A stretch of 64,000 bases of DNA from Oscillospiraceae bacterium (GTDB taxonomy: Bacteria; Bacillota; Clostridia; Oscillospirales; Ruminococcaceae), in contig JBMNHF010000004.1 of NCBI GenBank assembly GCA_050950205.1, positions 19,045 through 83,044 on the forward strand. The letters run 5' to 3'. The position numbers were made by a program, and so were the translations under genes. The notes under the pieces were generated by a model. That model worked only from the letters and a program-made list of their open reading frames with translations. It searched no databases and was not told the DNA's origin. Position 1 is the first letter of the stretch; each line of letters starts with the position of its first letter. This document shows, piece after piece, positions 1 to 64,000 of the stretch.

Positions 1-2
1 GG

Positions 3-728
3 ATGCTTATGCCGAAGATTAACGAAATCGGAGCGCTGGCGGCTGCCGACGCCACGGCGCGCCTGCGCAGCAGCCTGAAAAACGCGGCTCTTGACGATGC
101 CTGCCTGCAGCTGATTGATGAAGCGGCCGCCAAGGCTGTGGAACATGTCGTGGAGAACATGCTTCTCTGCCTACAAAAAAACGGCGGCCACGCGCTGCTT
201 GCCGGCGTTTTGCCGGAGGCAAAAGCATCCATCGAAAACGGGCTGTCTGATAATAACAGGCCGCTTCCGCTTAGGTTCCCGCTGTTTGTGGACCTAACCG
301 CCCGCCGCGTCGCGGTCATTGGAGCTGGTCCCGTTGCGCTGCGCCGTATCTTGGCCCTTTGCTCTTACCCATGCACCATCCGTGTTATAGCCCCCGACGC
401 ACTGCCTGAGATCGAGCAGCTTCATGCGGAAGGTAAAATTACTTATGTAAAAAAAGCATATGATTCTTCCGATCTGGACGGTGCTTATCTTGTGATCGCC
501 GCCACCAACGACCGTGCGCTGAACAGTCGGATAGCGCTTGATGCCCGAATGAACGGCCAGTATTGCAGCGTTGGCGATTGCAAAGAGGAATGCTCTTTTT
601 ATTTCCCTGCCACGGTTCATTATGACGGCGGTGTCATCGGCATCTGCGGTACCGGTGAAAATCATAAAAAAACAAGGAAGATCGCCGCTGAAATACGGGA
701 GTTCATCTCATCTAAGGAGCAGGTATGA
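3..728 (+). CDS. Precorrin-2 dehydrogenase (SirC/CysG-N-like) domain with an N-terminal helical extension; probably the 3' end of a HemA-SirC fusion cut by the window edge
   Basis: FPLFVDL...VAVIGAGPVALRR Rossmann motif and LVIAATND, typical of SirC/Met8. About 85 aa of helical sequence precede it; it lies directly upstream of hemC. Confidence 0.7.
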   Translation: MLMPKINEIGALAAADATARLRSSLKNAALDDACLQLIDEAAAKAVEHVVENMLLCLQKNGGHALLAGVLPEAKASIENGLSDNNRPLPLRFPLFVDLTARRVAVIGAGPVALRRILALCSYPCTIRVIAPDALPEIEQLHAEGKITYVKKAYDSSDLDGAYLVIAATNDRALNSRIALDARMNGQYCSVGDCKEECSFYFPATVHYDGGVIGICGTGENHKKTRKIAAEIREFISSKEQV

Positions 729-1630
729 AACGATTAATACGGGTCGGCAGCCGCGAATCCAAGCTTGCAGTTACCCAGACCCAAAGCATCATTAACATCA
801 TCAAGACCCATCACCCGGAGCTGGAGTTTGAGATTGTCACCATGAAGACAAGCGGAGATATGATTCTTGACAGGAATCTCGACGAGGTTGGAGGCAAGGG
901 GCTGTTTGTCAAGGAGCTGGATATCGGTCTGCGCAGCGGTCAAATTGATTTCGCTGTCCACAGCCTGAAGGATATGCCCATGCTCACCCCCGAGGACCTT
1001 CCGGTCGTCAGCCTGTCTGTGAGAGAAAATCCGTATGACGCCTTGGTGCTGCCCCGAAAAGCCGGTGAGGTGGACCTTACAAAGCCCTTCGGCTGCTCCA
1101 GTGCCAGGCGGAAGTTGCAGCTTGAAAGACTGTATCCCGGCATCGCAGTCAAGGGTATCCGCGGTAATGTGCAGCTCCGGCTGCAAAAGGTGGACAGCGG
1201 CGATTATGCGGCCACCATCTTGGCCTGCGCGGGACTCAATCGGATGGGACTGCAGCACCGCATATCCAAGGTCTTTACAGAGAAGGACATGATTCCCGCC
1301 GCCGGCCAGGGCATTCTGGCCATCCAGGCCCGGGCGGGAGAAGACCATACATATCTCCGCTGCGTCAATGACCCGGCGTCGCAGATTGCCTTTAACGCCG
1401 AGCGGGCCTTTGTCCGGCGGCTGGACGGCGGCTGTTCGTCCCCGATTGCGGCCTATGCGAAAATCAGCGGCGGTCAGGTGATTCTGCACGGCCTCCATTA
1501 TGACGAGGAGACCGGCCGACATGCCGTCGGTGTGATGGAAATGCCCGTAGCTGAAGCGGAGAAGCTCGGTATTACATTGGCCGAGCAGCTGCTGGCCAAA
1601 CTGAGCAGTGCGAAAGGAGCCGTTATATGA
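725..1630 (+). CDS. hemC: Hydroxymethylbilane synthase
   Basis: RVGSRESKLA, GKGLFVKE, VHSLKD, LDGGCSSP motifs. Confidence 0.97.
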   Translation: MKRLIRVGSRESKLAVTQTQSIINIIKTHHPELEFEIVTMKTSGDMILDRNLDEVGGKGLFVKELDIGLRSGQIDFAVHSLKDMPMLTPEDLPVVSLSVRENPYDALVLPRKAGEVDLTKPFGCSSARRKLQLERLYPGIAVKGIRGNVQLRLQKVDSGDYAATILACAGLNRMGLQHRISKVFTEKDMIPAAGQGILAIQARAGEDHTYLRCVNDPASQIAFNAERAFVRRLDGGCSSPIAAYAKISGGQVILHGLHYDEETGRHAVGVMEMPVAEAEKLGITLAEQLLAKLSSAKGAVI

Positions 1631-3144
1631 AAACAGGAAAGGTATGGCTCGTGGGCGCCGGACCGGGAGATGCGGAGCTTTTGACGCTGAAAGCAACGAG
1701 ACTTCTGGCGGAAGCCGACGTCGTTTTGTACGACAGCCTGGTGGGCGGCGGCATCCTGACGCTCATCCCCGCCGGCACCAGACGGATTGATGTGGGAAAG
1801 CGCGCCGGCCACGCCATGATGGCGCAGGAGGACATCAACAGGACGCTGCTGGAGGAGGCCCTTGCCGGCAATAAGGTCGTCCGGCTTAAAGGGGGCGATC
1901 CCTTTTTATTCGGCAGGGGAGGCGAGGAACTGGAGCTCCTTGTTGAAAACAACATCCCTTATGAGGTTGTGCCGGGCGTCTCCTCGGCTATTGCCGTGCC
2001 GGCATACGCCGGCATCCCCGTCACCCATCGGGATTTTTGCTCCTCAGTCCATATAATAACCGGCCACCTGAAGGACGGCGACAAGCCTCGTATCGATTTT
2101 GAAGCCCTGGTCCGGATGAACGGCACTCTGATCTTTCTGATGGGTGTGGGCGCGCTGGAATATATTTGCGAAAGCCTCATTGGCGCAGGGATGCGCCCCG
2201 ACATGCCCGCAGCTGTCCTGGAAAAGGGGACGACCGCCGATCAGCGGCGCGTCGTGGCAACGCTCAAAACACTTCCGCTTCAGGCCAAACAACACAAGAT
2301 CGCCACACCCGCAATTATTATCGTCGGAGAGGTGGCAGGCCTTGCCGGGAAGTTCCACTGGGCGGAGGACCGGCCCCTGGGCGGCACCCGCGTTATTGTC
2401 ACGCGGCCGCAGGAACTGGTATCGAAGCTGTCAGAAAAACTGCGGCGGCTGGGCGCGGAGGTCCTCGAGCTGCCTGCCATTAAAACAGTAGAAATTGAGG
2501 ACAATACAGAAATCCTGGCTGCGCTCGAGCGTTTGAGGGAATACGGCTGGATTGTCTTCACAAGCCAGGTTGGCGTAGACATTTTCTTCAACCTGCTCCT
2601 GCGTACAGGCGTCGATATCCGCACACTGGCCGGCATTCGGTTCGCCGCCATCGGTACGGCCACGGCGGAAGCCATCAGGGCCCGCTGCATATCGGTGGAT
2701 TGCATACCGGAAAAATACGATGCAGCGTCGCTGGGAAAGGCTCTGGCTGCAGCAGTTGCGCCGGTTGAAAGGCTCTTAATACCCCGCGCGCGCATCGGCT
2801 CGCCGGAGCTGACGGCAATACTGGATCAACAGGGCATCCTGTATGACGATATACCTGTCTACGATACTGTGACCCAAAGCGGCCGCTTATTCCCGCTCTC
2901 CGATGTTCTTAAGATGGAAAAGCCGCCCTATGTGGCGTTTACCAGCGCATCCACCGTCCGCGGTTTTGCCGCTATGGCAGACGGCGCAGATTTGTCAAAG
3001 CTCAATGCCGTCTGCATCGGAGAACAGACAGCGCAGGAGGCTTTGAAATATGGCATGAGCCCGGTGACCTCAGATGAAATCACCATCGACAGTCTCGTTG
3101 CCAAAATTATCGAAATCCACAATGCTCTAAAAATGGGGGGCTAG
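1627..3144 (+). CDS. cobA: Uroporphyrinogen-III C-methyltransferase / uroporphyrinogen-III synthase fusion (CobA-HemD)
   Basis: VGAGPGD, RLKGGDPFLFGRGGEE in the N-half; VIVTRP, IVFTSQVGV, FTSASTV (HemD) in the C-half. Confidence 0.95.
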   Translation: MKTGKVWLVGAGPGDAELLTLKATRLLAEADVVLYDSLVGGGILTLIPAGTRRIDVGKRAGHAMMAQEDINRTLLEEALAGNKVVRLKGGDPFLFGRGGEELELLVENNIPYEVVPGVSSAIAVPAYAGIPVTHRDFCSSVHIITGHLKDGDKPRIDFEALVRMNGTLIFLMGVGALEYICESLIGAGMRPDMPAAVLEKGTTADQRRVVATLKTLPLQAKQHKIATPAIIIVGEVAGLAGKFHWAEDRPLGGTRVIVTRPQELVSKLSEKLRRLGAEVLELPAIKTVEIEDNTEILAALERLREYGWIVFTSQVGVDIFFNLLLRTGVDIRTLAGIRFAAIGTATAEAIRARCISVDCIPEKYDAASLGKALAAAVAPVERLLIPRARIGSPELTAILDQQGILYDDIPVYDTVTQSGRLFPLSDVLKMEKPPYVAFTSASTVRGFAAMADGADLSKLNAVCIGEQTAQEALKYGMSPVTSDEITIDSLVAKIIEIHNALKMGG

Positions 3145-3145
3145 C

Positions 3146-4129
3146 ATGGAAATGACAAATAGGCCGCGGCGGCTTCGAAGCAGCATGACACTGCGGGATA
3201 TGGTCCGGGAGACGCGCATCTCGAAAACTTCTCTCGTTTATCCTCTGTTCGTCAAAGAAGGGTCCGGCATTACGGAGGAAATTGCATCCATGCCGGGTCA
3301 GTTCAGGTACAGCATTGACCGGCTGCCGCTGATTGTGGACGAGCTTCTGAAAGACGGTGTCAACAAGGTGATGCTCTTCGGCATCCCTGACAAGAAGGAT
3401 GAGGCCGCAAGCGGTTCTTATGCTGAAGACGGCATTGTCCAGAAGGCCTTGTGGAGGCTAAAAAAGGATTACCCCGAGCTTTACTGCATTACCGATGTCT
3501 GCCTGTGCGAATATACCTCACATGGTCATTGCGGCGTACTGAACGGGCATACCGTCGATAACGACAAGACGCTGCCGTTGCTGGCAAAGACGGCTCTGTC
3601 ACATGTGCAGGCTGGGGCGGACATGGTGGCGCCCTCGGACATGATGGACGGCCGCGTAGGTGAAATCAGGCGGCTGCTGGATCAGAACGGGCAGACCGAT
3701 ATCCCAATCATGAGTTATGCCGTCAAGTACTGTTCTTCTTTCTACGGCCCCTTCAGAGAAGCTGCCGGTTCGGCTCCCGCCTTCGGAGACCGGCGATCCT
3801 ATCAGATGGATTATCACAATAAAAAAGAAGCCCTCAAGGAAGCGTTGTCAGACCTTGATGAGGGCGCTGACATCCTGATGGTCAAGCCGGCACTTTCTTA
3901 TTTGGATATCATTCAAGCCGTATCATCGTCGGTGAATGTCCCGGTGGCGGCTTACAGCGTCAGCGGAGAGTATGCCATGATTAAATCGGCGGCGGCCGCC
4001 GGATACATTGACGAAGCGGCAGTTATTTGCGAAGCAGCAGCCTCGGTCTTCCGTGCCGGAGCCGATATCCTCATTACTTATTTCGCGCCGGTCATTGCAA
4101 GGTATATCGATGAAGGGAGAATCGGCTGA
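3146..4129 (+). CDS. hemB: Porphobilinogen synthase (Zn-type)
   Basis: RPRRLR, DVCLCEYTSHGHCG, APSDMMDGR, LMVKP. Confidence 0.97.
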   Translation: MEMTNRPRRLRSSMTLRDMVRETRISKTSLVYPLFVKEGSGITEEIASMPGQFRYSIDRLPLIVDELLKDGVNKVMLFGIPDKKDEAASGSYAEDGIVQKALWRLKKDYPELYCITDVCLCEYTSHGHCGVLNGHTVDNDKTLPLLAKTALSHVQAGADMVAPSDMMDGRVGEIRRLLDQNGQTDIPIMSYAVKYCSSFYGPFREAAGSAPAFGDRRSYQMDYHNKKEALKEALSDLDEGADILMVKPALSYLDIIQAVSSSVNVPVAAYSVSGEYAMIKSAAAAGYIDEAAVICEAAASVFRAGADILITYFAPVIARYIDEGRIG

Positions 4130-5415
4130 TGAGCCTCTCGGAAGCGTTGTTCAAAAAAGCAAAACGGGTTATGCCCGGCGGTGTCAACAGTCCGGTTCGG
4201 GCCTTCTCTTCCGTCGGCTCGTCACCCAGATTTATAAAAAGCGCCAACGGCGCGGTCATTACTGACGCTGACGGCAGCAGCTATATCGACTATGTGGGTT
4301 CCTGGGGGCCGATGATTTTAGGCCATAATCACCCCGTCATCCGGGAGGCCGTAATCAAGGCGGCGGAAAAAGGGCTGAGCTTTGGCGCGGCTACGGAGGG
4401 CGAGGTCACCATGGCTGAGCTGATCTGCACGCTCTTTCCCTCCGTCGACATGGTGCGTATGGTCAACTCAGGAACAGAGGCCGTAATGACTGCCATCCGT
4501 GTCGCCCGGGGGGCGACTGGACGGGACAAGATCATTAAGTTTGAAGGCTGTTATCACGGTCACTGCGATGCCATGCTAGTCTCCGCCGGCTCCGGACTCA
4601 TGACCGCCGGCGAGTCCGCCAGCGCCGGCGTCACCGAGGGTACGGCAAAGGACACCTTAACGGCGCCATACAACGACCTGGAAACGACTGCACGGATGTT
4701 CGAGGTGAATAGAGGCCGGATTGCCGCGGTCATCGTTGAGCCGGTGGCAGCCAATATGGGGGTTGTGCTGCCGGAGCGGGGCTTTCTTGAAGGCCTTCGG
4801 GCACTGTGCGATGCCCACGGGGCGTTGCTCATATTTGACGAGGTAATCACCGGTTTTCGCCTTGGGCTCGGCGGCGCTCAGGAGCGATTCGGCGTCCGGC
4901 CCGATCTGACTACCTTCGGGAAGATCATCGGGGGCGGTCTGCCGGTGGGCGCTTACGGCGGCAGACGGGAGCTAATGGAGCAGGTGGCGCCGTTGGGCAA
5001 AGTGTATCAGGCCGGGACCCTCAGCGGCAACCCCATCGCCATGGCCGCCGGCATCGCCCAGCTGACGTATCTGAAAGAGCATCCCGAAGTTTATGCACAT
5101 TTGGATATGCTGGCCGAAAAGCTTTTCAGCGGAATGAAGAAGATGATTGCCGATCTCAAACTCCCCTGTACTTTAAATAATATTGGCTCCCTGGGCTGCT
5201 TGTTTTTTACCGAAGGCCCAATCAGAAATTATCAGGAAGCCCGGGGTTCGGATACGGCGGCTTACGCCCGGTATTTCACGCACATGCTTTCTCGGGGCAT
5301 CTATATCGCGCCGGCTCAGTTTGAGGCGATGTTCATATCAGATTCCCACTCGATTGAACATATTGAGGCAACGCTTTACGCTGCCAGGGACTATTTTGAG
5401 ACGAAAAAGGAGTAG
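4129..5415 (+). CDS. hemL: Glutamate-1-semialdehyde 2,1-aminomutase
   Basis: MPGGVNSPVRAF, KFEGCYHGH, FDEVITGFR, TFGKIIGGG. Confidence 0.97.
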   Translation: MSLSEALFKKAKRVMPGGVNSPVRAFSSVGSSPRFIKSANGAVITDADGSSYIDYVGSWGPMILGHNHPVIREAVIKAAEKGLSFGAATEGEVTMAELICTLFPSVDMVRMVNSGTEAVMTAIRVARGATGRDKIIKFEGCYHGHCDAMLVSAGSGLMTAGESASAGVTEGTAKDTLTAPYNDLETTARMFEVNRGRIAAVIVEPVAANMGVVLPERGFLEGLRALCDAHGALLIFDEVITGFRLGLGGAQERFGVRPDLTTFGKIIGGGLPVGAYGGRRELMEQVAPLGKVYQAGTLSGNPIAMAAGIAQLTYLKEHPEVYAHLDMLAEKLFSGMKKMIADLKLPCTLNNIGSLGCLFFTEGPIRNYQEARGSDTAAYARYFTHMLSRGIYIAPAQFEAMFISDSHSIEHIEATLYAARDYFETKKE

Positions 5416-5420
5416 ATAAC

Positions 5421-5795
5421 ATGACAGGCATTTTACTATTAGCCCACGGCAGCCGCGAGGGTGATACGGAAGTGACTATGCACCAGGTCACAGCTTACGT
5501 TAAGGATATACTCCAAAATGACATGGTGGAGGAAGCTTATCTGCAGTTCCGGGAGCAAAACTTGGAAAACGGCCTGCTGCGTCTCATTGAACGCGGCGCC
5601 GGCGAGATCATTGTGATTCCTTACTTCCTGTTTGAGGGCGTTCACATCAAAGAAGACATCCCCGCCGAGCTTAAAGAGTTTTGCTCACATCATCCTGACA
5701 TTAAAATAACCATGGGTAAAACACTGGGGGCTGATCGGCGGCTTGCGGATATCGTCGCGGACAGAGTACGAGAATTATTGCAGCTTCCAGAGTAA
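5421..5795 (+). CDS. cbiX: Short sirohydrochlorin cobaltochelatase (CbiX-S type)
   Basis: LLAHGSR, PYFLFEGVHIKEDIP; 124 aa single domain. Confidence 0.88.
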   Translation: MTGILLLAHGSREGDTEVTMHQVTAYVKDILQNDMVEEAYLQFREQNLENGLLRLIERGAGEIIVIPYFLFEGVHIKEDIPAELKEFCSHHPDIKITMGKTLGADRRLADIVADRVRELLQLPE

Positions 5796-5836
5796 TCCCA
5801 GGGCGTTTCATCACGGGGCGCCCTTCATTCCATAGA

Positions 5837-6041
5837 CCCGCGGCGTACCTGAATATTCGCCACAAGACCGAACTTTTGGACATTCTCGGGGAGACGGCGC
5901 AAAAAAACAAGAGTTCTCCGGCAATGTGAAATGGTGATTGGCGCGGGAACGCCTGCATGAGCATTTAACGAAGCGAACATGAGACTTCTGAAGCTGGCGG
6001 AGGTGAGCAAAATCCCCGTCTGTCGCGGCGGGATACCGTAA
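5837..6041 (+). pseudogene. Degraded 3' fragment of a FecE/BtuD-type ABC transporter ATPase
   Basis: One frame reads PAAYLNIRHKTELLDIL (like post-Walker-B EPTAYLDIRHKLELL). A second frame reads IGAGTPA*AFNEANMRLL (like GTPEEVFxEENI). No start codon; one frameshift and one internal stop. Confidence 0.5.
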
Positions 6042-6057
6042 GGGGGAAGAAACGGCC

Positions 6058-7443
6058 ATGGAATACACCATCCCGCGCGTTGTATTCGCCGGTACAAACA
6101 GCGGATGCGGCAAAACGACCGTCACCTGTTCCGTTTTGCAGGCGCTTGTAAATCGGAAGATGAAAGTCGGCGCATTCAAATGTGGACCGGATTACATTGA
6201 CCCTATGTTCCACAGCAGAGTGATTGGCGCCAAAAGCTCCAATTTGGATCTGTTCCTCTTTCAGGAAAACACACTCAAATATCTGCTTTCTAAAAACGGG
6301 GCGGGCTGCGAGGTCAATATCATTGAAGGCGTGATGGGCTTTTATGACGGCATGGGGATGACCACCGAGCGCGGTAGCACCTACGATGTGGCGCGGGTGA
6401 CGCAAAGCCCCGTCGTCCTAATCGTGGGAACGCAGGGTGCGGCACTGTCCGTGCTGGCGCAGATTCACGGATTTCTGACTTTCTGCCCGGACAGCGGGAT
6501 TTGCGGCGTGATTCTCAACGGATGTTCTGCTATGACGTATCAGCTTCTGGCGGAGGAAATCACAAAACGCTTTGGCGGGTGCGTTCGCCCCATGGGGTAT
6601 CTGCCGGTGCTGCCGGAAGCTTCCCTTGAAGGCCGGCATCTCGGGCTCGTTACGGCGGCGGAAGTCGAAAACCTGCGGGAGAAGCTGCGCATCTTAGCAG
6701 AGCAGGCTGAAGGGACGATTGACATAGATGGGCTCATAGCTCTGGCAAAGAGCGCTCCACCCATTGTTTGCGAGCCGGTCGCGCTGCCGCGGTTTACCGA
6801 CCCGGTGCGCATCGCGGTAGCGCGGGACAAGGCTTTTTGCTTTTACTATGAAGACAGCCTGGAGGCCCTCACAGAGATGGGCGCCGAGCTTGTGCCCTTT
6901 AGCCCGCTGCATGACGCCGCCCTTCCCCCCGATATCCATGGCCTGTATATCGGGGGAGGGTACCCTGAGCTGTATGCTGAGGCGCTGAGTAAAAATGCAG
7001 CCATGCGCGCATCCGTCAAAAGTGCGCTGGAGCAGAGGATTCCCTGCATAGCCGAGTGCGGCGGATTTATGTATCTCACGGAGTCCATTGGCGATGCTCC
7101 TATGGTCGGTTTTTTGCCGGGGCGGAGCTTTGACACGGCAAAACTTGTGCGCTTCGGCTACGTTTATCTCAAAGCGAAGGAGGATACGATGCTCTGCCGG
7201 GTCGGGGAAGGAATACGGGGGCATGAGTTTCACTACTGGGACAGCGAGCACCTCGGCAGCTCCTTCGCCGCATCGAAACCGTCCGGAGCAAGCTGGGACT
7301 GCGTGTTTGGTTCAGAGCAGCTTTACGCCGGATATCCGCATTTCCACTTTTATTCAAATCCTGCTTTTGCCGTAAAATTTTATGAAACCTGTTTAAGGGA
7401 GAAACATCGCCATGATTCACAACACCAAGCCCATGGACATTGA
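6058..7443 (+). CDS. cbiA: Cobyrinate a,c-diamide synthase
   Basis: GTNSGCGKTT, FKCGPDYIDP, EGVMGFYDG, GGGYPEL, ECGG, GHEFHY. Confidence 0.95.
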   Translation: MEYTIPRVVFAGTNSGCGKTTVTCSVLQALVNRKMKVGAFKCGPDYIDPMFHSRVIGAKSSNLDLFLFQENTLKYLLSKNGAGCEVNIIEGVMGFYDGMGMTTERGSTYDVARVTQSPVVLIVGTQGAALSVLAQIHGFLTFCPDSGICGVILNGCSAMTYQLLAEEITKRFGGCVRPMGYLPVLPEASLEGRHLGLVTAAEVENLREKLRILAEQAEGTIDIDGLIALAKSAPPIVCEPVALPRFTDPVRIAVARDKAFCFYYEDSLEALTEMGAELVPFSPLHDAALPPDIHGLYIGGGYPELYAEALSKNAAMRASVKSALEQRIPCIAECGGFMYLTESIGDAPMVGFLPGRSFDTAKLVRFGYVYLKAKEDTMLCRVGEGIRGHEFHYWDSEHLGSSFAASKPSGASWDCVFGSEQLYAGYPHFHFYSNPAFAVKFYETCLREKHRHDSQHQAHGH

Positions 7444-8035
7444 AAAGCTCAGCTTTGAAATCATCACGGATTTACTCAGCGATAAACGCCTTGATCCGGA
7501 AAATGAATCGGTTATCAAGCGCGTGATTCATACGACCGCCGATTTTGATTACGCAGACAGCCTCATTTTCTCTGAGCGCGCCGTGCAGAAAGGAATTGAA
7601 GCCTTAAGGAATGGCTGCGATATCGTGACCGATACGCAGATGGCAAGGGCCGGAATCAACAAAACGATTCTCGGAAAACTGGGCGGCACAGTCCATTGCT
7701 TTATGTCCGACAGTGATGTGGCCGAGGAAGCCGGGCAACGCGGCGTAACACGCGCCTTCGTCTCAATGGAGAGAGCGGCGCTTCTTGAAAAGCCCTGTAT
7801 TTTTGCCATCGGCAACGCGCCGACCGCGCTGGTCTCCTTGCGGGAGCTTATTGATGCGGGGCGGCTGTCTCCTGCGCTCATTATTGGCGTGCCGGTAGGT
7901 TTCGTCAATGTCGTGGAGAGTAAGGAGTTAATTATTGCATCCGATGTGCCCCATATCGTCGCCCGCGGCCGTAAGGGCGGGAGCAATGTGGCGGCGGCTA
8001 TCTGCAACGCACTTCTTTATCAAATCATGCGGTGA
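7412..8035 (+). CDS. cbiC: Cobalt-precorrin-8 methylmutase
   Basis: RVIHTTADF, AIGNAPTAL, GVPVGFVNV, GRKGGSNVAAA. Confidence 0.95.
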   Translation: MIHNTKPMDIEKLSFEIITDLLSDKRLDPENESVIKRVIHTTADFDYADSLIFSERAVQKGIEALRNGCDIVTDTQMARAGINKTILGKLGGTVHCFMSDSDVAEEAGQRGVTRAFVSMERAALLEKPCIFAIGNAPTALVSLRELIDAGRLSPALIIGVPVGFVNVVESKELIIASDVPHIVARGRKGGSNVAAAICNALLYQIMR

Positions 8036-9171
8036 CCCCGATGGAGGAGTACATAGAAAAGGACGGAAAGCGCCTGCGGCTCGGTTATACCACCGGCTCC
8101 TGTGCCGCGGCGGCGGCCAAGGCGGCAGCTTTCATGCTGTTGACCGGGTGGAAAAAAGAGCGCATCCGGCTTCGCACACCCAAGGGAATCGAGCTCGATT
8201 TAGTCGTCCATGCCATCGCCATGGGGGAGACATCCGTCTCCTGCGCCGTCGAAAAGGACGGCGGCGACGACCCCGATGTAACGAAAGGGGCCCTTATATT
8301 CGCTACGGTATCCCGCACCGATTCCCCCGGCATCTTCATTGACGGGGGAGCAGGCGTAGGACGTGTGACGAAAAAAGGATTGGATCAGCCCGTTGGAGCG
8401 GCGGCAATTAACTCCGTCCCGCGCCGGATGATTAGGGAAAATCTCGAGGAAGTGTGCCAGATGACGGACTACCGCGGCGGACTTTCGGTCGTCATATCGG
8501 TACCCGAGGGTGAGAGGCTTGCGAAAAAGACCTTTAACCCGCGACTTGGGATTGAGGGCGGTATCTCTATCTTGGGGACGACGGGAATCGTGGAACCCAT
8601 GAGCGAGCAGGCTCTGGTGGACACCATCTGCGTGGAGCTCAGGCAGCGCCGTGCCATCGGAGCGGAATACGTTCTCTTGGCACCGGGGAACTACGGCGCC
8701 GAGTATATTCGAAGTTCCATCGGTTTCGACCCCAAAAATGCGGTGCTGATCTCCAACTTCATCGGAGAATCGCTGGATATCTGCCGGGAGCTTGGATTTA
8801 AAGGCGCACTGCTGGTGGGGCACATCGGAAAACTCGTGAAAATCGCCGGAGGCATGATGAACACGCATTCAAAGTACGGCGATTGCCGCATGGAGATTCT
8901 CGCCGCCCATGCCTGCGCATCAGGGCTTTACGCCGATAAAACTGCGCAGCTTCTTCAGTGCGTTGCCTGCGACGATGCCATTGCCCTTCTCGACGAGGCG
9001 AGGATTCGTCAGCCGGTTCTTGCGCGGCTTACGTCCAGAATTGCGTTTATGTTAAATTATCGTACGTCCGGCGAGATGGAGACCGGAGCCATTGTGTTTT
9101 CACAAAAATACGGGCTTTTGAGCGAAACGGAGAATGCCCGAACACTTTTACGTCAAATAACGGAGGAATAA
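8032..9171 (+). CDS. cbiD: Cobalt-precorrin-5B C1-methyltransferase (start may be ATG 8041)
   Basis: GYTTGSCAAAA, KDGGDDPDVT, TFNPRLGIEGGISILGTTGIVEPMS. Confidence 0.96.
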   Translation: MTPMEEYIEKDGKRLRLGYTTGSCAAAAAKAAAFMLLTGWKKERIRLRTPKGIELDLVVHAIAMGETSVSCAVEKDGGDDPDVTKGALIFATVSRTDSPGIFIDGGAGVGRVTKKGLDQPVGAAAINSVPRRMIRENLEEVCQMTDYRGGLSVVISVPEGERLAKKTFNPRLGIEGGISILGTTGIVEPMSEQALVDTICVELRQRRAIGAEYVLLAPGNYGAEYIRSSIGFDPKNAVLISNFIGESLDICRELGFKGALLVGHIGKLVKIAGGMMNTHSKYGDCRMEILAAHACASGLYADKTAQLLQCVACDDAIALLDEARIRQPVLARLTSRIAFMLNYRTSGEMETGAIVFSQKYGLLSETENARTLLRQITEE

Positions 9172-9175
9172 TCTC

Positions 9176-9928
9176 ATGGTACATTTTGTCGGCGCGGGCA
9201 GCGGAGCGGTTGACCTGATTACGGTGAGGGGGGCGAAGCTCCTCGGGCAGGCGGATGTGGTCATCTATGCCGGCTCCCTCGTCAATCCCGAGCTGCTCTC
9301 CTACACGAAACCCGGCTGCGCCATCTGCAACAGCGCGGAAATGACGCTTGAGCAGGTCATGGATGTGATCACTGCGGCGGAAGCGGAAGGGAAAATCACG
9401 GTTCGTCTGCATACCGGCGATCCCAGCATTTTCGGCGCCGTGCGGGAGCAGTATGATGAACTGGCGAAACGCGGGATCTCCTACGACGTCTGTCCCGGTG
9501 TCAGTTCCTTTTTTGGAGCCGCCGCCTCTCTGAAAACAGAGTACACCTTGCCGGATGTGAGTCAAACGGTTATCATCACCCGCGCCGCAGGGAGGACCCC
9601 CGTTCCCGAGCGAGAATCCATTCGCGCACTTGCGGCCCATCAGTCCACTATGGTGCTGTTTCTCAGCACATCGCTCACTGAGGATGTGCAGGCCGACCTG
9701 CTTGCTGGCGGCTATTCCGGCAATACGCCGGTTGCAATTGTGTATAAGGCTACATTCCCGGAGGAGAAGATTTTCCGATGCACGCTCGAAACGCTTCATG
9801 AGACGGTGACGAAAAACGGCCTGACTAAAACATCGCTTATCATTGTTGGAAACTGCCTGGGCGATCAGTACCAGCGCTCCTTGCTGTACTACCCCGGCTT
9901 TTCAACGGAGTACCGTGAGGCGACTTAA
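9176..9928 (+). CDS. cbiF: Cobalt-precorrin-4 C11-methyltransferase
   Basis: VGAGSGAVDLIT, YAGSLVN, RLHTGDPSIFGA, SQTVIITR. Confidence 0.95.
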   Translation: MVHFVGAGSGAVDLITVRGAKLLGQADVVIYAGSLVNPELLSYTKPGCAICNSAEMTLEQVMDVITAAEAEGKITVRLHTGDPSIFGAVREQYDELAKRGISYDVCPGVSSFFGAAASLKTEYTLPDVSQTVIITRAAGRTPVPERESIRALAAHQSTMVLFLSTSLTEDVQADLLAGGYSGNTPVAIVYKATFPEEKIFRCTLETLHETVTKNGLTKTSLIIVGNCLGDQYQRSLLYYPGFSTEYREAT

Positions 9929-10948
9929 ATGAAGATAGCTGTCTTTGCTTACAGCCGTCAGGGATGCCGCGTGGCGCGCCGGGTTATGGAACATTTCGAA
10001 AAAGAGGAAGTGCGCGCTTTCACCATGGAGCGTTTTGGCGAAGACGGCTTTGAGCCTATTTGCCGCCCATCCGTCCCTTTTTACGGGCCGATTTTTCACT
10101 GGGCGGAGGCCCTCGTGTTCATCGGCTCTTGCGGAATTGCCGTGCGGGAGATTGCGCCCCATGTGCGTGACAAGAGAACCGATCCCGCTGTGATTGCAAT
10201 CGATGAACTGGGGCGTTTTGCCGTTCCGCTTTTATCCGGCCATATCGGCGGGGCCAACGCGATGGCGCTGGATCTTGCCCGGCTGCTGGGGGCAACGCCC
10301 GTCATCACCACGGCGACGGACATAAACAATCGCTTCTCGGTGGATACATGGGCGGCGCGGAACGGATACGTCATCCCAAACATACACAGAGCAAAAATCG
10401 TGTCCGCTCGAATATTGGAGCAGGACGTGCCATTGCGCAGTGATTTTCCGGTGTTGACGGCTTATCCGAACGGCGTTGTGCCCGGAGATTCCGGTGAGGT
10501 TGGGATCTGCATTAGCTACAAAAAAGAGGAGCCTTTTATTGAGACGCTCCGCCTGATACCGCCTGCATTGCATTTGGGAATCGGCTGCAGAAAAGGCGCG
10601 ACCGCAGAGTCGATCCGAGAGGCGGTGGAAGCCGTGCTGGCTCGGCATAACATTGATAAACGAGCCATCGCGTGCGCCGCGTCCATCGACCTGAAAGCAA
10701 ATGAACAGGGACTCTTGGATTTTTGCTGGGAAAACGGATGGCCGATTTCCTTTTATTCCGCCGAAGAGCTTTCCAGGGTAAGGGGTGATTTTACCCCGTC
10801 AGACTTTGTGGAAAGCGTTACGGGTGTGGATAATGTGTGCGAGCGCGCGGCGCTCACTGGTGCGAAGGAACTCATTGTAAAAAAGACTGCCATAGGCGGC
10901 GTAACCATCGCCATAGCAGCGGAAAATGTGGAGGTGCGCTTTGGGTAA
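9929..10948 (+). CDS. cbiG: Cobalt-precorrin-5A hydrolase
   Basis: DPAVIAIDE, LLSGHIGGAN, ITTATD, LGIGCRKG, VCERAA. Confidence 0.95.
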   Translation: MKIAVFAYSRQGCRVARRVMEHFEKEEVRAFTMERFGEDGFEPICRPSVPFYGPIFHWAEALVFIGSCGIAVREIAPHVRDKRTDPAVIAIDELGRFAVPLLSGHIGGANAMALDLARLLGATPVITTATDINNRFSVDTWAARNGYVIPNIHRAKIVSARILEQDVPLRSDFPVLTAYPNGVVPGDSGEVGICISYKKEEPFIETLRLIPPALHLGIGCRKGATAESIREAVEAVLARHNIDKRAIACAASIDLKANEQGLLDFCWENGWPISFYSAEELSRVRGDFTPSDFVESVTGVDNVCERAALTGAKELIVKKTAIGGVTIAIAAENVEVRFG

Positions 10949-11671
10949 AGTTGTCGTTGTGGGAATCGGCCCGGGTAACTATGAAAACATGACGGTCGGG
11001 GCGGATCAGGCCCTGCAGAAGGCGGATGTTATTGTTGGATACCACGTTTATGTGGATTTGATTAAAGAGCGCTATCCTGAAAAAGAGTTCATCACAACGC
11101 CTATGACGCAGGAAACAAAGCGCTGCCGGATGGCCCTCAATGCCGCCGGGTTGGGCAAAACCGTCGCCATGGTCTGCTCCGGTGACAGCGGCATCTATGG
11201 AATGGCCGCGCTGATATACGAGCTGAGGGGCGAGAGTGAGGAGCCGGAAATCGAAGTGATTCCCGGCCTTACTGCGGCAAGCAGCGGGGCGGCGCTTTTG
11301 GGGGCGCCGCTGACCCACGATTTTGCGGTCATCAGCTTAAGCGACCGTTTAACCCCGTGGAAAACGATTGAAAAACGGCTGGAGGCGGCGGCTGAAGCGG
11401 ATCTCTCCATCGTTTTATACAATCCGGCGAGCCACGGTCGGCCCGACCATCTGCGCCGGGCATGTGACATTCTTCTGCGCCGTCTGCCGAAGGAGCGCCC
11501 CTGCGGGATAGTCCAGCATATCGGACGGGAGGGGAAAACCGCCGGTTTACGACGCTCGGGGAGCTTAAGGACGCCGACGTCGATATGTTCTGCACCGTTT
11601 TTATTGGCAATGCCTCCACCAAAGTCATCGGCGGCAACATGGTCACGCCGCGAGGGTACCGCGATGTATAA
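10941..11671 (+). pseudogene. cbiH: Cobalt-precorrin-3 C17-methyltransferase with a single-base frameshift at about 11531-11534
   Basis: TTG start MGKVVVVGIGPG, CSGDSGIYGMA, HDFAVISLSD. The conserved C-terminus (ENRRFTTLGELKDADVDMFCTVFIGNASTKVIGGNMVTPRGYRDV*) continues in another frame after CGG GAG GGG; adding one G to the G4 run restores it. Confidence 0.88.
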
Positions 11672-13655
11672 GCTTTGTGTGTTTGCCGGCACAACGGAGG
11701 GGCGCAGGTTGATTGAGTTTCTTGCCGCCCAGCCTGCCTGCGTCACCGCCTGCGTGGCGACGGAGTACGGCGAGGCCCTTTTGGAGCCGTCTGAAAATCT
11801 TACGGTGCTTAGCCGACGGCTCACAGCGGATGAAATGACGCAGTTTTTTAAGGAAAACGCTTTTGAGCTCGTCATCGACGCCACGCACCCTTATGCCGCA
11901 GCCGTCACCGAGAACATTCGCCATGCGTGCGGATTAGCGGGCACAGAGTATCTGCGGCTCGCTCGGAAGGATTCGGAGATTTCCGCCGATGCCGTCTGTG
12001 TGCCCGACGTTGCCGCGGCCATTGAGTTTTTAAATTCAACGGAGGGAAATATTTTGCTCACAACGGGGAGCAAGGAAATCAACAAGTTTGCAGGACTAAA
12101 TGGGTTTTCTGAGCGTGTGTACGCCCGCGTTCTTCCCATGACAGACTCCCTTGAAGCCTGTCGAGCCGTTGGGCTTCAGCCGGATCATATCATTGCCATG
12201 CAGGGGCCGTTTACGGAGGAAATGAACGAGGCGATGGCGCGGTTTGTCTCCGCCAAGTGGCTTGTTACGAAAGACGGGGGAGATGCGGGTGGTTTTGATT
12301 CCAAAGCGGCCGCGGCGCAAAAAGCGGGGGCCCGTATTTTGGTTATCGGGCGGCCGGCTCAGGTAGAAGGGTTTTCTTTAGCGGATACAATCGAGCAGCT
12401 GTGTTCACGGTTTGGTTTTGTTCGGAAACCGTGTGTGAGCATTGTGGGTATAGGCCCGGGCAGCCGGGATTCCATGACAGTCGCGGCGCGGCGAGCCATC
12501 GAAAAGGCCGACTGCCTCATCGGGGCAAAACGCATGCTTCATGCGGTCGCCTCATCTGGGAAAAAACTCTATGATGCGATAGCGCCGAACGATATAGCGG
12601 CTTTCATTAGAGACCATGGTGAATATCGACGTTTTGCGGTTGTCCTATCCGGCGATGTGGGTTTTTATAGTGGAGCGAAAAAACTCCTGCCGCTTCTTTC
12701 CGACTGCGAGGTTGAGGTTCAGCCTGGCGTGAGCTCTCTTGTCTATCTGTGTGCCAGACTGAAAACCTCTTATGAAGACGTGGTTACGGCGAGCGTTCAC
12801 GGGAGGGAAGAGAATATCGTCCCCGTGGTTAAGGGGAATCCCCGCGTGTTTGTTCTGGTCGGCGACGAGGGGGGCATGGCAGATTTATGCCGGTCTTTAA
12901 TTGATGCCGGGCTTGGAGACGTAAAGCTGCATATCGGTGAGCGGCTGAGCTATTCCGATGAGAGAATAACGTCAGGTACGGCGAGAGAGCTCGCTTGCGG
13001 CGTGTATGACGCGCTCTGCGTCGCCCTTATAGAAAACGAGAAGGCGGGCGCCGTTGTTACCCACGGGCTGCCGGACGAAGCATTTTGGCGGGGAAACGGA
13101 GAGGACGGAATCGTCCCCATGACGAAGAGCGAAGTGCGCTCGGTCTGCCTCTCTAAACTTCGGCTCACGGATCGGGCCGTCTGCTGGGATATTGGCGCAG
13201 GGACAGGGTCAGTAGCCATTGAAATGGCGATTCAAGCAAAAAACGGGCATGTCTTTGCCGTTGAACGAAATGAAGCAGCCCTCTCTCTTATAGAGAAAAA
13301 CAAAGAGCGTCTGGGCGTCCGCAACTTGACAGTGGTGAACGGCTATGCTCCAGATGCCTGCCGTGACCTGCCGGCTCCGACCCATGTGTTTATCGGCGGC
13401 AGCAATGGCAATATGCGGGAGATTCTCGCGCTTTTGCTGGAGAAAAACCCAAACGTTCGCATTGTAGCGACGGCGGTTACGCTGGAGTCGATTGCGGAGC
13501 TTGCAGACTGCATGAAGGAGTATCCTTTTACGGAAACCGAGACTGTCTCTATGACAATCGCGCGGGATAGGAAGCTTGGCGCATACCATCTGATGACGGG
13601 GCGTAACCCGGTATACATTTATACCCTGCAGGCGGGGGACGCTGCCGGCGGGTAA
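11664..13655 (+). CDS. cbiJ: Trifunctional CbiJ-CbiE-CbiT (precorrin-6 reductase / C5-methyltransferase / C15-methyltransferase-decarboxylase)
   Basis: MYKLCVFAGTTEG...IDATHPYA (CbiJ); VGIGPG...LSGDVGFYSG (CbiE); PMTKSEVR...WDIGAGTGSV (CbiT). Its ATG overlaps the native cbiH stop (ATGTATAA). Confidence 0.92.
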   Translation: MYKLCVFAGTTEGRRLIEFLAAQPACVTACVATEYGEALLEPSENLTVLSRRLTADEMTQFFKENAFELVIDATHPYAAAVTENIRHACGLAGTEYLRLARKDSEISADAVCVPDVAAAIEFLNSTEGNILLTTGSKEINKFAGLNGFSERVYARVLPMTDSLEACRAVGLQPDHIIAMQGPFTEEMNEAMARFVSAKWLVTKDGGDAGGFDSKAAAAQKAGARILVIGRPAQVEGFSLADTIEQLCSRFGFVRKPCVSIVGIGPGSRDSMTVAARRAIEKADCLIGAKRMLHAVASSGKKLYDAIAPNDIAAFIRDHGEYRRFAVVLSGDVGFYSGAKKLLPLLSDCEVEVQPGVSSLVYLCARLKTSYEDVVTASVHGREENIVPVVKGNPRVFVLVGDEGGMADLCRSLIDAGLGDVKLHIGERLSYSDERITSGTARELACGVYDALCVALIENEKAGAVVTHGLPDEAFWRGNGEDGIVPMTKSEVRSVCLSKLRLTDRAVCWDIGAGTGSVAIEMAIQAKNGHVFAVERNEAALSLIEKNKERLGVRNLTVVNGYAPDACRDLPAPTHVFIGGSNGNMREILALLLEKNPNVRIVATAVTLESIAELADCMKEYPFTETETVSMTIARDRKLGAYHLMTGRNPVYIYTLQAGDAAGG

Positions 13656-13688
13656 CCCAAAGATCGTGGTTGTGGAAAGGAAACGACG

Positions 13689-15152
13689 ATGGCAAAGAAC
13701 ATTATGATACAGGGGACCATGTCCAACGCGGGAAAGAGCCTGCTGGCGGCGGCGCTGTGCCGCATTTTTAGGCAGGACGGCTACCGCGTCGCTCCCTTTA
13801 AGAGCCAGAACATGGCCCTCAACTCCTTCATCACGGAGACGGGGGGCGAGATGGGGCGGGCGCAGGTGGTGCAGGCGGAGTGTGCCGGCATCGCGCCGGA
13901 CGTGCGCATGAACCCCATTCTCCTCAAGCCCACCACGGACAAGGGCAGCCAGGTTATCGTCGGCGGCAGGGCGCTGGGGAACATGACGGCGACGGAGTAC
14001 TACGCGAAGAAGATGGACTTTCTTCCCATGGTCATGGACGCCTACAACAGCCTCGCCGCGGAAAGCGATGTCATCGTCATCGAGGGGGCGGGGAGTCCCG
14101 CGGAGATTAACCTTAAGCGGGACGACTTCGTGAACATGGGCCTTGCAAAACTCGTGGACGCGCCGGTGCTGCTGGCGGGGGACATTGACAGAGGCGGCGT
14201 CTTCGCCCAGCTTTACGGGACGATTGTCCTTCTCGACCCGGACGAGCGGGCGCGGGTTAAGGGGACTATCGTCAACAAGTTCCGGGGGGACCGCTCCATT
14301 TTAGAGCCGGGGCTGAAAACCCTGGAGGAGCTCTGCGGCGTCCCCGTGGCGGGCGTCGTGCCATACATCCACGTGAACATCGACGATGAGGACAGCCTTA
14401 CAGAGCGTTTCCACCGAAGCACCAAGAAGGGACTTATCGACATCGCCGTCATCCGCCTTCCCTATATCTCGAACTTCACGGACTTTGCCCCCTTCGAGCG
14501 GCAGGAGAACGTCTCCCTGCGGTATGTGGAGAGCGTTGGGGAGCTTGGCCGCCCGGATATGATTATCCTGCCCGGGACGAAAAGCACCATCGCAGACCTC
14601 GTCTGGCTGCGGGAGAGCGGCCTTGAGACAGCTATCCTGCAGGCGGCGTCTTCCGGAACGCTGGTGTTCGGCATTTGCGGCGGGTATCAGATGCTCGGGC
14701 GCAAGATATCCGACCCGGAGCAGGTGGAGTCGGCGGGGCTTACGGAAATTCGCGGCATGGGCCTTCTTGAGATGGACACGGTTTTCCGCGGGGAAAAGGT
14801 GCAGACCCAGACGAAGGGTGTGTTCGATGCGGTGCCCGGGATGCTCTCGGGTCTTAGCGGCATGGCCTACGAAGGCTACGAGATTCATATGGGCCGCAGC
14901 GAGGAAAAAATGCCCGCGATTATGGGCGCGGGCAGCGTGTACGGCAGCTACATCCACGGAATTTTCGACGCGCCGGGGATTTGCGAGACGATTCTCAGAG
15001 CCTTGTGCCGCAAAAAGGGGATTGCCTTCGAGACCCTCGGGGCGGAGGACCCCCGGGCATACAAGGAAAGGCAGTACGACATCCTCGCCGCCGCCGTGCG
15101 AGAAGGCCTCGACATGGACTTTGTGTATCGGGCGCTGAATAGAGAGGTTTGA
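13689..15152 (+). CDS. cbiP: Cobyric acid synthase
   Basis: [53 protein letters not shown]. Confidence 0.97.
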
Positions 15153-15411
15153 GTCTACTGTAATTGAAGCATGGTCTCGAGTATTTTTGGTTTGGCGGAA
15201 TTATTCTTTAGTTGAAAACATTAAGCCATCAGACACATAGATAGACAGAAACTCGGGCAACTAAAAGCAATAACCGATGTCTGCCAATATATACTTGTCA
15301 ATAGGCTTAAATCAAATGGGGTTCCACTGGCACCCCATTATTTATGTAGGGAATACCCAGTGATGAAGGATCAATGTTGTTACTAGGACAACATCCAGCT
15401 TTTCGGAAACG

Positions 15412-15449
15412 ATTTCGCCGACCGGCTTGCCGGTCGGCGAAATTTCTTT
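15412..15449. terminator. Intrinsic terminator hairpin, possibly bidirectional
   Basis: Perfect 15-bp inverted repeat ATTTCGCCGACCGGC/GCCGGTCGGCGAAAT followed by TTCTTTT. Confidence 0.75.
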
Positions 15450-15609
15450 TGCTATGTCTGCAGCATGGAGTCATAATTACCTTTGCTGTGTGCATCCAGA
15501 TGGGCGTCTTTCAGATACATTTTTTCAACCGATAGGTTTGGGTGTTCTTCGAGAATCTTTCGTACTGATCCATCATTTTCATTTTTCTTGAGCAGTAACA
15601 GAATATTGT

Positions 15610-15903
15610 TTATCGTAATGAGTGGCTCGAAAAGATATGCCCGGCTTTGGGTTTTTCGGTAAGCTGATAATATATATCATAGGCTTCCGTAGCCACATCA
15701 ATGGACATTACCTGTGCTTGTCCCACCGAAAGGAGTGCATCTACTCTTGCCTTTAGGTGCGCAATCCCGGGATAGGACAGTTCGTCATAAACAGTTTTAG
15801 GAATAACGATCCTACCGGGATATAACTTAACCAATAAATTTTCATTCCCAACCCACAAAAAAGCCGAGATACAGTCGCTATCAAAAAAGAGCGAATCAGT
15901 CAA
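15610..15903 (-). pseudogene. PIN-domain protein, C-terminally truncated (97 aa)
   Basis: TTG start overlapping the ImmA-like stop; LFFDSDCISAF and IPKTVYDEL PIN motifs present; the expected GxGEA motif and C-terminal half are missing after PKAGHI. Confidence 0.65.
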
Positions 15904-16654
15904 GCAATTCGCCCCCTTCGATTTCCTCCCCATAGACGAGGTCGGAACGGAAAGCAGATAGCAGCAATTCATCATATTTGCCGCTGGATATTAGCCCTTG
16001 TTCCAAAGCTTTTTCCGCCTGCTGAATATAGTAGCCGTATGTCCTGTATCGCTTATCTTCGGGTGTCGGTCTATAGAGTGTATCATCGTAGCCAAGATTA
16101 AGAGCAGATAAAATTACGTTTTGGCGCATTGAATCAGCTTCTTCACGGGTTAATTCATTTTCGCTGAGCAGCCGGTAAAGGATAGCTTGGCGGCTAACAC
16201 GAAAGTATTGCTCCAAACGCACAACATCATGAATGGAAAGCTTGGCGGAGCTCGACTTTTTCAGCTGGTCAATTTTATCCGAAAGGGCATCCGGGGGCAT
16301 AAGCAAATACGATGCAAACTGATCTGCTTGCTTTTCCTTTTCATTTCCCTCGCCGATTGTTTTTGCACACACCGCAGTGAGTTCGTCATCATCAAAATAC
16401 AGGTGATATAGTTCATGAGCCATGGAAAAGCGCTGCCTTCCAAGGGTCATGGCTGAATTAATGGCGATGACATTGCTGCCGGTTCCCTTAATACAAATAC
16501 CGCTAATGTGATTCCCCATCGGATAGTATACGATGGATAATTTATCGATTGTATGAACCAATGCCAATATATCGATCGGAGAAGTCGCATCTTCTCCAAG
16601 CTCTTTCCGTAAACTGAGAGCTTTTTTCCATAACTCTATTCTATCCATTGGCAT
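15896..16654 (-). CDS. ImmA/IrrE-family (COG2856-like) zinc metallopeptidase
   Basis: RQRFSMAHELYHL HExxH motif; EKQADQFASYLLMP; VSRQAILYRL. Confidence 0.9.
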   Translation of the reverse strand: MPMDRIELWKKALSLRKELGEDATSPIDILALVHTIDKLSIVYYPMGNHISGICIKGTGSNVIAINSAMTLGRQRFSMAHELYHLYFDDDELTAVCAKTIGEGNEKEKQADQFASYLLMPPDALSDKIDQLKKSSSAKLSIHDVVRLEQYFRVSRQAILYRLLSENELTREEADSMRQNVILSALNLGYDDTLYRPTPEDKRYRTYGYYIQQAEKALEQGLISSGKYDELLLSAFRSDLVYGEEIEGGELLD

Positions 16655-16994
16655 GCTCACCCTCAAGCAATTGAGTCATAAAGTGGCTATTTAAAGCAAT
16701 CCTGTTTATGGCGCTAATTGCGTCCAAGTCATCTTCTCCGATTTCGCTTGCACGAAGCGCAAAGGACAGCGGTTTAACCTTCATTTCCGGCTCCATGAGT
16801 GCAGATACCCGCGTACCAAACAAGGCTGCAAGCTTATCCAGCATATCCGCCGTCAGTGCCCGTTTGCCTTTCTCGACCATAGACACAAGGCTTTGATCGA
16901 CATGAAGATAATTAGCCACATTGCTTTGTGTAAGGCCGCTATTTTCGCGCAGAGATTTTATCCTTGCTCCGATGATCTCCAGAGAGTTATTCAT
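16641..16994 (-). CDS. XRE-family HTH transcriptional regulator
   Basis: IKSLRENSGLTQSNVANYLHVDQSLVSMVEKG HTH_3 pattern. Confidence 0.9.
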   Translation of the reverse strand: MNNSLEIIGARIKSLRENSGLTQSNVANYLHVDQSLVSMVEKGKRALTADMLDKLAALFGTRVSALMEPEMKVKPLSFALRASEIGEDDLDAISAINRIALNSHFMTQLLEGEHANG

Positions 16995-17353
16995 GATAAT
17001 GCCTCCCTTCTATATTTATAGTATATGCCGCATTTGTCATATTGTCGATCAAATTTATAGCTTATTTTATGACAGTGCTTAGGCATTTATTATTCTCTGA
17101 TTATGCTTCTATACATTGATACTGAATTTAATGGGATTTTGTTTGAAACAACAAGTTCAATGTGTTCAATTTTTATAAGATATATCTTTGATGTTGTATT
17201 GTTATGGAAAGAGATAAAGAGGTGTTTTGTTTATGATTAAACGAGAGTCACATATGAGTCATATTCGTCCCTTCATAGGAAACGATCTCATTAAGATTTT
17301 AACCGGCATCCGGTGTCTTATTTTCGATGCCAGTTGCAGTCAGCGAAATTCAA

Positions 17354-17393
17354 TTGATATTCTAAAGAAATTCGTGTATAATATCTTTAGAAT
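17354..17393 (+). promoter_or_regulatory. sigmaA promoter with TA operator inverted repeat
   Basis: TTGATA(17354)-17 bp-TATAAT(17377); ATTCTAAAGA(17359-68) and TCTTTAGAAT(17384-93) form a 10-bp inverted repeat around the -10. Confidence 0.75.
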
Positions 17394-17413
17394 TGTGTAA
17401 GGAGGTAAACGCT

Positions 17414-17701
17414 ATGCCAAATATAAAGTCCAGCACTGACCTGCGGAATAACTATAATGAGATATCCACCTTCTGTCATGAAAGCCGTGAACCTGTTTTT
17501 ATCACAAAAAACGGGCAGGGAGATTTGGCGGTTATGAGCATTGAAACCTATGAGGCACTCAGCGGCAAGCTTGAACTGTATCACCTGCTTGACGAAGGAC
17601 GATCGGCCGTCAAAGCGGGTAAAAAGCGTCCACTTCAAGATGTCATGAAGGATATTAAGCGAGGCATCGCCGATGGCGAAATATTGGGTAGATGTATCTG
17701 A
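17414..17701 (+). CDS. Phd/YefM-family antitoxin
   Basis: IKSSTDLRNNYNEIS...PVFITKNGQGDLAVMSIETYE; RBS AAGGAGG. Confidence 0.92.
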   Translation: MPNIKSSTDLRNNYNEISTFCHESREPVFITKNGQGDLAVMSIETYEALSGKLELYHLLDEGRSAVKAGKKRPLQDVMKDIKRGIADGEILGRCI

Positions 17702-17987
17702 ACCAGCCGAAAACGACCTTAGGGACATTGTTCGGTATATTGCTTCTCAGCTGTCAGCTCCCATATCGGCAACTCGTATGATGGAGCTTTTTGAAGAGGC
17801 AATGCTAAGTCTGTCCGATATGCCGCAGCGCTGTCCGCTTGTTTCAGACGATCGTCTATCTCAAATGGGATACAGGAAACTAATTGTAAAAAATTACGTT
17901 GTGTTTTTTTCCATAGACGAGAAGAACAAGGTGGTTGACGTTGAAAGAATTCTGTACGGCAGACGCGACTGGATCAGATTTTTATAA
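17673..17987 (+). CDS. RelE/ParE-family toxin
   Basis: VSEPAENDLRDIVRYI...GYRKLIVKNYVVFF...VERILYGRRD; overlaps the antitoxin gene. Confidence 0.9.
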   Translation: MAKYWVDVSEPAENDLRDIVRYIASQLSAPISATRMMELFEEAMLSLSDMPQRCPLVSDDRLSQMGYRKLIVKNYVVFFSIDEKNKVVDVERILYGRRDWIRFL

Positions 17988-18058
17988 TCGATACAAGAAC
18001 AGGGTGACACTATGCAAAGTAGTCACCCTGTTTTCATGTAAATGGATGCGCCGAGCAT

Positions 18059-18622
18059 TTAGGGATTTCGATACTGATCCAGCAGCTCTATATGCTTTTT
18101 GGACTTCTGATGGATGCGGCAAGCTTCTGTTGCCATATAGTTTATCAAGCTGTCCTTTGGCACTAAATACTTGGTATAATACCATACCCCCGTTATCTTT
18201 TCTGCCTTGATCCATTCAGATACTGTGGTTTGGCAGTATCCCGTTAGCTTTGTGACATCATTTACCGTGAGGGCATCCGGAAAAGTGTGCCACTTGTTCT
18301 TAAGCATTGCCATAAACTTCTCGGAGTTGATTGCCTTCGCCGTTTGGCGCTTCGGTTTATATTTTATTCCGCTTGAAAATATCCCCGGTGGTGTCAGCAG
18401 GGTCTCAGGAGATTCTTCCAAGCGGGTAAGGTATGCAATAACGTCGGTTATTTGGATTTTAAACCTGCGGGTCTTTTTGCCGGTATCCTCGCAGGGGATA
18501 TATCCGTTCTCCAAAAGCCATGTGGCTTTTCGTTTGCTTATGCGGCAAATTCTGTAAAGCTGGTCTTGACTTATCTTCTCCGGATATTCAGCCAGAAGGT
18601 AAGAGTAGTCGGTGGCCATCAT
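18059..18622 (-). CDS. Excisionase-like protein with two HTH_17-type DNA-binding repeats
   Basis: ISQDQLYRICRISKRKATWLL and LTVNDVTKLTGYCQTTVSEWIK winged-helix patterns; adjacent to the att-like site. Confidence 0.7.
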   Translation of the reverse strand: MMATDYSYLLAEYPEKISQDQLYRICRISKRKATWLLENGYIPCEDTGKKTRRFKIQITDVIAYLTRLEESPETLLTPPGIFSSGIKYKPKRQTAKAINSEKFMAMLKNKWHTFPDALTVNDVTKLTGYCQTTVSEWIKAEKITGVWYYTKYLVPKDSLINYMATEACRIHQKSKKHIELLDQYRNP

Positions 18623-18778
18623 CGTTCCTCCCATCACATTGATCCTTAGGACAGAGAATTATGCTCTGTCTGCTGCAGGATGTTCTGTTAAAAATCAATG
18701 TCAATGGTAGGATACGCTTGGTTTTGCTTTTTCAAATCGCCGGGAAACTAAAGTATCTTAAGGTTATTTCGCCGGTTG

Positions 18779-18811
18779 TTTTTCTACGGTTTTTCTACAC
18801 TTTTTCTACAC
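18779..18811. repeat. Three tandem 11-bp repeats TTTTTCTAC(GG/AC), candidate integrase arm-binding sites
   Basis: TTTTTCTACGG TTTTTCTACAC TTTTTCTACAC, about 150 bp from the tRNA fragment. Confidence 0.65.
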
Positions 18812-18963
18812 TTTGCCCTGAAAACCGCTAAATCAGTGTGGTATGCCCCTGCGGGGAAATATCGGCGTTTGTGTCTGAAAAGCCTTTATTTATGCGGGTT
18901 TGCGGGATTTTATCTTCTCCTAAAGTTACTCTCGCAAACTCATAAGAACTTGCCTTCAAATAA

Positions 18964-19021
18964 CTCGAAATCAGGTTGTCGAGCAATCGGCACGTGAGTT
19001 CGAATCTCACCGCCTCCGCCA
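18964..19021 (+). pseudogene. 3' half of tRNA-Ser(CGA), att-like site
   Basis: CT-CGA-AA loop, TCAGG stem 3' strand, long variable arm with GCAA loop, GTGAG-TTCGAAT-CTCAC T-arm, CGCCTCC-G-CCA end. The upstream sequence forms no D-arm, acceptor 5' strand or anticodon 5' strand. Confidence 0.9.
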
Positions 19022-19028
19022 AGGTTAT

Positions 19029-19071
19029 CAGGATAGAATGGATGCATCACATGATTCTATCCTGAATTTTT
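19029..19071 (+). terminator. Terminator-like hairpin downstream of the tRNA-Ser fragment
   Basis: CAGGATAGAAT/ATTCTATCCTG 11-bp stem followed by AATTTTT. Confidence 0.6.
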
Positions 19072-19167
19072 ATTATTATGATGTGGATAACGATAGCCCA
19101 GCCGGGATAGAACGTCTTTTGAGGCTCCTTATTTCGGCATGGTAGACAGATTGTGGAGCTTGATCGA

Positions 19168-19464
19168 ATGAGAAAAATTGACGAGATCATCGCAAAGGGA
19201 AGGATTAAAGCAAAGGTACTGTTTACAGGGGGACTTTATGACAAGCGGACCGGAAAATTCATGAATTGGGGTTATGCTTATATCCGCGATCCAGATCGTA
19301 TCCTGCCCAATTATCTTCCCGACAGAATATTTATCCCTCCTAGGGACCTCAGTCGTTTAAAGGCGCAGGGGCTTCGGCGTTTGGATGATGTCCTTCTGTC
19401 TGTTAAGAAGGATTCGAAGGGAAGGCTCTATGGAGTGGATATTGAACTGATCAAAAGAGATTAG
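19168..19464 (+). CDS. Small hypothetical protein, possible stand-alone OB/cold-shock-like fold
   Basis: WGYAYIRD...RIFIPPRDL...DDVLLSV...GRLYG resembles the RNase II/R CSD pattern. Confidence 0.55.
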   Translation: MRKIDEIIAKGRIKAKVLFTGGLYDKRTGKFMNWGYAYIRDPDRILPNYLPDRIFIPPRDLSRLKAQGLRRLDDVLLSVKKDSKGRLYGVDIELIKRD

Positions 19465-19645
19465 CCAACCTGCCTGTTTTTAGTCTAATGCCATGTACTG
19501 GATTGCAGGCCATCCACTGGTTTTAATCGGACAAAGCGTTCCTTATTCCAGTGTTTTTAACCGGACAAATTGATGCAAGGGTGACAAAGTCCATGAGATT
19601 TTCAGGACGGCAGCGTCATAGAACTTTCATCGGGTGTTCAGCCAT

Positions 19646-19697
19646 AAAAATCATCTGCCTGGCAACCAATCATGGTTGCCAGGCAGATGATTTTTTG
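19646..19697. terminator. Bidirectional terminator, 22-bp perfect stem
   Basis: AAAAATCATCTGCCTGGCAACC / GGTTGCCAGGCAGATGATTTTT between convergent genes. Confidence 0.8.
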
Positions 19698-19752
19698 CTT
19701 GGTTACAAAGGCACCGACTTCGACCGGACAGTGCCCTCCAATCAACGATGGG

Positions 19753-19932
19753 TCAACTTCTTCGAACCAAAAGATGATCGCCGTTGTTTAGTTGTATCAC
19801 ATTGGCTTCAAAGGTTTCGGCCATTGTTTCCAGAAACTGCTGGCGAGCCTCGTCATTGGGCATGTGGAGTGCCAGGGGATTTCCTGTAATCACCCGCTCC
19901 GGGCAATCGGTCACATACATTACTATTTCCAT
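19753..19932 (-). CDS. Probable capping-complex subunit for YIEGIA
   Basis: 59-aa protein directly after the YIEGIA gene; ends LNNGDHLLVRR. Confidence 0.7.
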   Translation of the reverse strand: MEIVMYVTDCPERVITGNPLALHMPNDEARQQFLETMAETFEANVIQLNNGDHLLVRRS

Positions 19933-19936
19933 GCCG

Positions 19937-20830
19937 TTACCTCTTGTGGGACAGCTTGCGAACACTCTCTAAAATTGGTGTGTTGCGCACTGCAGTTAGT
20001 ATTTTTTCTTTATCCCTTATGATGGGAATAAATGCAATCACAATTCTGCCATCGGATAAGCTGCGCCTTGTAAACAACAGCTCTTTGGCGCCAAAGGAGC
20101 GAACCGCATCGTATAAAATAGCTGTTCGCTGTCCGTTGTTTTCCAGGGTAAGCCGGTGCTTTTCCGTTTTTGGAGTTGCCACCAGCGCCACCCCCTCATC
20201 CCGAAAAAACGCTTGTCGTTTGGGCAGGCCCAACATGGCGGTAATCCAGATATCGTCCACATACAAATCCGTGCCTCTCACCTCAATCTGCCCGAAATGA
20301 ATGGTGCAGATGTCGCCGATGCACTTGCCTTTGGTAAAACGCACCATAACCCAAATCAGGACAGAGCCCACCACCAAAGCATTGGCCAGGTTGAGCCAAA
20401 TGTCCTCGCTCAGAAACAGGTAAAGTGACAAAACGGTGCCCAGCGCTGTCAACAGGGAAAGGTAATTTCTGGCTTCAAAGGTTTTGGAAATGCCGTCAAT
20501 ATAGGCGCTTCCCCGGGGTGCAAATCCGGCCGAATCAATTTGCTCCAGACTTTCCTGAATCTGTTTGCGGATATCCCGAAAATGCTGAACGGCCAACATT
20601 AAAAAGGTAACCGCCGCAAAATCGTTGGTCAACAGGGAAGGGATCGCAACGGCGCCAAGGCTTGCCGCAAAAAATCCGGTGACCAGGTTGATAAAATATC
20701 CGTTGGGATAGCTGGGCACCTGCCGCAAATCGACACGCAAGGTAATCATACGGGCAATGGTTCCCATTAAAATACCCAGCAAGATTCGTATCAAGGTAAT
20801 CTGAGAAATTACATCGGGGGCCGAATCCAT
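19937..20830 (-). CDS. YIEGIA-family membrane protein
   Basis: RGSAYIDGISKTFEARNY signature; RVDLRQVPSYPNG; several TM segments. Confidence 0.88.
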   Translation of the reverse strand: MDSAPDVISQITLIRILLGILMGTIARMITLRVDLRQVPSYPNGYFINLVTGFFAASLGAVAIPSLLTNDFAAVTFLMLAVQHFRDIRKQIQESLEQIDSAGFAPRGSAYIDGISKTFEARNYLSLLTALGTVLSLYLFLSEDIWLNLANALVVGSVLIWVMVRFTKGKCIGDICTIHFGQIEVRGTDLYVDDIWITAMLGLPKRQAFFRDEGVALVATPKTEKHRLTLENNGQRTAILYDAVRSFGAKELLFTRRSLSDGRIVIAFIPIIRDKEKILTAVRNTPILESVRKLSHKR

Positions 20831-20994
20831 GGCTTTTCCTCCTGATTGGAAACAATCGTCATTATGGTATAAGATTTCCTGGTTGGCACCCCTTTATTCC
20901 GCCATCAGCGGACGCAACGGCGCATCCATTTCATAAATTGCAATTTTTCGGAAAAGCTATCAGGGCAACCAAATCAACACAGGATGGTGATTGT

Positions 20995-21174
20995 ATGGAA
21001 AAGCAAAAGCAAAAAAAGAACAACAAAGACAGTTTAGCGCATCTGGATATAGACGTTGTCAGCGCAGCGTCTTCTATGGATTGCACCGGCTTAATTCCCG
21101 CCGCTCCCAAAAATGAATTTGAGGAAGAGGCGTATAAATCACTGTACCATTTTGAAGCAAATATCAACCAATAA
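20995..21174 (+). CDS. Small hypothetical protein (SxxDCTGLIP motif)
   Basis: RBS GGTGA; AASSMDCTGLIPAAP...EEAYKSLY pattern recalled from small clostridial proteins. Confidence 0.7.
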   Translation: MEKQKQKKNNKDSLAHLDIDVVSAASSMDCTGLIPAAPKNEFEEEAYKSLYHFEANINQ

Positions 21175-21196
21175 TCAGGAAAGGCAGGCTGATCTT

Positions 21197-21400
21197 GTGG
21201 CAGACCAGAAGAAAAAAACAGGGCCGACCCTGCATGGAAACCAAGCAAAGATCGACGCATCCAATAAAAATCCACTTTTTTGCCATAGCTACGAAGCGAA
21301 AACAGCGCCGCAAACCTTTGACTTTGAATCCCTTCCCGGCAGCAAAGCGGATCTGAAAAACGCCCGAAATGAGTTCAAGTCCGAAAAGACCAACCCATAA
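21197..21400 (+). CDS. Small hypothetical protein
   Basis: GTG start after RBS GAAAGGCAGG; 67 aa; follows the previous small ORF. Confidence 0.55.
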   Translation: MADQKKKTGPTLHGNQAKIDASNKNPLFCHSYEAKTAPQTFDFESLPGSKADLKNARNEFKSEKTNP

Positions 21401-21426
21401 GCACCGGGCCATGGATCTGCAGTCTG

Positions 21427-22698
21427 TCAGGACTGCTGAAAGTTGCGGGTGAAGAGATCGCTGTTTTGCAGAAGCTCCTTGGGCGTGTGGATGCCCAAAC
21501 GCTTGAGCAACTCGATGACATGGGGGTTGTCCATTGGGGTGGGATAGGTGGCCCCATCCCCATACTCATCAACCAGCTCGGCGGCTTTCTCCTTTGGAAT
21601 AATTGCTTTGGGCCCGCCAACGCACCCTCCCACGCAGCCCATGCCCTCAAAGAAATTGGCGCTTATGTTGCCTTCCAAAATATCGTTGAGCATTGCCTTG
21701 CAGGCCTTGACACCATCCGCCTGCTTTGTTTTCAGGGGCATGGCGTGATGGGGGCTGATCCGGTGAACCGTTGCCTCTACCGCTTCGCTGACCCCTCCAG
21801 TTCTGGCGTATATCCTCCCGGCTCGGGAGGATATTTCTTTTTCGCTTTCTTCCATCTGGGCAGGGTCCAGCTCCAGCGCATTGAAAATCTCCAGTGCCTC
21901 CTGAAACGTCAGTACATAGTCTACGGCGTCCCGAATATCCGCTTCTCTGGCCTCTGCCTTTTTGGCCAGACAGGGACCGATAAACACGGTGATGGCGTCT
22001 GGGTGCAGGTGCTTGATGGTGCGCCCGCAGGCCACCATGGGGGAAACCGCCGGCGGCACATGGGGGATCAGCTGATGATACACCCGGCGAATCATGGCAA
22101 TCCACATGGGGCAGCAGCAGCTGGTCAACTGATAATCGCCGTCCTCCAAAATATTTTCTATAAATTCATAAGATTCCTTTAAGGTGAGGATATCGGCAAA
22201 GACAGCAACCTCCAGCATCCCGTCAAAGCCCAGCCGCTTCAGGCAGGTGCGCAACTTGCCGGGGGTCACCTCCTCCTGAAACTGTCCCAAAAAGGCCGGA
22301 GCTATCATGGCATAAACCAGCTGCCCCTGTTTTTTCTGGGCCAGCATTTCCAGCACGGCAATGGCATCCCGGGAGGCAATCAGGTTGTTTTCCTTGCAGT
22401 GTTCTATGCAAGCAGCGCAGCCCACACAGTTTTCGTTAATCTCCGGGCCTTCGGGGGTCATGTGGATGGCGTCAAACTCACAGCTCTCCACACAGGAGGA
22501 GCACTGGGGATCCGTGCAGTGGCAACTGCCCAGCCGCCAAATAATCGGATGCTTTTGGGGATGGAGCAAACAATCCAGATGCTTTACATCATAGGGTTTG
22601 CCCTTCCATTCCTTTACCGTTTGGGAAGGTGATTTTTCTTTGGCATTTTGCAACAAACGGCGATACAGCTCTTCCAAGGTGATGTTCATATCCTGCAT
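21427..22698 (-). CDS. Monomeric [FeFe]-hydrogenase-family protein (two 4Fe-4S clusters + H-domain)
   Basis: P1 TSCCCPMW, P2 GPCLAKKAE, P3 EGMGCVGGCVGG; N-terminal Cys-rich ferredoxin motifs. Confidence 0.9.
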   Translation of the reverse strand: MQDMNITLEELYRRLLQNAKEKSPSQTVKEWKGKPYDVKHLDCLLHPQKHPIIWRLGSCHCTDPQCSSCVESCEFDAIHMTPEGPEINENCVGCAACIEHCKENNLIASRDAIAVLEMLAQKKQGQLVYAMIAPAFLGQFQEEVTPGKLRTCLKRLGFDGMLEVAVFADILTLKESYEFIENILEDGDYQLTSCCCPMWIAMIRRVYHQLIPHVPPAVSPMVACGRTIKHLHPDAITVFIGPCLAKKAEAREADIRDAVDYVLTFQEALEIFNALELDPAQMEESEKEISSRAGRIYARTGGVSEAVEATVHRISPHHAMPLKTKQADGVKACKAMLNDILEGNISANFFEGMGCVGGCVGGPKAIIPKEKAAELVDEYGDGATYPTPMDNPHVIELLKRLGIHTPKELLQNSDLFTRNFQQS

Positions 22699-22822
22699 AT
22701 TTCTCTGCCTTTCCTGTTAACCACAATATAAGATGATTTATTTTACCATAAATTTCAACCCATTGAAACTGCAAAAAGGCAACGGGCAATGGGTTTGCTG
22801 TTTTTCATTTTCTAAAACCCTG

Positions 22823-23302
22823 CTATTCTTTTTCTTTTTGATACATCCTCCTGACTGCCTTGCGAATCTCCTGATAACTGGTGCAGCGGCAGAGATTGGA
22901 CTGGAGCCACTCTTCCACAATGTACTCCTCCGGCAAAACGGGGTACTGCATTTGAAGACCATGGCAGACCATCAAAAACCCGGAGGTGCAGTACCCGCAC
23001 TGGAAGGCATTGTCCTCCACAAAGGCCTGCTGGATGGGCGCATTTCCCCCCAGACCCTCCACCGTCAACAGCCGATGTCCCTGCGCCTCCACCGCCAGCA
23101 CCAGACAGGATTTCACCGGCCACCCATCCATGAGGATGGTGCAGGTGCCGCAATCCCCGTTTTTGCAGCCGGGTTTTGCCCCGGTGAGACCCAGTTGTTC
23201 CCGCAGCACATCCAGGAGCAAGTCAGACGGGCGCACCGCCAACTGATGGAGTTCCTGGTTGATCTCAAGGGTGATGACGGTTTTTCCCTCATAGCGGACC
23301 AT
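22823..23302 (-). CDS. Xanthine dehydrogenase family (2Fe-2S) subunit
   Basis: GAKPGCKNGDCGTCT...KSC, FQCGYCTSG, NLCRC. Confidence 0.95.
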   Translation of the reverse strand: MVRYEGKTVITLEINQELHQLAVRPSDLLLDVLREQLGLTGAKPGCKNGDCGTCTILMDGWPVKSCLVLAVEAQGHRLLTVEGLGGNAPIQQAFVEDNAFQCGYCTSGFLMVCHGLQMQYPVLPEEYIVEEWLQSNLCRCTSYQEIRKAVRRMYQKEKE

Positions 23303-24128
23303 GGGCAACCTCCTCCAGCAGAGTTTGCATAATATTTCGAAAAACAAACTTGCGATATTCTGCCGAACCCTCCACATCTCCAAAGGCTGGTTGGGGCAAC
23401 AGTTGCACCGCTTTGTCCGCCCGGTCTGCACAAGAAAGGGTGCGGTCGTTGAAAACCGCTTCCATTTCCACACTGCGAAAAGGATCCAGACACAGACCGG
23501 AACAGGCCACCCGCAGGGAATGGTTCTGCCAAAGTGCTGCAATGCTCACCAGGGGATAGTCGATTTTCTCGTTGGCGGTCTGTTTGATGTGGTAATGGGG
23601 TGCCTGCAACGCTTCTTTTGGCACATGAATCTGCACGATAAACTCCCCGGGGCTGTGCTGCATTCGCCCATCAAAAACACTGGCAAAAGGCAGAGTGCGC
23701 AATCCCTGCTTTCCAAACAAGGTGATGGTGGCATCCGAAACCAGCAGGGGCAGACAGGTTTCCCGGTATCGAATGGTGCCGCAGAGATTCCCCCCCAAGG
23801 TAATCCGGCACTGGTTGGTGTGGTCGGCAATTCTGCCGCAAGCCAACCCAAGGAGGGGAAACAGCTTGGACTGCTTTATTTCATTCAAGGTACAGATAGA
23901 GCCTAAGCAAAGGCCGGTAGAGTCCAGTGCCAATGCCTTGCATTCTGGAATTTGCTTAAGGTCAATCACCGCTCCCGGCTGGATGCTTCCAGCTCTGGAC
24001 ATGGTGATAATTTCGCTGCCCCCCGCATAGTAGACAGGGTTTTTGCCCTGAGATTCCAGTTGCACAAAGGCCTGAAAAGCTTCTTCCAAGGTGTTGGGGC
24101 GACAATAGATCAGGTCAAAGGGAATCAT
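23289..24128 (-). CDS. Xanthine dehydrogenase family FAD-binding subunit
   Basis: YYAGGSEI, ITLGGNLC, GSAEYRK. Confidence 0.92.
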   Translation of the reverse strand: MIPFDLIYCRPNTLEEAFQAFVQLESQGKNPVYYAGGSEIITMSRAGSIQPGAVIDLKQIPECKALALDSTGLCLGSICTLNEIKQSKLFPLLGLACGRIADHTNQCRITLGGNLCGTIRYRETCLPLLVSDATITLFGKQGLRTLPFASVFDGRMQHSPGEFIVQIHVPKEALQAPHYHIKQTANEKIDYPLVSIAALWQNHSLRVACSGLCLDPFRSVEMEAVFNDRTLSCADRADKAVQLLPQPAFGDVEGSAEYRKFVFRNIMQTLLEEVAHGPL

Positions 24129-26455
24129 TGGAGATCCTCCCTCACCGTTTTCCAGATCTGCTCCGGTGTTAAGGGCAAAGCAAACAGCTCCTTGCCCAAG
24201 GCGGCGGACAAGGCGTTGCCCAAGGCCGCCGGAATGCCGATGATGCCGTGCTCTGCATAGCTGCGCACCCCGTAAGGGGATTCCAGCTCCGGGGTTTCCA
24301 CAAAGCCCACCCGGTAATCCGGCTCCTGCCCGATGTGAAGAAGTTTATAGGTGCGCAGATTGGGTGCCCGGTTAATTCCCTGCTGGTCATAGGCGGCAGC
24401 TTCCCGGCTGGCCAAACTCATGCCCATGGCCATGCCACCCGCTATCATGGAGCGCATCAGCTCGGGGTTGATGACCTTTCCCACATCCAGGACAGCGGAG
24501 GCGGAAATGATGCGGTAGGTAAAGGTTTTAAGGTCTACCTCCACCTCTACCACCTGTGCTCCCAAAGTCCAGGATGGGCCTGTTTTCCCTTTTCCGGTTT
24601 GGGGGTCCAATAAGCTTAAACCTTTCAGCATAAAGCCACCCCGCCCCAGCACCGGCTCCCCGAGGGACTCTCGCTGCGCCGACCGACAGCCCTGCACAAT
24701 GTCCCGAAAGGCGATAAAGCGGTCGGGATTTTTGAGGGAGAAGACACGACCGTTGGCAATTTCAATCTCCTCCATGGGACACTGCAACGTCTCGGCACCG
24801 TTGCGGCGCAGTTGGGCAATGAGGTCATCGGCTGCCCGCAGAACAGCGTGACCCGCCATGTATTCCGTCAGGCTTGCCACCGTCTTCCAGTGCTCGGGGG
24901 CTGTGCGGGTATCCACCGGCATCACCACATGAACTTGACTTGGGTCCATCTTAAGCCGTTCCGCCAGAATCTGTGCCAAGTTGGTTTGCCCTCCCGAGCC
25001 CATCTCCACCACTCCGGTATGGAGGTTCACGCTGCCGTCTGGGTTAAAGGTAATGAGGGCGCCGGAAATCGCATCGGTGGGGGGATTTTCCGTCTTCCAC
25101 AGGCAGGCCACCCCTTTGGCGCGAACGGTATCCTTCTTGATGGCAACCGCTTTCCCCCCATCCCATTGGGACAGCTCCTTTGCCTGCTGCAAGCACTGGG
25201 AGAGATTCCCCACAAGGCTGTCGGTAGCCACCACCTGAGTGGGGGTTAAACTGCCCGGGCGAATGGCATTTTGGATGCGAAACTCCAACGGGTCCAGCCC
25301 GCATTGTTTGGCCAGCAAATCCATGGTGCGCTCGATGCAAAAGGTGTAGGATTCGTGGGCAAAGCTGCGGTAGGAGGTGGCAAAGGTGTGGTTGGTGTAG
25401 ACGCAATAAGAATCGCAGCTTAAATGTGGGATGTGATAGGGTCCGGTGCAATCCACCGCCGCCGCCTTTGCCATATAGGGGGAAATATCGGTGTAGGCGC
25501 CGCAGTCCAGCCAGTAGGTGATTTCGGCAGCCTGAATTTTTCCCTCCCGATTGGCGCCCAGCTTAATGTCCGCCTCCAATCCAATGCGGCTGGGCGCGCA
25601 AGCCATATCCTGTTCCCGGGAGAGGGTGAGGCGAACCGCCTTTCCCCCCACGCTGCGGGAGGCCAAAAAGGCCAGTATCTCCAAAAAGACGGGGGCTTTG
25701 CCACCAAATCCCCCACCCACAAAGGGGACTTTTACCTGTATCTGTCCGGCGGGAATCAAAAAAGCCTCCGACAGCTGCTTTCTCACCGCGTAAGGGGATT
25801 GGGAGGATGTGGTGATGATGACATTTCCGTCGGGGGAGATTTCGGCCCGGGCAGTTCGCACCTCCATGGCCATGTGGTAGGAGGGGGGAAGGGAAAACCG
25901 CTGCTGCACCACCACATCGCACCCCGCCAGCGCTTTTCCGGCATCGCCTTTTCGGATGCGGTAGTGGCTGGCAATGTTGGTGCCCTCTTGGGGGTAAAGG
26001 TCGGGCACCACCTTTTTATAGCCATTGGTTTTTTTGTGTACCAAAGCTGCTCCTTCCGCCAAAGCCTGAGAAGGTGTCAGCACCACCGGAAGGGGAGCAT
26101 ATTCCACTTCAATCAGCCGGGTGGCCAGTTCTGCGGCAGGCTCATCCTGAGCCACCACAAGGGCTATCGGCTCCCCTGCATAGCGCACCACATCCCGAGC
26201 CAAGGCAGGCCGATCTAAAACCAGAGGGCCAAACAGCTCTGGACAATCCGCTCCCGTCAAAATGGATTTGACACCCCGAACTGCAAGGGCCTTGGAAAGA
26301 TCAATCCGTCCAATGGTACCATGAGCCCACGGGCTGGTAAGCAGTCGGGCAAAAAGAACGTCCAACCCAGGCAGATCATCGGTATACTGCGCTTTTCCAG
26401 TCACCTTTTCCCACGCTTCCTTGCGCTGGACTGCTTTCCCAATGGCATAGTTCAT
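24125..26455 (-). CDS. Xanthine dehydrogenase family molybdopterin-binding subunit
   Basis: KVTGKAQYTDD, VGGGFGGK, VEMGSGGQT, GGMAMGMS. Confidence 0.95.
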   Translation of the reverse strand: MNYAIGKAVQRKEAWEKVTGKAQYTDDLPGLDVLFARLLTSPWAHGTIGRIDLSKALAVRGVKSILTGADCPELFGPLVLDRPALARDVVRYAGEPIALVVAQDEPAAELATRLIEVEYAPLPVVLTPSQALAEGAALVHKKTNGYKKVVPDLYPQEGTNIASHYRIRKGDAGKALAGCDVVVQQRFSLPPSYHMAMEVRTARAEISPDGNVIITTSSQSPYAVRKQLSEAFLIPAGQIQVKVPFVGGGFGGKAPVFLEILAFLASRSVGGKAVRLTLSREQDMACAPSRIGLEADIKLGANREGKIQAAEITYWLDCGAYTDISPYMAKAAAVDCTGPYHIPHLSCDSYCVYTNHTFATSYRSFAHESYTFCIERTMDLLAKQCGLDPLEFRIQNAIRPGSLTPTQVVATDSLVGNLSQCLQQAKELSQWDGGKAVAIKKDTVRAKGVACLWKTENPPTDAISGALITFNPDGSVNLHTGVVEMGSGGQTNLAQILAERLKMDPSQVHVVMPVDTRTAPEHWKTVASLTEYMAGHAVLRAADDLIAQLRRNGAETLQCPMEEIEIANGRVFSLKNPDRFIAFRDIVQGCRSAQRESLGEPVLGRGGFMLKGLSLLDPQTGKGKTGPSWTLGAQVVEVEVDLKTFTYRIISASAVLDVGKVINPELMRSMIAGGMAMGMSLASREAAAYDQQGINRAPNLRTYKLLHIGQEPDYRVGFVETPELESPYGVRSYAEHGIIGIPAALGNALSAALGKELFALPLTPEQIWKTVREDLQ

Positions 26456-26588
26456 TTTTGCATCCCCTTTCTTTGGCGTTATAGCTAAGTTTTTCCATCC
26501 TGCCGTTGATTATTCGGGATGAGGTATAGCTTGCCGCCCCCCGGAAAAGATAAATCAAAAGGAAGGATATTTGAAAGGGGATGTTTCC

Positions 26589-27827
26589 ATGAACCCATTT
26601 GAACAAAAGCCGGTTCCCATCAAAGAGACCATTATGGATTGGTGCACCGTTTATCCCACGCCCTACAACAAAATGACGGTAGACCCCTATACAAAGGTGC
26701 GCATCATCCTGATGAACGGCATCGAAGTAGAAGCGACGCTGTTTAAGCATCAGTTCCACCGCAACTGCCAAAACAATGACCTGCGCAGGGAGCTGGCACT
26801 GTCCCGCCGCATCGAACAGCAGCAGCAAAAGCACATTAACTGGCTCAAGCCCATTGATGAAACCCAACTGGAAACCACCATCGGCTATGAGCATGTAGCG
26901 GTGGACTTAACGGCTTGGCTTGCTCAGAACGAGCCCAACCCTTACGTCAAACAGGCGCTGGATTTTGCCCTGTTGGAGGACTTTGACCATCTGTACCGCT
27001 ATGCCAACCTGTTGGATTTGGATGCGCAGATTCCCGCGCAGCAGCTGGTAAAAAGCTATGTGGACATCACACCGGGGCGCCCCACCATTGCGGAACACCG
27101 CTTCCCCTTTGATTCGGTCAAGTTCCCGGTGGACTTTAAGACCGCCGATCTTCGCACCAAACTGAATATTTTAATCATCACCGCCGGCGAGCAGCAGACC
27201 ATGAACTTTTATATGAATATCGGCAACACCTACTACAACGACCTTGGCCGCCAGCTTTACCTGGAAATCGGCATGATCGAGGAGCAGCATGTCACCCACT
27301 ACGGTTCGTTGCTGGACCCCAACTGCACTTGGCTGGAAAACTTGCTGCTCCACGAGTATATGGAGTGTTATCTCTACTACTCCTTCTACCAGGACGAGCA
27401 GGACGCCAACGTAAAATCCGTTTGGGAAATGCATCTGCAGCAGGAAATTGCTCACCTTCACGCAGCGGTGGAGCTGTTGCAAAAATACGAAAACAAAGAC
27501 TGGCAGCAGGTTATTCCCGGGGGCCAGTTTCCCAAGCTGCTGCAGTTCCACGATACCCGCGACTATGTCCGGCAGATTTTAGGGCAACAGATTTTGCTTA
27601 CCGCCAACCGGGAAGAGTACACCCCTGTTCCGCAACTTCCCAAAGACCACGAGTTCTTCTTCTACCAAAACAAGGTCAACCACGACGTCAACGCGGTGGC
27701 CAGCCACAACGTCATCGTACAGCACCAAAAGAAGTGCAACATCGACTATCGGGCCGAGGCCCAAACCAACCCGGTGCAGGAATTGACCGATCGCACCGTG
27801 GACAACACCACCATTGCCCGTTCCTAA
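26589..27827 (+). CDS. Hypothetical protein with tandem ferritin-like (E...ExxH) helical bundles
   Basis: Repeated GIEVE / EQQQQKH / YEHVAV / EDFDH, then GEQQT / EEQH / HEYME / EIAH. Confidence 0.75.
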   Translation: MNPFEQKPVPIKETIMDWCTVYPTPYNKMTVDPYTKVRIILMNGIEVEATLFKHQFHRNCQNNDLRRELALSRRIEQQQQKHINWLKPIDETQLETTIGYEHVAVDLTAWLAQNEPNPYVKQALDFALLEDFDHLYRYANLLDLDAQIPAQQLVKSYVDITPGRPTIAEHRFPFDSVKFPVDFKTADLRTKLNILIITAGEQQTMNFYMNIGNTYYNDLGRQLYLEIGMIEEQHVTHYGSLLDPNCTWLENLLLHEYMECYLYYSFYQDEQDANVKSVWEMHLQQEIAHLHAAVELLQKYENKDWQQVIPGGQFPKLLQFHDTRDYVRQILGQQILLTANREEYTPVPQLPKDHEFFFYQNKVNHDVNAVASHNVIVQHQKKCNIDYRAEAQTNPVQELTDRTVDNTTIARS

Positions 27828-27831
27828 ACCC

Positions 27832-27865
27832 AAAAACGCCGTCCCAAAACAGGACGGCGTTTTTT
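27832..27865. terminator. Bidirectional intrinsic terminator
   Basis: AAAAACGCCGTCC / GGACGGCGTTTTT. Confidence 0.85.
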
Positions 27866-28013
27866 GATTTATACTTGATCTGGTGTGACAGCAGCAAATC
27901 AAGTGCTATGCCTTTTTCACACCAGCTGCGCCGTGGAAACCTTGGATAAAAAAGCAGATCGCCTATCCTCCCTATTTCGCATCGATCTGGAGGGGATAGG
28001 TTTTTTTCGGTTT

Positions 28014-28265
28014 TTATTTCTCCAGTTCTTGCTGGATATCCCGAATTTCTTTTTCAATGCCTGCAATCCCGTGCTGGCGCCGAATGTTTTTTTGCCTGAG
28101 CTGTTCTTGCTGGGCGTCGGAAGGTGTTTCGGCCATAATCTCTTTGGATACCTCGATGTTATATTTGGTGGTCGCCAACTTTTTCCGAAGCTGCCGAATC
28201 CGCTCCCACTTCTGTTCCTTCTGCATTTTTTCCAGCGCTTTGGTGGAGTTATTCATTTCCGCCAC
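28014..28265 (-). CDS. Small acid-soluble spore protein Tlp-like
   Basis: ERIRQL...TTKYNIEVSKEIM...LRQKNIRR...IEKEIRD matches the Tlp pattern. Confidence 0.65.
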   Translation of the reverse strand: MAEMNNSTKALEKMQKEQKWERIRQLRKKLATTKYNIEVSKEIMAETPSDAQQEQLRQKNIRRQHGIAGIEKEIRDIQQELEK

Positions 28266-28701
28266 CCCCTATGACATTGGGGCTGTCGGCGGCCAGCTCC
28301 TCCCGCGCTTGGGCCTCTTTCATTTCCCGAATCATTTGGGGAATGACCTGGGCCCGGCGCTGGTTGGCCTCTTGCAGCTCTTGAACCTTTTTGCTGTCCT
28401 GCTCAAAAGCCATCATCTCCTCGGCCGCTTCCATATTGTGCAGGGTCGATACAATGGTGTCCTGAATTCGCCGGGCTTTTGTTTTGCGATTGGCAATGCG
28501 CTCAATCACCTGCAGTCCCGTTGCACAGTCGTCGTACTTTCCGGCGTTTATCCCCCGAATCGCTTTTTCTAAGGTGCGCTCGTAATATGCCTCCGGTGAT
28601 GTGCCGCTGTAAAACTGGTCCGTTCTGTGGTCGCGGGTTTCCTGTTGTGCCAGCCGCGCGTACTCGTTCTTCACCTGCTGAATCAATTGCTCTCTGTTCA
28701 A
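28249..28701 (-). CDS. tlp: Tlp-domain protein with an extra about 70-aa N-terminal domain
   Basis: TTG start after RBS AAGGGGGG; C-half RIQDTIVSTLHNMEAAEEMM...ELQEANQRR...MIREMKE is Tlp-like. Confidence 0.7.
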   Translation of the reverse strand: MNREQLIQQVKNEYARLAQQETRDHRTDQFYSGTSPEAYYERTLEKAIRGINAGKYDDCATGLQVIERIANRKTKARRIQDTIVSTLHNMEAAEEMMAFEQDSKKVQELQEANQRRAQVIPQMIREMKEAQAREELAADSPNVIGGGGNE

Positions 28702-28726
28702 AAAATTCCCCCCTTGAGCCACAATA

Positions 28727-28885
28727 TTACCCCGAGGTTTTTCGGTCGCCGTCGGAAACGGTGTTGAGCCCGAATTTGGCTCGGGCACTTTCCCCTTGCG
28801 GATCGTGTTTGATGTTTTTGGAATGGAATTTTCCGTCCTGTTTTTTGTTTTGTTTGGTGTTTTTCATTTTATTTTCGCTGCTCAT
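28727..28885 (-). CDS. 52-aa basic protein (CPC_1213-family-like), below the ORF-track cutoff
   Basis: MSSENKMKNTKQNKKQDGKFHSKNIKHDPQGESARAKFGLNTVSDGDRKTSG; RBS AGGTG overlaps the upstream stop; KHDPQxESARA motif. Confidence 0.75.
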   Translation of the reverse strand: MSSENKMKNTKQNKKQDGKFHSKNIKHDPQGESARAKFGLNTVSDGDRKTSG

Positions 28886-28894
28886 CTTTTTCAC

Positions 28895-29134
28895 CTACAT
28901 TCTGTGTTGCTCTGTTTTGCAGCTGTCCACCTGATAACCAAGCTGCTCCAGTCGGCGTTCCAGCTGATGACAGTTTACCCCGGTGTTGTCATAGTCCACC
29001 GCCAGTGTATTCTTTTCCGGATTGACACTCACCGATAACACACCCCGAAAAGCATCCAGCTCCCGCTTGAGGGTTTTTGCATCCCGCTTTCCGCTTAAAT
29101 TGCTGATTGCAAAATATGCGCTTTCTTTGGACAT
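28895..29134 (-). CDS. HMA-fold protein lacking the CxxC metal-binding motif
   Basis: GVLSVSVN...LAVDYD...LEQLGY HMA pattern; SGKRD in place of MxCxxC. Confidence 0.7.
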   Translation of the reverse strand: MSKESAYFAISNLSGKRDAKTLKRELDAFRGVLSVSVNPEKNTLAVDYDNTGVNCHQLERRLEQLGYQVDSCKTEQHRM

Positions 29135-29313
29135 GTTTCATCATCCTTATCGTGATTATCCAAACGGCTCAGATCAATGTTTTAATTTTTTATGCCCAAG
29201 GGCACAGATTTATAGTTTTCGTTTTCAAAACAATTATACCGCCCATGCTTTTCCTTTTGGTATGGGGTTTGAAAAAGCGTTTTTTCCGCAAAGTTTGCAA
29301 GACTGCGCATATC

Positions 29314-29342
29314 GCATACTTAAAATGCAATCGGAAACACTA
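29314..29342 (+). promoter_or_regulatory. sigmaF/sigmaG-like promoter upstream of ku
   Basis: GCATA-N14-GGAAACACTA. Confidence 0.55.
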
Positions 29343-29361
29343 AAGCTGGAGGTGTTCTGCT

Positions 29362-30135
29362 ATGGCATCACGCAAATCGGTGATAACGTTTGGTATGGTG
29401 GCCATTCCCATTGCCATGTCCACAGCCACCCGGGACAATGATATTCATTTTAATCAGCTGCACAAAGAGGATCACAGCCGCATTCGCTACAAAAAAACCT
29501 GTTCCCACTGCGGCGTGGAAATCAAGGCGGAAGACATTGTCAAGGGCTTTGAATACGACAATGACAAATATGTGGTAATCACAGACGAAGAAATTGAAAA
29601 AATCAAAACCGAAAAGGAAAAATCCATCCAGATTCTGCATTTTGCCCAACTCAACCAAATTTCCCCCGTCTATTACGACAAAACCTATCAGGCCGCCCCC
29701 CAAGCGGGAGGGGAAAAGGCCTTTGAGCTGCTGCGCGCCGCATTGATGGCGGAACAGAAAATCGCCATCGGCAAAACGGTGTTGGGCACCCGAGACACCT
29801 TAATGGCCATCATCCCCCGGGAGGACGGCATCCTCATTTCTACCATGTTCTACGCCGATGAAATTAAGGAGCTGCAAAAGCCGTATGGAAAGCCGGAGGT
29901 TTCCGAGCAGGAACTGAATATGGCAAAAATTTTGATCAATTCCATGGATACTCCCTTTGACCCCTCCCAGTATAAGGACGAGTATCAGGCCAAGCTCCGC
30001 GCCCTGATCGAAACCAAAATCTCCGGGCAGGAAGTGGTGGCTCCCGAGTCCGAAGGACCCAGCAAAGTCATCGACCTAATGGAAGCACTCAAGGCCAGCG
30101 TGGAAAAAGCGCAACAAGAAAAGGCACTGGCGTAA
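29362..30135 (+). CDS. ku: NHEJ DNA end-binding protein Ku
   Basis: ITFGMVAIPIA, RIRYKKTC, IVKGFEY, FDPSQYKDEY, VIDLMEALKAS. Confidence 0.97.
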   Translation: MASRKSVITFGMVAIPIAMSTATRDNDIHFNQLHKEDHSRIRYKKTCSHCGVEIKAEDIVKGFEYDNDKYVVITDEEIEKIKTEKEKSIQILHFAQLNQISPVYYDKTYQAAPQAGGEKAFELLRAALMAEQKIAIGKTVLGTRDTLMAIIPREDGILISTMFYADEIKELQKPYGKPEVSEQELNMAKILINSMDTPFDPSQYKDEYQAKLRALIETKISGQEVVAPESEGPSKVIDLMEALKASVEKAQQEKALA

Positions 30136-32585
30136 TGGCAGTTCGGCTGGAAGAGTATTACCAAAAGCGAAATTTTACAAAAACCCCCGAGCCGTCGGGG
30201 GAAGAAGAACCCAATCCCGAAGCAGAGCCCCAAGGGCTGCGGTTTGTGGTGCAACACCATATGGCGCGGCGAGAGCATTACGACCTTCGGCTGGAATGGA
30301 GGGGCGCACTGCTAAGCTGGGCGGTACCCAAAGGTCCGTCCTATCACACCCGGGACAAGCGCCTGGCCATTCAGGTGGAGGATCACCCTCTGGAGTACCG
30401 AAATTTTGAGGGCACCATCCCCAAGGGAGAGTATGGCGGCGGCACCGTCATGCTCTGGGACGAAGGCTATTGGGAGCCCCAAAACAATGTGGAGGAAGGG
30501 CTTCGCAGCGGCTCCCTCAAGCTGGTGCTAAAGGGGCGAAGGCTCAAGGGCAAATGGGCCCTGGTGCGGATGAAGGCAAAGGCGGGAGAATCGGCCGACA
30601 ACTGGCTTTTGCTCAAGGAAAAAGACCAATATGCCCGGGAGGATGACGGAATTTCGCAGTTTACCACCAGCATTCGCACCGGGCGCACCATGGAGGAAAT
30701 TGAAGAGGGGGCAGAAGAAAAATTCACCCGAAACCCTTTTCGGCAAACCGGCGTGCAGCTGGCCAAGCTGGTCAAAGACATCCCGCAAGGGGACGGCTGG
30801 CTCTATGAAGTAAAATACGACGGTTACCGGATGGTTGCCTACGTGGAAGGCAACGGTGTGCGGCTGATCTCCCGGGGGGGCAATGACTATACCGGGCACT
30901 TTCAACCGGTGGCGGATGCTCTGGTGGATTGGGCTGCCGGACGGGCCATGGTTCTGGACGGGGAAATGGTGGTGACCGACCCCCAAGGCAGAACGGATTT
31001 TCAGGCCCTGCAAAATTATCTGCGAAAGCCAAGGCCCCAACATCTTGCCTACATTGTCTTTGACCTTCTCGCTTTGGATGGCGAGGATTTGAGAAGCCAA
31101 CCCTTAACCCAGCGAAAAGAAACGCTGGAGGCTTTGATGCAGGGCGCCCCCAACTATCTTCACTACAGCCGGCACACCATCGGCAATGGGGAGGCAAGCT
31201 TTTGCGCGGCCTGTCAGCTGAATTTGGAAGGCATCATCGGCAAAAAAGCCGATTCCATTTATAGCGGAACCCGAAGCGGCGATTGGATTAAGCTCAAATG
31301 CGATAAACGGCAGGAATTTGTCATCGGGGGATATACCCGGCAAAAAGCCGACCGCATCATCAGTTCCCTTCTCCTTGGCATCTATCAGGACGGGGAGCTG
31401 ATTTATGCCGGCCGCGCCGGGACGGGATTGAGCCAACGGGACATGAAACAGCTGATGGAAAAATTCGAGGGCATCCAAAGGGCGCAATCACCTTTTTTGA
31501 CTGCTCCCAAGGCCAGAGCCAATGAAAGCATCACTTGGCTGGAGCCGCATCTGGTGGCGGAAGTCAAATTTGCCGAGTGGACGGAGGAACATTTGTTGCG
31601 ACAGGCAAGCTACCAAGGCTTGCGGGAGGATAAAAATCCGAAAGAGGTAAAAAAAGAAGGGGCAGATGTTCCGGCGCAGCCGGCATCATCTGCCCAAGAA
31701 CGGGAGAAGCCAATGGATACAAAGGGTGACAATATTCTGGTGGAAGGAATCAAAATCAGCAGCCCGGACAAGGTGATATTCAACCACCCCAAAATCACAA
31801 AAGCAGATGTAGCCCGCTACTACGCAAAGGTGGCAGAGCGGATGCTTCCCTATGTGAGCCATCGTATTTTGAGCATTGTGCGCTGCCCCAAGGGGGTATC
31901 CCAGTCCTGTTTTTACAAGAAGCATCCCGGCTCCAGCAGTCGGGAGGTTGTCACCATCCCCATCACCAACAGCGACGGAGAGACAGAAGATTATTTTTAT
32001 ATTGAAAGCCGGGCAGGGCTTATCTCCGAAGCCCAGATGGGCACCTTGGAATTTCACGTCTGGGGCAGCCGGGTGGAACATCTGGAGCAGCCGGATATGA
32101 TGGTATTTGACCTGGACCCGGATGAGGGAATGGCGCTGGATTTGGTTCGCCAAGGGGTAAGGGATCTCCAAAGTATTCTGGCGGAGCTTTCCCTGATTTC
32201 CTACCTCAAAACCAGCGGGGGCAAGGGATATCATGTGGTGGTGCCGTTGACACCATCGGCTTCTTGGGATGCTTTCAGTGATTTTGCCAAGGGGATTGCC
32301 CAAGTGATGGAGCAAAAATGGCCGGACCGCTACACCAGCAATATGCGAAAGAGCAAGCGCACCAACAAGATCTTTATCGACTGGGTGCGAAACGGCAGAG
32401 GGGCCACCAGCGTTGCCCCTTATTCCATTCGGGCAAGAGAAGGAGCCACGGTATCCATGCCGATTGGGTGGGATGAATTGGACACGGTTGAACCAGACGG
32501 CATTCATATGGAAGATGCACTGCTGAGAATCGGTGGGGCAGATCCCTGGGAAGGTTTTTTTACACACCAACAGCAGTTGAAATAA
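30135..32585 (+). CDS. ligD: DNA ligase D (phosphoesterase-ligase-polymerase)
   Basis: HYDLRLE/SWAVPKGP (PE), YEVKYDGYR and EGIIGK (ligase), FDLDPD and KTSGGKGYH (polymerase). Confidence 0.97.
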   Translation: MAVRLEEYYQKRNFTKTPEPSGEEEPNPEAEPQGLRFVVQHHMARREHYDLRLEWRGALLSWAVPKGPSYHTRDKRLAIQVEDHPLEYRNFEGTIPKGEYGGGTVMLWDEGYWEPQNNVEEGLRSGSLKLVLKGRRLKGKWALVRMKAKAGESADNWLLLKEKDQYAREDDGISQFTTSIRTGRTMEEIEEGAEEKFTRNPFRQTGVQLAKLVKDIPQGDGWLYEVKYDGYRMVAYVEGNGVRLISRGGNDYTGHFQPVADALVDWAAGRAMVLDGEMVVTDPQGRTDFQALQNYLRKPRPQHLAYIVFDLLALDGEDLRSQPLTQRKETLEALMQGAPNYLHYSRHTIGNGEASFCAACQLNLEGIIGKKADSIYSGTRSGDWIKLKCDKRQEFVIGGYTRQKADRIISSLLLGIYQDGELIYAGRAGTGLSQRDMKQLMEKFEGIQRAQSPFLTAPKARANESITWLEPHLVAEVKFAEWTEEHLLRQASYQGLREDKNPKEVKKEGADVPAQPASSAQEREKPMDTKGDNILVEGIKISSPDKVIFNHPKITKADVARYYAKVAERMLPYVSHRILSIVRCPKGVSQSCFYKKHPGSSSREVVTIPITNSDGETEDYFYIESRAGLISEAQMGTLEFHVWGSRVEHLEQPDMMVFDLDPDEGMALDLVRQGVRDLQSILAELSLISYLKTSGGKGYHVVVPLTPSASWDAFSDFAKGIAQVMEQKWPDRYTSNMRKSKRTNKIFIDWVRNGRGATSVAPYSIRAREGATVSMPIGWDELDTVEPDGIHMEDALLRIGGADPWEGFFTHQQQLK

Positions 32586-32612
32586 GGACATTGCTATCTA
32601 AGCAGCCATTAA

Positions 32613-32654
32613 AAAACAAAAGATCGCCGAAAAGCATCGGCGATCTTTTGTTTT
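32613..32654. terminator. Bidirectional terminator between ligD and tRNA-Leu
   Basis: AAAACAAAAGATCGCCGA / TCGGCGATCTTTTGTTTT. Confidence 0.85.
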
Positions 32655-32961
32655 GGTGCCGCTGACGGGACTCGAACCCGTACGGTGTTTACCACCGAGG
32701 GATTTTCTCCACCACACACGGTTACCCGTGCCGCAAACAAGTTTGCGTTGTAGCCCGGACTATGTCTTCACCCTGCCGATTTCCCGGTTTAGGTGGCTGC
32801 CGTATAGTCTCTACACCTTCCGGCGCTTTGCCGGCTTGGCTCGGCGTTGCCCACAATCATGCAGGTGGGTGTTCACCGAATTTGACAGCATCCACATGGC
32901 GGTTTCCCATCCATGCGCTCCTTCTGAAGTCCCTTGCGTCTGCCTGTTCCGCCACAGCGGC
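32654..32961 (-). tRNA. tRNA-Leu(UAA) interrupted by an intron (exons 32927-32961 and 32654-32706)
   Basis: Acceptor GCCGCTG/CAGCGGC-A-CCA; D-arm GCG/CGC; anticodon stem AGGGA/TCCCT; spliced loop CT-TAA-AA; long variable arm; GTTCGAGTC T-loop. Confidence 0.95.
32707..32926 (-). ncRNA. Group I self-splicing intron, 220 nt, no homing endonuclease
   Basis: Core elements AAATTCGGTGAA, AACGCCGAG, GTGTAGAGACTA, AAGACATAGTCC; P1 exon CUU with intron GAG (U.G at the splice site); P3 GCTGTC/GGCAGC; terminal G before the 3' exon. Confidence 0.93.
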
Positions 32962-32982
32962 ATTTTGCAATTTGGCTCTGTC

Positions 32983-33011
32983 ATTATACAATAAATTGCA
33001 ACCCGCGTCAA
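32983..33011 (-). promoter_or_regulatory. sigmaA promoter of tRNA-Leu
   Basis: TTGACG-17 bp-TATAAT on the minus strand, about 20 nt upstream of the tRNA 5' end. Confidence 0.8.
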
Positions 33012-33129
33012 TCAAAAGGTAACCTTGTCCATGCCGTAAGCTCATTGCTTCCATCAAAGGGACACATCACCATAAAAATTCGCTTGAGAGCAGAGGGCAC
33101 ATAAAGCGATGTGTCCCTTATAGCAGTAT

Positions 33130-33163
33130 TTTTATGGGAGAACGAGCCGGTTCTCCCATAAAA
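33130..33163. terminator. Terminator downstream of pgm
   Basis: TTTTATGGGAGAAC / GTTCTCCCATAAAA 14-bp stem. Confidence 0.75.
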
Positions 33164-33197
33164 TGCCGCCACTCTCTTTCCAACCAATTCCACAAAG

Positions 33198-34919
33198 CTA
33201 CCCTTGAATCAAGGATTTACCGGCCTTTCGGTACCGCTGGGCCATATCCGCCGCCTGAGGATGGCTTTGGGCGGCAACGGTGTAGTAAACCTTAATTTTG
33301 GGCTCGGTGCCGGAGGGGCGAATTAAAATGGTGTTTTTGTTCTTCAGCTTCAGCTCAATCATATTGGTGGAGGGAAGCTCCACTTCCCGGCTTTGTCCGT
33401 CTGTGATCTCACGGCCGGTCTGATAATCCAACACAGAGACTACTGGATCCCCTGCGATTTCGGCGGGGGGGACGTTGCGCAACCGCTCCATAATTTCTGC
33501 CATGGCCTCCATGCCCGATGCTCCCTCGAATACAAAATTATCCACATCGCTGCGCCAAACCCCGTGTTTTGCGTACAGCTCCTCCAGCCAGTCCACCAAA
33601 GTCATGCCCTCCACCTTGGCGGCACAGGCCATCTCCGCCACCAAAAGGCTGGCATCCACCCCATCCTTATCCCGAACAAAGGGACTGGTAAGGTAACCGC
33701 AGCTTTCCTCAAAGGCAAAGATAAAGCGGTCGATCTGGTTTTCTGTCTCCAGCTGAGCAAGCACCTCTCCCACATGTTTAAAGCCGGTGAGAACTTTATA
33801 CAGCTCCACCCCATAACTGGCTGCCACCTTGTCGGCCATGGCAGAGCTGACCACAGAGCGGATGGCTACCGGATGCTCCGGCATACGCCCCAGCTTTTGG
33901 CGGGTTCGGCAGAGATAATCCAGCATCAAAATGCCCAGCTCATTGCCGGTGAGAATGCGGTACTCCCCTTGGTGCCGCACTGCTGTTGCCACTCGGTCGC
34001 AGTCCGGGTCGGTGGCAAGGAGCAGGTCGGCCCCCGTTTCCTCACAAAGGCGAAGACCCAGCTTTAGAGCGTCATGGGATTCCGGGTTGGGATAGGGGCA
34101 GGTGGGGAAGTTCCCGTCGGGATGCTCTTGTTGGGGGACAACAATGACATCCTCAATCCCCAGACGGTGCAAAGTATGGCGGACGGCTTTGTTCCCCGCT
34201 CCGTTGAGAGGGGTATACACCAGCTTGAGCCCCGCTTCGGAACACACCCGAGGCTGCAGCGATCGCCCATAGATTCTGTCCAAATACTGCTCCACCAGGG
34301 AATCGGAAATCCACTCGATCAGCCCTTTTTCCATGGCCTGATCAAATTCCAGATAGCGTACCCCGTCGAACAAATCGGTGCTTAGAATCTCTTTCTGCAC
34401 CCGGTCGGCGATTTCGGTGCCGATTTGGCACCCGGTGGGGTCATATGCCTTGAATCCGTTGTAGGCCGCAGGGTTGTGGCTGGCGGTAATCACCACTCCG
34501 GTGTCGCAGCCCAACTCCCGCACCGCAAAGGAAAGGGCAGGGGTGGGCATCAGCTCCCGGTAGAGGTAAACCTTCACCCCGTTGGCGGCAAACACACAGG
34601 CGGCGTGGTGGGCAAACTCTTGGGAGCAGTGGCGGGAATCGTAAGCTATGGCGGCGCTGGGATGGGTTACCCCGGTGCCCAGCAGATATTGGGCAAGGCC
34701 TTGGGTGGCTCGCCCCACCACATAGCAGTTCATCCGGTTGGTGCCCATTCCCAGAATCCCCCGCAGCCCGGCGGTTCCAAAGGAAAGCTCCCGGTAAAAC
34801 CGGTCTTTGATTTCCTCCGGATTCTTTTGGATGTCCGCTAATTCCTGTTGAGCCTTGGGATCTTTTTTTGTTTTTTCCAGCCACAGGCGGTAAATCTTCT
34901 CTTCTCTTGTCATGGGCAT
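33198..34919 (-). CDS. pgm: Phosphoglucomutase/phosphomannomutase
   Basis: FGTAGLRG, ITASHNP, ATDPDCDR, FEESCGY, RPSGTEPKIK. Confidence 0.93.
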   Translation of the reverse strand: MPMTREEKIYRLWLEKTKKDPKAQQELADIQKNPEEIKDRFYRELSFGTAGLRGILGMGTNRMNCYVVGRATQGLAQYLLGTGVTHPSAAIAYDSRHCSQEFAHHAACVFAANGVKVYLYRELMPTPALSFAVRELGCDTGVVITASHNPAAYNGFKAYDPTGCQIGTEIADRVQKEILSTDLFDGVRYLEFDQAMEKGLIEWISDSLVEQYLDRIYGRSLQPRVCSEAGLKLVYTPLNGAGNKAVRHTLHRLGIEDVIVVPQQEHPDGNFPTCPYPNPESHDALKLGLRLCEETGADLLLATDPDCDRVATAVRHQGEYRILTGNELGILMLDYLCRTRQKLGRMPEHPVAIRSVVSSAMADKVAASYGVELYKVLTGFKHVGEVLAQLETENQIDRFIFAFEESCGYLTSPFVRDKDGVDASLLVAEMACAAKVEGMTLVDWLEELYAKHGVWRSDVDNFVFEGASGMEAMAEIMERLRNVPPAEIAGDPVVSVLDYQTGREITDGQSREVELPSTNMIELKLKNKNTILIRPSGTEPKIKVYYTVAAQSHPQAADMAQRYRKAGKSLIQG

Positions 34920-35060
34920 ATCCTCTTCCTCTATCTTTTCTAAGGTCATTATGCCGCAAAAACGGCGTTACATGCCATAGCCCGGGAATACTTTCCCGCA
35001 TTCCTCTCATACTAGAAGCAAATTAGAACCATCATCATCCCCTTGAAAGGAGACCTGCCT

Positions 35061-35420
35061 GTGAAACAAGGCAAACGCTGGCTTGCCTGGCCCATGGGGC
35101 TGGCGGTGGGGCTGCTCAACGGCTTTTTTGGCTCGGGAGGCGGTATGGTGGGTGTTCCCATGCTCCGATTTATGGGGCTGGAAACCCAAGAATGCCACGC
35201 CACCTGCATTGCCATCATCGCCCCGTTGGCGGCAGCTTCCGCCGGGTTCTACCTGTATCAAAAAGCCTTTGCCCTGCGGGATGCTCTCCTCTACCTGCCG
35301 GGAGGGCTGGCGGGCGCTTTGGTGGGGGCCTGGCTTTTGCCCCACCTGAAAACTGTCTGGATTAGGCGGGGATTTGGCGTACTCATCCTCTTTGCAGCCC
35401 TGCGGCTGCTCACCCGATGA
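35061..35420 (+). CDS. TauE/SafE-family membrane protein (half-size)
   Basis: GLLNGFFGSGGGMVGVP; hydrophobic throughout. Confidence 0.85.
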   Translation: MKQGKRWLAWPMGLAVGLLNGFFGSGGGMVGVPMLRFMGLETQECHATCIAIIAPLAAASAGFYLYQKAFALRDALLYLPGGLAGALVGAWLLPHLKTVWIRRGFGVLILFAALRLLTR

Positions 35421-35791
35421 GCTGGGTCTGGGCGGTGGCGGCCTCCTTTTTAGGCGCCATCATCAGCGCTTTGGGGATGGGAGGGGGCGGCATTCTTCTC
35501 ATCTACCTCACTGCCTATCTGGGAATGAGCCAGCTGGAGGCCCAGGGCATCAACCTGATCTTCTTCCTTCCAGTGGCGGCGGTGGCCCTCTGCATCCACG
35601 CCAAACACAAACTGATTCGCTGGAAGGTGGTGCTCCCCTTTGTGGCCTTGGGACTGCCCGCCGTCTGGCTGGGGGCATGGCTTGCCCAAAAGGTGGGGTC
35701 GGACCTTCTCTCCAAGCTGTTTGGCGGTTTTTTGCTTTTAATTGGGGTGCGGGAGCTGTTTTCCAAAGATCCGTCCAAAAAGAAGGGTTAG
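35417..35791 (+). CDS. TauE/SafE-family membrane protein (half-size)
   Basis: ALGMGGGGILLIYL...QLEAQGINLIFF; ATGA overlap with the upstream gene. Confidence 0.85.
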   Translation: MSWVWAVAASFLGAIISALGMGGGGILLIYLTAYLGMSQLEAQGINLIFFLPVAAVALCIHAKHKLIRWKVVLPFVALGLPAVWLGAWLAQKVGSDLLSKLFGGFLLLIGVRELFSKDPSKKKG

Positions 35792-37639
35792 TTTTTTAGG
35801 ATAACCCCCGAAAGGCCTCCCAGACTTTTTTCATCATACTCTCCGTAAACGGCGAGAGGTGTCGAAGTTTTAAAGCCTTGGGGCAAAATCAAGGGGTGAG
35901 TCTCCCCACTGCGGTTGACGGCAAAGAGGATAGAACACTCCCCCTTTTTACGGACAAAGGAGCAGACCTCGTCGGAAAAGCACACGGGGATAAACTCCCC
36001 TGCGGAAAAGATGGGAAACTCCCTTCGAACCCGCCCCAAAATCTGCAGGAAGGCCACCAAGCCGATATCTTCCCTTCCCCAAGGGTAGCACCCCCGGTTA
36101 AAGGGATCCTGATAGCCGCACATCCCCGCTTCGTCCCCGTAATAAAGGCAGGGAATCCCCGGCAGTCCATATTGCAAGATGCAGCCCAAGGCAAAGAGAT
36201 GCCTGCCCCGCCAATACTGCTCCTCCGGCAAGGCTTGGCGCTGGCTCTGCCAGTGGCGGTCGTGGTGCTCTACCGGCTCTCCTCCCAAAGCGGTGATGGC
36301 CCGCAGGGTGTCGTGAGTGGAAAGGCTGTTCATCAGCACCGAGACCACCGGCGGGGGATAGTGCTCCAAAATTTGCAGGATGGTGTTCAGAAAGCGGCTT
36401 CCGCCTCCATACCGCAGGTAGTGGAGCAGTGCGTTTCGGAAGGGGTAGTTCATCACACTGTCCATCTGTCCCCCCAGCAGATAGCGGCGACGCTTACCGT
36501 AGCTTATTTTGTTGGAGGCATCCTCCCACACTTCGCCAATGACGGCGCAGTCGGGGTCGTATGCTTTAACGCAGGCGTACAGGGCATCCAGAAAGAGGTC
36601 GGGTAGCTCATCTGCCACATCCAGCCGAAAGCCACAGGCCCCCAGCCTCAGCCACTTGGCCAGAACGCCACTTTCTCCGGTGATATATTCCAGGTAGGAG
36701 GGCTCGGTCTCCCGGACGTTGGGCAGGGTGGGAACCCCCCACCAGCACTCGTAGTCCTCCGGCCAGCGGCGAAACGGATACCAGGCAAAATAGGGGCTGT
36801 TGGTATCCCGGAAGGCTCCCCCTTGCCCGTAGCGGCCCTCCCGATTAAAATAGCGGCTGTCCGCCCCGGTGTGGGAAAATACTCCGTCCAAAATAACGGA
36901 GATCCCCCGCTTTTTGGCCTCCCGGCAGAGGGAGGCAAAGTCCTCCTCGCTGCCCAGCAGAGGGTCGATTTTTTCATAGTCGGCGGTATCGTACCGGTGG
37001 TTGGAATGCGCTTCAAAGATGGGGTTGAGGTAGAGGCAGGTAACCCCTAAGCTCACCAGATAATCCAGCTTTTCCTCAATGCCCCGCAGGTCTCCGCCAA
37101 AGTAATCGTTGTTGAGGATTTTGCCATTCTCGTCAGGGCGCCATTGCGGCAGCCCTCCCCAGTCGGAGCGCAGGATCCGGTCGGCGGGGACCTTTTCTTT
37201 GGGCGTTCCGCTAAAGAAAAACCGGTCGGGAAAGATTTGATACATCACACCCTCCCCAAGGCAGGAGGGTGCTTTTAGATTGCGGTGGTACACCGTCAGC
37301 TGCCAGTGGTCTCCCCCGGAAAGGGACGCCTGCCCATCGGGGCCTCGCAGCACCCTCCGGCATTGGCTTTGCGCTGCCAGTTCAAAGTGGTAGAACCAAA
37401 GCTGGGGCTCATCCCCCACAAAAGCGCAGCGGTAGTAGTTGCTGCAAAGGTCCGACTCTACCAGCTCCATGGGGACGGTGAGCGGTTGGATGGAGTGGTC
37501 TGCAGAAATCAGTTGAAGGCGGCATTCCCCCGCCCAGTCTTTCCCCACCGCCAGGGTGAAGGAAACCTCCTGTCCGGTGGAAACGGCTCCAAAAGGAGTT
37601 TTGCAGGAAGGAGCTTCGGCTGTCGAAGTAGACCTTCAT
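35788..37639 (-). pseudogene. GH13 neopullulanase/cyclomaltodextrinase-like enzyme with a frameshift at codon 11-12 (about 37606)
   Basis: YQIFPDRF, GGDLRGI, SNHRYDT, FRLDVADE, IGEVWED, STHDT. ATG 37639 overlaps the glgP stop (ATGA); MKVYFDSRSSF joins CKTPFGAV only if one C is removed. Confidence 0.85.
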
Positions 37640-40041
37640 TGCTCCAGCCCCCAAATGTGGCGGGCGTACTCCCCAATGGCCCGGTCGGCGGAAAAGATAC
37701 CGCTCTGGGCGATGTTGATCAGGGACATCTTAAGCCAGCGGTATTTGTCCCGGTACAGCTCCCCGGAATACTGCCGCACCCTGCGGTAGGCGTCAAAGTC
37801 GGCCAAGGTCATGTAGTAGTCGCTGTCCCGGAGCATGTGGTACAAATCGGGGAAGGCGGTTTCCCCAAACTCGGTCATCAGAGCATCCAGCGCCCGTTGG
37901 ATAACGGGGTTGCTCTCGTAAAGCTCCACGGGGCGGTAACCTTGGGCTCTGCGCTGCTCCACCTCTTGGGCGGTCATACCAAAGATAAGAATATTCTCCC
38001 TGCCCACCGCCTCGCTGATTTCCACATTGGCGCCGTCCAGTGTTCCCAAGGTGATGGCGCCGTTGAGCATCAGCTTCATGTTGCCGGTGCCGGAAGCTTC
38101 GGTGCCCGCCAGGGAAATCTGCTGGGAAATGTCGGCGGCCGGCAGCAGCATCTCCATTTTGGAGACGTTGTAGTCCTCCAAAAAGATGACCTGCATTTTA
38201 TCCCGGACGCAAGGGTCACTATTCACCTTGTCGGCCAAAGAGCAGATCAGTTTAATAATCTGCTTTGCCATAAAGTAGCCGGAAGCCGCCTTGGCTCCAA
38301 AAATATAGGTGCGGGGGGGAAACTCCGCGGTGGGATGGTCTTTTAAATAGTGGTAGGTGGCCAGAATATCCAGTGCGTTGAGCTGCTGGCGCTTGTATTC
38401 ATGCAGCCGCTTGACGTGAACATCAAAGATGGAGTCGGGGTTGAGGGCAAGGCCCGTCATACCCTCTATCTGCTTGCAAAACTGCTCCTTGCTGCGGCGC
38501 TTGGCCTGAGCCAGCGAATCCAGAAAAGCGGTGTCCTCGGAAAAATCACCGAGCTTGGCAAGGGAGGAAATATCCTTTGCAAAATCCGTTCCGAGGGCTT
38601 CCTGGATGAGACTGGTGAGGTTGGGGTTGGCCTGCGCCAGCCAGCGGCGACTGGCAATGCCGTTGGTGACATTAGTGAACTTTTCCGGCTCAATCTGGTA
38701 GAAAGGTGCAAAGACATCGTCCTTGAGAATCTGACTGTGAAGCTTGGAAACACCGTTGACGCTGTGGCTGCCCACCACCGCCAGATGAGCCATGTGAATG
38801 CGCCCCCCTTGCAGGATGGCCATACTCTCCACCACTTCCGGGCTGAGGCTGCGTGGGGAGAGCGCTTGCCGGTGTCTGCGGTCAATTTCCTGGATGATGG
38901 TGTAGAGACGGGGCAGGAGGGGGCGGAAGAGGTCCACATCCCAAACCTCCATGGCCTCCTTCATCACCGTGTGGTTGGTGTAGGCAAAGGTGCCTTGAAC
39001 AATGCGCCATGCCCCATCCCAGCCGTAGCCACAGTCGTCCAGCAAAAAGCGCATCAGCTCAGGAATGGCCAGGGCGGGGTGGGTGTCGTTGATGTGGATG
39101 GCATTTTTCTCGGCAAAATTGTCCAGCGTTCCGTACACGCTGAGATGGCGGCGGCAGATGTCGGCGATGGAGGCAGCACAGAGGAAGTACTGCTGCCGCA
39201 ACCGCAACAGTTTCCCCTCCAGGTGGTTGTCGTTGGGGTACAGCACCTTGCTGATGGCCTCGCCGTAATAGGTTTGCTGAAAGGCACCGGCATAATCGCC
39301 CCGGTTAAAGCGCTCCATATCCATGCCTGTCATATGTTTGGCCTGCCACACCCGCAGCAGGGAGATGCCCTCGGAGCGGTAGCCCGGCACGTGAATGTCG
39401 TAGGGAATCGCCATCACGGTGGAATAGCCACTGTGCTGTACCAGATGCTTGTTGTTCTCCCAATACTCTTTGATCTGGCCCCCAAAACGCACCGGAACCT
39501 CGTACCCCGGCTTGGGAGTCAGCCACGCGCTCCCTTTGGGCAACCAGTTATCCGGCAGTTCACTCTGCCAACCGTCGATGATCTTCTGTTTGAAGATGCC
39601 AAACTCATAGAGGATGCAGTAACCGGTGCAGAGATACCGCTGGTGGGCGGCGGCATCCAGATAACAGGCTGCCAGCCTGCCCAATCCGCCATTGCCCAGT
39701 CCCGCATCCGGTTCCAACTGGTAGAGGTTTTCCAACCGGACGCCAAACTCCTCCAGAGCCTGAGCCATCTCCTCTGCCATGTCCAGATTATAGAGGCAGT
39801 TGCGCAGCGAGCGGCCCAGCAAAAACTCCATATTCAAATAGTAGACCTGTTTTTTTCCTGCCGAAAGGTTGTGGGCCCAAAAACGCTTGCGCTTTTCCAG
39901 CATGATATCGTTGAGGACATAAATCACGGCCTGATAAAACAGCTCATCCGAAGCCGAAGATAGGTTCCCCACTCCCATATGGTGGGTCAGCTTGTTGCGC
40001 AAAAGCTCCATCAAACGGTGTTTGGTGTATGGGGATTTCAT
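37636..40041 (-). CDS. glgP: Glycogen/maltodextrin phosphorylase
   Basis: GLGNGGLGRLAAC, INDTHP, HVKRLHEYKRQ, EASGTGNMK. Confidence 0.97.
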   Translation of the reverse strand: MKSPYTKHRLMELLRNKLTHHMGVGNLSSASDELFYQAVIYVLNDIMLEKRKRFWAHNLSAGKKQVYYLNMEFLLGRSLRNCLYNLDMAEEMAQALEEFGVRLENLYQLEPDAGLGNGGLGRLAACYLDAAAHQRYLCTGYCILYEFGIFKQKIIDGWQSELPDNWLPKGSAWLTPKPGYEVPVRFGGQIKEYWENNKHLVQHSGYSTVMAIPYDIHVPGYRSEGISLLRVWQAKHMTGMDMERFNRGDYAGAFQQTYYGEAISKVLYPNDNHLEGKLLRLRQQYFLCAASIADICRRHLSVYGTLDNFAEKNAIHINDTHPALAIPELMRFLLDDCGYGWDGAWRIVQGTFAYTNHTVMKEAMEVWDVDLFRPLLPRLYTIIQEIDRRHRQALSPRSLSPEVVESMAILQGGRIHMAHLAVVGSHSVNGVSKLHSQILKDDVFAPFYQIEPEKFTNVTNGIASRRWLAQANPNLTSLIQEALGTDFAKDISSLAKLGDFSEDTAFLDSLAQAKRRSKEQFCKQIEGMTGLALNPDSIFDVHVKRLHEYKRQQLNALDILATYHYLKDHPTAEFPPRTYIFGAKAASGYFMAKQIIKLICSLADKVNSDPCVRDKMQVIFLEDYNVSKMEMLLPAADISQQISLAGTEASGTGNMKLMLNGAITLGTLDGANVEISEAVGRENILIFGMTAQEVEQRRAQGYRPVELYESNPVIQRALDALMTEFGETAFPDLYHMLRDSDYYMTLADFDAYRRVRQYSGELYRDKYRWLKMSLINIAQSGIFSADRAIGEYARHIWGLEQ

Positions 40042-40312
40042 CAGGCACCTCCATGCTCTCCAACGTTTTGCACCGGCCGCAAACAAGGCTGCAATCGGCT
40101 TTATTTACTTATTTAGTATATAGGAAGGGTTTTAGGTTTTCAATCCCAGGACAGGAATAAAATGGCATTTATTTGCTTTTTTACAGGAAGCCTTTCCCTC
40201 CCCTTTCTTATTGCGGAAAAATGGGTTATAATACATATAAAATATTCTAGGGCTTAATGGTAACGTTACTTTTCGGCCCTGTATCATTACATAGGAAAAA
40301 GGAAGTGGGTTT

Positions 40313-40663
40313 GTGGCTGGAAACCGAGTTGTCATTACCATTAACGGAGTGCGCTACCCCATCCGATCGATGGAAGAGCCGGCCTATGTCCACAAGCTGG
40401 CAGAGGAAATGGACGCCACCCTGCATACGCTCATTCATCAGGGCAATCTCAGCCTCAGCGAGGCTTTGGTTCTGCTGAGCCTGGAATATCTGGACAGCTA
40501 CCGCAAGGCAGAACGGAACCTGGACAATATGCGCAGCCAGCTTTCGGAGTATTTGGAGGATGCGGCCAAAGCGCGTCTGGAGCGGGACGAAGCCCGCCGG
40601 GAAGTGGAGCGGTTGGAGCGGCTGCTCAAAAATAAGGAGCCTGCTTCGTCCGGCAGTTATTAG
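40313..40663 (+). CDS. zapA: Cell division protein ZapA
   Basis: VVITINGVRYPI...YVHKLAEEMD plus a coiled-coil C-terminus. Confidence 0.8.
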   Translation: MAGNRVVITINGVRYPIRSMEEPAYVHKLAEEMDATLHTLIHQGNLSLSEALVLLSLEYLDSYRKAERNLDNMRSQLSEYLEDAAKARLERDEARREVERLERLLKNKEPASSGSY

Positions 40664-40705
40664 ACAGCACATCATTCAAAAGCATTCGAATACGGAGGTT
40701 TTCCC

Positions 40706-42136
40706 ATGCATCAGCGCTATATCAGCCCCTTTTCCACCCGCTATGCCAGCGAGGAAATGCAGCACCTCTTTTCGGAGGAAAAGAAGTTCCGCACCTGGCG
40801 CAGGCTGTGGGTTTCCTTGGCTCAAGCCCAGCACAAGCTGGGGCTCCCCATCACCGAGGAGCAGATTGAGGAGCTAAAGCGCCATCAGGATGACATCAAC
40901 TACGATGTGGCCCAAGCGCGGGAACGAGAGGTTCGCCACGATGTGATGAGCCATATCTACGCCTATGGGGTGCAGTGCCCCGGGGCAGCGGGCATCATTC
41001 ATCTGGGGGCAACCAGCTGTTATGTGGGGGACAACACCGACATCATCATTATGAGAGAAGCTTTGGATTTGGTGCGGCACAAGTTGGCCGCCGTCATTCA
41101 AAAGCTCTGCGACTTTGCCTTGCAATATAAGGACATGCCCTGTCTGGCTTACACCCATCTGCAGCCGGCACAGCTCACCACCGTGGGCAAGCGGGCCACC
41201 CTTTGGGCCAATGAGCTTCTGATGGATCTGGCGGAGCTGGAATACCGACGGGACAACCTTGCCCTGCTTGGCTCCAAGGGAACCACCGGCACTCAGGCCA
41301 GCTTTTTGGAGCTGTTCGAAGGGGACGAGGCCAAGGTTCTGGAGCTGGAGCGGCTGATTGCCGCCGATGTTGGGTTCCAAAAGGTGGTGCCTGTTTCGGG
41401 CCAGACCTATTCCCGCAAGATGGATTTTCAGGTGCTGTCGGCGCTGGCGGGACTGGCCCAGTCGGCCAGCAAATTTTCCTATGATATGCGCCTACTCCAA
41501 AGCTTTAAAGAAATGGAGGAGCCCTTTGGCAAAAGCCAGATTGGATCTTCCGCCATGCCCTACAAGCGCAATCCCATGCGCAGCGAACGGATTACCGCTC
41601 TGGCTCGCTATGTGATGGTGGATTTGCTCAATCCCGCCTTGACTGCCGCCACCCAGTGGTTTGAGCGGACCCTGGACGATTCCGCCAACCGGCGGATCGC
41701 TGTTTCCGAAGCCTTTTTGGCTACCGACGCCATCCTGAATATTCTGCTGGATGTCTGCGACGGTCTGGTGGTCTACCCCATGGTGATCCGCCAGCGGATG
41801 ATGCAGGAATTGCCCTTTATGGCCACCGAAAACATTATGATGATGGCGGTGAAAAAAGGCGGAAACCGTCAGGAGCTACACGAGCGGCTGCGCCTTCACT
41901 CCATCGAAGCGGGGAAAGTGGTGAAGGAGCAGGGGGGCGAAAACGACCTGATGGCCCGCATCGCCGCCGACCCGGCCTTTGGCCTGAGCCAACAAGAGCT
42001 GGAGGAGGTTCTAAAGCCCGAGGCGTTTACCGGCCTTGCCCCTGAGCAGACCCTGCATTTTGTGGAACAGGTGGCAAAGCCCGCTCTTCAGCCCTATCAG
42101 GGGCAGATGGCTCAGCGCACCGATTTGCGGGTATAA
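40706..42136 (+). CDS. purB: Adenylosuccinate lyase
   Basis: RHDVMSH, IHLGATS, THLQPAQ, SSAMPYKRNP. Confidence 0.97.
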   Translation: MHQRYISPFSTRYASEEMQHLFSEEKKFRTWRRLWVSLAQAQHKLGLPITEEQIEELKRHQDDINYDVAQAREREVRHDVMSHIYAYGVQCPGAAGIIHLGATSCYVGDNTDIIIMREALDLVRHKLAAVIQKLCDFALQYKDMPCLAYTHLQPAQLTTVGKRATLWANELLMDLAELEYRRDNLALLGSKGTTGTQASFLELFEGDEAKVLELERLIAADVGFQKVVPVSGQTYSRKMDFQVLSALAGLAQSASKFSYDMRLLQSFKEMEEPFGKSQIGSSAMPYKRNPMRSERITALARYVMVDLLNPALTAATQWFERTLDDSANRRIAVSEAFLATDAILNILLDVCDGLVVYPMVIRQRMMQELPFMATENIMMMAVKKGGNRQELHERLRLHSIEAGKVVKEQGGENDLMARIAADPAFGLSQQELEEVLKPEAFTGLAPEQTLHFVEQVAKPALQPYQGQMAQRTDLRV

Positions 42137-42285
42137 CCGGCCGCTCCTTATACAGTTTTTCTAATTTCCAAGCCTAATTTTTGAGAATTTATGGCATTTC
42201 ACCCGATTCTATCGGGAAGCGGTTGCAATTTTCACCTTTATCCTGTATAATTCACTTTGTCAACCGGGCTTGTCCCGGTTTGTTT

Positions 42286-42361
42286 GGACGATTAGCTCAG
42301 CTGGTAGAGCATTCGCTTGACGTGCGAAGGGTCAGCGGTTCGAGTCCGTTATCGTCCACCA
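42286..42361 (+). tRNA. tRNA-Val(GAC)
   Basis: Complete cloverleaf, TT-GAC-GT loop, CCA encoded; TTGCAA-17-TATAAT promoter at 42223-42251. Confidence 0.97.
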
Positions 42362-42755
42362 AGGGGTGCTGTCCTTGCAATAGCGGGGGCGGTACTTTTT
42401 TATTCTTTTCTAGGTACGGGGAATGACCTTGCCCTCCATGGCAAGGGGGTATTTTCCAAAAAGGCGGCATCGGGACAAAATTTGCAGCCCAATCCTTATT
42501 TTGTTTGATCGTATCCAACTAATTGTGCAAAAACGCTTGACGGACCAGCCGGATTGTGTTATAGTGTAGTCACCTCTAGAGGGTTTTATTTTTTTGCGCT
42601 TAAATGCAAAGACCCTCGCAGTTCGCAAAAGTGGGGAAATTGGCTTTATGCCGCAGTTTTCTTGTCTTGTCGGCTGCACGGAGGGAGGCAGGGTCGGCGC
42701 GGCTTTGCTGTGACTGCGACCCATTATCATTCCGATTAAGGGAGGCGCCGAAAGT

Positions 42756-42905
42756 ATGCGAGTAAAAATTACCTTGGCCTGCACAGAGTGCAAGCAACGC
42801 AACTACAACACCATGAAGAACAAAAAGAACGACCCCGACCGTCTGGAGATGAGTAAGTACTGCAGATTCTGTCGCAAGCATACTCCTCACCGGGAAACCA
42901 AATAG
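42756..42905 (+). CDS. rpmG: 50S ribosomal protein L33 (Zn-binding form), below the ORF-track cutoff
   Basis: [17 protein letters not shown]...[16 protein letters not shown]. Confidence 0.97.
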
Positions 42906-42925
42906 GCGGAAAGGCGGAGAAAAAA

Positions 42926-43153
42926 ATGGCTACAAATGCGAACACCGGCGAAGCAAAAGTCGGTATCTTCGGTCGGATCGCCCGGTTTTTCCGCAATGCT
43001 AAGGGCGAGATGAAGCGAGTGGTTTGGCCCAGTCGCAAGCAGGTTCTCAACAATACCGGCGCGGTGCTTATGTTTATGGTTTTGGCTGCCATAGTGGTTG
43101 GCGGCTTTGACTTGTTGCTTGGCACTTTGATTAAGCTGGTCTTTGGATCGTAA
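42926..43153 (+). CDS. secE: Preprotein translocase SecE
   Basis: EMKRVVWPSRK plus one TM segment; rpmG-secE-nusG context. Confidence 0.95.
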   Translation: MATNANTGEAKVGIFGRIARFFRNAKGEMKRVVWPSRKQVLNNTGAVLMFMVLAAIVVGGFDLLLGTLIKLVFGS

Positions 43154-43163
43154 GGAGCGTAAT

Positions 43164-43685
43164 ATGCCGGAAGAAGCCAGGTGGTACGTGGTTCACACCT
43201 ATTCGGGTTACGAAAACAAGGTGGCCACCAACATCGAAAAGGCGGTGGAAAACCGCAAACTGCAGGATCTGATTCAAGAAGTGCAGGTTCCCACCGAAAC
43301 GGTGGTGGAGATCAAAGACAATAAGAAAAAAGAAGTGGAGCGCAAAATTTATCCCGGCTATGTAATGGTCAAAATGATTATGACCGACGATAGCTGGTAT
43401 GTTGTGCGCAACATCCGCGGAGTCACCGGCTTTGTAGGTCCCGGTTCCCGGCCTGTTCCCCTCACCGACGAGGAAGTTTCTCGTCTTGGTGTGGAAAAGC
43501 GGGAAATTGTGCTCAACTTTAAGGTAGGGGATTCGATTAAGATAACCGACGGTTATCTGGAGGGCTTTATCGGCACCGTAGAATCCTTAGAGCCTGAAAA
43601 TGACTTGGTTCGTGTTTCGGTTTCCATGATGGGTAAGGACGTTTTGGTGGAGCTGGAGCTAAACCAGGTAGAAGCTCTCAATTAA
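43164..43685 (+). CDS. nusG: Transcription termination/antitermination factor NusG
   Basis: WYVVHTYSGYE, YPGYVMV, VRNIRGVTGFVG, KOW motif. Confidence 0.98.
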   Translation: MPEEARWYVVHTYSGYENKVATNIEKAVENRKLQDLIQEVQVPTETVVEIKDNKKKEVERKIYPGYVMVKMIMTDDSWYVVRNIRGVTGFVGPGSRPVPLTDEEVSRLGVEKREIVLNFKVGDSIKITDGYLEGFIGTVESLEPENDLVRVSVSMMGKDVLVELELNQVEALN

Positions 43686-43769
43686 CTTGTTATGGGCAGC
43701 TCTTTGGGGCTGTTTGTAAACCATGTGCGGATGGTCCGCACACTGGGTCGGCGTGTTCCGAGCCGGCCT

Positions 43770-43809
43770 GTGGGAGAAGGGGAATCAAATCCTCTTCGCA
43801 AGGAACCAC
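43770..43809 (+). promoter_or_regulatory. L1-binding autoregulatory leader of rplK-rplA
   Basis: GTGGGAG...hairpin...GAACCAC just upstream of the rplK RBS. Confidence 0.65.
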
Positions 43810-43827
43810 TAATTTTGGAGGTGCAAC

Positions 43828-44253
43828 ATGGCACAAAAGGTAATCGGCTATATCAAGCTGCAAATTCCTGCGGGCAAGGCTACGCCCGCACCCCCTGTTG
43901 GCCCCGCTCTGGGTCAGCACGGTGTCAATATCATGGCGTTCACCAAAGAATTTAACGAGCGTACCAAGAACGATGCAGGTCTTATCATTCCGGTGGTCAT
44001 CACCGTTTATGCAGACCGCACCTTCTCCTTTATTACCAAAACTCCTCCTGCCCCTGTGCTGATCAAAAAGGCCCTGGGACTGGACAAGGGTTCTGGTGTG
44101 CCCAACAAAGAAAAGGTTGGCACCCTTACCAAGGATCAGGTCAGGGCGATCGCCGAGCAGAAAATGCCCGATCTCAATGCGGGTAGCTTGGAAGCTGCCA
44201 TGAGCATGATCAAAGGAACCGCCCGCTCCATGGGTGTCCTAGTGGAAGAGTAG
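43828..44253 (+). CDS. rplK: 50S ribosomal protein L11
   Basis: [18 protein letters not shown]. Confidence 0.99.
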
Positions 44254-44266
44254 GAGGGGATGCAGA

Positions 44267-44965
44267 ATGTTTAGAGGAAAGAAATATAGAGACAGCCAGA
44301 AGACGTTTGAGCGCACTACTCTTCACAATGTGGACGAAGCCCTTAAAATTTGCCTGGGCACCGCCAAGGCAAAATTTGACGAGACGGTGGAGCTCCATGT
44401 CCGCTTGGGTGTAGACTCCCGCCACGCCGACCAGCAGGTTCGCGGTGCAGTGGTTCTTCCCAACGGCACCGGTAAAAGCGTGCGTGTTCTTGTGTTCTGC
44501 AAGGAAGACAAGATGGAAGAAGCCAAAGCCGCAGGCGCCGAGTATGTGGGCGGCCAGGACCTGGTGGAGAAAATCCAAAAAGAGGGCTGGATGGAATTTG
44601 ACGTGGTCATCGCCTCCCCCGATATGATGGGTGTTGTGGGTCGTCTGGGTAAGATCCTCGGTCCCCGCGGACTGATGCCCAACCCCAAGGCCGGCACCGT
44701 TACGCCCGATGTGGGCCGCGCCGTCACCGAGGCCAAAGCCGGTAAGATTGAATACCGCTTGGACAAAACCAACATCATCCACTGCCCCATCGGCAAGGTT
44801 TCCTTTGGCGTAGAAAAACTGCAGGAAAACCTTTCTACCCTGATGGACGCCATCATCAAGGCTAAGCCTGCCGCAGCCAAGGGCCAGTATATCAGAAGCT
44901 GCGTGGTAGCAACCACCATGGGCCCCGGCGTCAAGATCAATCCTTCCCGTTTTACCGCTCAATAA
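44267..44965 (+). CDS. rplA: 50S ribosomal protein L1
   Basis: [24 protein letters not shown]. Confidence 0.99.
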
Positions 44966-44976
44966 TAGAATGAATC

Positions 44977-45010
44977 AAACACCGCAGACTCGTTGGTCTG
45001 CGGTGTTTTT
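44977..45010 (+). terminator. Terminator of rplKA
   Basis: AAACACCGCAGAC / GTCTGCGGTGTTT followed by T. Confidence 0.85.
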
Positions 45011-45055
45011 GTTCTGCCAAAGTCCTGCTTTTGAAGCTCCCCTGTTCTGAACGCC

Positions 45056-45083
45056 AAAAGGGCCGCATCTTCACATGCGGCCC
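45056..45083 (-). terminator. Intrinsic terminator immediately after atpA
   Basis: GGGCCGCAT/ATGCGGCCC stem followed by TTTT on the minus strand, 30 nt after the atpA stop. Confidence 0.8.
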
Positions 45084-45113
45084 AAGGTTTTCTATTTCAT
45101 TGATATTCAGCGG

Positions 45114-46622
45114 TTAGGACAGGTAATCTGTCTTAAACTCCTGAATGGCTTTGAGCAGGCGCTTTTCCAACTCGGGAGAAATATCCTGTGTCTGGCCAAT
45201 TTCATCAATCATTTCACTGTGCCAGACTCCAAAATGATCAAGGAGGTGCTGCTGGAAGTCCAGCACATCCTCCACCTTAATGTCGTCCAGACAGTGGCGG
45301 GTCATGGCAAAGAGAATGAGAATCTCGTGCTCCAGACGCATGGGGCTGTACTGGGGCTGCTTGAGAATTTCCACAATCCGCTCCCCGTGGCGCAGCCGCT
45401 CCTGGGTATCCTTGTCCAGATCGGAAGCAAACTGGGCAAAGGAAGAAAGCTCCCGGTACTGGGCCAACTCCACCCGAATGGGGGCGGCGATTTTTTTCAT
45501 AGCCGGCACCTGGGCTGCCCCTCCCACCCGGGATACCGATAGCCCCGGATTGATGGCAGGGCGGATTCCAGCGTTAAAGGATTCGGTTTCCAGATAAATC
45601 TGGCCGTCGGTAATGGAAATGACGTTGGTGGGAATGTAGGCGCTCATGTCGCCGCCTTGGGTTTCGATGATGGGCAAGGCGGTGATGGAGCCGCCTCCAT
45701 ACTGCTCGCTCAGGCGCCCCGCCCGTTCCAACAGGCGGGAGTGGAGATAAAACACATCGCCAGGGTAAGCCTCCCGGCCAGGGGGGCGGCGGAGCAGCAG
45801 GCTCATGGTGCGGTAGGCCACCGCATGCTTGGAAAGGTCATCCAGCACAATGAGAACATCCTTGCCTTGCTCCATCCAGTGCTCGGCAATTGCCATGCCG
45901 CTATAGGGCGCCAGATAGAGCATGGGAGCGTTTTCCGAAGCGGAGGCCACCACCACTGTGGTGTACCGCATGGCGTCGTATTCGGTCAGGGTGTTGACAA
46001 TGCCGGCCACGGTAGAGTTTTTTTGCCCAATGGCCACATAGACGCAGTAAACATCCTTGTCCCGCTGGTTGAGGATGGTGTCCAGCGCGATAGCGGTTTT
46101 TCCCGTTTGACGGTCCCCGATAATCAGTTGGCGCTGGCCTCTTCCAATGGGCACCATGGCGTCAATGGCCTTGATTCCCGTCAGCAGCGGGACATTCACC
46201 TTTTGCCGGGCCAAAACACCGGGAGCCACCCGCTCAATCGGGCGGAAGTTCTGCACCATCACCAGGCCCTGTTGGTCTAAGGGTTGACCCAGAGCATTGA
46301 CCACCCGGCCCAGCAAAGCATCTCCCACCGGTATTTGGGCCACCCGTCCGGTGCGGGTGACAAAGCTGCCCTCTCCCAAGCCGGCGCCGCTGCCCAAAAG
46401 CACCACGCCGATGTTGTCTTCCTCCAGGTTCATGGCAATGCCTACAGAGCCGTTTTCAAACTGGAGCAGCTCGCCGCTCATGGCGCTGCTCAGTCCGATC
46501 ACCCGCACAATGCCGTCCCCTACCTGCAGAACCCTTCCGGCCTCCTCCACATGAGGGGAAAAGAGGAAGCTGAGTACCTCGTCCTTAATAATCGAGCCGA
46601 TTGCTGTGGGGTTGAGATCCAT
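45114..46622 (-). CDS. atpA: F1 ATP synthase subunit alpha
   Basis: [37 protein letters not shown]; full length 502 aa. Confidence 0.98.
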
Positions 46623-47083
46623 TATCGCAAATACACCCCCTCATAAACGGCTTTTTTCAGATCCGAAAGTTTGCGCTTGATGGATTGATCGATCACTGTG
46701 TTGTCCACAATAATTCTAAGCCCTCCCAACAGAGAAGGATCTACGGTGGTGCGGATATCCAGCTGCTTGCGGGTCATGCGGATCAGCCGCACCTCTATAT
46801 CATAAAGCTGCTGCTCGGTAAGAGGCACTGCAGAGATCACCTCTACCGGCACTAAGTGCATTTCTTTTCGAGCCAACTCCAAAAAGATGGAGAGAACCTG
46901 TTCCACCTCTTGAGGGGGAACCGCATGCAAAAACTCCGACAGCGGAACCGGCGCCTTTTCGATGGTGGGATTTCCCTCCAACGTCAACGAAAGCGCCTGC
47001 CGGTAGATGAGAGGCAATCCCCGATCCTGTGCAAAGCTCAGCAGGGCCAGAGCATATCGGCGGGCCAGCTTTAGCTGCCTCAT
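46622..47083 (-). CDS. atpH: ATP synthase subunit delta (short, 153 aa)
   Basis: [30 protein letters not shown]. Confidence 0.9.
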
Positions 47084-47641
47084 CTAGCTCTCCTCCCATT
47101 CGGCCAGCGCTTCGGCGATGAGGCGATCCTGGGTTTCCCGGTCGATGGATACCTCTACAAATCGGCCTGCCATTAAGGCGGCAATTTCTATGATCTGACG
47201 CTTCATCTCGTCGGCCACATTTTCTTTTTCGATTTCCAGCTCGGAAAGCGCCCGTTGATAGATGTTCTCTGCCTCCCGGCGGGCGGCAAACAGCATCTGG
47301 TCAGAGCGCTCCATGGCCTTTTTGTAGGCAGCGTGGAGAATTTCTTCCCGCTCTGTTTCGATATCGGCAATCATCCGCTCGTATTGCTCCTTAAGTTCCA
47401 AAGCTTCGGCTCGGTCTTTCTGAGCAGCCTCAATCTCGGCGGCAATCCGCTCTTTGCGCTGAGCCATAAACTGTTTGACCGGCTTGTAAAGCAAAAAAGC
47501 CAGCACAGCGGTGAGCAAAAGCACGTTGACAGCCTGAACCGCCATCTGGATCAACAGATCCTTGTCCAGATTTAAAATGCTTCCAAGGGGCAGTTCAGCC
47601 CCCGCCAGAGCAACAGTGCAAATTCCTTGAAACAAACCCAT
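47084..47641 (-). CDS. atpF: F0 subunit b
   Basis: TM segment followed by LLYKPVKQFMAQRKERI and a charged coiled coil. Confidence 0.92.
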   Translation of the reverse strand: MGLFQGICTVALAGAELPLGSILNLDKDLLIQMAVQAVNVLLLTAVLAFLLYKPVKQFMAQRKERIAAEIEAAQKDRAEALELKEQYERMIADIETEREEILHAAYKKAMERSDQMLFAARREAENIYQRALSELEIEKENVADEMKRQIIEIAALMAGRFVEVSIDRETQDRLIAEALAEWEES

Positions 47642-47678
47642 TCCCCCTTTCGGTTTTCCCCCCGGTGTGGAGCAGACA

Positions 47679-47927
47679 TTAAATCAGGGGGTTGGCCATC
47701 AGAAGAATCAGGGCGATGACAAGCCCGTAAACCGAACAGGTTTCGGCCACTGCTTGACCGATCAGCATGGTGCTCAAAATAGAGCTCCGTGCCTCGGGCT
47801 GGCGCGCCACTGCTTCGGCTGCCTTGCCGGCGGCAATGCCCTGGCCCAGCCCCGAGCCCAGGCCCGACAAAGTGCAAATTCCCGCAGAAAGTGCAGACAT
47901 TCCTAAAACAAACGATCTGCCATCCAT
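47679..47927 (-). CDS. atpE: F0 subunit c, probable Na+-binding type
   Basis: GLGQG, RQPE loop, AVAETCSVY. Confidence 0.95.
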
Positions 47928-48018
47928 ATCATTTACCTCCTGTTTCTTTCAAGATGATGGGGAATGCGCTAAGCGGTCATTCCCCCAAATAGCTTTTGGC
48001 AGGTTGTCCGATGGGGTT

Positions 48019-48708
48019 TTAGTCGGAGACAACGGATTTTTCCGCAATAAAGGTCATGCTGAGTATGGTAAAGATAAAGGCCTGCAGCGAACCCGAAAAT
48101 ACATCAAAGTATGCGTGGAGAATGTCGGGCAGTACAATGCGCAGAGCCAAAGGCAGCATACCGTAAACCAAGGTCATAATGATGACTCCCCCCAGTACGT
48201 TGCCAAAAAGCCGGAAGGCCAGAGAGATGGGCTTGGAGATTTCCCCCACCAGGTTGATGGGGAGCATGACAGGGTGGGGAGAGAAGTATGCCTTAACGTA
48301 ATCCCACTTTTGAATCCGAATGCCCCGAAAGTGGATCAATCCAAAAGTCATAAGAGCCAATGCCCCCGTGGTGGCCAGATCGGCGGTGGGCTGCCGCAAT
48401 CCAAACAGGCCGCTGTAGTTGGAGAGAAGGATAAACAAAAACACGCCAAAAAAATACGGGGCAAAGGCATCGCTTCCCGGTCCCATGGTGCTGTTGGTAA
48501 AGCTCTCCATAACCTCCACAGCGCTCTCCACCGCATTTTGAAAGGCTCCAGGTACATCCCCAAAGCGGCACAACTGCACCCGGACCACCACCGCCAGAAG
48601 AATCAAAATTCCCATAATAACCCAGGTGGCAATCAGAGTGTCGGTCAAATAGACAGGGGTATCCCCTAGATGGAATAGTATTGCGTGGTAGCGGTTCGAA
48701 AAATCCAA
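48019..48708 (-). CDS. atpB: F0 subunit a
   Basis: PTADL, KPISLAFRLFGN with the essential Arg, LQAFIFTILS; TTG start after AGGAGG. Confidence 0.95.
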   Translation of the reverse strand: MDFSNRYHAILFHLGDTPVYLTDTLIATWVIMGILILLAVVVRVQLCRFGDVPGAFQNAVESAVEVMESFTNSTMGPGSDAFAPYFFGVFLFILLSNYSGLFGLRQPTADLATTGALALMTFGLIHFRGIRIQKWDYVKAYFSPHPVMLPINLVGEISKPISLAFRLFGNVLGGVIIMTLVYGMLPLALRIVLPDILHAYFDVFSGSLQAFIFTILSMTFIAEKSVVSD

Positions 48709-48743
48709 GGTTTTCCTCCTGTTAAAAAATTAGTTACCTAACT

Positions 48744-48772
48744 ATTATAGTAAAATGCTGGTTATTGCGCAA
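48744..48772 (-). promoter_or_regulatory. sigmaA promoter of the atp operon
   Basis: TTGCGC-17 bp-TATAAT on the minus strand. Confidence 0.7.
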
Positions 48773-48801
48773 GCAATATGCACGATATTCAAAAAAATCT
48801 T

Positions 48802-48823
48802 AATTATATAAAAATTTTATAAA
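48802..48823. promoter_or_regulatory. 11-bp direct repeat, candidate OmpR/KdpE-family binding box
   Basis: AATTATATAAA AATTTTATAAA, between the atp promoter and an extended -10 (TGTTATAAT, 48847-48855) for the kinase gene. Confidence 0.45.
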
Positions 48824-49005
48824 GGTGTTTTATTCTTGCCAGGTTTTGTTATAATGGATGCTATAGTGAAGGATAAATTCTATCAAAAGCAGGTCAAAGG
48901 TTTCACACCTGTGAAGAGATAAAAGGCATGGGGGCAGAATATGCCTGCCAAAATAGATTCCCATACTTTAAAGTTTGCCCAAAATGAGATGGAGTTGACC
49001 ATAAA

Positions 49006-50580
49006 ATGAAAAAACAATTGGCGGAACGAATCTATGCCGATTCTCCCAGGGATTTTGGCATTGTTTTGCGCAACAGCTTAAAGTTAATTGGCGTAGTGTT
49101 GGCCACCGCCCCGCTCGCTGAAGTGTTGGCGGGGCTTGGTTTGGAAACCGAAAGCCTGCTGATGCTGTATATGCTGGCCGTGGTGGTTGTTTCGGTGTTT
49201 ACCCCCAGCTACTCCTATGGAATTGTGGCGGCGGTGCTTTGCTCTTTTTCTTATGACTTCTTTATCACCGAACCTCGCTACGGTTTTTCCATCACCCTGC
49301 GCTTTCCCATCACCCTACTCACCATGCTTGCCGTTACTTTAATCATCAGCGCTTTGATTGTTCAAAACAAAAAGCAGGCCGACCTTGCCATGAAGCGGGA
49401 GCAGCGAACCAAGCTCCTTTACCAGCTGAATCAGGAGTTGCTGGCCTCCCGGGATGTTCCGGAAATTGTGGGGGTGACCCAGAAGTATATTCAGCAGCAG
49501 ATGGAGCGCTCCAATGTCTTTTTCCTCAAAGACCCCAAGGAGGGGGGAGAACCGTCCCTGGTGCTTCTGCACCCAGAGGATCAAGATCTCTTTACCGATA
49601 AGGAGGCTCTGCGCCGAGTCCACCAAATGTTTAAGGTGGGGGCAGAACAGCCGGAGGAGCTGCTGCCCAAGGACCCAAATATTCATTACGAGGCGGTGGT
49701 TTCCCACGGTAAGGTGCTGGGAGTCATCGGTCTGGATTGCCGGGAACTCCCCCTCACTCCGGGCACCCATGCCTTTTTGCATATCATTGCCTCTCGGGTG
49801 GCCTTGGCCCTTGCCCTGCGCTACTTGAGCGAGGAGCAAAACAACCTGAAAATCAGCGCCGAAAAAGAAAAGATGCGGGCCAACTTGCTGCGCTCCATTT
49901 CCCATGACCTGCGCACTCCCCTCACCAGTATTCTCGGAGCCAGCTCCGCCATTTTGGAGCAGAGGGACATGAATGAGGAAATGCGACAAAAACTGACGGG
50001 GGATATTAGGGAAAATGCCCAATGGCTCATCCGCATGGTGGAAAACATCCTCACCGTCACTAGGATTTCCAAGGAGACTACCACCGTATACAAAACCATG
50101 GAGGCGGCCGAGGAGATTGTTTCCCAAGCGGTTTCCATTGTGCGCAATCGCTTTCCCGATTGCCTTATCCACGTAAGTGTTCCCAACGAGCTGTTGATGG
50201 TTCCCATGGATGCCACCCTCATCTCCCAGGTACTGATCAACCTGCTGGAAAACGCCATCAAAAACAGCGACGAAGGAGCCCTGGTTTTGCTTACCCTAAA
50301 GAAAAAGGGAGATTTTGCACGATTTGAGGTATGCGATCACGGCAGGGGCATCCCCGAACAGCTGCTCAGCAACCTCTTTGAACTTCACTCGCCTCACTCT
50401 GAGTCGGAGGATTTGGGTGCCGATTCCTCTAAGGGATTGGGCATCGGGCTTTCCATCTGCAAGACCATCATTCAAGCCCACGGCGGAGAGATCGAGGGCT
50501 GCAATCGGGAGGAGGGTGGTGCCCGCTTTATCTTTACCCTACCCTTACACCAAATACAGGAGGAACAGCATGAATCGTAA
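49006..50580 (+). CDS. KdpD-like sensor histidine kinase (4-TM DUF4118-type + GAF-like + HisKA + HATPase; lacks the N-terminal KdpD and Usp domains)
   Basis: LRSISHDLRTPLTSILG, QVLINLLENA, DHGRGI, GLGIGLSICK. Confidence 0.9.
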   Translation: MKKQLAERIYADSPRDFGIVLRNSLKLIGVVLATAPLAEVLAGLGLETESLLMLYMLAVVVVSVFTPSYSYGIVAAVLCSFSYDFFITEPRYGFSITLRFPITLLTMLAVTLIISALIVQNKKQADLAMKREQRTKLLYQLNQELLASRDVPEIVGVTQKYIQQQMERSNVFFLKDPKEGGEPSLVLLHPEDQDLFTDKEALRRVHQMFKVGAEQPEELLPKDPNIHYEAVVSHGKVLGVIGLDCRELPLTPGTHAFLHIIASRVALALALRYLSEEQNNLKISAEKEKMRANLLRSISHDLRTPLTSILGASSAILEQRDMNEEMRQKLTGDIRENAQWLIRMVENILTVTRISKETTTVYKTMEAAEEIVSQAVSIVRNRFPDCLIHVSVPNELLMVPMDATLISQVLINLLENAIKNSDEGALVLLTLKKKGDFARFEVCDHGRGIPEQLLSNLFELHSPHSESEDLGADSSKGLGIGLSICKTIIQAHGGEIEGCNREEGGARFIFTLPLHQIQEEQHES

Positions 50581-50749
50581 CAGTCTGCAAACGGCCATTC
50601 TGATTTTGGCCATTTTATTGGGCGCCGCCTTTTTACTGCCAATCGCTTTCAACCTATTTCTGGGAACCATCTGGCTGGCCATCCGGCTCATTTTCCTTCT
50701 GGTTCTGGTCTATTTGATTGCCAAATGGTTCCGGGGCAGGCGGTCATGA
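50570..50749 (+). CDS. 59-aa hydrophobic membrane protein between kinase and regulator
   Basis: RBS AGGAGG; start overlaps the kinase stop and its stop overlaps the regulator ATG (ATGA); MNRNSLQTAILILAILLGAAFLLPIAFNLFLGTIWLAIRLIFLLVLVYLIAKWFRGRRS. Confidence 0.75.
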   Translation: MNRNSLQTAILILAILLGAAFLLPIAFNLFLGTIWLAIRLIFLLVLVYLIAKWFRGRRS

Positions 50750-51447
50750 AGCACCCCTTCACCGTGTTGGTGGTGGAGGATGAGCAGGCCATCGGCAATC
50801 TTTTGGGCGCTATTCTGGACGCCCAATACCGGGTGCTGTTTGCCTCCACCGGAGGGGAAGCTCTGGCCATGGCGGCCTCCCACACGCCCGACCTCATTTT
50901 GCTGGATCTTGGGCTGCCTGATATGGACGGCATGGATGTTTTAATCCAGCTGCGCAAGTGGTTTGATCCGCCTATTATTGTGGTATCTGCCCGGCAGAAG
51001 GAGCAGGAAAAGGTGGCGGCTCTGGATGCAGGCGCCAACGACTATGTCACCAAGCCCTTTGGCAACCGGGAGCTGTTGGCCCGAATACGCACCTCTTTGC
51101 GCCAATATGCCCGCATGCAAAATTCCCGTTCCCGGCTGGACAGTGAGTTTTCGGTGGGGGATCTTCACCTCAACTACGCAAGGCGGGAGGTGCGGATAGG
51201 GGACAAGCTGGTTCACCTCACCCCCATCGAGTACCGCATTGTGGTGTTGCTGGCCCGCAATGCGGGTATGGTGTTGACCCACGATCATATCCTCAAGGAA
51301 ATTTGGGGGCCCTTTGCCAGCGACAGTCAGCTGCTGCGGGTCAACATGGCCAATATTCGCCGCAAGATTGAACCCAATCCCGCCGATCCCCGGTACATCC
51401 TCACCGAGGTGGGGGTGGGTTACCGCATGATCGACTGCGAGCGCTAG
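50746..51447 (+). CDS. KdpE-like OmpR-family response regulator
   Basis: LLDLGLPDMDG, ALDAGANDYVTKPF, LRVNMANIRRKIEPNPADPRYILTEVGVGYR. Confidence 0.93.
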   Translation: MKHPFTVLVVEDEQAIGNLLGAILDAQYRVLFASTGGEALAMAASHTPDLILLDLGLPDMDGMDVLIQLRKWFDPPIIVVSARQKEQEKVAALDAGANDYVTKPFGNRELLARIRTSLRQYARMQNSRSRLDSEFSVGDLHLNYARREVRIGDKLVHLTPIEYRIVVLLARNAGMVLTHDHILKEIWGPFASDSQLLRVNMANIRRKIEPNPADPRYILTEVGVGYRMIDCER

Positions 51448-51519
51448 CATCTTGCGGGTTTCGACGCTTTTTCCCCGACACTGCAGCACCAAAGCAGCGG
51501 CAGTGGGTACATCCAAGTG

Positions 51520-51557
51520 AAAAGACAGGAGGCACAGCAGATGCTTCCTGTCTTTTT
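51520..51557. terminator. Bidirectional terminator
   Basis: AAAAGACAGGAGGCA / TGCTTCCTGTCTTTT. Confidence 0.75.
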
Positions 51558-51772
51558 CTGTTCCTCCAGAAACAGACGCCACCAATCGATGGAAAGGACA
51601 GTTCCCTGCACCTTTTGCCTCCAAGCCGGAACATTCCTGCGGGAAAGTATCTTATCGGCAGGAGGCGGGGCAGCTATATCTGTTGCCGGGCCGGCAAAAT
51701 GCCCCTTGGGTCCAAAAACCCAAGGGGCAGATGGAATTGGTTTGCTTCTGGCTATGGGACAGGAGGGGAGGA

Positions 51773-53848
51773 CTACTCCTCTTCCGCCATCTTCTTGGCT
51801 TCTTCCTTCACCGCTTCTTCCAGGTGGACAGGAAGCTGCTCATAGCGCTCAAAGGTGAGGATAAAGCTGCCCCGGCCCTGGGTGACCGAGCGCAGGAAGG
51901 TGGTAAAGTCGTGCATTTCGCTCATGGGCACTTCGCCCTCTACCTCCTGCATGCCGCCGTCCACAGGGTTCATGCCCAGCACACGGCCCCGGCGCTTATT
52001 CAGCTCGCCCATTACGTCGCCTGTGTTGGCGTCGGGCACTGTCACCTTCACGTTGCCGATGGGTTCCAGCAGCACAGGGCTGGCCTGGGCCATTCCCGCC
52101 TTATAGGCCAAAGAAGCGGCGGTTTTAAAGGCCATTTCGGAGGAGTCCACCGGGTGGTAAGAACCATCCACCAGGGTGGCCTTTAGGCCCACCACAGGGT
52201 ACCCTGCAATGACGCCTTTTTTAATGGCATCCTGAAGGCCTTTTTCCACTGCGGGGAAGTAGTTCTTGGGCACCGAACCGCCAAAGACGTTGGTCTCGAA
52301 GATAAGATCTTCTCCATCGTGGGGCTCAAACTCAATCCAGACATGACCGAACTGCCCGTGGCCACCGGTTTGCTTCTTGTGCTTGCCTTCCACCTTGACC
52401 TTCTTGCGAATGGTTTCCCGATAGGGAACTCTGGGGGCAATCAGATCAATCTCAACCCCAAACTTGGACTTCAGCTTGGAAACCACCATATCCAGATGCT
52501 GCTCGCCCAAGCCGGAGATCAATTGCTGCTTGGTTTCGGCGTTTTGCTCAAAGCTGATGGAGGGATCCTCTTCCATCAGGCGCACAATGCCGCCGGCCAC
52601 CTTGCCCTCGTCGCCCTTCTTCTTCACTTTGACTGCCATGGAAAGGGTGGCGCGGGGGAACTGGGTTTTTTGGAAGGATACCACCCGCTTGGGATCGCAC
52701 AGGCTGTCGCCGGTGATGGTTTCTCCCAGCTTGGTGATAGCGCCAACGTCTCCAGCGGTGAGGAACGCGGTCTCCTCCTGCTTTTTGCCCTTGACATAGA
52801 TAATCTTACCCAAACGTTCCGGCTGTTCTGTGCGGGAGTTGATGGGTGTAATTTCGTTGGAGAGCTTTCCGGCAACCACCTTGACATAGCTCAGTTTACC
52901 CACAAAGGGGTCGGCTACGGTTTTGAAGATATAGGCGGCCAGAGGCGCTTCGTCGGTGCATGCAATTTCCACCGGCTCGCCGTTGGCGTCTTCGGCAATT
53001 TCGCCGGCGCTTTCATAGGCAGAGGGGAGGTGATCCACAATGGCATCCAGCAGCATATCGATCCCCTCCAGGGTGACGCAGGAGCCGCAGAGAACCGGTG
53101 TGATGGAGCCGCTCTTGACTCCCTTGTGAATACCGGAAATGATTTCGTCCCGGGTAAATTCTTCACCGGAGAAGAACTTTTCAAACAGCGCTTCGTCGGT
53201 TTCGGCCACTGCTTCGGAGATGGCGCCCCGCAGCCCCTCCAGCCGGTGGGCAAAGTCGGGCATGGCGGTTTCCTTGGGATTTCCCTTGGCGTCGTAGGTG
53301 TAGGCTTTATTTTCCACCAGATTGATATAGCATTCGGCTTTGTCGCCGTTGACAAAGGGGATCACCAAAGGACAGACCGAAGGCCCAAACGCTGCCTTGA
53401 GCTCTTCCAGCACCTTATAAAAATCGGCATGTTCCACATCCATCTTGTTGACAAAGAACATGCGAGCCTTGCCCATCCGACCAGCCAGGTCGTAGGCTTT
53501 GTGGGTTCCCACCTCTACGCCATCCTTGGCGGAGAGATTGATGACTACACTTTCGGCTGCCCGAACACCCTCGTACATACCGCCGGCAAAGTCAAACAGT
53601 CCGGGAGTGTCAATGAGGTTGATCTTGACGGAGCCCCATGTAAAGGGATACATGGAGGAAGAGACGGATACCTGTCGCTTAATTTCCTCCGGGTCAAAGT
53701 CGAGGGCGGTGTTTCCGTCAGCCACCTTGCCCAGCCGGTCAATTTCCCCGGCCTTAAACAGCAGCGCCTCTGCCAAAGACGTCTTGCCGCTTCCCCCGTG
53801 ACCCGCAAGCGCAATATTTCGTATTTTCCCCGCTAGATATTGCCTCAT
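51773..53848 (-). CDS. fusA: Elongation factor G paralogue (EF-G2-like)
   Basis: GHGGSGKT, DTPG, NKMD, KKQTGGHGQFG, VDSSEMAF; RQVSV in place of canonical RGIT; not in the str operon. Confidence 0.9.
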   Translation of the reverse strand: MRQYLAGKIRNIALAGHGGSGKTSLAEALLFKAGEIDRLGKVADGNTALDFDPEEIKRQVSVSSSMYPFTWGSVKINLIDTPGLFDFAGGMYEGVRAAESVVINLSAKDGVEVGTHKAYDLAGRMGKARMFFVNKMDVEHADFYKVLEELKAAFGPSVCPLVIPFVNGDKAECYINLVENKAYTYDAKGNPKETAMPDFAHRLEGLRGAISEAVAETDEALFEKFFSGEEFTRDEIISGIHKGVKSGSITPVLCGSCVTLEGIDMLLDAIVDHLPSAYESAGEIAEDANGEPVEIACTDEAPLAAYIFKTVADPFVGKLSYVKVVAGKLSNEITPINSRTEQPERLGKIIYVKGKKQEETAFLTAGDVGAITKLGETITGDSLCDPKRVVSFQKTQFPRATLSMAVKVKKKGDEGKVAGGIVRLMEEDPSISFEQNAETKQQLISGLGEQHLDMVVSKLKSKFGVEIDLIAPRVPYRETIRKKVKVEGKHKKQTGGHGQFGHVWIEFEPHDGEDLIFETNVFGGSVPKNYFPAVEKGLQDAIKKGVIAGYPVVGLKATLVDGSYHPVDSSEMAFKTAASLAYKAGMAQASPVLLEPIGNVKVTVPDANTGDVMGELNKRRGRVLGMNPVDGGMQEVEGEVPMSEMHDFTTFLRSVTQGRGSFILTFERYEQLPVHLEEAVKEEAKKMAEEE

Positions 53849-54255
53849 GTTATTGCTCCTTTCGAGTATCGCCAGCAAGTGCGCCTTACAAGACACACTC
53901 GGCGTACCATCAAAATAATGGAAGGGACCATGCGTCCTGTCCCAATCCGGTCATAGCATAAATTATAGCAATATTGTGATAAAGATACAAGCCATAAATG
54001 AGCAAACCCGGGTAATTTTAGCGCATTCGTTCGAGAAATCGGGAGAACATTTTTATATATTACCTATAATTTTTTATTATTTGCTCCTCAAAGGGCGTTG
54101 CGGTGGCAGAATATGCAGCAGTATTCATCCTTCTTAAAATGCTTGCCGGTACACCTTGCCCGGTCATCGCTGTAGCACTGTGTTCTGCAATCAAAAAATC
54201 CGCCTTTGGAAAGCACTCGGCTGGCTTTCCAAAGGCGGATGGATGGAATGAAATG

Positions 54256-54954
54256 TTATGCGCCGGGCAGCACTGCGTGGGTCTGGCCTTCTCCGCTGAT
54301 GTCGTCCCGCACCGCTACCACCTGATAAGAGTCCCCCACTTTTTTCATGACATACACCATGTACTTATCTGGCTGAGGGTTCTCTCTGTCTCCCTGCAAG
54401 TTGGCAGTATAGGCACCGGTTGGGGGGATGTACCCCACCCGAACCAGATACAGCTCCCCGCTTTTTTCGATGCTCTCCACCCAGGGAGAGTATACGTAGA
54501 GCTGAATGGTAATGGGAACGCTGTAGGTTTGCCGCTCTTCGTCATAGAAGTAGGTGTTTTCGTACTCACCAATGGTCTTGTGCTCCAAGGTCACCTCGGG
54601 GCCAAAGAGCTTGGCAGCTGCCACATCTAGGTCCGAGGCGGGCACCAGCATCTCCTGATTTTCGTCAATGCGGTACACCTGCCCCTTGGCATCCAGCAGG
54701 GCAGACCACATGCAGATATAGAGCATCTGGGTTTTGTCGATGTCGGTAGCCCGCTCAAAGGGCACCGTATCAAACATGACCAGAGGCCGCACAATATCCT
54801 CCAGTTTATTTTTCTCCGAGGAATTGTCCAGCACCCGCCCGGTGAGGTAGATGCTGGCCACCACCACGAAAGCCAATCCGATCAATGCCAGCAGAATAAA
54901 CAGTCCGCCGATGGGGGCTGCGTATCTGCGTCTTTTTGGTCTTGCAGCAGACAT
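54256..54954 (-). CDS. Hypothetical membrane-anchored extracellular protein
   Basis: Basic N-terminus, single TM segment, acidic soluble domain. Confidence 0.75.
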   Translation of the reverse strand: MSAARPKRRRYAAPIGGLFILLALIGLAFVVVASIYLTGRVLDNSSEKNKLEDIVRPLVMFDTVPFERATDIDKTQMLYICMWSALLDAKGQVYRIDENQEMLVPASDLDVAAAKLFGPEVTLEHKTIGEYENTYFYDEERQTYSVPITIQLYVYSPWVESIEKSGELYLVRVGYIPPTGAYTANLQGDRENPQPDKYMVYVMKKVGDSYQVVAVRDDISGEGQTHAVLPGA

Positions 54955-55022
54955 GTCAATTCTCCGTTCTCTGCTAATCAGTTGCTTAAAATTAGCAGCT
55001 CCTTACATACAATATGATATCA

Positions 55023-56270
55023 TCAACGGGTTTGACCGTTGCCGTTGATGATGTACTTATAGCTGACCAGCTCCCGCAGACCCATGGGGCCACGGGCATG
55101 AAGCTTTTGGGTAGAGATGCCGATTTCTGCCCCCAGGCCAAACTCTCCACCGTCGGTAAAGCGGGTGGATGCGTTGACATACACCGCCGCACTGTCCACC
55201 ATGGAGGTAAACTTCCGGCTGTTGTCCAGGCTGCCGGTGACAATGACCTCCGAATGGTGGGAGGAATACCGGGCAATGTGGGCAACTGCCTCCTCCAAAT
55301 CGGCCACCACCTTTACCGCCAGGATATAATCCAAAAATTCCGTCTCGTAATCCTCTTCGGTGACCGGGGTGATGGCATCGCCCAAAATCTCCCGGGTTTT
55401 GGGGCAACCTCTCAGCTCTACGCCGTGTTGGTCCAACTGCGCCTTGATCCGGGGCAAAAACGCGGCTGCAATGTCCTGATGAACCAGCAGCGTCTCCAAG
55501 GCGTTGCAGACGCTGGGCCGCTGGGTTTTGCCGTTTTCCACAATGCGAATGGCCATCTCCAAATCGGCGCTTTGGTCGATAAAAGCATGGCAGTTGCCCA
55601 CCCCGGTTTCAATGACCGGAACGGTGGCGTTTTGCACCACTGCTTGAATGAGGCCGGCGCCTCCCCGGGGAATGAGCACATCCACATATTGGTTGAGCTT
55701 CATCAGAGCTGTGGCCGTTTCCCGGGCGGTGTCCTGGATGAGCAGCACCGAATCGGCAGGCACCGCTGTCTGTGCCAGCGCCTTTTGCATCACCTGGGTC
55801 AGGGCAAGGTTAGAGTGAATGGCCTCCTTGCCGCCCCGCAGAATGCAGGCGTTTCCGCTTTTAAGGCAGAGAGCAGCGCAGTCCACCGTCACATTAGGGC
55901 GGGACTCAAAGATAATCCCCGCCACCCCCAACGGCACCGAGACCTTGGTGATGGAAAGGCCGTTGGGTCGACGGCTGCCCTCCAGCACATAACCCACCGG
56001 ATCGGGCAGGGCAACCAGCTCCCGGACGGCGTTGGCCATGCCGGCAATCCGCTCTTGGCTTAAGCGCAGGCGGTCCTGCATTGCTTTGGTCATGCCGTTT
56101 TCTTGGGCGGCGTCCAAATCCTTCTGATTGGCTTGGAGAATCTGGGAAGCATTTGCCTGCAGAGCATCGACAATGGCCAGCAGGGCTGCATCCTTTTCCG
56201 CTGATGAAAGCTGCGAAAGAACGGCGGCCGCCTGTTTGGCCCGAATTCCCAGTGCGGTTAAATCATGCAT
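55023..56270 (-). CDS. proA: Gamma-glutamyl phosphate reductase
   Basis: GIIFESRPNVT, GVGNCH, VCNALETLL, NASTRFTDG, GISTQKLHARGP. Confidence 0.97.
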   Translation of the reverse strand: MHDLTALGIRAKQAAAVLSQLSSAEKDAALLAIVDALQANASQILQANQKDLDAAQENGMTKAMQDRLRLSQERIAGMANAVRELVALPDPVGYVLEGSRRPNGLSITKVSVPLGVAGIIFESRPNVTVDCAALCLKSGNACILRGGKEAIHSNLALTQVMQKALAQTAVPADSVLLIQDTARETATALMKLNQYVDVLIPRGGAGLIQAVVQNATVPVIETGVGNCHAFIDQSADLEMAIRIVENGKTQRPSVCNALETLLVHQDIAAAFLPRIKAQLDQHGVELRGCPKTREILGDAITPVTEEDYETEFLDYILAVKVVADLEEAVAHIARYSSHHSEVIVTGSLDNSRKFTSMVDSAAVYVNASTRFTDGGEFGLGAEIGISTQKLHARGPMGLRELVSYKYIINGNGQTR

Positions 56271-56359
56271 TCAGCCCATTCCTTTCTCATGCTAAACCTT
56301 AAGCAGGTAATCTGTCCATGGTTCTCACTTGGTTCTGTCTTGAGACAGGGCGGTGTTGG

Positions 56360-57160
56360 CTAAGCGCGGTGGGCTTTGAATACCGTCCCCACCGAACTGC
56401 CTCCAAACAATTCGTAGAGAAGCTCGGGATTTTCGCCGTTGATGATGGCCATATCAATCCCGGCAGCCGTGGCAATCTCGGCGGCGTGGATTTTGGTGAC
56501 CATCCCCCCGGTGCCCCGATTGGACCCTACCCCCGATGCAAGGGACCGGATGGAATCGTCGATGGCTTCCACCACCGGAATGAGACGAGCGGAGGAGTCC
56601 TTGCGGGGGTCGGAGGTGTAAAGCCCGTCAATGTCCGAAAGGAGCACCAGAGCATCCGCATGCACCAACGTGGCTACCACAGCGGAAAGGGTGTCGTTGT
56701 CGCCAAAGTTTTCCCCTTCCAGCTCGTCGGTGGCCACCGAGTCGTTTTCGTTGACAATGGGAATCACTCCCATTTCAAACAACTGTTCAAAGGTGTTGAC
56801 AGCGTTGCGCCGCAAAATGGGGTTTTCGGTCACATCCCGGGTTAAAAGCATCTGGCCCACAATGTGATTGTATCGGGTAAAGCTCTGGTCGTAGAGGTAC
56901 ATCAGCTCGCATTGACCCACTGCGGCAGCAGCCTGACGCTCCGGCGTGGTGGAAGGGCGCTCTCTCAGCCGCAGCTTGCCCTTGCCAACTCCAATGGCCC
57001 CCGAGGTGACCAGCACAATTTCCTTACCGGAGTTTTTCAGGTCGGAAAGAACCTCCACCAACTGCTCCAGTCTGCGTATATTGATCAGCCCCGTATCATA
57101 AGTCAGGGTGGAGGTGCCCACCTTTACCACGATACGGCGGGCTTCCTGAAAGGTTTCCAT
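56360..57160 (-). CDS. proB: Glutamate 5-kinase (no PUA domain)
   Basis: VVKVGTSTL, VTSGAI, NENDSV, FGDNDTLSA, GTGGMVTK. Confidence 0.97.
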   Translation of the reverse strand: METFQEARRIVVKVGTSTLTYDTGLINIRRLEQLVEVLSDLKNSGKEIVLVTSGAIGVGKGKLRLRERPSTTPERQAAAAVGQCELMYLYDQSFTRYNHIVGQMLLTRDVTENPILRRNAVNTFEQLFEMGVIPIVNENDSVATDELEGENFGDNDTLSAVVATLVHADALVLLSDIDGLYTSDPRKDSSARLIPVVEAIDDSIRSLASGVGSNRGTGGMVTKIHAAEIATAAGIDMAIINGENPELLYELFGGSSVGTVFKAHRA

Positions 57161-57441
57161 TACCGCTCACTCCCATGCTCGGTCCGGTTGGTTCGGCCGA
57201 AAATTTTGCCTTTCTATTGTATCAGAAATCCCGGGGTTTCACAAGCAAAACCACCTTCTCCTTCTCCCATGACCCAAAAGCCATAACACCGGCAGAAAAA
57301 GCGCTTGCCTGCGGCCCTTTTTAGGGGATATCCTACATGAGCGTTTTTGTTTTGGTTATCATACCACAGTGGAGGACATCTTACCCCGGAAGATTAGAAA
57401 AAACTGTCAGCAAATCCCTAAAAAAATACTGGATTGATGGA

Positions 57442-57470
57442 TTGACTTTGCCAATACGGTGTGCTATACT
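57442..57470 (+). promoter_or_regulatory. sigmaA promoter about 470 nt upstream of speD
   Basis: TTGACT-17 bp-TATACT with TG extension. Confidence 0.75.
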
Positions 57471-57609
57471 ATCTTGACAGTATGGAAAACAGGGACAAAC
57501 AGCTTTCCATGCAAATATTTTTTTGACCACTTTCTTCTACCCAGGATCTTGAGAAGAAAGTCAAGGCCATGCGGACAGCCGGGTCAAATGCCGATTGGCA
57601 ATTGGTTGC

Positions 57610-57872
57610 CTTATTGATTGAGTTAAAAGCTCGAATTTTATAAGTTGGTTACTTATAACCAGTGTGCGCGGCACACCAAAACTTGTGAAACGGTCAATAA
57701 GAGTACTAAGAGTAAAAATGTTTGCTTGGATAGACTCTGAGATCCCGTGTCTGCATTTTGAATAAAAAAAAGCGGGTGCCTTTCTTTGCTCCGCTTTCGC
57801 AATAAAACAAAGTCAGGAAAACACAAGTAATGGTGCAGCGCCGCTGCATTATCCTTGTGTTTTTTTATTTTT
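57610..57872 (+). ncRNA. Structured speD leader (multi-stem junction plus intrinsic terminator), candidate riboswitch or attenuator
   Basis: Nested stems at 57610-57701; terminator AAAACACAAG/CTTGTGTTTT at 57818-57863 followed by a T-rich run. Confidence 0.55.
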
Positions 57873-57949
57873 CCGCGCTGCCCGCCCCCTACCTGTGGGT
57901 GCCGGCGAACCGGACTCTTATTTTTGCTGGAAAGGCAGGGTGGATGTTG

Positions 57950-58714
57950 ATGTCTGAGAAAACCAAACTTTACGGATTTAACAATCTGACCAAATCTCTA
58001 AGCTTTAATATCTACGATGTATGCTATGCCAAAACCGCCCGGGAGCAACTGGATTACATTGCTTATATTGACGAGCAGTACAATTCCGAGCGGTTGACCA
58101 ATATTCTTACCAATGTGACGGATATGATTGGAGCCAAGGTGCTCAACATTGCCCGGCAGGATTACGAGCCTCAGGGAGCCAGTGTCACCATTCTCATTGC
58201 CGAAGGGCCTTTGTTTCCCACTCCCCGCTCCGAAACCATTCTGGGCCATCTGGACAAAAGCCATGTCACCGTCCATACCTATCCCGAATACCATCCCGAA
58301 AACAGCATTGCCACCTTTCGGGTGGATATCGACGTGGCTACCTGTGGGGAAATTACTCCCCTTTCCACGCTGGATTATCTGATCGGCAGCTTTGATTCCG
58401 ACATCATCACCATGGATTACCGGGTGCGGGGCTTCACCAGGGATGTGGAGGGGCGCAAACTGTTTAACGACCACAAAATCACCTCCATTCAGAACTACAT
58501 CGACAAGGCCACGCTGCGCAAATACGATGCAGTGGATATCAATGTTTATCAGGCCAATCTCTTTCACACCAAGATGCTGATTAAGGAAATTGACCTGCAA
58601 AACTATCTGTTCAACGCCGATGTTTACGAGCTACCCCCCAAAGTGCGGCTGGAGATTCACGACAACCTGCGCCGGGAGATGATTGAAATTTTTTCGGGGC
58701 GGAATGTGTTCTAA
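57950..58714 (+). CDS. speD: S-adenosylmethionine decarboxylase proenzyme
   Basis: [31 protein letters not shown] self-cleavage site, DIDVATCG. Confidence 0.96.
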
Positions 58715-58759
58715 GCCGGTTAAAACAGCAGCTTTGAAAGGCACCCTCATCCCCTTTGG

Positions 58760-58788
58760 TTGACACTGCTCAAATTTAACGATATAAT
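58760..58788 (+). promoter_or_regulatory. Consensus sigmaA promoter of the met operon
   Basis: TTGACA-17 bp-TATAAT. Confidence 0.9.
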
Positions 58789-58834
58789 AATTTAATACCA
58801 TAAAGAAGCAGCTTGCAAAGCGGGGATTCGATTG

Positions 58835-58897
58835 ATGATAAGGCAAGTGAAAAGCGGCAAACGAATGCTCAACTCCCGGACACATTGGTGCGGGTGA
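58835..58897 (+). CDS. Putative 20-aa leader peptide MIRQVKSGKRMLNSRTHWCG
   Basis: GGGG RBS-like element upstream; overlaps the antiterminator 5' strand. Confidence 0.5.
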   Translation: MIRQVKSGKRMLNSRTHWCG

Positions 58898-59010
58898 TTT
58901 TGTCGTGCCTTGGTGGGCTTTTGGAGCCCGCTGCCATAGGTGTTGATATATAATCGCAGAAAATCCGCAGGTGTCCGGGAGTATGTTTTTATGCTCCGGG
59001 CACTTTTTTT
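58872..59010 (+). promoter_or_regulatory. Transcription attenuator (mutually exclusive antiterminator and terminator) upstream of metF
   Basis: ACTCCCGGACAC(58872-83) is perfectly complementary to GTGTCCGGGAGT(58971-82), which can alternatively pair with ATGCTCCGGGCAC(58991-59003) followed by T7. Confidence 0.8.
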
Positions 59011-59045
59011 ATGAAACGGCCCACAATTTGATTGAGGTGACAGAT

Positions 59046-59915
59046 ATGAAGCTGATTCAGGTGATAGAGGCGCCCAAACCCTCTCTCTCTTTCGAGATTT
59101 TTCCGCCCAAAAACAGCACCGCCTATGAGAGTATTCAAAAGGCGGCCGAAGCCATTGCCCAGCTTTCCCCCAGCTATATGAGCGTCACTTATGGAGCCGG
59201 CGGTGGCACCAGTGCCTATACCGTCTCCATCGCCGCAGATATCCAGAACAAATTCAACGTTCCGGTGATGGCCCACTTAAGCTGCATCAGCTCCACCCGG
59301 GAAGGAGTGCGGCACCAGCTGGACACCATGCGCCAAAGCGGCATCCAAAACGTATTGGCCCTGCGGGGGGATCTTGCACCCGGCACCTCTTTGGAGCCTC
59401 ATTGGGACTACCACTATGCCAGTGAGCTGGTGGAGGAAATCCGGGAGTATGGCGGCTTTTGCATTGGGGGCGCCTGCTATCCCGAAGGTCATATCGAATC
59501 TTCCAACCAGGCGGAGGATATCGCCAACCTGAAAAAGAAGGTGGAGGCGGGCTGCGAGTTTCTCACCACCCAAATGTTCTTTGACAACAACATCTACTAC
59601 AACTTCCTCTACAAAGTGCGGGAGGCCGGCATTCAAGTGCCGGTGGTGGCAGGTATTATGCCGGTGACCAATGTCAAGCAGATTGCCCGCATCACCGCCT
59701 TGTCCGGCACGGTGCTGCCCCAGCGGTTCCGCTATATTCTCGACCGCTTTGGCCACAACCCCGAGGCCATGAAGCAGGCGGGCATTGCCTACGCCACCGA
59801 ACAAATTGTAGACCTGTTTGCCAACGGGGTTCCGGCTGTTCATGTGTATTCCATGAACAACGCCTTTGTCGCCCAAAAAATTCAGGATAACCTTTCGGAA
59901 ATTATAAAGGCATGA
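59046..59915 (+). CDS. metF: 5,10-methylenetetrahydrofolate reductase
   Basis: SFEIFPPK, SVTYGAGG, LALRGD, GACYPEGH, TTQMFFDN. Confidence 0.96.
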   Translation: MKLIQVIEAPKPSLSFEIFPPKNSTAYESIQKAAEAIAQLSPSYMSVTYGAGGGTSAYTVSIAADIQNKFNVPVMAHLSCISSTREGVRHQLDTMRQSGIQNVLALRGDLAPGTSLEPHWDYHYASELVEEIREYGGFCIGGACYPEGHIESSNQAEDIANLKKKVEAGCEFLTTQMFFDNNIYYNFLYKVREAGIQVPVVAGIMPVTNVKQIARITALSGTVLPQRFRYILDRFGHNPEAMKQAGIAYATEQIVDLFANGVPAVHVYSMNNAFVAQKIQDNLSEIIKA

Positions 59916-60586
59916 GGAAGGCGGTCGAAGTCCTGGAGCTTTCGGCTCAGGAGGTGGAGATTCCCCTGTCTGCCGTCTACCGCTATCTGGGTATGGGAGT
60001 TAAGCAGCCGGACGAGGCCCTTGCGTCGCTGGCAAGGCAATGTGTGGACGAATTTAGCGAGATCGCCCGCTACCGAGCCTGTCGGCTGATCCTCCCTGTG
60101 GCGGTGGAGGGGGAAGGGGTGGACTTTGGCGCCTTTTCCCTTTTCAGCCGAAGCCTTTCCAAACATCTGGCCGGTTGCCATAAAGCCATTTTGTTTGCCG
60201 CCACCACCGGAGCCGAAGGGGAGCGGCTGCTCAGGCGGACCGCGGTCACCTCCCCCGCCAAAGCGGTGGTGTTGGACGCAGTGGGTACAGCGGCTATCGA
60301 GAGCTTCTGCGACGCCCTCTGCCGCCGGTGGGCAGAGGAGTTTGCGCCCCATTCTCTGCGCCCTCGCTTTAGTCCCGGCTACGGGGATCTGCCTTTGGAG
60401 CTGCAAAAAACCTTGCTGGCCTGTTTGGACAGCAGCCGCAAGGTGGGAATTACCCTGACCCAATCGCTGCTGATGATTCCCCAAAAATCGGTTTCCGCCA
60501 TGGTGGGGATAGGAGCCGGCGGCTGTGAGTCCAAATGGCATGACTGTACACTGTGTGACAAATCGGACTGTCCATTCCGAATGTAG
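59912..60586 (+). CDS. Stand-alone methionine synthase activation-domain-like protein
   Basis: RPRFSPGYGDLPL...GITLTQSLLMIPQKSVSA. Confidence 0.85.
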   Translation: MRKAVEVLELSAQEVEIPLSAVYRYLGMGVKQPDEALASLARQCVDEFSEIARYRACRLILPVAVEGEGVDFGAFSLFSRSLSKHLAGCHKAILFAATTGAEGERLLRRTAVTSPAKAVVLDAVGTAAIESFCDALCRRWAEEFAPHSLRPRFSPGYGDLPLELQKTLLACLDSSRKVGITLTQSLLMIPQKSVSAMVGIGAGGCESKWHDCTLCDKSDCPFRM

Positions 60587-60589
60587 GAG

Positions 60590-63004
60590 ATGCCTATGAA
60601 CGTTTTGGATTGTGTAAAAGAGGGAATTTTTTATCTGGACGGAGGCACCGGCACCCTGTTGCAGGAGCGGGGCCTTGCCCCCGGCGAACTACCGGAGCTG
60701 TGGAATCTCACCCGCCCGGAGGAAATCATCGCCATCGGGAAAGCCTACTATCAAGCGGGGAGTCATGCCGTCTGCACCAACACCTTCGGGGCAAACGCCC
60801 TGAAGTTTGACGGCAAGGAGGGCCGCCCCACCGTAGAAGAGGTGGTGTTTGCTGCGGTGGACTGCCTTAAACAAGCCCGGGAAGCCGCCGAGGGTGGGCA
60901 GACTCACAAATTCATCGCCTTGGATGTGGGGCCTTTGGGCCGGCTTTTCGCCCCCATGGGGGATCTTCCCTTTGAGGAAGGGGTGGAGCTGTTTGCCCAA
61001 GTTATTAGGGCAGGAGTCAAGGCCGGAGTGGACCTCATCCTCATCGAAACCATGAACGACAGCTACGAAACCAAAGCGGCGGTGCTCGCCGCCAAAGAAA
61101 ACTCTAGCCTTCCGGTGTTTGTCAGCAATGTCTACGACGAGGGCGGCCAGCTGATGAGCGGCGCCAGCCCCGAGGCCATGGTGGCCATGCTGGAGGGGTT
61201 GGGGGCAGATGTCATCGGCCTCAACTGCTCCTTGGGGCCCCGGCAGATGCTGGAGCTGCTGCCCCGGTTTACCGCCTGCTCTTCCACACCTTTGCTGGTT
61301 AAACCCAACGCCGGCCTTCCCCGGTCGGAAGGGGGCAGAACGATCTTTGATATCAGCCCAGCGGAGTTTGTGCAAATCATGTCTGAAATGGTGCAGCAGG
61401 GGGCCCGTGTGGTGGGGGGCTGCTGCGGCACCACACCGGAGTATATCCAAGGCTTAGTGACCGCTACCACTGGCCTTGCTCCGGTGGAGGTGACTCCAAA
61501 GCGTCGCAGCGTCATCAGCTCCTACACCCATGCGGTGACCTTTGGGGATGCGCCCATCCTCATCGGCGAGCGGATTAACCCCACCGGCAAAAAGCGGTTT
61601 CAGAAAGCGCTGCGCAGCAGGGACATCGGCTATGTGTTAAAAGAGGGCCTTGCCCAGCAGGAGCAGGGAGTTCAGGTGCTGGATGTCAACGTGGGGCTTC
61701 CGGAACTGGACGAGCCGGCTCTGCTGGCCGACTGTGTCCGGGAGCTGCAGGGGGTTTGCAACCTGCCCCTGCAGCTGGACACCTCCAACCCCGCCGCCAT
61801 GGAGCGGGCCATGCGGATTTACAACGGCAAGCCCATGGTCAACTCGGTGAGCGGCAGCGCCGAAAGCATGGACGCCATCTTCCCGCTGGTGAAAAAATAC
61901 GGCGGCTTGGTGGTCTGCCTGACCCTGGACGAACAGGGCATTCCCGAAACGGCGCAGGGCCGCCTTGCCGTTGCCAAGCGAATTGCTCAGCGGGCGGCGG
62001 AGTACGGCATCGACATCCACGATTTAATCTTCGACCCGCTGGCCCTCACCATCTCCTCCGATTCCAAAGCGGCACAGGTGACGCTGGACACCATCCCCCT
62101 CATTCGCCGGGAACTGGGAGCTCGCTGCTCCCTGGGGGTGTCCAACATTTCCTTTGGGCTGCCTCACCGGGATTTTATCACCGCCACCTTCTTCACCATG
62201 GCTCTGGCCAAGGGGCTGGACGCCGCCATCATCAACCCCTACTCCACCGAGATGATGAAGGCTTATCACAGCTATCTGGCTTTGGCAGGACTGGATCCCA
62301 ACTGCAGCTCTTATATTCACTTTGCCCAGAATCTGACGGTGCAAACTGCCAGTACCGCCGCTTCTACCTCGGTCCTGCGTCCTTTGGTGGGCGAGGGGTT
62401 GCAGGGCGCCATCATTCGGGGATTGCAGCAAGAAGCGGCGCGGCTCGCTCGGGAGGCTCTTGCCACCGCAGAGCCCCTTGCCCTCATCAACGAGGAGATT
62501 GTGCCGGCACTGGATGTGGTAGGCCAAGGGTTTGAAAACAAGACGGTGTTTTTGCCCCAACTGCTCATGAGCGCCGAGGCCGCCAAAGCCGCCTTTGAGG
62601 AGGTTCGCCGGGCCATGCCCACCGCCGAAGGTTCGGGGCCTTTGGTGGTGCTGGCCACCGTTAAGGGGGATATTCACGATATCGGCAAGAACATTGTCAA
62701 GGCGCTGTTGGAAAATTACGGCTACCGGGTCCTCGACCTTGGGCGGGATGTGCCGGCCCAGAGGGTGGTGCAGGCAACGATAGAGCAAAGCGCCCGGCTG
62801 GTGGGACTCAGCGCTTTGATGACCACCACCGTCCCTTCCATGGCGGAAACCATCGCTCTGCTGCGAAGGGAATGCCCCGACTGCAAGGTGGTGGTGGGAG
62901 GCGCCGTTCTAACCCAGGAATACGCCGATCAAATCGGCGCCGACCAGTATGCCAAAAATGCCATGGAAACGGTGCGTTATGCCGGAAAGGTTTTTTCCCG
63001 GTAG
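60590..63004 (+). CDS. metH: Cobalamin-dependent methionine synthase core (homocysteine-, folate- and B12-binding domains)
   Basis: LDGGTGT, GLNCSLG, GGCCGTT, IGERINPTG, VKGDIHDIGKN, GLSALMT. Confidence 0.95.
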   Translation: MPMNVLDCVKEGIFYLDGGTGTLLQERGLAPGELPELWNLTRPEEIIAIGKAYYQAGSHAVCTNTFGANALKFDGKEGRPTVEEVVFAAVDCLKQAREAAEGGQTHKFIALDVGPLGRLFAPMGDLPFEEGVELFAQVIRAGVKAGVDLILIETMNDSYETKAAVLAAKENSSLPVFVSNVYDEGGQLMSGASPEAMVAMLEGLGADVIGLNCSLGPRQMLELLPRFTACSSTPLLVKPNAGLPRSEGGRTIFDISPAEFVQIMSEMVQQGARVVGGCCGTTPEYIQGLVTATTGLAPVEVTPKRRSVISSYTHAVTFGDAPILIGERINPTGKKRFQKALRSRDIGYVLKEGLAQQEQGVQVLDVNVGLPELDEPALLADCVRELQGVCNLPLQLDTSNPAAMERAMRIYNGKPMVNSVSGSAESMDAIFPLVKKYGGLVVCLTLDEQGIPETAQGRLAVAKRIAQRAAEYGIDIHDLIFDPLALTISSDSKAAQVTLDTIPLIRRELGARCSLGVSNISFGLPHRDFITATFFTMALAKGLDAAIINPYSTEMMKAYHSYLALAGLDPNCSSYIHFAQNLTVQTASTAASTSVLRPLVGEGLQGAIIRGLQQEAARLAREALATAEPLALINEEIVPALDVVGQGFENKTVFLPQLLMSAEAAKAAFEEVRRAMPTAEGSGPLVVLATVKGDIHDIGKNIVKALLENYGYRVLDLGRDVPAQRVVQATIEQSARLVGLSALMTTTVPSMAETIALLRRECPDCKVVVGGAVLTQEYADQIGADQYAKNAMETVRYAGKVFSR

Positions 63005-63043
63005 GTGACAAGTATTTTTCCAATCGGTCGGCGGGATAAAAGG

Positions 63044-63084
63044 AGCGGCTCCAAGCCTGACGACGGGGTTTGGAGCCGCTTTTC
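63044..63084 (+). terminator. Terminator after metH
   Basis: AGCGGCTCCAAGCC / GGTTTGGAGCCGCT followed by T run. Confidence 0.8.
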
Positions 63085-63167
63085 CTGACCCGGTGAAATA
63101 ATTTTAACATTGACATTTGAAACTGAATATGTTAGTGTAAAAGTCAAAATTACATACCGACAAGTGA

Positions 63168-63335
63168 AGTTCGTAGGAAAATGACTGCGGTCTGCCGAAG
63201 GAGTAACACTCTCAGGCGCTCGAGGGTTCGGGCAAAGACTATGAATGGATGTGGCTCTGGAGAATCCCGTCAATCGGGTGCCGAAGGTGCAAGACGCGAT
63301 TAGCTCGCGTTAATCTCTCAGGCAAAAGGACAGAG
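63168..63335 (+). ncRNA. Tandem glycine riboswitch
   Basis: Two aptamers each with CCGAAGG...CTCTCAGG; CTCTGGAGA and CAGGCAAAAGGACAGAG in aptamer 2. Confidence 0.95.
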
Positions 63336-63445
63336 TTGGAAAAGGTATTGGGGCCTTTGGGCCCTTGTTCCTTTGTTTCTGGAGCCAAATCATGATTTGC
63401 ATGGTTTGGTTTTTTTATTTGTCGGAAGGAAGGGAATGTTGTTAC

Positions 63446-64000
63446 ATGGAACAATTTACACAACTGGTGGATCAGGTCAGCGGCTTTATCTGGAATAATG
63501 TGCTGCTGTTTTTGCTGGTGGGAACAGGAGTTCTGTTCTCGGTGCGCACCCGCTTTGTGCAGATCCGCCACTTTGGCGACGGACTAAAGCATCTGTTCGG
63601 CAGCTTTCGCTTAAAAGGCGAAGAAGCCGGCAAAGAGGGGATGTCCTCCTTCCAAGCCCTTACCACCGCCATTGCCGCCCAGGTGGGAACCGGTAATATT
63701 GCCGGCTGCGCCACCGCCCTGTATTCCGGGGGCCCCGGCGCTATCTTTTGGATGTGGCTTTCTGCCTTTTTTGGGATGTCCACCAACTACGGGGAAGCTG
63801 TACTGGCCCAAATCTACAAGACAACCGATGCCGACGGCGAGGTGCTGGGCGGCCCGGCCTATTATATCAGAGCCCGCTTTTCGGGGCGGTTTGGAAAATG
63901 GTTGGCAGGCTTTTTTTCACTGGCCATCATCTTTGCCTTGGGCTTTACAGGGAACATGGTGCAGTCCAATTCCATTGGCCAAGCCTTTGAAACCGCCTTT
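63446..64000 (+). CDS. Alanine/glycine:cation symporter (AgcS family), truncated by the window end
   Basis: GMSSFQAL...AQVGTGNIAG...GGPGAIFWMW...EAVLAQIYK...GGPAYY. Confidence 0.95.
   Translation, partial: MEQFTQLVDQVSGFIWNNVLLFLLVGTGVLFSVRTRFVQIRHFGDGLKHLFGSFRLKGEEAGKEGMSSFQALTTAIAAQVGTGNIAGCATALYSGGPGAIFWMWLSAFFGMSTNYGEAVLAQIYKTTDADGEVLGGPAYYIRARFSGRFGKWLAGFFSLAIIFALGFTGNMVQSNSIGQAFETAF

Follow-up and report, generated by a model that had tools for sequence, protein, structure and literature searches.

A cobalamin biosynthesis cluster as probable cargo of a genomic island in tRNA-Ser(CGA) that is related to Clostridia conjugative elements

We analysed a stretch of 64,000 nt (the window) on contig C4 of the 23-contig, 96.5% complete genome assembly of an Oscillospiraceae bacterium, and compared it with two further genomes (G008 and G012) and with contigs from other assemblies (L numbers), including six of the same species (L024, L025, L027, L030, L031 and L032). 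Positions 1-18971 of the window, together with 6.4 kb upstream, are probably the right-hand part of a ~27-kb genomic island that is inserted in the anticodon loop of tRNA-Ser(CGA) and derived from a common Clostridia integrative conjugative element (ICE). The preliminary description of this DNA had proposed that the hem/cbi genes to the left of a tRNA-Ser fragment are cargo of a mobile island, and the proposal is supported, mostly by other assemblies. The cluster may be regarded as cargo because an island copy with 99.5-99.65% identity has G008-like flanks, whereas the flanks in the window genome are only ~80% identical to G008; because an intact tRNA-Ser(CGA) and a tyrosine integrase adjoin EamA-cbiMNQO-hem-cbi on the left in other assemblies; because the same ICE end-module, followed by a tRNA-Ser 3' half, lies directly to the right of cobQ in other assemblies; because contigs of the window's own species have an island-free tRNA-Ser(CGA) on the same right flank; and because the window genome is without other corrin-ring genes, though it harbors cbiB and cobS elsewhere.

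The hem/cbi genes occupy positions 3-15152 (NCBIfam, Pfam), in line with the 15 kb first reported, and the cluster extends upstream of the window (C4:13383-19044) with cbiL, cbiMNQO and EamA. The features of this segment in the window are as follows.

3-728, + strand: 3' part of a fusion of hemA (glutamyl-tRNA reductase) with sirC (precorrin-2 dehydrogenase) (NCBIfam siroheme synthase N-terminal domain)
725-5795, + strand: hemC, a cobA-hemD fusion, hemB, hemL and cbiX (small cobaltochelatase) (NCBIfam, above or near the curated cut-offs)
6058-10948, + strand: cbiA, cbiC, cbiD, cbiF and cbiG (NCBIfam, Pfam)
10926-13655, + strand: cbiH, fused to cbiJ-cbiE/T in the window assembly (Pfam TP_methylase, CbiJ and methyltransferase domains)
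13689-15152, + strand: cobQ/cbiP (cobyric acid synthase), the final gene of the captured cob segment (Pfam)
15153-15634, no strand: low-GC spacer, the right edge of the captured 22-kb segment (homology to other ICE-module copies begins at 15635)

The hemA/precorrin-2 dehydrogenase open reading frame starts at C4:18057 and encodes 571 aa; the identical 571-aa gene on contig L039 contains the Pfam domains GlutR_N, Shikimate_DH and NAD_binding_7. The anaerobic (early cobalt insertion) corrin set is complete, comprising CbiX/K, CbiL, CbiH, CbiF, CbiG, CbiD, CbiJ, CbiE/T, CbiC, CbiA and CbiP/CobQ in addition to hemA-L and cobA (NCBIfam, Pfam). In the window assembly, a G5 run at 11530 is short by one G, which puts the last ~45 codons of cbiH out of frame, while every other copy, among them those of three same-species contigs, has the GGGGG run intact, with separate genes of 243 and 663 aa. 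Since cbiH is frameshifted in its assembly, B12 production by the window strain itself is not assured. Neither paralogues of the cbi genes nor other corrin-ring genes were found elsewhere in the window genome, and the lower-pathway genes cbiB and cobS are located on contig C20, outside the cluster. In a tree, the island CobQ clusters at 100/100 support with the proteins of a Papillibacter MAG and of a JGI contig, away from the CobQ proteins of other members of the genus; CbiD is present in 9 of the 15 genomes of the genus. At 15.2 kb the GC content drops from 0.54-0.60 to 0.39-0.45, and the low-GC spacer contains the 59-codon tail of an unrelated gene (15452-15631, - strand) that has no Pfam match. 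The breakpoint between the cob segment and the ICE module that follows it lies at ~15635.

The genes of this right-end module are listed below.

15610-15903, - strand: truncated DUF3368 (PIN-like) gene (translation compared with L037)
15896-16666, - strand: ImmA-like M78 peptidase (Pfam Peptidase_M78)
16641-16994, - strand: ImmR-like XRE repressor (Pfam HTH_3)
17393-17701, + strand: Phd/YefM antitoxin (Pfam PhdYeFM_antitox)
17673-17987, + strand: ParE toxin (Pfam ParE_toxin)
18059-18637, - strand: HTH_17 protein of 186-192 aa, excisionase-like, a candidate recombination directionality factor (Pfam HTH_17)

The first 89 codons of the DUF3368 gene match the intact 178-aa copies, which are found in 10 other genomes, exactly, and are followed by eight foreign codons and a stop. 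The module is 98.7% identical to that of L037, which has an unrelated flank, and the breakpoint falls within the DUF3368 gene; beyond it, the intact relatives carry DUF4314, Dam methylase, YodL, SpoVG and a giant SLH protein. ImmA and ImmR constitute the regulatory pair of the ICE family, and an identical ImmR protein occurs in 1280 indexed blocks of the assembly collection. The adjacent and overlapping Phd and ParE genes, which are present in every module copy, are predicted from their domains to form a type II toxin-antitoxin system; of the several toxin-antitoxin modules claimed earlier, this is the one clear pair, and the truncated PIN-like gene is present as well. The excisionase-like gene noted in the preliminary description does encode an HTH_17 domain; it is always the final gene before the attachment site, and one of its 239 homologues bears the source name 'excisionase family DNA binding protein'. 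The island ends belong to a very widespread Clostridia ICE family. However, an ICE is defined by a conjugation module of its own (relaxase, coupling protein and mating-pair genes), which the island does not have: no relaxase or type IV secretion genes were found between int and the HTH_17 gene, where all genes were assigned (EamA, cbiMNQO, hem/cbi, the truncated PIN gene, ImmA/ImmR and Phd/ParE).

The module ends in an attachment site, beyond which the chromosome resumes from position 19022.

18638-18963, + strand: right arm (P arm) of the attachment site (sequence; conserved in 12 host contexts)
18780-18812, + strand: three tandem 11-bp units of the form TTTTTCTAC(GG/AC), namely TTTTTCTACGG, TTTTTCTACAC and TTTTTCTACAC
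18964-18971, + strand: core/crossover CTCGAAAT, the anticodon loop of tRNA-Ser(CGA) (end of the conserved arm in 12 hosts, with host-specific sequence beyond)
18972-19021, + strand: remaining 3' half of tRNA-Ser(CGA), of island-borne type (100% identical to the tRNA of L039 and G008:C46)
19022-19080, + strand: native right flank with the hairpin and T-run terminator of the tRNA-Ser locus (identical in the empty-site contig L031 and in occupied contigs)

The three 11-bp repeats, which do lie about 150 bp inside the tRNA fragment as first described, are presumed to be arm-type binding sites of the integrase or of a directionality factor. The motif TTCTAC occurs three times in the right arm and five times in a 460-nt stretch at the opposite end of the island, versus 0.30 times per kb genome-wide. 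Across the 12 different host contexts, the arm is conserved through ...CAAATAA and the core is constant, while the 3' halves are host-specific; the displaced tRNA 5' halves terminate at the same octamer. Positions 18964-19021 read CTCGAAATCAGGTTGTCGAGCAATCGGCACGTGAGTTCGAATCTCACCGCCTCCGCCA, from the anticodon loop through CCA of tRNA-Ser(CGA), and no complete tRNA was found there by ARAGORN or Rfam. The fragment reported earlier is thus real, and it is identical to the 3' half of the complete genes in G008:C46 and L039. It was also taken to be a displaced 3' fragment, but it is not the native half: it differs from the tRNA of the conspecific empty site (L031) at ~10 positions and by a 2-nt indel. 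A non-native 3' half at the right end is not predicted by simple site-specific integration. The 23-contig assembly contains neither a second copy of the fragment nor an intact tRNA-Ser(CGA); its tRNA-Ser genes are of the (tga), (gct) and (gga) types, and the tRNA-Ser(UGA) at C14 might read UCG codons.

Both ends of the ~27-kb island are visible in a G008-like species, in which the same DNA is 99.5% identical to that of the window genome, while the backbones of G008 and the window genome are ~80% identical. The order in this host is the displaced tRNA-Ser 5' half (L039 7540-7580), a 150-nt spacer, the island's own complete tRNA-Ser(CGA), a 5'-truncated integrase, EamA-cbiMNQO-hem-cbi-cobQ, the truncated PIN gene, ImmA/ImmR, Phd/ParE, HTH_17, the core CTCGAAAT and the displaced 3' half (L059 15279-15334). 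The left end, running from a histidine kinase through the 5' half, spacer, tRNA-Ser(CGA) and int to EamA-cbiMNQO and onward, occurs in at least seven assemblies. When the 5' and 3' halves are joined, attB is rebuilt as a tRNA-Ser(CGA) recognized by ARAGORN, both in the G008-like host and in G012. The split target tRNA marks both island ends in the G008-like host, and the right end alone is seen in the window genome. The element's tRNA-Ser(cga) lies just inside the left end, with int next to it (L039 7732-7822, L012 9987-10077 and L013 9582-9670; ARAGORN). The integrase (L039 7986-9068) contains Phage_integrase and SAM-like domains, and its homology to a 395-aa G008 protein ends ~35 codons before the start of the latter; the context of this integrase variant is the same in 23 of the 23 contigs examined. 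At the level of alignments, L039 9200-20942 corresponds to C4 12608-24324 at 99.65% identity, and L059 1-15334 to C4 22734-38065 at 99.52%. The flank L039 1-9068 is 92-97% identical to G008:C46 and has no counterpart in the window genome, and the flank of L059 is 95.5% identical to G008:C143. As more than 10 independent assemblies agree, it is unlikely that the G008-like contigs are assembly chimeras.

Within the window's own species, the site is polymorphic for presence and absence of the island. Two contigs (L031 and L027) are empty: in them the tRNA-Ser(CGA) gene is unbroken and continues into the same right flank, which bears out the expectation of an empty site in close relatives, while the site is occupied in L024, L025, L030, L032 and the window; the empty and occupied flanks are 99.8-100% identical. 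The left flank of the empty site differs and is absent from the window assembly, in which the left end of the island (intact tRNA-Ser(CGA), integrase or close homologue of it, and left flank) was not found, the sequence to the left of C4:12608 being another mobile mosaic. The matching tRNA and integrase that were expected upstream are therefore missing from this assembly and present in others. Neither of the observations named beforehand as contrary to the cargo proposal was made, namely a matching tRNA/att copy that lies between 15152 and 18960 or nowhere, or relatives in which the cob cluster stands at this position although their tRNA-Ser site is empty.

We propose that a very common Clostridia ICE was the ancestor of the island, and that just its two ends are left. 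One end consists of the spacer, the complete tRNA-Ser(CGA) of the element and a tyrosine integrase gene from which the first ~35 codons are missing, and the other of half the PIN gene, ImmA/ImmR, Phd/ParE, the HTH_17 excisionase-like gene and the TTCTAC-repeat arm. The ICE interior, which holds the transfer genes in intact relatives, has probably been swapped for a 22-kb chromosomal-type segment from a Papillibacter-like donor, predicted to code for EamA, the cobalt transporter CbiMNQO and all steps from glutamyl-tRNA to cobyric acid. Integration would occur by way of a core just 9-11 bp long (A-CTCGAAAT), splitting the host tRNA without rebuilding it, and the element's own tRNA gene would take over. 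The preliminary description had instead assumed that an intact tRNA is regenerated at one end, which is not so: the shared core is only 9-11 bp, a whole replacement tRNA is carried, and the 5' half is followed by a non-tRNA spacer and not by island sequence restoring the gene. With the island, a host that otherwise possesses just the lower pathway (cbiB and cobS) may gain the upper part of B12 synthesis. A 99.5% identical copy in a species that is ~20% different elsewhere points to a recent transfer of the capacity for B12 synthesis from one species to another. Because the integrase is 5'-truncated and transfer genes are absent, present-day mobility of the island is doubtful and autonomous mobility unlikely; its spread might have relied on intact relatives to provide Int, Xis and transfer functions in trans, or on recombination with a resident relative.

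The continuity from cobQ to the species' own right flank across the shared 3.1-kb module is seen in contig C4 alone, and C4 might have falsely joined the cob island of another organism to the window genome's tRNA-Ser site through this common module. Other same-species assemblies break at both module edges, the metagenome contigs ending 141 nt into the module on the cob side and 120-300 nt on the flank side, and therefore the module must be multi-copy in those samples; moreover, the final ~185 nt before the flank are of other ancestry than the remaining module. However, over 15635-18800 the C4 module and the G008-like island copy are no more than ~0.45% apart, compared with 98.7% identity to L037 and 97.5% to G008:C143, and therefore nearly all of it is the cob island's own module. 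In addition, assemblers usually break rather than join at such repeats, a cob segment with this module must end at some tRNA-Ser(CGA), the site here holds such an arm in four independent contigs, and haplotype-specific SNPs on both sides agree with C4. We thus consider a false join improbable. Still less credence is due to the idea that the hem/cbi genes are ancestral chromosome, to which the deletion of the left part of a neighbouring element fused a 3.4-kb remnant at cobQ. It would account for the GC content of the cob genes, which is nearer to the genome mean (~0.525, from per-contig values) than that of the module, for the interruption of an element gene at the junction, and for the failure to find an integrase in the window genome; but it appears already contradicted by the same cobQ-to-PIN junction and 99.5% identical cob DNA in a species with an ~80% identical backbone, between both halves of that species' own tRNA-Ser, as well as by the missing left flank of the empty site and by a CobQ that is not of the genus type.

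A different question is how the island came to its present sites. It is conceivable, though we lean against it, that the same island is now a fixed, immobile relic in both species, having arrived by homologous recombination with a resident element of the same family. The truncated integrase, the absent transfer genes and the single context of the integrase variant fit this scenario, as do the terminal 185 nt and the 3' half of separate lineage, which would result from a right crossover at about 18.75-18.84 kb within a resident element. Against it, empty and occupied sites coexist in one population with >99.8% identical flanks, which fits a recent gain or loss, and there are extremely many intact relatives from which Int, Xis and transfer functions could come. 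Our preferred reading remains that of an ICE-derived island in tRNA-Ser(CGA) with the B12 genes as cargo.

The arrangement closely resembles the tRNA-dependent lysogeny of mycobacteriophages, in which the site used by a tyrosine integrase lies within a host tRNA gene, attP and attB have only ~10 bp in common, no functional tRNA is rebuilt, and an element-borne tRNA gene of the same isotype substitutes for the broken one (Guerrero-Bustamante & Hatfull 2024, PMC10865867). The island likewise has a short (~10 bp) core, no rebuilt junction tRNA and its own tRNA of the same isotype. It differs from these phages in its carrier, a Clostridia ICE family with a derived cargo island, in its target, the anticodon loop of tRNA-Ser(CGA), and in that orphan 5' halves accumulate upstream of the tRNA in the Clostridia elements; dependence of the host on the island tRNA is a putative parallel only, as tRNA-Ser(UGA) might suffice for UCG. 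In classical tRNA-integrated islands, a 3' copy within attP restores the gene, giving one intact hybrid tRNA and one 3' fragment (Islander definition, PMC4383910). Our island shares with these islands and ICEs the tRNA target, a tyrosine integrase gene, here truncated, near one end with an Xis-like gene and arm repeats near the opposite one, an end marked by a displaced tRNA fragment, and variable presence within a species. It departs from them in that the host gene is displaced in both of its halves, and in that the island brings, 150 nt from its edge, a further complete tRNA under a promoter of its own. The classification of tRNA sites by Williams in 2002 is said to include anticodon-loop sites.

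Plasmid pSZ77 of Geobacter lovleyi carries 15 of 24 de novo cobalamin genes of chromosome-like origin and has a 99% identical copy in a second strain (PMC3403914). Both are mobile-type carriers of cobalamin genes with a near-identical second copy; in contrast to this proteobacterial plasmid, the island is inserted at a chromosomal tRNA in Clostridia, is common to two species, and has a complete upper pathway with a cobalt transporter, while the lower pathway remains chromosomal. Mobilizable genomic islands, such as the MGIs of SXT/R391 elements and SGI1, use the functions of helper ICEs. Similarly, the cargo island has retained attachment sites and small regulatory genes without transfer machinery, alongside complete relatives. 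It looks less like a dedicated parasite than like the ICE itself after deletion and replacement of its interior, and an oriT, the use of a helper and transfer are all putative for it. The pdu-cbi-cob-hem island of Limosilactobacillus reuteri and Loigolactobacillus coryniformis contains a B12 cluster regarded as horizontally acquired; we know of no defined tRNA attachment site, integrase or ICE ends for it. The island described here would likewise be a horizontally acquired B12 cluster in a Firmicute, and differs in having a tRNA site, a truncated integrase gene and ICE ends.

In the window, positions 18964-19021 match exactly the 3' half of a tRNA-Ser(CGA), from the anticodon loop (CTCGAAAT) through CCA, and neither ARAGORN nor Rfam finds a complete tRNA near 19 kb, in agreement with the preliminary description. 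The three tandem 11-bp repeats that it placed about 150 bp inward of this fragment are present at 18780-18812 as units of the form TTTTTCTAC(GG/AC), and the excisionase-like gene, toxin-antitoxin genes and hem/cbi array that it saw further left were identified as follows.

Features left of the tRNA fragment (window coordinates)
18059-18637, minus strand: HTH_17 protein (candidate excisionase), first gene left of the tRNA fragment
left of the HTH_17 gene: ParE and Phd
16641-16994, minus strand: XRE repressor
15896-16666, minus strand: ImmA-type M78 peptidase
left of the peptidase gene: short PIN-like ORF
leftward from 15152, plus strand: gap-free array of cobQ, cbiH-J-ET, cbiG, cbiF, cbiD, cbiC, cbiA, cbiX, hemL, hemB, cobA-hemD, hemC and the end of a hemA-sirC fusion
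contig C4 upstream of the window: continuation of the array, with cbiL, cbiO, cbiQ, cbiN, cbiM and an EamA transporter

The GC content steps from 0.54-0.60 to 0.39-0.45 at 15.2 kb. Neither an intact tRNA-Ser(CGA) nor a second copy of the fragment occurs anywhere in the assembly of the genome under study (G000; 2.41 Mb in 23 contigs, of which C4 holds the window at 19045-83044). The 44 tRNA genes detected there include no His tRNA and lack Ser(CGA); as this set is incomplete, a missing tRNA gene carries little weight. The expectation of an intact tRNA-Ser(CGA) and an integrase upstream fails in this assembly, but holds in others, where both lie left of EamA-cbiMNQO. We located this left end by exact-protein look-up of EamA, which returned at least seven independent assemblies with one order.

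Order of the left end in other assemblies, left to right
1: ABC transporter, AraC, MCP and hybrid histidine kinase genes
2: tRNA-Ser 5' half, last bases CTCGAAAT
3: spacer of 150 nt, containing two TTCTAC units and a promoter-like TTGACT-N18-TATTAA
4: complete tRNA-Ser(CGA) with its own terminator
5: tyrosine integrase, minus strand
6: tRNA-Ala(GGC) 3' fragment
7: EamA, cbiMNQO, cbiL, and hemA onward

From position 9200 of L039 (the contig in which the left end was read), equivalent to C4 12608, onward, these contigs and C4 share 99.5-99.95% identity, whereas to the left of that position the contigs match contig C46 of the relative genome G008 at 92-97% and have no counterpart in G000. The window fragment and the 3' half of the complete tRNA at this left end show 100% identity. 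Alignment of the island integrase to the 395-aa G008 protein ends 35 codons short of the start, the called gene encoding 328 aa, and all 23 contigs read with this variant share one set of neighbours. One or two orphan tRNA-Ser 5' halves ending in CTCGAAA(T) stand upstream of the complete tRNA-Ser(CGA), at 9201-9670 of L013 (contig C1 of relative genome G012), 9795-10077 of L012 (G008 contig C46) and 7540-7822 of L039, and each is followed by a spacer of about 150 nt with TTCTAC units and a promoter. The outer orphan 5' half in G012 is of a third tRNA type, and no partner 3' half was found for it beside the right end.

The right end was reached in a second species through a 99%-identical CobQ (P0122), on L060 and on the 119.7-kb contig L059. 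Both run from hemB through cobQ to the same cut PIN gene, ImmA, XRE, Phd, ParE, HTH_17 and the conserved arm, past which come CTCGAAAT and GCGTTAGCCCTTACGGGCTCGTGGGTTCGAATCCCACCGTCTCCGCCA, and then genes for GDPD, a ugp-type transporter and LacI. Positions 1-15334 of L059 are 99.52% identical to C4 22734-38065, and from 13238 on L059 matches G008 contig C143 at 95.5%, whereas the flanks of G000 match G008 at only 80%. The 3' half at the L059 end pairs with the displaced 5' half (GGAGACG/CGTCTCC and GCGCA/TGCGT), and the displaced halves, when joined, give a tRNA-Ser(CGA) by ARAGORN, as do those of a 66-kb relative in the complete genome G012. Since both ends have been read and the halves rebuild the host tRNA, we conclude that the cob island measures about 27.0 kb from core to core, that it splits the host gene, with which it has only A-CTCGAAAT in common, and that it carries its own complete tRNA-Ser(CGA). 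A circular form would carry the junction ...CCTTCAAATAA-CTCGAAAT-CCACTCGGTCAG..., and, judging from coordinates, the lengths and termini of 25-43-kb contigs in other samples are consistent with a span from the integrase to the right arm.

In G000's own species, we compared ten contigs encoding an identical right-flank YIEGIA protein. One of them, L031, has an unbroken tRNA-Ser(CGA) (GGAAGCG...CGCTTCCGCCA); the end of a protein-coding gene lies before it, and after it comes precisely the window flank from 19022. This is the empty site sought among close relatives. L027 ends 33 nt into the tRNA, and those 33 nt are of the native type; L024, L025, L030 and L032 resemble the window in having the arm. 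The flanks of empty and occupied contigs are 99.8-100% identical. The G000 assembly does not contain the empty site's left flank, and an exact-pattern search of metagenome contigs for it gave no match. With both ends seen in a second species and an empty site in G000's own species, the initial observation is confirmed, and its first reading, that the hem/cbi genes are cargo of an island, is supported with corrections. We had also considered that the cob cluster is native and that 15.6-19.0 kb is the remnant of a deletion, on account of the drop in GC, the truncated PIN gene and the absent integrase; this was overturned by the contexts of EamA, CobQ and the integrase.

The right-hand part of the island is the end of a very common type of element. 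L037, a Logan contig, matches window 15635-19021 at 98.7% next to different neighbours (AraC and a MacB-type ABC transporter), and its DUF3368 PIN-like gene encodes 178 aa, to which the window copy is identical for 89 codons before foreign sequence begins. The assembly collection indexes an identical XRE protein in 1280 blocks, while ImmA, HTH_17 and the truncated PIN gene, looked up as exact proteins, gave no matches, for which start-codon choice is probably responsible. Ten long contigs carry HTH_17, ParE, Phd, XRE, ImmA and DUF3368, followed by DUF4314, a Dam-type methylase, YodL, DUF6133, SpoVG and a giant SLH protein, and the genes beyond DUF3368 are the interior of a large conjugative-type element. 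In 12 host contexts the conserved arm terminates in ...CAAATAA, followed by CTCGAAA(T/A), a host-specific tRNA-Ser 3' half and a terminator; because arm conservation stops at CTCGAAA(T/A) with host-specific 3' halves beyond, we place the crossover in the anticodon loop.

Several other loci bear on this family. In L052, L054 and L055 the tRNA-Ser 3' half to the right of the ICE arm is followed by an element-type tRNA terminator and another integrase, a layout indicating that one element has inserted in the tRNA brought by an earlier one. L038 (GCA_029265405.1, JAJUJI010000005.1; 9800-10561 and 18768-20561) has a lone HTH_17 homologue (82%) lying 8 kb from a hemB-hemL-cbiX group, with a decayed arm and without the tRNA fragment. 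A distant tyrosine integrase (25% identity to that of G008) at 78665-79948 of G000 contig C14, directly after tRNA-Ser(tga) and tRNA-Ser(gct), may mark another integrated element.

Where the second species has the integrase, C4 carries a separate mosaic, element X (C4:1-12291), with phage (Mu-like) head and protease genes, an IS21 istA and truncated istB, two ArdA-like genes, an IS1182-like transposase and YpsA. An intact tRNA-Ala(GGC) of its own (12292-12367, minus strand) and a 240-nt spacer close the mosaic, which extends to C4:12607 (locus L016). The insertion lies in the tRNA-Ala 3' fragment with which the cob segment opens on its left, where the variable loop meets the T arm. Element X repeats the "bring your own tRNA" arrangement, here with another tRNA gene. 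A single large ICE had been entertained, as C4:1-12 kb partly matches the interior of the G012 element, and was rejected, as the tRNA-Ala junction marks element X as a separate, later insertion.

The cargo itself, 22 kb long and higher in GC, fills the stretch from the cut integrase to the cut PIN gene. It begins with about 100 nt and the tRNA-Ala(GGC) 3' fragment, its last feature is an unrelated gene's tail, and it amounts to chromosomal DNA that has taken the place of the element interior. In the CobQ tree, the clade (support 100/100) of the island protein also takes in those of a Papillibacter MAG (87%) and a JGI contig (88%), whereas G008's own CobQ (77%) and those of other members of the genus (56-62%) fall outside it. 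The nearest non-island CobQ (88%) lies in a different gene order without a common flank, and so does not point to a donor locus. CbiD occurs in 9 of 15 genomes of the genus. G000 has no second copies of cbiA, cbiC, cbiD, cbiF, cbiG, cbiH-J-ET, cobQ, hemB, cobA-hemD, cbiX or cbiL, and its cbiB and cobS are on contig C20; we therefore infer that the island is the sole route to cobyric acid and supplies the upper B12 pathway, the chromosome providing the later steps. At window 11530, G000 reads GGGG where all other copies, three same-species contigs included, read GGGGG, which shifts the frame of the last 45 or so codons of cbiH and fuses it to cbiJ-cbiET in a 909-aa ORF; this may be a consensus error or a genuine defect.

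The window's 3' half belongs to the island tRNA type, not the native type of L031, whereas the 3' halves of other hosts are host-specific. Moreover, within the last 185 nt or so of the arm, 11 differences from the G008-like copy fall in 100 nt (18837-18935), against 0.25-0.45% elsewhere; same-species contigs carry G000's version of this patch, which looks like a recombination boundary. Both features possibly reflect gene conversion, started by the integrase, between the anticodon loop of the island tRNA and the right end. Entry by recombination with a resident relative is another possibility, and so is insertion into a tRNA that had been replaced before; G012 is an example, with an orphan 5' half of a different type ahead of its split tRNA. 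The native tRNA of G000's species and the island tRNA are one base apart in the 5' half. C4 could itself be chimeric and falsely join the cob side to the G000 flank across the common 3.1-kb module, for only C4 runs through that module: in other same-species assemblies the contigs end at either edge, at the cob edge exactly 141 nt into the module. However, the C4 module is closest to the cob island's own copy, and for this reason we regard a false join as quite improbable.

Our reading of an inserted island can be extended, tentatively and with somewhat less than an even chance of being right in full, to the following model: a very widespread Clostridia ICE family breaks tRNA-Ser(CGA) in the anticodon loop without repair and brings its own tRNA, and the cob island is an ends-only derivative, moved by intact relatives, that turns salvagers into producers. 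With a cut integrase and no transfer genes, the cob island is unlikely to move on its own. If the model is correct, the host would depend on the element, newer elements would nest in the tRNA of earlier ones and orphan 5' halves would stack up, while corrinoid salvagers would become de novo B12 producers. Few microbes make B12 and many need it, and its makers shape anaerobic communities such as those of digester and chain-elongation reactors, from which these contigs originate. The cob island documents a case of the entire upper pathway (about 20 genes plus a cobalt importer) moving between species as one integrative-island block that complements a chromosomal lower pathway; therefore, B12 producer status can be a strain-level, transferable trait in Clostridia.

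Full-text literature searches surfaced neither a description of a tRNA-inserted, ICE-derived upper-B12 island nor one of this ICE family's tRNA strategy, which is no proof of absence. Cobalamin genes on the mobile replicon pSZ77, a plasmid of Geobacter lovleyi (PMC3403914), are a precedent for those of the cob island. Classical islands, as described in PMC4383910, restore their target gene, and in this respect the cob island departs from them. In contrast, its integration logic, like that of the ICE, matches the "tRNA-dependent lysogeny" of mycobacteriophages in a core of about 10 bp, a tRNA that is not rebuilt, and an isotype-matched tRNA on the element (PMC10865867). The ICE would then be the conjugative counterpart of this phage lifestyle, and the strategy of breaking a tRNA and bringing a spare, described until now for mycobacteriophages, would also be used by conjugative elements that are very widespread in Clostridia-type assemblies.

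What the first reader, a model, noticed from the sequence alone, without database searches (positions are those of the whole stretch)
32654..32961. Group I self-splicing intron inside the anticodon of tRNA-Leu(UAA) in a Clostridia-type genome
Seen: a 220-nt insert between U34 and A35 with the catalytic core (P1 CUU/GAG, P2 with GAAA loop, P3 GCTGTC/GGCAGC, P4 TTCGGT/GCCGAG, P5 CCCAC/GTGGG, P6a CCGGC/GCCGG, P7 GACTA/TAGTC, P8, P9 with GTAA loop, terminal G) and a strong sigmaA promoter. Splicing yields a complete 88-nt Leu tRNA. Known: the same insertion site and P1 geometry characterise cyanobacterial and plastid tRNA-Leu(UAA) introns; I know far fewer examples in Firmicutes and cannot check novelty here. 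Inference: UUA decoding depends on ribozyme activity, a possible regulatory checkpoint. Standard annotation may miss this tRNA.
Basis: partly seen in the sequence, partly recalled or inferred. Interest (0 to 1): 0.75.

Follow-up and report, generated by a model that had tools for sequence, protein, structure and literature searches.

The report
Self-splicing intron inside a Clostridia tRNA-Leu gene
A leucine tRNA gene in an uncultured Clostridia-type bacterium is split in its anticodon by a small group I intron of a known kind, which is reported in other bacteria but not, in the reviews found here, in this phylum, and which standard annotation misses.

Summary
On the minus strand, 32961→32654, lies a tRNA-Leu(UAA) gene split between U34 and A35 by a 220-nt group I intron (32926→32707). 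It has its own promoter and terminator. Joining the exons gives a clean 88-nt tRNA-Leu(UAA). Rfam's group I model scores 50.0 bits, equal to its cut-off. All helices P1–P9 are supported by compensatory changes across 8 close and 93 wider relatives. The intron is more conserved (92–94%) than the adjacent protein gene (~80%) in syntenic Bacillota genomes, so it is maintained, not decaying.

It is a new member of a known kind, not a new kind. Interrupted tRNA-Leu(UAA) genes are published for cyanobacteria/plastids, Burkholderia and Beggiatoaceae. I found more on a Bradyrhizobium plasmid, on phage contigs and in at least 119 metagenome contigs. Reviews up to 2024 list only cyanobacteria and alpha/beta-proteobacteria, so Bacillota appear to be an unreported host phylum.

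The core sequence is closer to Azoarcus-like tRNA(CAU) introns than to the Anabaena tRNA-Leu intron. The insertion site, guide sequence and three-way P9 domain match Anabaena.

The "regulatory checkpoint" idea has no support. Splicing itself is inferred, not shown.

The parts
32983..33011 (-). Sigma-70/SigA-type promoter, TTGACG - 17 nt - TATAAT, about 22 nt upstream of the tRNA 5' end
   Evidence: 11/12 match to consensus. Both hexamers and the spacing are identical in L077, L030, L126, L015 and L014 while the spacer sequence differs.
32927..32961 (-). 5' exon of tRNA-Leu(UAA), 35 nt: acceptor 5' strand, D arm, anticodon stem 5' strand, C32 U33 U34
   Evidence: ARAGORN -i. The spliced sequence folds as tRNA-Leu(taa). 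97% identical to L015 and L126.
32707..32926 (-). Group I intron, 220 nt, no ORF. Contains P1 guide GAG, P2 (GAAA loop), P3-P8 core with the P3/P7 pseudoknot, a three-way P9 domain (P9, P9a with CUUG loop, P9b with GUAA loop) and a terminal G.
   Evidence: Rfam RF00028 50.0 bits, E=9.5e-12. Covariation counts on A1 and A2. P9 shape recovered in 90 of 94 single-sequence folds. 92-94% identical to syntenic relatives against 80-81% for the PGM gene DNA.
32918..32920 (-). Internal guide sequence GAG, which pairs with exon C32-U33-U34 to form P1 with a U.G wobble at the 5' splice site
   Evidence: P1 is paired in 98.9% of cells across 93 sequences. Introns spliced one base upstream (L009, L032) carry GGU instead, which pairs with A31-C32-U33.
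32654..32706 (-). 3' exon of tRNA-Leu(UAA), 53 nt: A35 A36 A37 A38, anticodon stem 3' strand, long variable arm, T arm, acceptor 3' strand, encoded CCA
   Evidence: 96% identical to L015 and L126.
32610..32653 (-). Intrinsic terminator hairpin followed by a U run. It is palindromic with A/T runs on both sides, so it can also terminate the convergent ligD gene.
   Evidence: Fold energy -32.5 kcal/mol, z = -7.83, 0 of 200 shuffles as stable. The simple terminator scan did not report it.

Best explanation
This is a functional, chromosomally inherited tRNA-Leu(UAA) gene interrupted by a small (220 nt), ORF-less group I intron of the IC3 type. Shown by the sequence and comparisons: the gene has its own promoter and terminator; the intron has all core helices, maintained by compensatory changes; joining the exons gives a canonical tRNA. 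Inferred mechanism: the promoter drives a short monocistronic precursor. The intron folds into the P3-P9 core. Its guide GAG pairs with C32-U33-U34 of the anticodon loop (P1, with a U.G wobble at the splice site), while the tRNA anticodon stem holds the two exons together in place of a P10 helix. Exogenous guanosine bound in P7 attacks after U34. The freed U34 3'-OH then attacks after the terminal G, which joins U34 to A35. RNase P trims the 5' leader; CCA is already encoded. The mature tRNA reads UUA (and UUG) codons, which occur in most genes of the window. The intron is kept by purifying selection because any defect would remove this tRNA. It most likely splices constitutively and has no regulatory role.
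For: Rfam group I model 50.0 bits, E=9.5e-12. Helices P1-P9b: 95.6% of cells paired against 32-44% for slid controls, and 28 of 67 pairs with double changes, in the 8 closest relatives. Across 93 unique relatives P3 is 100% paired and P4 98.7% paired. The three-way P9 shape appears in 90 of 94 independent folds. All 107 complete homologues have U before the 5' splice site and G as last intron base. The 3 whose splice site is shifted by one base have a compensating guide sequence. The spliced product is a perfect tRNA-Leu(taa). The promoter hexamers are invariant in six genomes and the terminator is strong. Same gene order (GlgP-amylase-TauE-TauE-PGM-tRNA-LigD-Ku) at 80-95% amino-acid identity in L015, L126 and L030. 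Intron 92-94% identical against 80-81% for PGM DNA. TTA occurs in 26 of 31 long ORFs. By established knowledge, small IC3 tRNA introns (Anabaena tRNA-Leu, Azoarcus tRNA-Ile) self-splice in vitro; PMC2729099 cites the Anabaena intron as self-splicing.
Against: No RNA or biochemical data: splicing is inferred. P1 has only 3 exon-guide pairs, and no P10 can be drawn. The Rfam score only equals the gathering cut-off, and the whole-window gathering scan did not report it. P7 invariance in the large alignment was forced by my search pattern, so it is not independent evidence. A helper protein for splicing in vivo cannot be excluded. Whether this is the only tRNA-Leu(UAA) gene in the genome is unknown.
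Confidence: 0.9

Rival explanations
1. The intron acts as a regulatory checkpoint: splicing efficiency is modulated, for example by GTP level, Mg2+ or temperature, so that supply of tRNA-Leu(UAA), and hence translation of UUA-containing genes, is tuned to physiology.
For: If this is the only tRNA-Leu(UAA) gene, all UUA decoding passes through the ribozyme. UUA is a minority codon (4.7% of Leu codons). Group I splicing needs guanosine and Mg2+ (established knowledge). A temperature-dependent regulatory role has been proposed for a group I intron in a Firmicutes flagellin gene (cited in PMC4853749).
Against: UUA occurs in 26 of 31 long ORFs, so there is no small regulon to control. The promoter is near-consensus and looks constitutive. 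No sensor domain or riboswitch-like extension exists: every part of the 220 nt is accounted for by standard group I helices. The same intron type sits in phage tRNA arrays and on plasmids, which fits a tolerated passenger better than a host regulator.
Confidence: 0.07
2. The gene is a decaying pseudogene, or the intron no longer splices; another tRNA covers UUA.
For: The Rfam score is only at threshold. Plastid tRNA-Leu introns from Derbesia and Bryopsis showed no self-splicing in vitro, although those RNAs were partially degraded (PMC2729099). The rest of the genome was not seen.
Against: The intron is more conserved than the neighbouring coding gene. Substitutions are compensatory. The exons give a flawless tRNA. 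Promoter and terminator are conserved.
Confidence: 0.03
3. ARAGORN's literal reading: a tRNA-Leu(CAA) with a 218-nt intron at the canonical 37/38 position, removed by a protein endonuclease as in archaea and eukaryotes.
For: This is what ARAGORN -i prints.
Against: That reading needs a C-A mismatch closing the anticodon stem and gives a 90-nt tRNA. The insert is a group I ribozyme. Boundaries at U34|A35 satisfy the U and terminal-G rules in 104 of 107 homologues and give a normal 7-nt loop. By established knowledge, bacteria lack the tRNA splicing endonuclease.
Confidence: 0.01

Closest known systems
Cyanobacterial/plastid tRNA-Leu(UAA) group I intron (Anabaena PCC 7120, 249 nt; rebuilt from the primers in PMC2729099 Table S1)
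   Same: Same host gene and same insertion point (U34|A35). Same guide sequence GAG pairing with CUU. Terminal G. GAAA-capped P2. The same three-way P9 domain: a closing helix, a small hairpin and a GNRA-capped hairpin. No ORF.
   Different: Only 56% identical overall and 57% in the P3-P7 core. P7 is GACUC/GAGUC in Anabaena and GACUA/UAGUC here. J8/7 and the P8 receptor loop differ (CCCUAAC/GAGGG against CCUAAAC/GCAGGG). The host phylum is different.
Azoarcus-type IC3 introns in tRNA(CAU) genes (represented here by phage-contig loci L002-L013; the link to Azoarcus tRNA-Ile is from my own knowledge of that sequence)
   Same: The core P3-P7 is 68-76% identical to the window's intron, with long shared blocks (GUCAAAUUCGG, CAACGCCGAGCCAAGC, GAAGGUGUAGAGACUA.ACGGCA, GGUGAAG.CAUAGUCC). 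Similar size, no ORF, located in the anticodon loop.
   Different: Different tRNA and a different insertion point within the loop. P9 is a single hairpin of 29 nt rather than a three-way domain. P8 carries the canonical CCUAAG/UAUGG receptor.
Interrupted tRNA-Leu(TAA) genes reported in 14 Burkholderia species (tRNADB-CE, PMC2686568) and in Beggiatoaceae (BOGUAY, Thiomargarita; PMC4853749)
   Same: Non-cyanobacterial bacteria whose tRNA-Leu(TAA) was 'missing' until an intron-containing gene was recognised. The metagenome set contains a GC-rich 247-248-nt group (for example L078, on the 430-kb Sargasso Sea contig AACY020561248.1, which I suspect is Burkholderia-like from memory only) with the same architecture.
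   Different: Those papers give no sequences in the text I could read, so identity with the family found here was not tested. The hosts are Proteobacteria, not Bacillota.
Unannotated tRNA-Leu(UAA) with a 204-nt intron on the Bradyrhizobium sp. ISRA443 conjugative plasmid NZ_CP094524.1
   Same: Same site, same GAG guide, same core and same three-way P9 domain. BLAST match covers 62% of the window query at 69.8% identity.
   Different: Alphaproteobacterial and plasmid-borne. J8/7 reads GGGAUAGUC rather than G.CAUAGUC.

Membership tests
Group I intron (Rfam RF00028) | Score at or above the curated gathering threshold of the covariance model | tested here: inconclusive
   50.0 bits against a threshold of 50, E=9.5e-12, in a 601-nt search. 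Not reported in the whole-window gathering scan. At threshold, not clearly above it.
Group I intron (Rfam RF00028) | Conserved core: P3-P8 with the P3/P7 pseudoknot and the P4-P6 domain, supported by covariation | tested here: met
   P3 100% paired with 4 of 6 pairs covarying; P4 98.7%; P6, P6a, P8 and P8a 82-99%. All helices 87.5-100% paired in close relatives, 28 of 67 pairs compensatory, slid controls 32-44%.
Group I intron (Rfam RF00028) | U.G wobble at the 5' splice site in P1 and G as the last intron nucleotide | tested here: met
   U34.G with guide GAG. All 107 homologues end in G. The guide sequence changes to GGU where the splice site is shifted.
Group I intron (Rfam RF00028) | Guanosine-dependent self-splicing | not testable with these tools
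   Needs an in vitro transcript with GTP and Mg2+, or RNA from a carrier strain.
Subgroup IC3 | Compact architecture: P2 with GNRA loop, no P5abc extension, no P7.1/P7.2, GNRA-capped P9 element; sequence kinship with accepted IC3 introns | tested here: met
   All 220 nt are accounted for by P1-P9b. Core 68-76% identical to Azoarcus-like tRNA(CAU) introns and 57% to Anabaena. That those comparators are IC3 is established knowledge, not tested here; Rfam has no subgroup models.
tRNA-Leu(UAA) anticodon-loop intron, as an insertion-site class | Insertion between U34 and A35 of tRNA-Leu(UAA), with guide GAG pairing with C32-U33-U34 | tested here: met
   Identical geometry in the rebuilt Anabaena gene.
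Cyanobacterial/plastid tRNA-Leu(UAA) intron lineage (common descent) | Closer in sequence to cyanobacterial tRNA-Leu introns than to IC3 introns of other tRNAs | tested here: not met
   Core identity is 57% to Anabaena against 68-76% to the tRNA(CAU) type. P7 is GACUA/UAGUC, not GACUC/GAGUC. Only one cyanobacterial sequence was available.
Cyanobacterial/plastid tRNA-Leu(UAA) intron lineage (common descent) | Shared peripheral architecture (three-way P9 domain) | tested here: met
   Shape [] in the window, Anabaena and 88 others. The tRNA(CAU) type has a single hairpin.
Mobile group I intron with homing endonuclease | An intron-encoded endonuclease ORF | tested here: not met
   The intron is 220 nt. 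All of it is taken up by ribozyme helices, so there is no room for an ORF.

The most novel reading that the evidence does not exclude
Anticodon-loop introns of tRNA-Leu(UAA) are not a cyanobacterial/plastid hallmark. They form a bacteria-wide family (Bacillota, alpha-, beta- and gamma-Proteobacteria, many soil and peat lineages) that also travels on phage tRNA arrays and conjugative plasmids. On this reading the 'oldest known intron' is either far older than the cyanobacterial ancestor, or it is repeatedly re-targeted to the same CUU|A site, with the whole interrupted tRNA gene as the mobile unit. The mosaic make-up (Azoarcus-like core, Anabaena-like P9 domain and site) would then record exchange between tRNA intron lineages.
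Probability: 0.35. Interest if true: 0.6.

Novelty: new member of a known kind. Interest (0 to 1): 0.42.

Why it matters
There are three practical points and one evolutionary point.

(1) Annotation. Genomes of this Bacillota clade will appear to lack tRNA-Leu(UAA) and may carry a bogus protein gene in its place. The same holds for a Bradyrhizobium plasmid and for phage tRNA arrays. A dedicated model would correct many genome annotations.

(2) Host range. [quoted passage not shown] A vertically inherited, selectively maintained copy in Clostridia adds a Gram-positive phylum.

(3) A handle for experiments. A cultured carrier (Oscillospiraceae bacterium PP1C4) makes the splicing claim directly testable.

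(4) Evolution. The tRNA-Leu(UAA) intron is the textbook example of an ancient intron. A large non-cyanobacterial family at the same site, with a core of a different sequence type, is relevant to the question of ancient origin versus repeated site-specific gain. It does not by itself settle that question.

Tried and rejected
- ARAGORN default and the whole-window Rfam gathering scan found nothing at the site. Only intron mode and a local E-value scan did.
- ARAGORN's placement of the intron at 37/38 with anticodon CAA was rejected (see rivals).
- The plus-strand ORFs 32653-32994 (113 aa) and 32762-33022 (86 aa) were rejected as artefacts, because they lie antisense to a conserved structured RNA.
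- The single genome-collection scan used a pattern that was too strict (38 fixed bases). It returned only 2 species, so it is a lower bound and not a prevalence estimate. It could not be repeated.
- A plastid/cyanobacterial-type pattern (GGCAATCCTGAGCCAA...GCAGAGACTC) found nothing in the viral contigs. The cyanobacterial comparator therefore had to be rebuilt from published primers, and only one such sequence was available.
- In the 93-sequence MAFFT alignment, P5, P2b and the P9 domain scored poorly (21-68% paired). This was a register problem in length-variable hairpins, resolved by per-sequence folding and by a close-relative alignment.
- I did not build a covariance model, because a 236-nt model was likely to exceed the calibration limit.
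- No formal phylogeny was attempted, since about 130 alignable core positions would not resolve deep branches.
- Six literature searches aimed at tRNA introns or their host range found no report of a tRNA-Leu intron in Clostridia or Bacillota. The Clostridium botulinum intron in PMC2729099 is in tmRNA, not in a tRNA. Subscription-only papers were not searched.
- The simple terminator scan missed the obvious hairpin. Folding showed it.

Full report
**What is in the sequence**

The feature lies on the minus strand. Read 5'→3' from 33011 it has five parts:
- a promoter, TTGACG-17 nt-TATAAT (33011-32983, 11/12 match to consensus);
- a 35-nt 5' exon, GCCGCTGTGGCGGAACAGGCAGACGCAAGGGACTT (32961-32927);
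- a 220-nt insert, CAGAAGGAGCG...GTGGTGGAG (32926-32707);
- a 53-nt 3' exon, AAAATCCCT...CAGCGGCACCA (32706-32654);
- a palindromic hairpin with a U run (32653-32610).

ARAGORN in default mode and the whole-window Rfam scan at gathering thresholds both miss the gene. ARAGORN with introns allowed finds a tRNA-Leu at exactly c[32654,32961]. However, it forces the intron to position 37/38, which gives a 90-nt 'tRNA-Leu(CAA)' with a mismatched loop closure. Applying the group I rules instead (U before the 5' splice site, G as the last intron base) gives a 220-nt intron between U34 and A35. The spliced product is then a flawless 88-nt class II tRNA-Leu(UAA) with a long variable arm and encoded CCA.

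**Is it a group I intron?**

A local Rfam scan hits RF00028 at 50.0 bits, equal to the gathering score, with E=9.5e-12. Because that is only at threshold, I looked for independent evidence from relatives.

- A conserved-core pattern found 12 viral contigs. Two of them (L008, L009) carry tRNA-Leu(UAA) genes with the same kind of intron.
- A strict genome scan found two Bacillota genomes.

Of 124 loci matching the pattern (including the window itself), 107 are complete. All 107 are tRNA-Leu(UAA), every intron ends in G, and 104 are spliced at U34|A35. Three loci (two distinct sequences, L009/L071 and L032) are spliced one base earlier, at U33|U34. Both of those sequences carry the guide GGU instead of GAG, exactly the change needed to keep P1 paired with a U.G wobble at the new site.

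- Across 93 unique sequences, P3 is 100% paired with compensatory changes in 4 of 6 pairs. P4 is 98.7% paired, and P6, P6a, P8 and P8a are 82-99% paired with many double changes. The covariation score is 0.234, against 0.120 for shuffles and at most 0.129 for slid controls.
- P7 is invariant in this set, but my search pattern required that, so it is not independent evidence.
- P5, P2b and P9 scored poorly there because MAFFT mis-registers length-variable hairpins.
- In an alignment of the 8 nearest relatives, every helix is 87.5-100% paired. Overall 95.6% of cells pair, against 32-44% when partners are slid, and 28 of 67 pairs show compensatory changes.
- Folding each P9 region on its own gives the same three-way shape in 90 of 94 sequences. 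The closing helices differ in sequence: GCUAC/GUGGU, ACCAC/GUGGU, CGCAC/GUGUG, UUCUC/GAGAA.

The ribozyme fold is therefore real and under selection.

**Is the gene in use?**

- The same gene order, GlgP-amylase-TauE-TauE-PGM-tRNA-LigD-Ku, occurs in L015 (MAG Bacillota bacterium JPMR_metabat.64_sub), L126 and L030 at 80-95% amino-acid identity. The interrupted gene is therefore chromosomal and vertically inherited.
- Between the window and L015 or L126, the PGM gene is 80-81% identical at the DNA level. The intron is 92-94% identical and the exons 96-97%.
- The -35 and -10 hexamers and their spacing are identical in six genomes, including the distant L014, while the spacer sequence drifts.
- The terminator hairpin folds at -32.5 kcal/mol, z = -7.8.
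- TTA makes up 4.7% of leucine codons and occurs in 26 of 31 long ORFs of the window, so a UUA-reading tRNA is needed.
- Only one other tRNA, tRNA-Val, lies in the 64 kb. Whether a second tRNA-Leu(UAA) exists elsewhere in the genome cannot be told.

**Host organism**

The window's exact PGM protein is on record only on a 4.6-kb JGI metagenome contig. The closest genome is a Bacillota MAG. The next carrier is Oscillospiraceae bacterium PP1C4, whose intron is 69-76% identical depending on the alignment method. Oscillospiraceae belong to class Clostridia. 'Clostridia-type' is a fair description.

**Mechanism (inferred)**

The guide GAG pairs with C32-U33-U34. No P10 helix can be drawn between the 3' exon (AAAAUC) and the bases 5' of the guide. 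As in the Anabaena pre-tRNA (my knowledge of Zaug et al. 1993), the anticodon stem is the likely element that holds the exons together. Guanosine-initiated two-step transesterification, then RNase P trimming of the roughly 15-nt leader, would yield the mature tRNA. No ORF fits in the intron, so it is not a homing element. Nothing beyond standard helices is present that could sense a signal.

**Comparison with what is known**

From the primers in Table S1 of PMC2729099 I rebuilt the Anabaena PCC 7120 pre-tRNA-Leu. The intron came out at 249 nt, the length I know for this intron (the paper's table lists 250).

- It shares with the window's intron the site, the guide GAG and the three-way P9 domain.
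- It is only 56% identical overall and 57% identical in the core, and its P7 is GACUC/GAGUC.
- The window's core is 68-76% identical to the Azoarcus-like introns of tRNA(CAU) genes on phage contigs. Those have a single 29-nt P9 hairpin and sit in a different tRNA.

The resemblance is therefore mosaic. This intron works like, and sits where, the classical tRNA-Leu intron does, but common descent with the cyanobacterial lineage is not shown.

**Literature**

- tRNADB-CE (2008) found intron-containing tRNA-Leu(TAA) genes in 14 Burkholderia species.
- Beggiatoaceae genomes have the same.
- tRNAscan-SE 2.0 states that it was not designed to detect such introns.
- Six searches aimed at tRNA introns or their host range found no open-access report for Clostridia or Bacillota.
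- I also found an unannotated copy on a conjugative Bradyrhizobium plasmid, and a copy in a 15-tRNA phage array.

**Verdict**

This is a new member of a known kind, in what appears to be an unreported host phylum. The regulatory-checkpoint inference is unsupported. The wider point is that this site is occupied in many non-cyanobacterial lineages and on mobile DNA. That is partly known, and it is the most interesting thread to follow.

**Limits**

- The genome scan was too strict to estimate prevalence.
- Only one cyanobacterial comparator was available.
- No phylogeny was made.
- Splicing is inferred from sequence alone.

Noticed in passing
L009:4779-5080 (IMGVR_UViG_3300031707_002920; same contig as metagenome locus L071): A phage-type contig with 15 tRNA genes in 10 kb. 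Its tRNA-Leu(UAA) is present only as an intron-interrupted copy, spliced after U33 rather than U34, with guide GGU instead of GAG. L032 shows the same one-base shift.
   Followed up: partly
L135:1391-1680 (Bradyrhizobium sp. ISRA443 plasmid NZ_CP094524.1, about 6503-6792): An unannotated tRNA-Leu(UAA) gene with a 204-nt group I intron at U34|A35 on a conjugative plasmid, between a hypothetical gene and trbI. Eight other Bradyrhizobium plasmids also match.
   Followed up: partly
L008:4651-4941 (IMGVR_UViG_3300032241_003073): A 98-kb viral contig with an interrupted tRNA-Leu(UAA) (204-nt intron) next to a Dda-like helicase gene.
   Followed up: partly
L002-L007 and L010-L013 (IMG/VR contigs): Azoarcus-like IC3 introns interrupt tRNA(CAU) genes on phage contigs. 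ARAGORN mislabels some of them Gln or Pro because it misplaces the intron.
   Followed up: partly
window 32653-32994 (+), 32762-33022 (+); L001:4458-4628: Spurious ORFs lie antisense to or over the tRNA and intron. The JGI pipeline called a 57-aa 'gene' there on the matching metagenome contig.
   Followed up: yes
window 32610-32653: A perfect palindromic hairpin with A/T runs on both sides sits between the convergent ligD gene and the tRNA. It is probably a bidirectional terminator. The simple terminator scan did not report it.
   Followed up: partly
window 29362-32585 (+): Ku (257 aa) and a full-length three-domain LigD (816 aa) form an NHEJ pair immediately downstream of the tRNA. The arrangement is conserved in L030 and L126.
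   Followed up: no
window 32767-32792 (P8) and 32722-32725 (L9b): The window's clade (7 sequences) has a GUAA loop on P9b where 80 others have GAAA. In five of those seven, including the window, the P8 internal loop (CCUAAA(C/U)/(G/A)CAGGG) is neither the canonical 11-nt GAAA receptor (CCUAAG/UAUGG, kept in L041 and L084) nor Anabaena's IC3 receptor (CCCUAAC/GAGGG).
   Followed up: partly
L023:7787-8080: A 294-nt member of the family carries an AT-rich insertion of about 85 nt in the P1 loop.
   Followed up: no
window 57524-57594 (+), 63247-63343 (+), 42286-42361 (+): Rfam hits to SpF59/ldcC sRNA (67 bits) and a glycine riboswitch (64.9 bits). tRNA-Val(GAC) is the only tRNA that default tools find in the window.
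   Followed up: no
L136:1001-1077 (Pseudomonas phage vB_PsyM_KIL1, KU130126.1 21261-21337): A weak match to the intron core lies just after a piece of a terminase large-subunit CDS that is annotated as joined from two pieces. It may be a group I intron in that gene.
   Followed up: no

Follow-up and report, generated by a model that had tools for sequence, protein, structure and literature searches.

The question raised by the DNA analysed here, a 64-kb stretch referred to as the window, is why its F-type ATP synthase operon encodes only subunits a, c, b, delta and alpha, and where the genes for gamma, beta and epsilon are located. Very probably a conventional F1Fo ATP synthase gene set was divided by a chromosomal rearrangement, and the operon is its 5' half.

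Gene content and signals of the atpBEFHA unit

Five consecutive ORFs on the minus strand, in the order atpB-E-F-H-A, are located within positions 48772-45056 of the window. The operon and its neighbours comprise the following features.

48772-48744, minus strand: promoter-like site 5' of atpB (-35 TTGCGC at 48772-48767, 17-nt spacer, -10 TATAAT at 48749-48744)
48708-48019, minus strand: atpB, Fo subunit a, 229 aa (TTG start, AGGAGG ribosome-binding site)
47927-47679, minus strand: atpE, Fo subunit c, 82 aa (Pfam ATP-synt_C, 6e-19)
47641-47084, minus strand: atpF, Fo subunit b, 185 aa (Pfam ATP-synt_B, 5e-17; TIGR01144 above cutoff)
47083-46622, minus strand: atpH, F1 subunit delta, 153 aa (Pfam OSCP, 1e-23; TIGR01145, 66.9 bits vs cutoff 57.5)
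46622-45114, minus strand: atpA, F1 subunit alpha, 502 aa (Pfam ATP-synt_ab, 1e-84; NCBIfam TIGR00962, 772 bits vs cutoff 484)
45083-45056, minus strand: intrinsic-terminator-like hairpin 30 nt past the atpA stop (GGGCCGCAU-GUGAAG-AUGCGGCCC, then UUUU)
44977-45008, plus strand: terminator hairpin of the convergent secE-nusG-rplK-rplA unit (-27.3 kcal/mol)
49006-50580, plus strand: divergent histidine kinase resembling the C-terminal part of KdpD (NCBIfam KdpD 249 bits, below cutoff)
50725-51447, plus strand: response regulator beside the kinase, resembling KdpE (NCBIfam KdpE 215 bits, below cutoff)

The product of atpB matched Pfam ATP-synt_A (1e-49) and TIGR01131 (115 bits vs cutoff 102.6), and the essential Arg of subunit a is R166 (FRLFGN, codon 48213-48211). 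The alpha subunit carries the Walker A motif GDRQTGKT at residues 169-176 (46118-46095) and the Arg finger R365 in SVSRVGG (45530-45528). Direct reading of the sequence showed that the atpF stop codon TAG abuts the atpH start codon ATG and that the atpH TAA and the atpA ATG overlap by 1 nt. The unit is thus as the original prediction described it: five intact, coupled genes with their key residues, followed by a terminator 30 nt after atpA.

The atpB promoter pair was likewise read directly, at the level of sequence only; it is absent from the listing of the consensus scan, which found promoter-like sites in excess in the region upstream of atpB. The hairpin behind atpA has a 9-bp GC-rich stem (45083-45060) with a fold energy of -20.8 kcal/mol. 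This stem is kept in the related locus L004, where the loop differs, and locus L094 has a different GC hairpin with a T-run at the same place after atpA. The rplA gene is convergent with atpBEFHA, and the spacer between atpA and rplA is only 148 nt long, which leaves no room there for a gene remnant. Regarding the hairpin on the rplA side, it was kept in four of four aligned sister loci and delimits the rearrangement junction on that side. A tblastn search of the 64-kb window (E<=1e-5) found no gamma, beta or epsilon subunit, and Rfam and tRNA scans of the window gave no match related to the atp operon. An assembly artefact was ruled out, as assemblies of independent origin (JGI, Logan, ENA, NCBI) share the atpA|rplA junction.

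The second locus, atpG-atpD-atpC-atpZ-atpI

A lone atpG-atpD-atpC-atpZ-atpI operon of the same species, with gamma subunit P0040, was found on six contigs, with atpA absent upstream. Beta, gamma and epsilon are therefore encoded at another locus, as had been proposed, and the search for atpG, atpD and atpC beyond the window led to the arrangement that the original prediction listed as its alternative of an unusual operon split. P0040 was chosen on account of its sources, which agreed with those of the proteins from the window (NCBI, JGI, Logan). The first gamma candidates, P0005 and P0003, were closest to the gamma subunit of locus L005 and proved to come from other organisms in which the operon is complete (termite-gut MAG WRLR01, JGI 3300042611). 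The subunits of the second locus passed the NCBIfam equivalog cutoffs (gamma 270 bits vs cutoff 194, beta 813 vs 463, epsilon 79.8 vs 67.3), and beta has the P-loop GGAGVGKT at residue 158 and the DELSE motif at 390. The locus has no genes for a, c, b, delta or alpha of its own.

The atpG locus lies downstream of a divergent [FeFe]-hydrogenase-like gene. At the sequence level, atpG is preceded by an AT-rich spacer, an extended -10 element (TGTTATAAT) and a ribosome-binding site, and a hairpin lies 3' of atpI; the candidate promoter has a weak -35 element and was missed by the consensus scan. At both loci the promoter and terminator candidates would presumably function as such. The atpG promoter as a copy of the atpB promoter was not supported (local score 24, vs a mean of 20.9 and a maximum of 31 for shuffled sequences; not significant).

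Presence of both loci in one organism

Both halves are present, on two contigs, in the MAG GCA_050309595.1. Contig JBNRMM010000050.1 (L093), with atpBEFHA|rplA, matches the window at 99.79% identity across 13.5 kb. The lone atpGDC-ZI operon is on contig JBNRMM010000017.1 (L092), which has 99.73% identity to L087; L087 is the atpGDC contig of a JGI sample in which the locus of the window occurs too. The core set is complete in this MAG, with a, c, b, delta and alpha from the locus seen in the window and gamma, beta and epsilon from the second locus. The two loci also occur together in each of the JGI samples 3300062814 and 3300064082. L087 has a GC content of 0.555 and a tetranucleotide correlation with the window of 0.949; the clade loci L004, L086, L092 and L093 gave correlations of 0.936-0.956, whereas unrelated loci gave 0.20-0.64. 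The two loci are on different contigs in every assembly. The halves are placed in one genome on the basis of metagenome bins, shared samples and composition.

Ancestral operon and distribution of the split

In the nearest outgroup, L099, the ten genes atpBEFHAGDC-atpZ-atpI form a single operon that is divergent from a response regulator and histidine kinase pair, and L006 has the same layout. Identities to L099 were 72% (a), 88% (c), 69% (b), 68% (delta) and 85% (alpha) for the atpBEFHA half, and 68% (gamma), 91% (beta), 62% (epsilon), 59% (AtpZ) and 50% (AtpI) for the atpG half. At the nucleotide level the two halves were 78.5% and 78.2% identical to L099, and gamma, beta and alpha have their nearest relatives in common. 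The spacer between atpA and atpG in L099 is 17 nt long. The pair upstream of the complete operons of L099 (response regulator 75%, histidine kinase 57% identical) and L006 is the one found next to atpB in the window; judging from this synteny, the KdpD/KdpE-like pair already lay upstream of the atp operon in the ancestor. The single operon of L099 together with the shared pair indicates an ancestral operon that was cut between atpA and atpG. Horizontal gain of a partial operon was ruled out, since atpB has the same neighbours as in the complete operons. A single inversion between rplA|rplJ and atpA|atpG was not supported, as the gene upstream of atpG is the hydrogenase-like gene and not rplJ.

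The atpA|rplA arrangement recurs in L004 and L093-L098, and a lone atpG is also present in L101 (gamma 89% identical) and L102 (84%). In all 79 loci from other GTDB species (alpha at most 76% identical) atpG directly follows atpA, and atpD is next, usually followed by atpC, as far as the contig reaches. The survey of genomes that had been suggested thus yielded both the recurrent junction and the unsplit state of the more distant relatives. By these comparisons the split is clade-wide and stable within a narrow Oscillospiraceae clade. It is also recent, being bracketed between a clade with at least 92% alpha identity, to which it is limited, and an outgroup at 85% in which the operon is intact.

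Selection

The dN/dS values were 0.18 for atpB (vs L004), 0.075 for atpE, 0.096 for atpF, 0.13 for atpH and 0.052 for atpA, at dS values of 0.6-0.9 for the comparisons of these five genes. Values for gamma and beta were 0.045-0.17, and the neighbouring housekeeping genes rplA, nusG and purB gave values similar to those of the atp genes. Both halves are under strong purifying selection.

Ion site of subunit c and the short delta subunit

The ion-site residues of subunit c are Q29, the conserved carboxylate E62 (47744-47742), T63, C64 and Y67, so that the Q/E/T/Y set noted earlier as resembling Na+-binding rings is present. The best matches among solved structures were the c rings of the Na+ F-ATP synthases of Acetobacterium woodii (4BEM), Fusobacterium nucleatum (3ZK1) and Ilyobacter tartaricus (1YCE), with E-values of 1e-25 to 1e-27 against single-hairpin chains. 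Q29, E62, T63 and Y67 align with the Na+ ligand set of I. tartaricus (Q32, E65, S66, T67, Y70), whereas the position of T67 is occupied by Cys64 in the window protein. On the strength of this resemblance the coupling ion may be Na+. The motif is not specific to the window locus and is shared by nearly all relatives among the Clostridia whose operons are complete.

The delta subunit is short, as was noted from its 153 residues. The OSCP profile matches the C-terminal half only (residues 59-145 vs profile positions 84-171), as do the PDB alignments; the N-terminal domain falls short of the canonical OSCP domain by about 25-30 aa, and the C-terminal domain is conserved. A single-sequence AlphaFold2 model of low confidence (pLDDT 52) gave a hint of about four N-terminal helices. 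Since L099 and L006, whose operons are complete, also encode a short delta, and the Na+-type motif likewise occurs in relatives with complete operons, neither trait is linked to the split.

Origin of the split and alternative explanations

The ancestor of the clade had one operon, atpB-E-F-H-A-G-D-C-atpZ-atpI, beside the divergent KdpD/KdpE-like pair. A chromosome break in the short atpA-atpG spacer would have left atpBEFHA at the original site, where it now converges on rplA with a hairpin terminator of its own, and atpG-atpD-atpC-atpZ-atpI would have been relocated behind its own candidate promoter and ribosome-binding site. That the atpG half was the one that moved is suggested solely by the retained synteny with the histidine kinase and response regulator. 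The products of both units would be expected to co-assemble into one ordinary enzyme, as the complementarity of the gene sets, their common origin and purifying selection suggest. Subunits a, the c ring, b2 and delta would form the membrane sector and stator, and around gamma-epsilon the alpha subunits encoded in the window would alternate with beta subunits encoded at the second locus.

The original prediction had put forward a different reading, in which atpBEFHA is a swappable ion-specificity module that borrows beta, gamma and epsilon and so builds a hybrid synthase. A second a/c/b/delta/alpha set would then compete with it for one shared gamma-beta-epsilon core. The unit does stand alone as a transcription unit, its c subunit is Na+-like, and beta, gamma and epsilon are indeed encoded elsewhere, yet the lone atpGDC-ZI locus is devoid of partner genes. 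Both halves are colinear with the single operon of L099, with proportional identities, and agree in their phylogenetic affinities; as traits of the clade, the Na+-like motif and the short delta also go with complete operons. The module therefore found no support and is very unlikely. A further view, that the split goes beyond a neutral rearrangement, is given only a slight chance: the halves might be controlled separately, with atpBEFHA under its conserved KdpD/KdpE-like neighbour and gamma-beta-epsilon-AtpZ-AtpI under a new independent promoter, or, less likely, atpBEFHA might be shared with an as yet unseen second F1 or Fo set in a true hybrid.

All of the evidence that links the two loci comes from MAGs and metagenomes, and no single contig joins them, so that the atpGDC-ZI contig could in principle be a binning or co-occurrence artefact from another organism, the species of the window then truly being without gamma, beta and epsilon. 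Such an error is most unlikely, since one MAG and two JGI samples each contain both loci at >99.7% identity, the tetranucleotide correlation is 0.95 and the halves diverge equally from L099. An organism with a lone atpGDC would, moreover, itself require atpBEFHA, and alpha is under strong purifying selection with no known role apart from beta and gamma. The position of atpGDC directly 3' of atpA in close outgroups would also fit five non-functional genes left to decay after a deletion of atpGDC. This is vanishingly improbable, because at least four species-level lineages have kept the five ORFs intact, dN/dS is as low as for rplA, nusG and purB, and atpGDC was relocated rather than lost; a recent deletion with relaxed selection, raised at the outset as a duller possibility, is rejected by the dN/dS values of 0.05-0.18. 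The rearrangement of a conventional gene set is thus the preferred explanation.

The F-ATP synthase of a Firmicute evidently tolerates alpha being encoded apart from gamma and beta, and knowledge of how the enzyme works is unchanged by the split. Before a partial atp cluster from a draft genome or MAG is interpreted as gene loss, an exotic ATPase or a hybrid enzyme, the remainder of that genome should be checked, and tools that score pathway completeness using operon context can mis-score genomes with split atp loci. The clade offers a tractable case for the rise of a new atpA terminator, with turnover between sister species, and of a new atpG promoter after an operon has been cut.

Comparison with known systems

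The chloroplast atpI/H/F/A cluster also terminates at alpha. A split atp locus is ordinary, such splits, including that between alpha and gamma, being documented in other phyla. Regarding the junctions, atp loci may be split at any of them, e.g., between alpha and gamma in Aquificae and Beggiatoa, between gamma and beta in cyanobacteria, Chlorobi and Bacteroidetes, and between b and delta in Alphaproteobacteria (PMC4154653). The split loci of other lineages are likewise complementary, non-adjacent gene sets for one enzyme, so that the alpha/gamma cut has precedent. The atp locus was unsplit in the Firmicutes sampled in the 2014 survey (PMC4154653), and a literature search found no paper describing an atpBEFHA / atpGDC split.

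The N-ATPase (atpDCQRBEFAG; PMC2881411) is an F-type relative that often has a Na+-type c subunit. It lacks delta, contains atpR and has another gene order, whereas the window unit has delta. Identity with an N-ATPase was rejected on the grounds that delta is present, that the order is atpBEFHA plus atpGDC-Z-I, and that all of the alternate F1F0 NCBIfam models scored far below cutoff (bits vs cutoff: alpha 602 vs 750, a 113 vs 302, c 55 vs 131, b 64 vs 225, beta 591 vs 752, gamma 63 vs 282).

The canonical F1Fo operon (atpIBEFHAGDC; E. coli, Bacillus, most Firmicutes) shares with the split set the eight core subunits and AtpI/AtpZ, and alpha, beta, gamma, delta, epsilon, a, b and c all gave equivalog-level NCBIfam matches. 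The order within each half is canonical, and the catalytic and coupling residues are intact. Differences from the canonical operon are the division into two unlinked transcription units, cut at atpA/atpG, the shortened N-terminal domain of delta, and the position of atpZ and atpI after atpC instead of before atpB. This last position is shared with L099, L006 and L084, in which the operon is complete.

Gene organization

The five genes at 45056-48772 (minus strand) encode F-type subunits a, c, b, delta and alpha according to Pfam and NCBIfam. No tblastn match to gamma, beta or epsilon was obtained anywhere in the 64-kb window; together with the family assignments this confirms the original prediction of an atpBEFHA unit lacking these subunits, including its exact coordinates. 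The atpH ATG directly abuts the atpF stop codon, and the atpA ATG shares one base with the atpH TAA. Functional residues are intact (a R166, c E62, alpha P-loop 169-176 and alpha R365), as had been claimed for the a-subunit Arg, the c-subunit Glu, and the P-loop and Arg finger of alpha.

Features of the atpBEFHA unit and the adjoining terminator
48772-48744, minus strand: promoter-like site read from sequence (TTGCGC 48772-48767, 17-nt spacer, TATAAT 48749-48744)
48708-48019, minus strand: atpB, subunit a; TTG start preceded by AGGAGG
47927-47679, minus strand: atpE, subunit c (Pfam and NCBIfam)
47641-47084, minus strand: atpF, subunit b (Pfam and NCBIfam)
47083-46622, minus strand: atpH, subunit delta (Pfam and NCBIfam)
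46622-45114, minus strand: atpA, subunit alpha (NCBIfam 772 bits, cutoff 484)
45083-45060, minus strand: putative terminator, 9-bp GC-rich hairpin, then TTTT (-20.8 kcal/mol; 30 nt 3' of the atpA stop)
44977-45008: terminator hairpin of the secE-nusG-rplK-rplA unit, which converges on atpA (about 50 nt beyond the atpA hairpin)

At 44267-45113, secE-nusG-rplK-rplA is not followed by rplJ-rplL, and the rplA terminator faces atpA; the normally conserved ribosomal-protein/rpoB neighbourhood thus appears to be likewise broken at the atpA-rplA junction.

Conservation and selection

The exact alpha protein with identical neighbours was recovered on independent contigs (two JGI metagenomes and one short Logan contig), and atpA converges on rplA in the near-identical strain L093 and in the sister lineages L004 and L094-L098 (alpha identity 92-93%). 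The same junction on independent contigs and in sister lineages excludes an assembly artefact. Between the window and L004, at a substantial synonymous divergence (dS 0.6-0.9), alpha had the lowest dN/dS (0.052), followed by c (0.075), b (0.096), delta (0.13) and a (0.18); the neighbouring rplA, rplK, nusG and purB gave a comparable range (0.045-0.084). This similarity excludes decay of atpBEFHA, and a recent deletion with relaxed selection, one of the duller options originally considered, is contradicted by purifying selection on all five genes (0.052-0.18). Because dN/dS is low despite substantial dS, the five genes have long been maintained as functional in the split arrangement. We know of no function of alpha without beta and gamma; with the genes kept functional, these two subunits were therefore predicted to be encoded elsewhere.

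A survey of relatives, taking a single genome for each GTDB species, gave 80 loci. In 79 of them (alpha identity at most 76%) atpG directly follows atpA, with atpD and in most cases atpC behind it up to where the contig ends; L004 is the only one with the truncated layout of the window.

The lone atpGDC operon

The missing half was searched for in the protein collection using the partial gamma of L005, the closest complete-type relative, as query. The two top-ranked gamma candidates were rejected as they belonged to complete operons of other organisms, and gamma protein P0040 was picked, as its source pattern matched that of the window proteins. P0040 is encoded in a lone operon, atpG-atpD-atpC-atpZ-atpI (AtpZ, PF09527; AtpI, PF03899), with no atpA upstream of atpG; a 349-nt AT-rich spacer and then a divergent [FeFe]-hydrogenase-like gene lie 5' of atpG. 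Its gamma, beta and epsilon exceed the NCBIfam equivalog cutoffs, gamma and beta are under purifying selection (dN/dS 0.045-0.17), and the lone atpG layout recurs in sister species (L101, gamma 89%; L102, gamma 84%).

Contigs with the lone operon occur in JGI 3300062814 and 3300064082, samples which both also hold the window's locus. MAG GCA_050309595.1 contains JBNRMM010000050.1 (atpBEFHA next to rplA, L093; 99.79% identical to the window across 13.5 kb) and JBNRMM010000017.1 (lone atpGDC-atpZ-atpI, L092; 99.73% identical to L087, the JGI contig with the lone operon), so that the suggested search for atpG, atpD and atpC elsewhere found them in the same MAG as a window-type locus. L087 has a GC content of 0.555 and a tetranucleotide correlation with the window of 0.949, compared with 0.936-0.956 for other clade loci (L004, L086, L092, L093) and 0.20-0.64 for unrelated loci. 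The MAG, sample co-occurrence, composition and outgroup colinearity, rather than a closed chromosome, indicate that the two halves probably belong to one organism.

Origin of the split and type of enzyme

The next-closest gamma (P0043, 68% identical) lies on L099, the nearest outgroup, in a single operon atpB-E-F-H-A-G-D-C-atpZ-atpI. Both halves are colinear with it, the window half at 72% (a), 88% (c), 69% (b), 68% (delta) and 85% (alpha) identity and the L087 half at 68% (gamma), 91% (beta), 62% (epsilon), 59% (AtpZ) and 50% (AtpI), with equal nucleotide identity (78.5% and 78.2%). A divergent histidine kinase/response regulator pair precedes the L099 operon and also flanks the window atpB (57% and 75% identical, respectively); L006 has the same pair and a full operon with atpZ and atpI 3' of atpC. 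In the simplest history, a single operon would have been cut inside the short atpA-atpG spacer (only 17 nt in L099), after the L099 lineage split off and before the radiation of the clade with at least 92% alpha identity; atpBEFHA would have remained next to the regulator pair while the atpGDC-atpZ-atpI portion moved to another site. Since rplJ does not adjoin atpG, the data do not fit a single inversion against the rpl cluster.

The original prediction had put forward the possibility of a swappable ion-specificity module building a hybrid enzyme. This is improbable and unsupported, given the lone atpGDC-atpZ-atpI operon and the colinearity of both halves with the single L099 operon; the duller alternative of an operon split is borne out by the lone operon in the same MAG and the intact L099 operon. 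An N-ATPase is ruled out by the presence of delta, a different gene order and scores below cutoff for all 'alternate F1F0' models (PMC2881411). Judged by its genes, atpBEFHA plus atpGDC would be an ordinary member of the F-type ATP synthase family. Splitting of atp loci has ample precedent: a prokaryotic genome survey reported it at nearly all junctions, among them alpha|gamma in Aquificae and Beggiatoa (PMC4154653). The atpBEFHA/atpGDC split adds a new and recent example, specific to one lineage.

The KdpD (C-terminal part)/KdpE-like pair is divergent from atpB (window 49006-51447, plus strand; L099 1795-4087; L006 3174-5262) and holds the same position in relatives with complete operons; since the split it has been retained by the atpBEFHA half only. 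It might regulate the atp operon, e.g., in response to cations. In the canonical operon atpZ/atpI precede atpB, as in the more distant relatives L007 and L012, whereas in this clade they lie at the 3' end after atpC (L087 12804-13460; L099 10761-11552; L006 12140-12753; L084 12913-13740). Integrase-core (rve) fragments occur about 100 nt 3' of atpI in L086 (13564-14177), at the place where the L087 contig ends (13650), and a resolvase gene lies 3' of atpI in the intact-operon outgroup L099 (11802-12362). This suggests a rearrangement-prone region, a hot spot which may be tied to the split.

Transcription signals

The hairpin stem 3' of atpA is common to the window, L093 and L004 with differing loops, and L094 has another GC hairpin with a T-run, which is consistent with selection on termination and not on a specific sequence. 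A putative extended -10 (TGTTATAAT) lies about 25 nt before the atpG ATG, together with a ribosome-binding site (AAGGGGGA); a consensus promoter scan of the region before atpG called no promoter, and sequence comparison rejected this region as a copy of the atpB promoter. The new terminator and promoter signals of both halves are inferred at the sequence level.

Subunits c and delta

Among solved structures, the Na+ rings of A. woodii, F. nucleatum and I. tartaricus are closest to the c subunit. Q29, E62, T63 and Y67 align with their Na+ ligands, and Cys (atpE codon 64, 47738-47736) takes the place of I. tartaricus T67, the residue holding the Na+-bound water. The noted likeness to Na+ rings stands, but the motif is not specific to the atpBEFHA locus: Q...ET...Y occurs in almost every relative with a complete single operon, across Lachnospiraceae, Oscillospiraceae and other Clostridia. 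The window shares the ETC variant with L004, L005, L006, L084 and L093-L098, compared with ETT or EST in most relatives. In the more distant L020 (7239-8821) and L022 (6681-8473), c-subunit genes occur three or four in tandem. Some of these copies read AVAQT, with Gln replacing the ion-binding Glu, a situation reminiscent of the mixed c-ring of Acetobacterium woodii.

Delta is indeed short (153 aa, the OSCP match confined to the C-terminal domain), but this is not linked to the split, as L099 (154 aa) and L006 have the same short delta within complete operons. Across this clade the N-terminal domain is short or variable: the window (46622-47083, minus strand), L099 and L006 have about 25-30 aa less of it. 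L005 (2936-3628) and L085 (2-538) have low-complexity insertions at the spot of shortening, and the called delta of L084 (7268-8285) has just 89 aa; the b subunit adjacent to it carries a long tail rich in Gly/Ser. The delta N-terminal region normally grips the alpha N-termini, and may be built differently in this clade. A single-sequence structure model of delta was of low confidence (pLDDT 52) and carries no weight in this reading.

Other features of the window

A low-GC stretch at about 15900-20000 (0.42-0.45; 0.54 overall) includes an IrrE-like Peptidase_M78 gene (15896-16666) together with an HTH_17 gene (18059-18637). Such pairs are characteristic of regulatory modules in prophages or integrative elements. 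At 29362-32585 (plus strand), a Ku gene lies beside full-length LigD (phosphoesterase, ligase and primase-polymerase domains), a predicted non-homologous end-joining pair.

RNA features
42286-42361, plus strand: tRNA-Val(GAC), between purB and rpmG
57524-57594, plus strand: SpF59/ldcC RNA (Rfam match, 67 bits)
63247-63343, plus strand: glycine riboswitch (Rfam match, 65 bits)

Follow-up and report, generated by a model that had tools for sequence, protein, structure and literature searches.

A leader RNA of the ldcC family upstream of speD forms a conserved end-closed domain of about 260 nt and is a candidate polyamine-responsive OFF switch

The window analysed here is a stretch of 64,000 nt of DNA from an Oscillospiraceae bacterium, and one interval of it, 57442-57949, lies between the proB/proA genes and speD. 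An original prediction had read this interval as a candidate new riboswitch or attenuator, in which a three-way junction is followed by an intrinsic terminator. Is there really a conserved regulatory RNA ahead of speD, is it new, and to what would it respond? We have found that the claim of a conserved, structured cis-regulatory leader on the plus strand is supported. The claim of novelty, on the other hand, fails, because the locus belongs to an orphan family that is already published, RF02440. The features of the locus at large are as follows.

56360-57160, minus strand: proB (PF00696)
beside proB, minus strand: proA (PF00171)
57442-57470, plus strand: sigma-70-type promoter, 10 of 12 consensus matches
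57524-57594, plus strand: ldcC arm (RF02440), found by cmscan with Rfam 15
57820-57872, plus strand: intrinsic terminator AACACAAG...CTTGTGTT, with the stem at 57820-57861 and the U-run at 57860-57872, dG -20.7 kcal/mol
57950-58714, plus strand: speD, S-adenosylmethionine decarboxylase of the E. coli type (TIGR03331 and PF02675)

The promoter, already recognised in the original prediction as a sigmaA promoter, consists of a -35 element TTGACT (57442-57447), a spacer of 17 nt and a TG-extended -10 element TATACT (57465-57470). From its position, a transcription start at ~57477 is predicted. The intrinsic terminator is likewise present where it had been placed, ahead of the speD start, and a consensus scan has found no sigma-70-like site between it and the speD ATG at 57950, in agreement with the earlier reading. 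The assignment of speD is clear, with 411 bits against TIGR03331 (cut-off 255.8) and a further match to PF02675. As a side observation, metF, which adjoins speD, is preceded by a promoter that fits the consensus perfectly and by an unclassified leader of ~250 nt, which includes a terminator-like hairpin. For the speD leader itself, the unconstrained minimum free energy (MFE) fold of 404 nt gives z = -5.57 against dinucleotide shuffles and reproduces the helices described earlier. The structure of this leader is far beyond chance.

A feature missed in the original prediction is the match to RF02440 (SpF59_sRNA, ldcC RNA) directly 5' of the three-way junction. It covers model positions 1-54 of 54 with 67 bits, where the gathering score is 37.2 (E = 7e-10, calculated over the whole window), and it is the only copy in this genome. 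The cmscan alignment gives the bulged hairpin of the family with its conserved nucleotides AAGGCCAUACGGACAGCCGGGUCAAAUGCCGA: P1 pairs TGACC (57524-28) with GGTCA (57582-86), P2 pairs 57529-38 with 57552-61, and the conserved internal loop and tail read AAGGCCATGCGGACAGCCGGGTCAAATGCCGA. The loop carries a single substitution, AUGCGG for AUACGG, which is common to relatives of the same genus. The placement is also that of the family, which is found in the 5' UTR of decarboxylase or polyamine-transport genes: the arm lies on the same strand as speD, 355 nt upstream of its ATG.

In the parts of the 2017 publication considered here, the ldcC motif precedes potA and the genes for arginine, ornithine and SAM decarboxylases and is judged a probable cis-regulator (PMC5737381). 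It is widespread among Firmicutes and has the form of 'a hairpin with a bulge', to which a pseudoknot may be added (Weinberg et al., Nucleic Acids Res 45:10811, PMC5737381). Our full-text searches of the literature up to late 2026 have found no ligand, mechanism or validation for any RNA of the family. In Rfam, the family is typed as 'Gene; sRNA' and is named after the Streptococcus sRNA SpF59.

The comparison with Rfam has thus two sides. RF02440 is matched just 5' of the junction, while the junction and the terminator lie outside any Rfam model; at E<=10, no other family was found over them in 57300-58000. The same scan, at the same threshold, has confirmed that the leader is neither of the SAM-I type (RF00162) nor a T-box (RF00230). 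There is no match to the SAM clan, so that the SAM-I-variant spermidine riboswitch is rejected together with SAM-I, and the T-box is further rejected for want of any tRNA-related gene context. Two matches to plant miRNAs, which fall on the palindrome of the terminator in minus-strand orientation, are attributed to chance. We have also rejected a leader-peptide attenuator. All open reading frames of the leader begin at TTG or GTG codons that lie within variable hairpins and are not conserved. Moreover, the lengths from anchor to anchor vary by 1-2 nt among loci, hence no frame is conserved and what is conserved is an RNA rather than an upstream reading frame. The peptide likeness KLVKRSIRV... 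between the window and another locus (L009) arises from nucleotide conservation, and indels break its frame.

We have then described the RNA that surrounds the ldcC arm, the parts of which are listed below, all on the plus strand.

57489-57504, plus strand: 5' strand of the closing helices, pairing with 57731-57751 in MFE folds
57507-57522, plus strand: 5' strand of helix Pa, CCATGCAAATATTTTT (also written CCAUGCAAAUAUUUUU), pairing with 57714-57729
57597-57610, plus strand: hairpin P3, GGCAA-TTGG-TTGCC, found by covariation
57611-57700, plus strand: core junction, the 'three-way junction' of the original prediction, from RNAalifold and model R1
57610-20 / 57691-701, plus strand: P4, the outer stem, CTTATTGATTG / CGGTCAATAAG (P4 in the core junction: 57611-19 / 57692-700)
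57620-32, plus strand: P5 hairpin, 98.3% paired, 5 of 5 pairs compensatory
57636-46 / 57680-90, plus strand: P6, the inner stem, TTTTATAAGTT / AACTTGTGAAA, 98.4% paired
57647-60, plus strand: P7 hairpin, GGTTA/TAACC, 98.6% paired, 2 compensatory pairs
57662-76, plus strand: P8 hairpin, GTGTGC/GCACAC
57671-57687, plus strand: antiterminator strand GCACACCAAAACTTGTG, made of the P8 3' arm and the P6 3' strand
57701-57713, plus strand: joining strand GAGTACTAAGAGT (GAGTAGTAAAAGT in most relatives), near-invariant alignment columns
57714-57753, plus strand: 3' strand of Pa, AAAAAUGUUUGCUUGG (57714-57729), then the 3' strand of the closing helices, ATAGACTCTGAGATCCCGTGTCTG
57754-57819, plus strand: A/U-rich linker with a small hairpin AAGCGG...CCGCTT (57770-57796)

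The nested stems and the two hairpins that they enclose are all where they had been placed, and RNAalifold on 37 diverse relatives agrees on the two nested stems and P7, and also gives P5. A covariance model of 148 positions, R1, was built from the region 3' of the Rfam match alone. In the window it scores 137 bits (E about 1e-22) on 57594-57741, with no further copy in the genome. When 100 loci are aligned to R1 (98 distinct rows), standard pairs occur in 97.6% of cells, a value to be read in the light of the alignment having been fitted to the structure of R1, which favours that structure, and of invariant pairs being uninformative either way. Column shuffles leave 92.7% paired, and 0 of 500 reach the observed 97.6%; with the partners slid by 1-3 columns, only 26-46% are paired. 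Compensatory changes are seen in 15 of the 32 pairs (126 cells), so that the check for covariation on collected loci speaks for a conserved fold.

The helices differ in how they vary. P3 and P5 covary freely; P3, which had escaped the earlier reading, shows changes on both sides at 6 of 6 pairs, with 94.3% of cells paired among 98 distinct sequences. P4 (98.3% of cells paired) and P6 are almost invariant, and their variation is mostly one-sided, from U-G to U-A or C-G, and always compatible with pairing. These stems fix the plus strand, since they are rich in U-G pairs, which would turn into A-C if the minus strand were read. For P8, the pair statistic is a weak number, as the parser caught 14 loci only, and the hairpin is better supported by its covariation with the terminator than by its own pair count. 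An alternative pairing to P3, UGCC/GGCA, is preferred in the MFE fold, but covariation favours P3. Overall, these pair counts, together with the long-range helices described below, give the structured aptamer with covariation that is expected of a riboswitch class.

For the distribution, the Rfam model was run on 81 relatives and on 401 genomes of the phylum to collect loci, and an exact-pattern scan of GTDB species genomes yielded 80 loci. The carriers in the pattern scan include Paenibacillus, Priestia, Neobacillus, Brevibacillus, Blautia, Acidaminococcus, Oscillospiraceae, Ruminococcaceae and Butyricicoccus, and the RNA spans Bacilli, Clostridia and Negativicutes. The core is conserved in ~100 Firmicutes loci, and the RNA occurs in more than 100 GTDB species. 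Three pattern loci in Actinobacteria, being without any of the conserved downstream blocks, are chance matches. The ~150 nt 3' of the Rfam match are conserved in 15 of 15 related loci of the same order and are kept in nearly all the Firmicutes pattern loci, the exceptions being cuts at contig ends and a few truncated or divergent variants (e.g. L074). Their blocks follow in a conserved order: the P3 hairpin, UUAUUGAUUG, the P5 hairpin, UUUUAUAAGUU and GGUUACUUUAUAACC (P7), and then a variable, G+C-rich P8, ACUUGUGAAA-CGG-UCAAUAAG and GAGUAGUAAAAGUA...UUGCUAUAUAGACUCU.

The comparison of the two models indicates which part of the RNA is constant. R1 is found in 22 of the 81 relatives, compared with 16 of 81 for RF02440. 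The loci found by R1 only include a potA leader (L167) and a speD leader from the same genus (L172), in which a plain hairpin stands in place of the ldcC arm or the arm is absent. Since the core is found without it, the ldcC hairpin is a common but dispensable arm, and the junction is the constant part.

Further pairing, which the original prediction had missed, joins the 5' leader (57489-57522) to the sequence 3' of the junction (57714-57753). In the window, 15 of the 16 positions of Pa are paired. Over 67 distinct loci, the mean energy of the Pa duplex is -10.2 kcal/mol for native strands, compared with -7.1 for strands taken from other loci and -6.1 for shuffled ones (p about 1e-11), and compensatory changes are directly visible, e.g. 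GAACUACU/AGUAGUUC in L018. The outer closing duplex, between the 5' flank and the sequence 3' of AGACUCU, behaves similarly: over 71 loci, the native mean is -18.7 kcal/mol against -14.2 for other-locus partners (p = 5e-10), and 60 of the 71 loci beat their permuted mean. As the native flanks pair and covary, the folded unit extends over ~57489-57753, that is, ~260 nt. It comprises at least 10 helices, including the ldcC arm, two closing helices, Pa and P3 to P8. Thus the catalogued ldcC hairpin of 54 bases is a side arm of a conserved RNA of ~260 nt. As for the three-way junction, its stems are present, but the whole structure is a larger, closed multi-helix domain.

In this end-closed fold the joining strand 57701-57713 is predicted to be unpaired. 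A local hairpin given by RNAalifold at 57700-57738 (AGAGU/ACUCU, enclosing an inner stem) was rejected, since its 3' half pairs better, and covaries, in Pa; the local outer pairing AGAGU/ACUCU is possible as an alternative conformer. The linker that follows the domain varies in length and sequence among loci and is conserved within the genus only (L007, L013).

Compared with the ldcC motif, the RNA is the same in its conserved loop nucleotides, its place in the 5' UTR of a SAM decarboxylase gene, its distribution in Firmicutes and its suspected role in polyamine homeostasis. In the published description, as far as it is drawn on here, the motif is a bulged hairpin with a possible pseudoknot, whereas here this hairpin is one arm beside at least nine further helices. 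Within the Rfam model and the same parts of the 2017 description, the extent of ~260 nt, the closed ends, the dispensability of the ldcC arm and the covarying antiterminator, to which we turn now, are absent.

A strong hairpin with a U-run follows the domain at a distance of 20-250 nt in most of the 76 parsed loci, with dG <= -12 in 73 of them. In the window, the antiterminator strand 57671-57687 is complementary to 57822-57836 (CACAAGTAATGGTGC) in the 5' arm of the terminator, with a duplex energy of -17.0 kcal/mol. The complementarity of ACTTGTG (57681-87) to CACAAGT (57822-28), from which an OFF switch had been proposed, is indeed present, and these 7 nt are the centre of the longer duplex. 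Over 70 loci, the mean energy of this duplex is -14.2 kcal/mol for native strands, -11.9 for other-locus strands (p = 1e-6) and -7.5 for shuffled ones (p = 2e-12). The native strands gain over those of other loci through joint changes in the terminator arm and the variable P8 arm: in the potA clade GGCAUAC...ACUU faces AAGU...GUAUGCC, and in L008 the two are GCUUGUG and CGCAAGC. The layout of an OFF switch is therefore backed by covariation over about 70 loci, and by computation the RNA has what is typical of a riboswitch class, a terminator with a mutually exclusive antiterminator derived from an aptamer strand. Which way the RNA switches is inferred from its architecture and from the logic of the controlled genes. 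In the MFE fold of the whole leader, the aptamer and the terminator are both formed, so that the ligand dependence must be kinetic, or else the default state is OFF.

The genes downstream indicate what may be controlled. The first downstream gene in the 76 loci is speD in 25, a PLP decarboxylase of the speA/ldcC type in 21, a carboxy(nor)spermidine-dehydrogenase-like gene in 18 (mainly Bacilli) and potA in 11. Together, these genes stand for the two alternative routes to spermidine and for its uptake, with spermidine as the common product. An OFF switch by the common end product is the simplest logic for such a set. Because polyamines bind RNA non-specifically, the nature of the downstream genes does not by itself tell a specific aptamer from control through a protein. 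The present genome has one copy of the RNA, ahead of speD only. The speA-type decarboxylase and speE are on another contig without the RNA, and a search with filters off at E<=10 has found no second copy upstream of the speA-type/speE operon. Of the signals first suggested (a polyamine, SAM/dcSAM or a protein), a polyamine-related one fits the gene contexts, while SAM/dcSAM and a protein become lower-rated rivals.

Based on the above analyses, the RNA is very probably a cis-acting leader of the ldcC family that controls a terminator. We propose that transcription would start near 57477 and that the nascent RNA would fold into the end-closed domain, with the P4/P6 junction as its core and the catalogued ldcC hairpin at its periphery. 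If the junction is held shut, the P8 3' arm and the P6 3' strand would be sequestered, the terminator at 57820-57872 would form and transcription would stop before speD; if the junction opens, 57671-57687 would pair with 57822-57836 and allow read-through into speD. The end-product polyamine, most likely spermidine, would bind directly and keep the junction shut, which makes a feedback OFF riboswitch. As to this last step, in which a spermidine-type polyamine binds the RNA directly, we lean towards it by a small degree; both a small molecule as the signal and spermidine as that molecule are inferred.

The same architecture and OFF logic could also serve a protein or another macromolecule, for instance a polyamine-responsive RNA-binding protein, or a ribosome or RNA polymerase under the influence of polyamines, which would bind the folded domain and stabilise or destabilise its junction. 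The domain is large and has long invariant single strands, such as the ldcC internal loop and the GAGTAGTAAAAGT joiner, that might be protein sites, and the motif, nine years after its publication, still has no reported ligand. However, there is no conserved gene for a binding protein at the examined loci, whose differing contexts share the RNA alone, and a complex conserved junction with a breadth from Bacilli and Clostridia to Negativicutes is typical of metabolite aptamers. We regard a macromolecular effector as rather unlikely.

A riboswitch for another molecule of the pathway (putrescine, agmatine, dcSAM, MTA or SAM), or one for a general cation signal, has also to be considered. As speD is the sole RNA-controlled gene here, a signal related to dcSAM or SAM is plausible locally. 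This does not extend well to other loci, where potA and carboxy(nor)spermidine-dehydrogenase-like genes, both unrelated to SAM or dcSAM, lie downstream of the RNA as well, while the tri-amine product is the common denominator of the controlled genes; in addition, no likeness to a SAM aptamer appears in Rfam at E<=10. The probability of such a ligand seems low to us.

The transcripts found in nature bear on a further alternative. Metatranscriptomes that carry the sequence come from anaerobic digesters and sludge. One of them (run X1) has a contig of 262 nt that equals 57492-57753 with zero differences and thus has the same extent as the end-closed domain. In three others (runs X2, X3 and X5), close relatives are represented by contigs of 276-289 nt, which start at 57492 or 57493 and end at 57746-57772, and in run X5 an Illumina adapter abuts 57493. 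Further runs contain pieces that end near 57805, and one piece (run X8) reaches 57888, beyond the terminator. Contigs mostly stop at 57753-57806, that is, ahead of the terminator, and no speD coding sequence of this organism is assembled in those metatranscriptome runs. A DNA-like run (X14) likewise breaks its contig at 57492, and the contig of another one (X13) spans 57538-58001. The contig ends may be processing sites or assembly forks, which may arise where sequence common to co-occurring strains comes to an end, rather than termination products, and RNA ends taken from assembler contigs are suggestive only. The data show that the domain is transcribed in nature and is much more abundant, or more stable, than the body of the mRNA. 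Such an excess fits attenuation, and it also fits the first detection of the family as an 'sRNA'.

A further reading takes the folded domain to be a stable sRNA in its own right, alone or in addition to its role as a leader, which is released from the leader and acts in trans. The Rfam type 'sRNA', the family name taken from Streptococcus SpF59 and the domain-only contigs of 262-289 nt, in runs without speD of this organism, would agree with it. It is very improbable, however: the RNA is invariably found ahead of polyamine genes, on their strand, with a covarying terminator behind it, which is a signature of action in cis. Moreover, stable aptamer fragments commonly accumulate from riboswitch leaders, and the contig ends may be assembly artefacts. 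The independent RNA of about 390 nt offered in the original prediction is weakly echoed by these contigs, which are shorter.

Compared with known riboswitches, the RNA has a familiar plan. The lysine (L-box) and cobalamin riboswitches combine an aptamer of ~200 nt or more, built around a multi-way junction, with a terminator whose 5' arm competes for the 3' strand of one of the aptamer helices. The likeness to them is in layout only; there is no similarity in sequence or model, as the Rfam scan was negative. Closer in function is the SAM-I variant, the only validated natural polyamine riboswitch, which is rare, with 13 representatives in its alignment (Salvail et al. 2023, Cell Rep, PMC10853860). 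The two are alike in the overlapping genes (speD, speE, speB and ldcC-type decarboxylases) and in the transcription-terminating OFF logic with a mutually exclusive antiterminator, which is predicted here (PMC10853860). They differ in that the folds are unrelated, ligand binding was shown there and is proposed here, and the 13 representatives there contrast with 22 of 81 relatives and more than 100 GTDB species for this RNA (PMC10853860).

We put forward, tentatively and as somewhat less than an even prospect, that the end-closed RNA of ~260 nt, not the hairpin of 54 nt, is the aptamer of a second, widespread natural class of polyamine (spermidine) riboswitches, with a fold unlike that of the SAM-I variant. 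Polyamines have long been expected as riboswitch ligands, and since its publication in 2017 the ldcC motif has remained an orphan. If the 54-nt hairpin alone was assayed earlier, a side arm was probed and not the sensor. The full domain 57489-57753 with its antiterminator is a concrete construct, for which termination at about 57865 would be the read-out. If the proposal is true, the Rfam entry typed as an sRNA gene would be corrected, and one RNA class would govern the speD/speE and carboxyspermidine dehydrogenase routes together with potABCD uptake across Bacilli, Clostridia and Negativicutes, which would explain how polyamine synthesis and uptake are coordinated in the Clostridia of guts and digesters and in soil Bacilli.

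In the genome of the window, the speA-type decarboxylase and speE genes form a separate operon on another contig (G000:C10:404563-406765; loci L175 and L176), which has neither the ldcC-family RNA nor a long leader, the decarboxylase gene beginning 19 nt after the end of the preceding ORF. In this genome, speD alone stands under the ldcC-family RNA, i.e., the folded domain of the speD leader.

Near the 3' end of this domain (57700-57738), the segment AGACUCU can pair with AAGAGU, an internal segment; its alternative partner, present in most relatives, is a 5' GAGUCU. We have examined the homologous positions in two of the loci collected for comparison (L006 and L040), and have found that the equivalents of all three segments have changed jointly in L006. 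These observations hint that the RNA may take up alternative conformers around this region.

Three further features have been located in the window:

57770-57796, small linker hairpin AAGCGG...CCGCTT between the folded domain and the terminator
58760-58788, metF promoter TTGACA-17-TATAAT, a perfect consensus
63247-63343, + strand, glycine riboswitch aptamer (RF00504, 64.9 bits)

The linker hairpin is conserved within the genus only (L007, L013). Since an A8 run lies 5' of it, it reads on the minus strand as a weak terminator-like site. Several metatranscriptome contigs end at 57753-57772, at or just ahead of the hairpin.

The metF product is MTHFR (PF02219), with a probable ATG start at ~59046. 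The metF leader, ~250 nt in length, matches no Rfam family at E<=1 and has a terminator-like hairpin with a U7 run at its end (~58974-59012). It is possibly one more unclassified regulator, an attenuator or a riboswitch, of one-carbon or methionine metabolism.

Natural variants of the ldcC-family RNA have also been observed. The ldcC arm is absent or replaced by a plain hairpin in the potA leader L167 and in L172, a speD leader from the same genus, while the 3' third of the RNA is divergent or truncated in L074, L036, and L050. These variants could be used as a deletion series of the RNA that already exists in nature.
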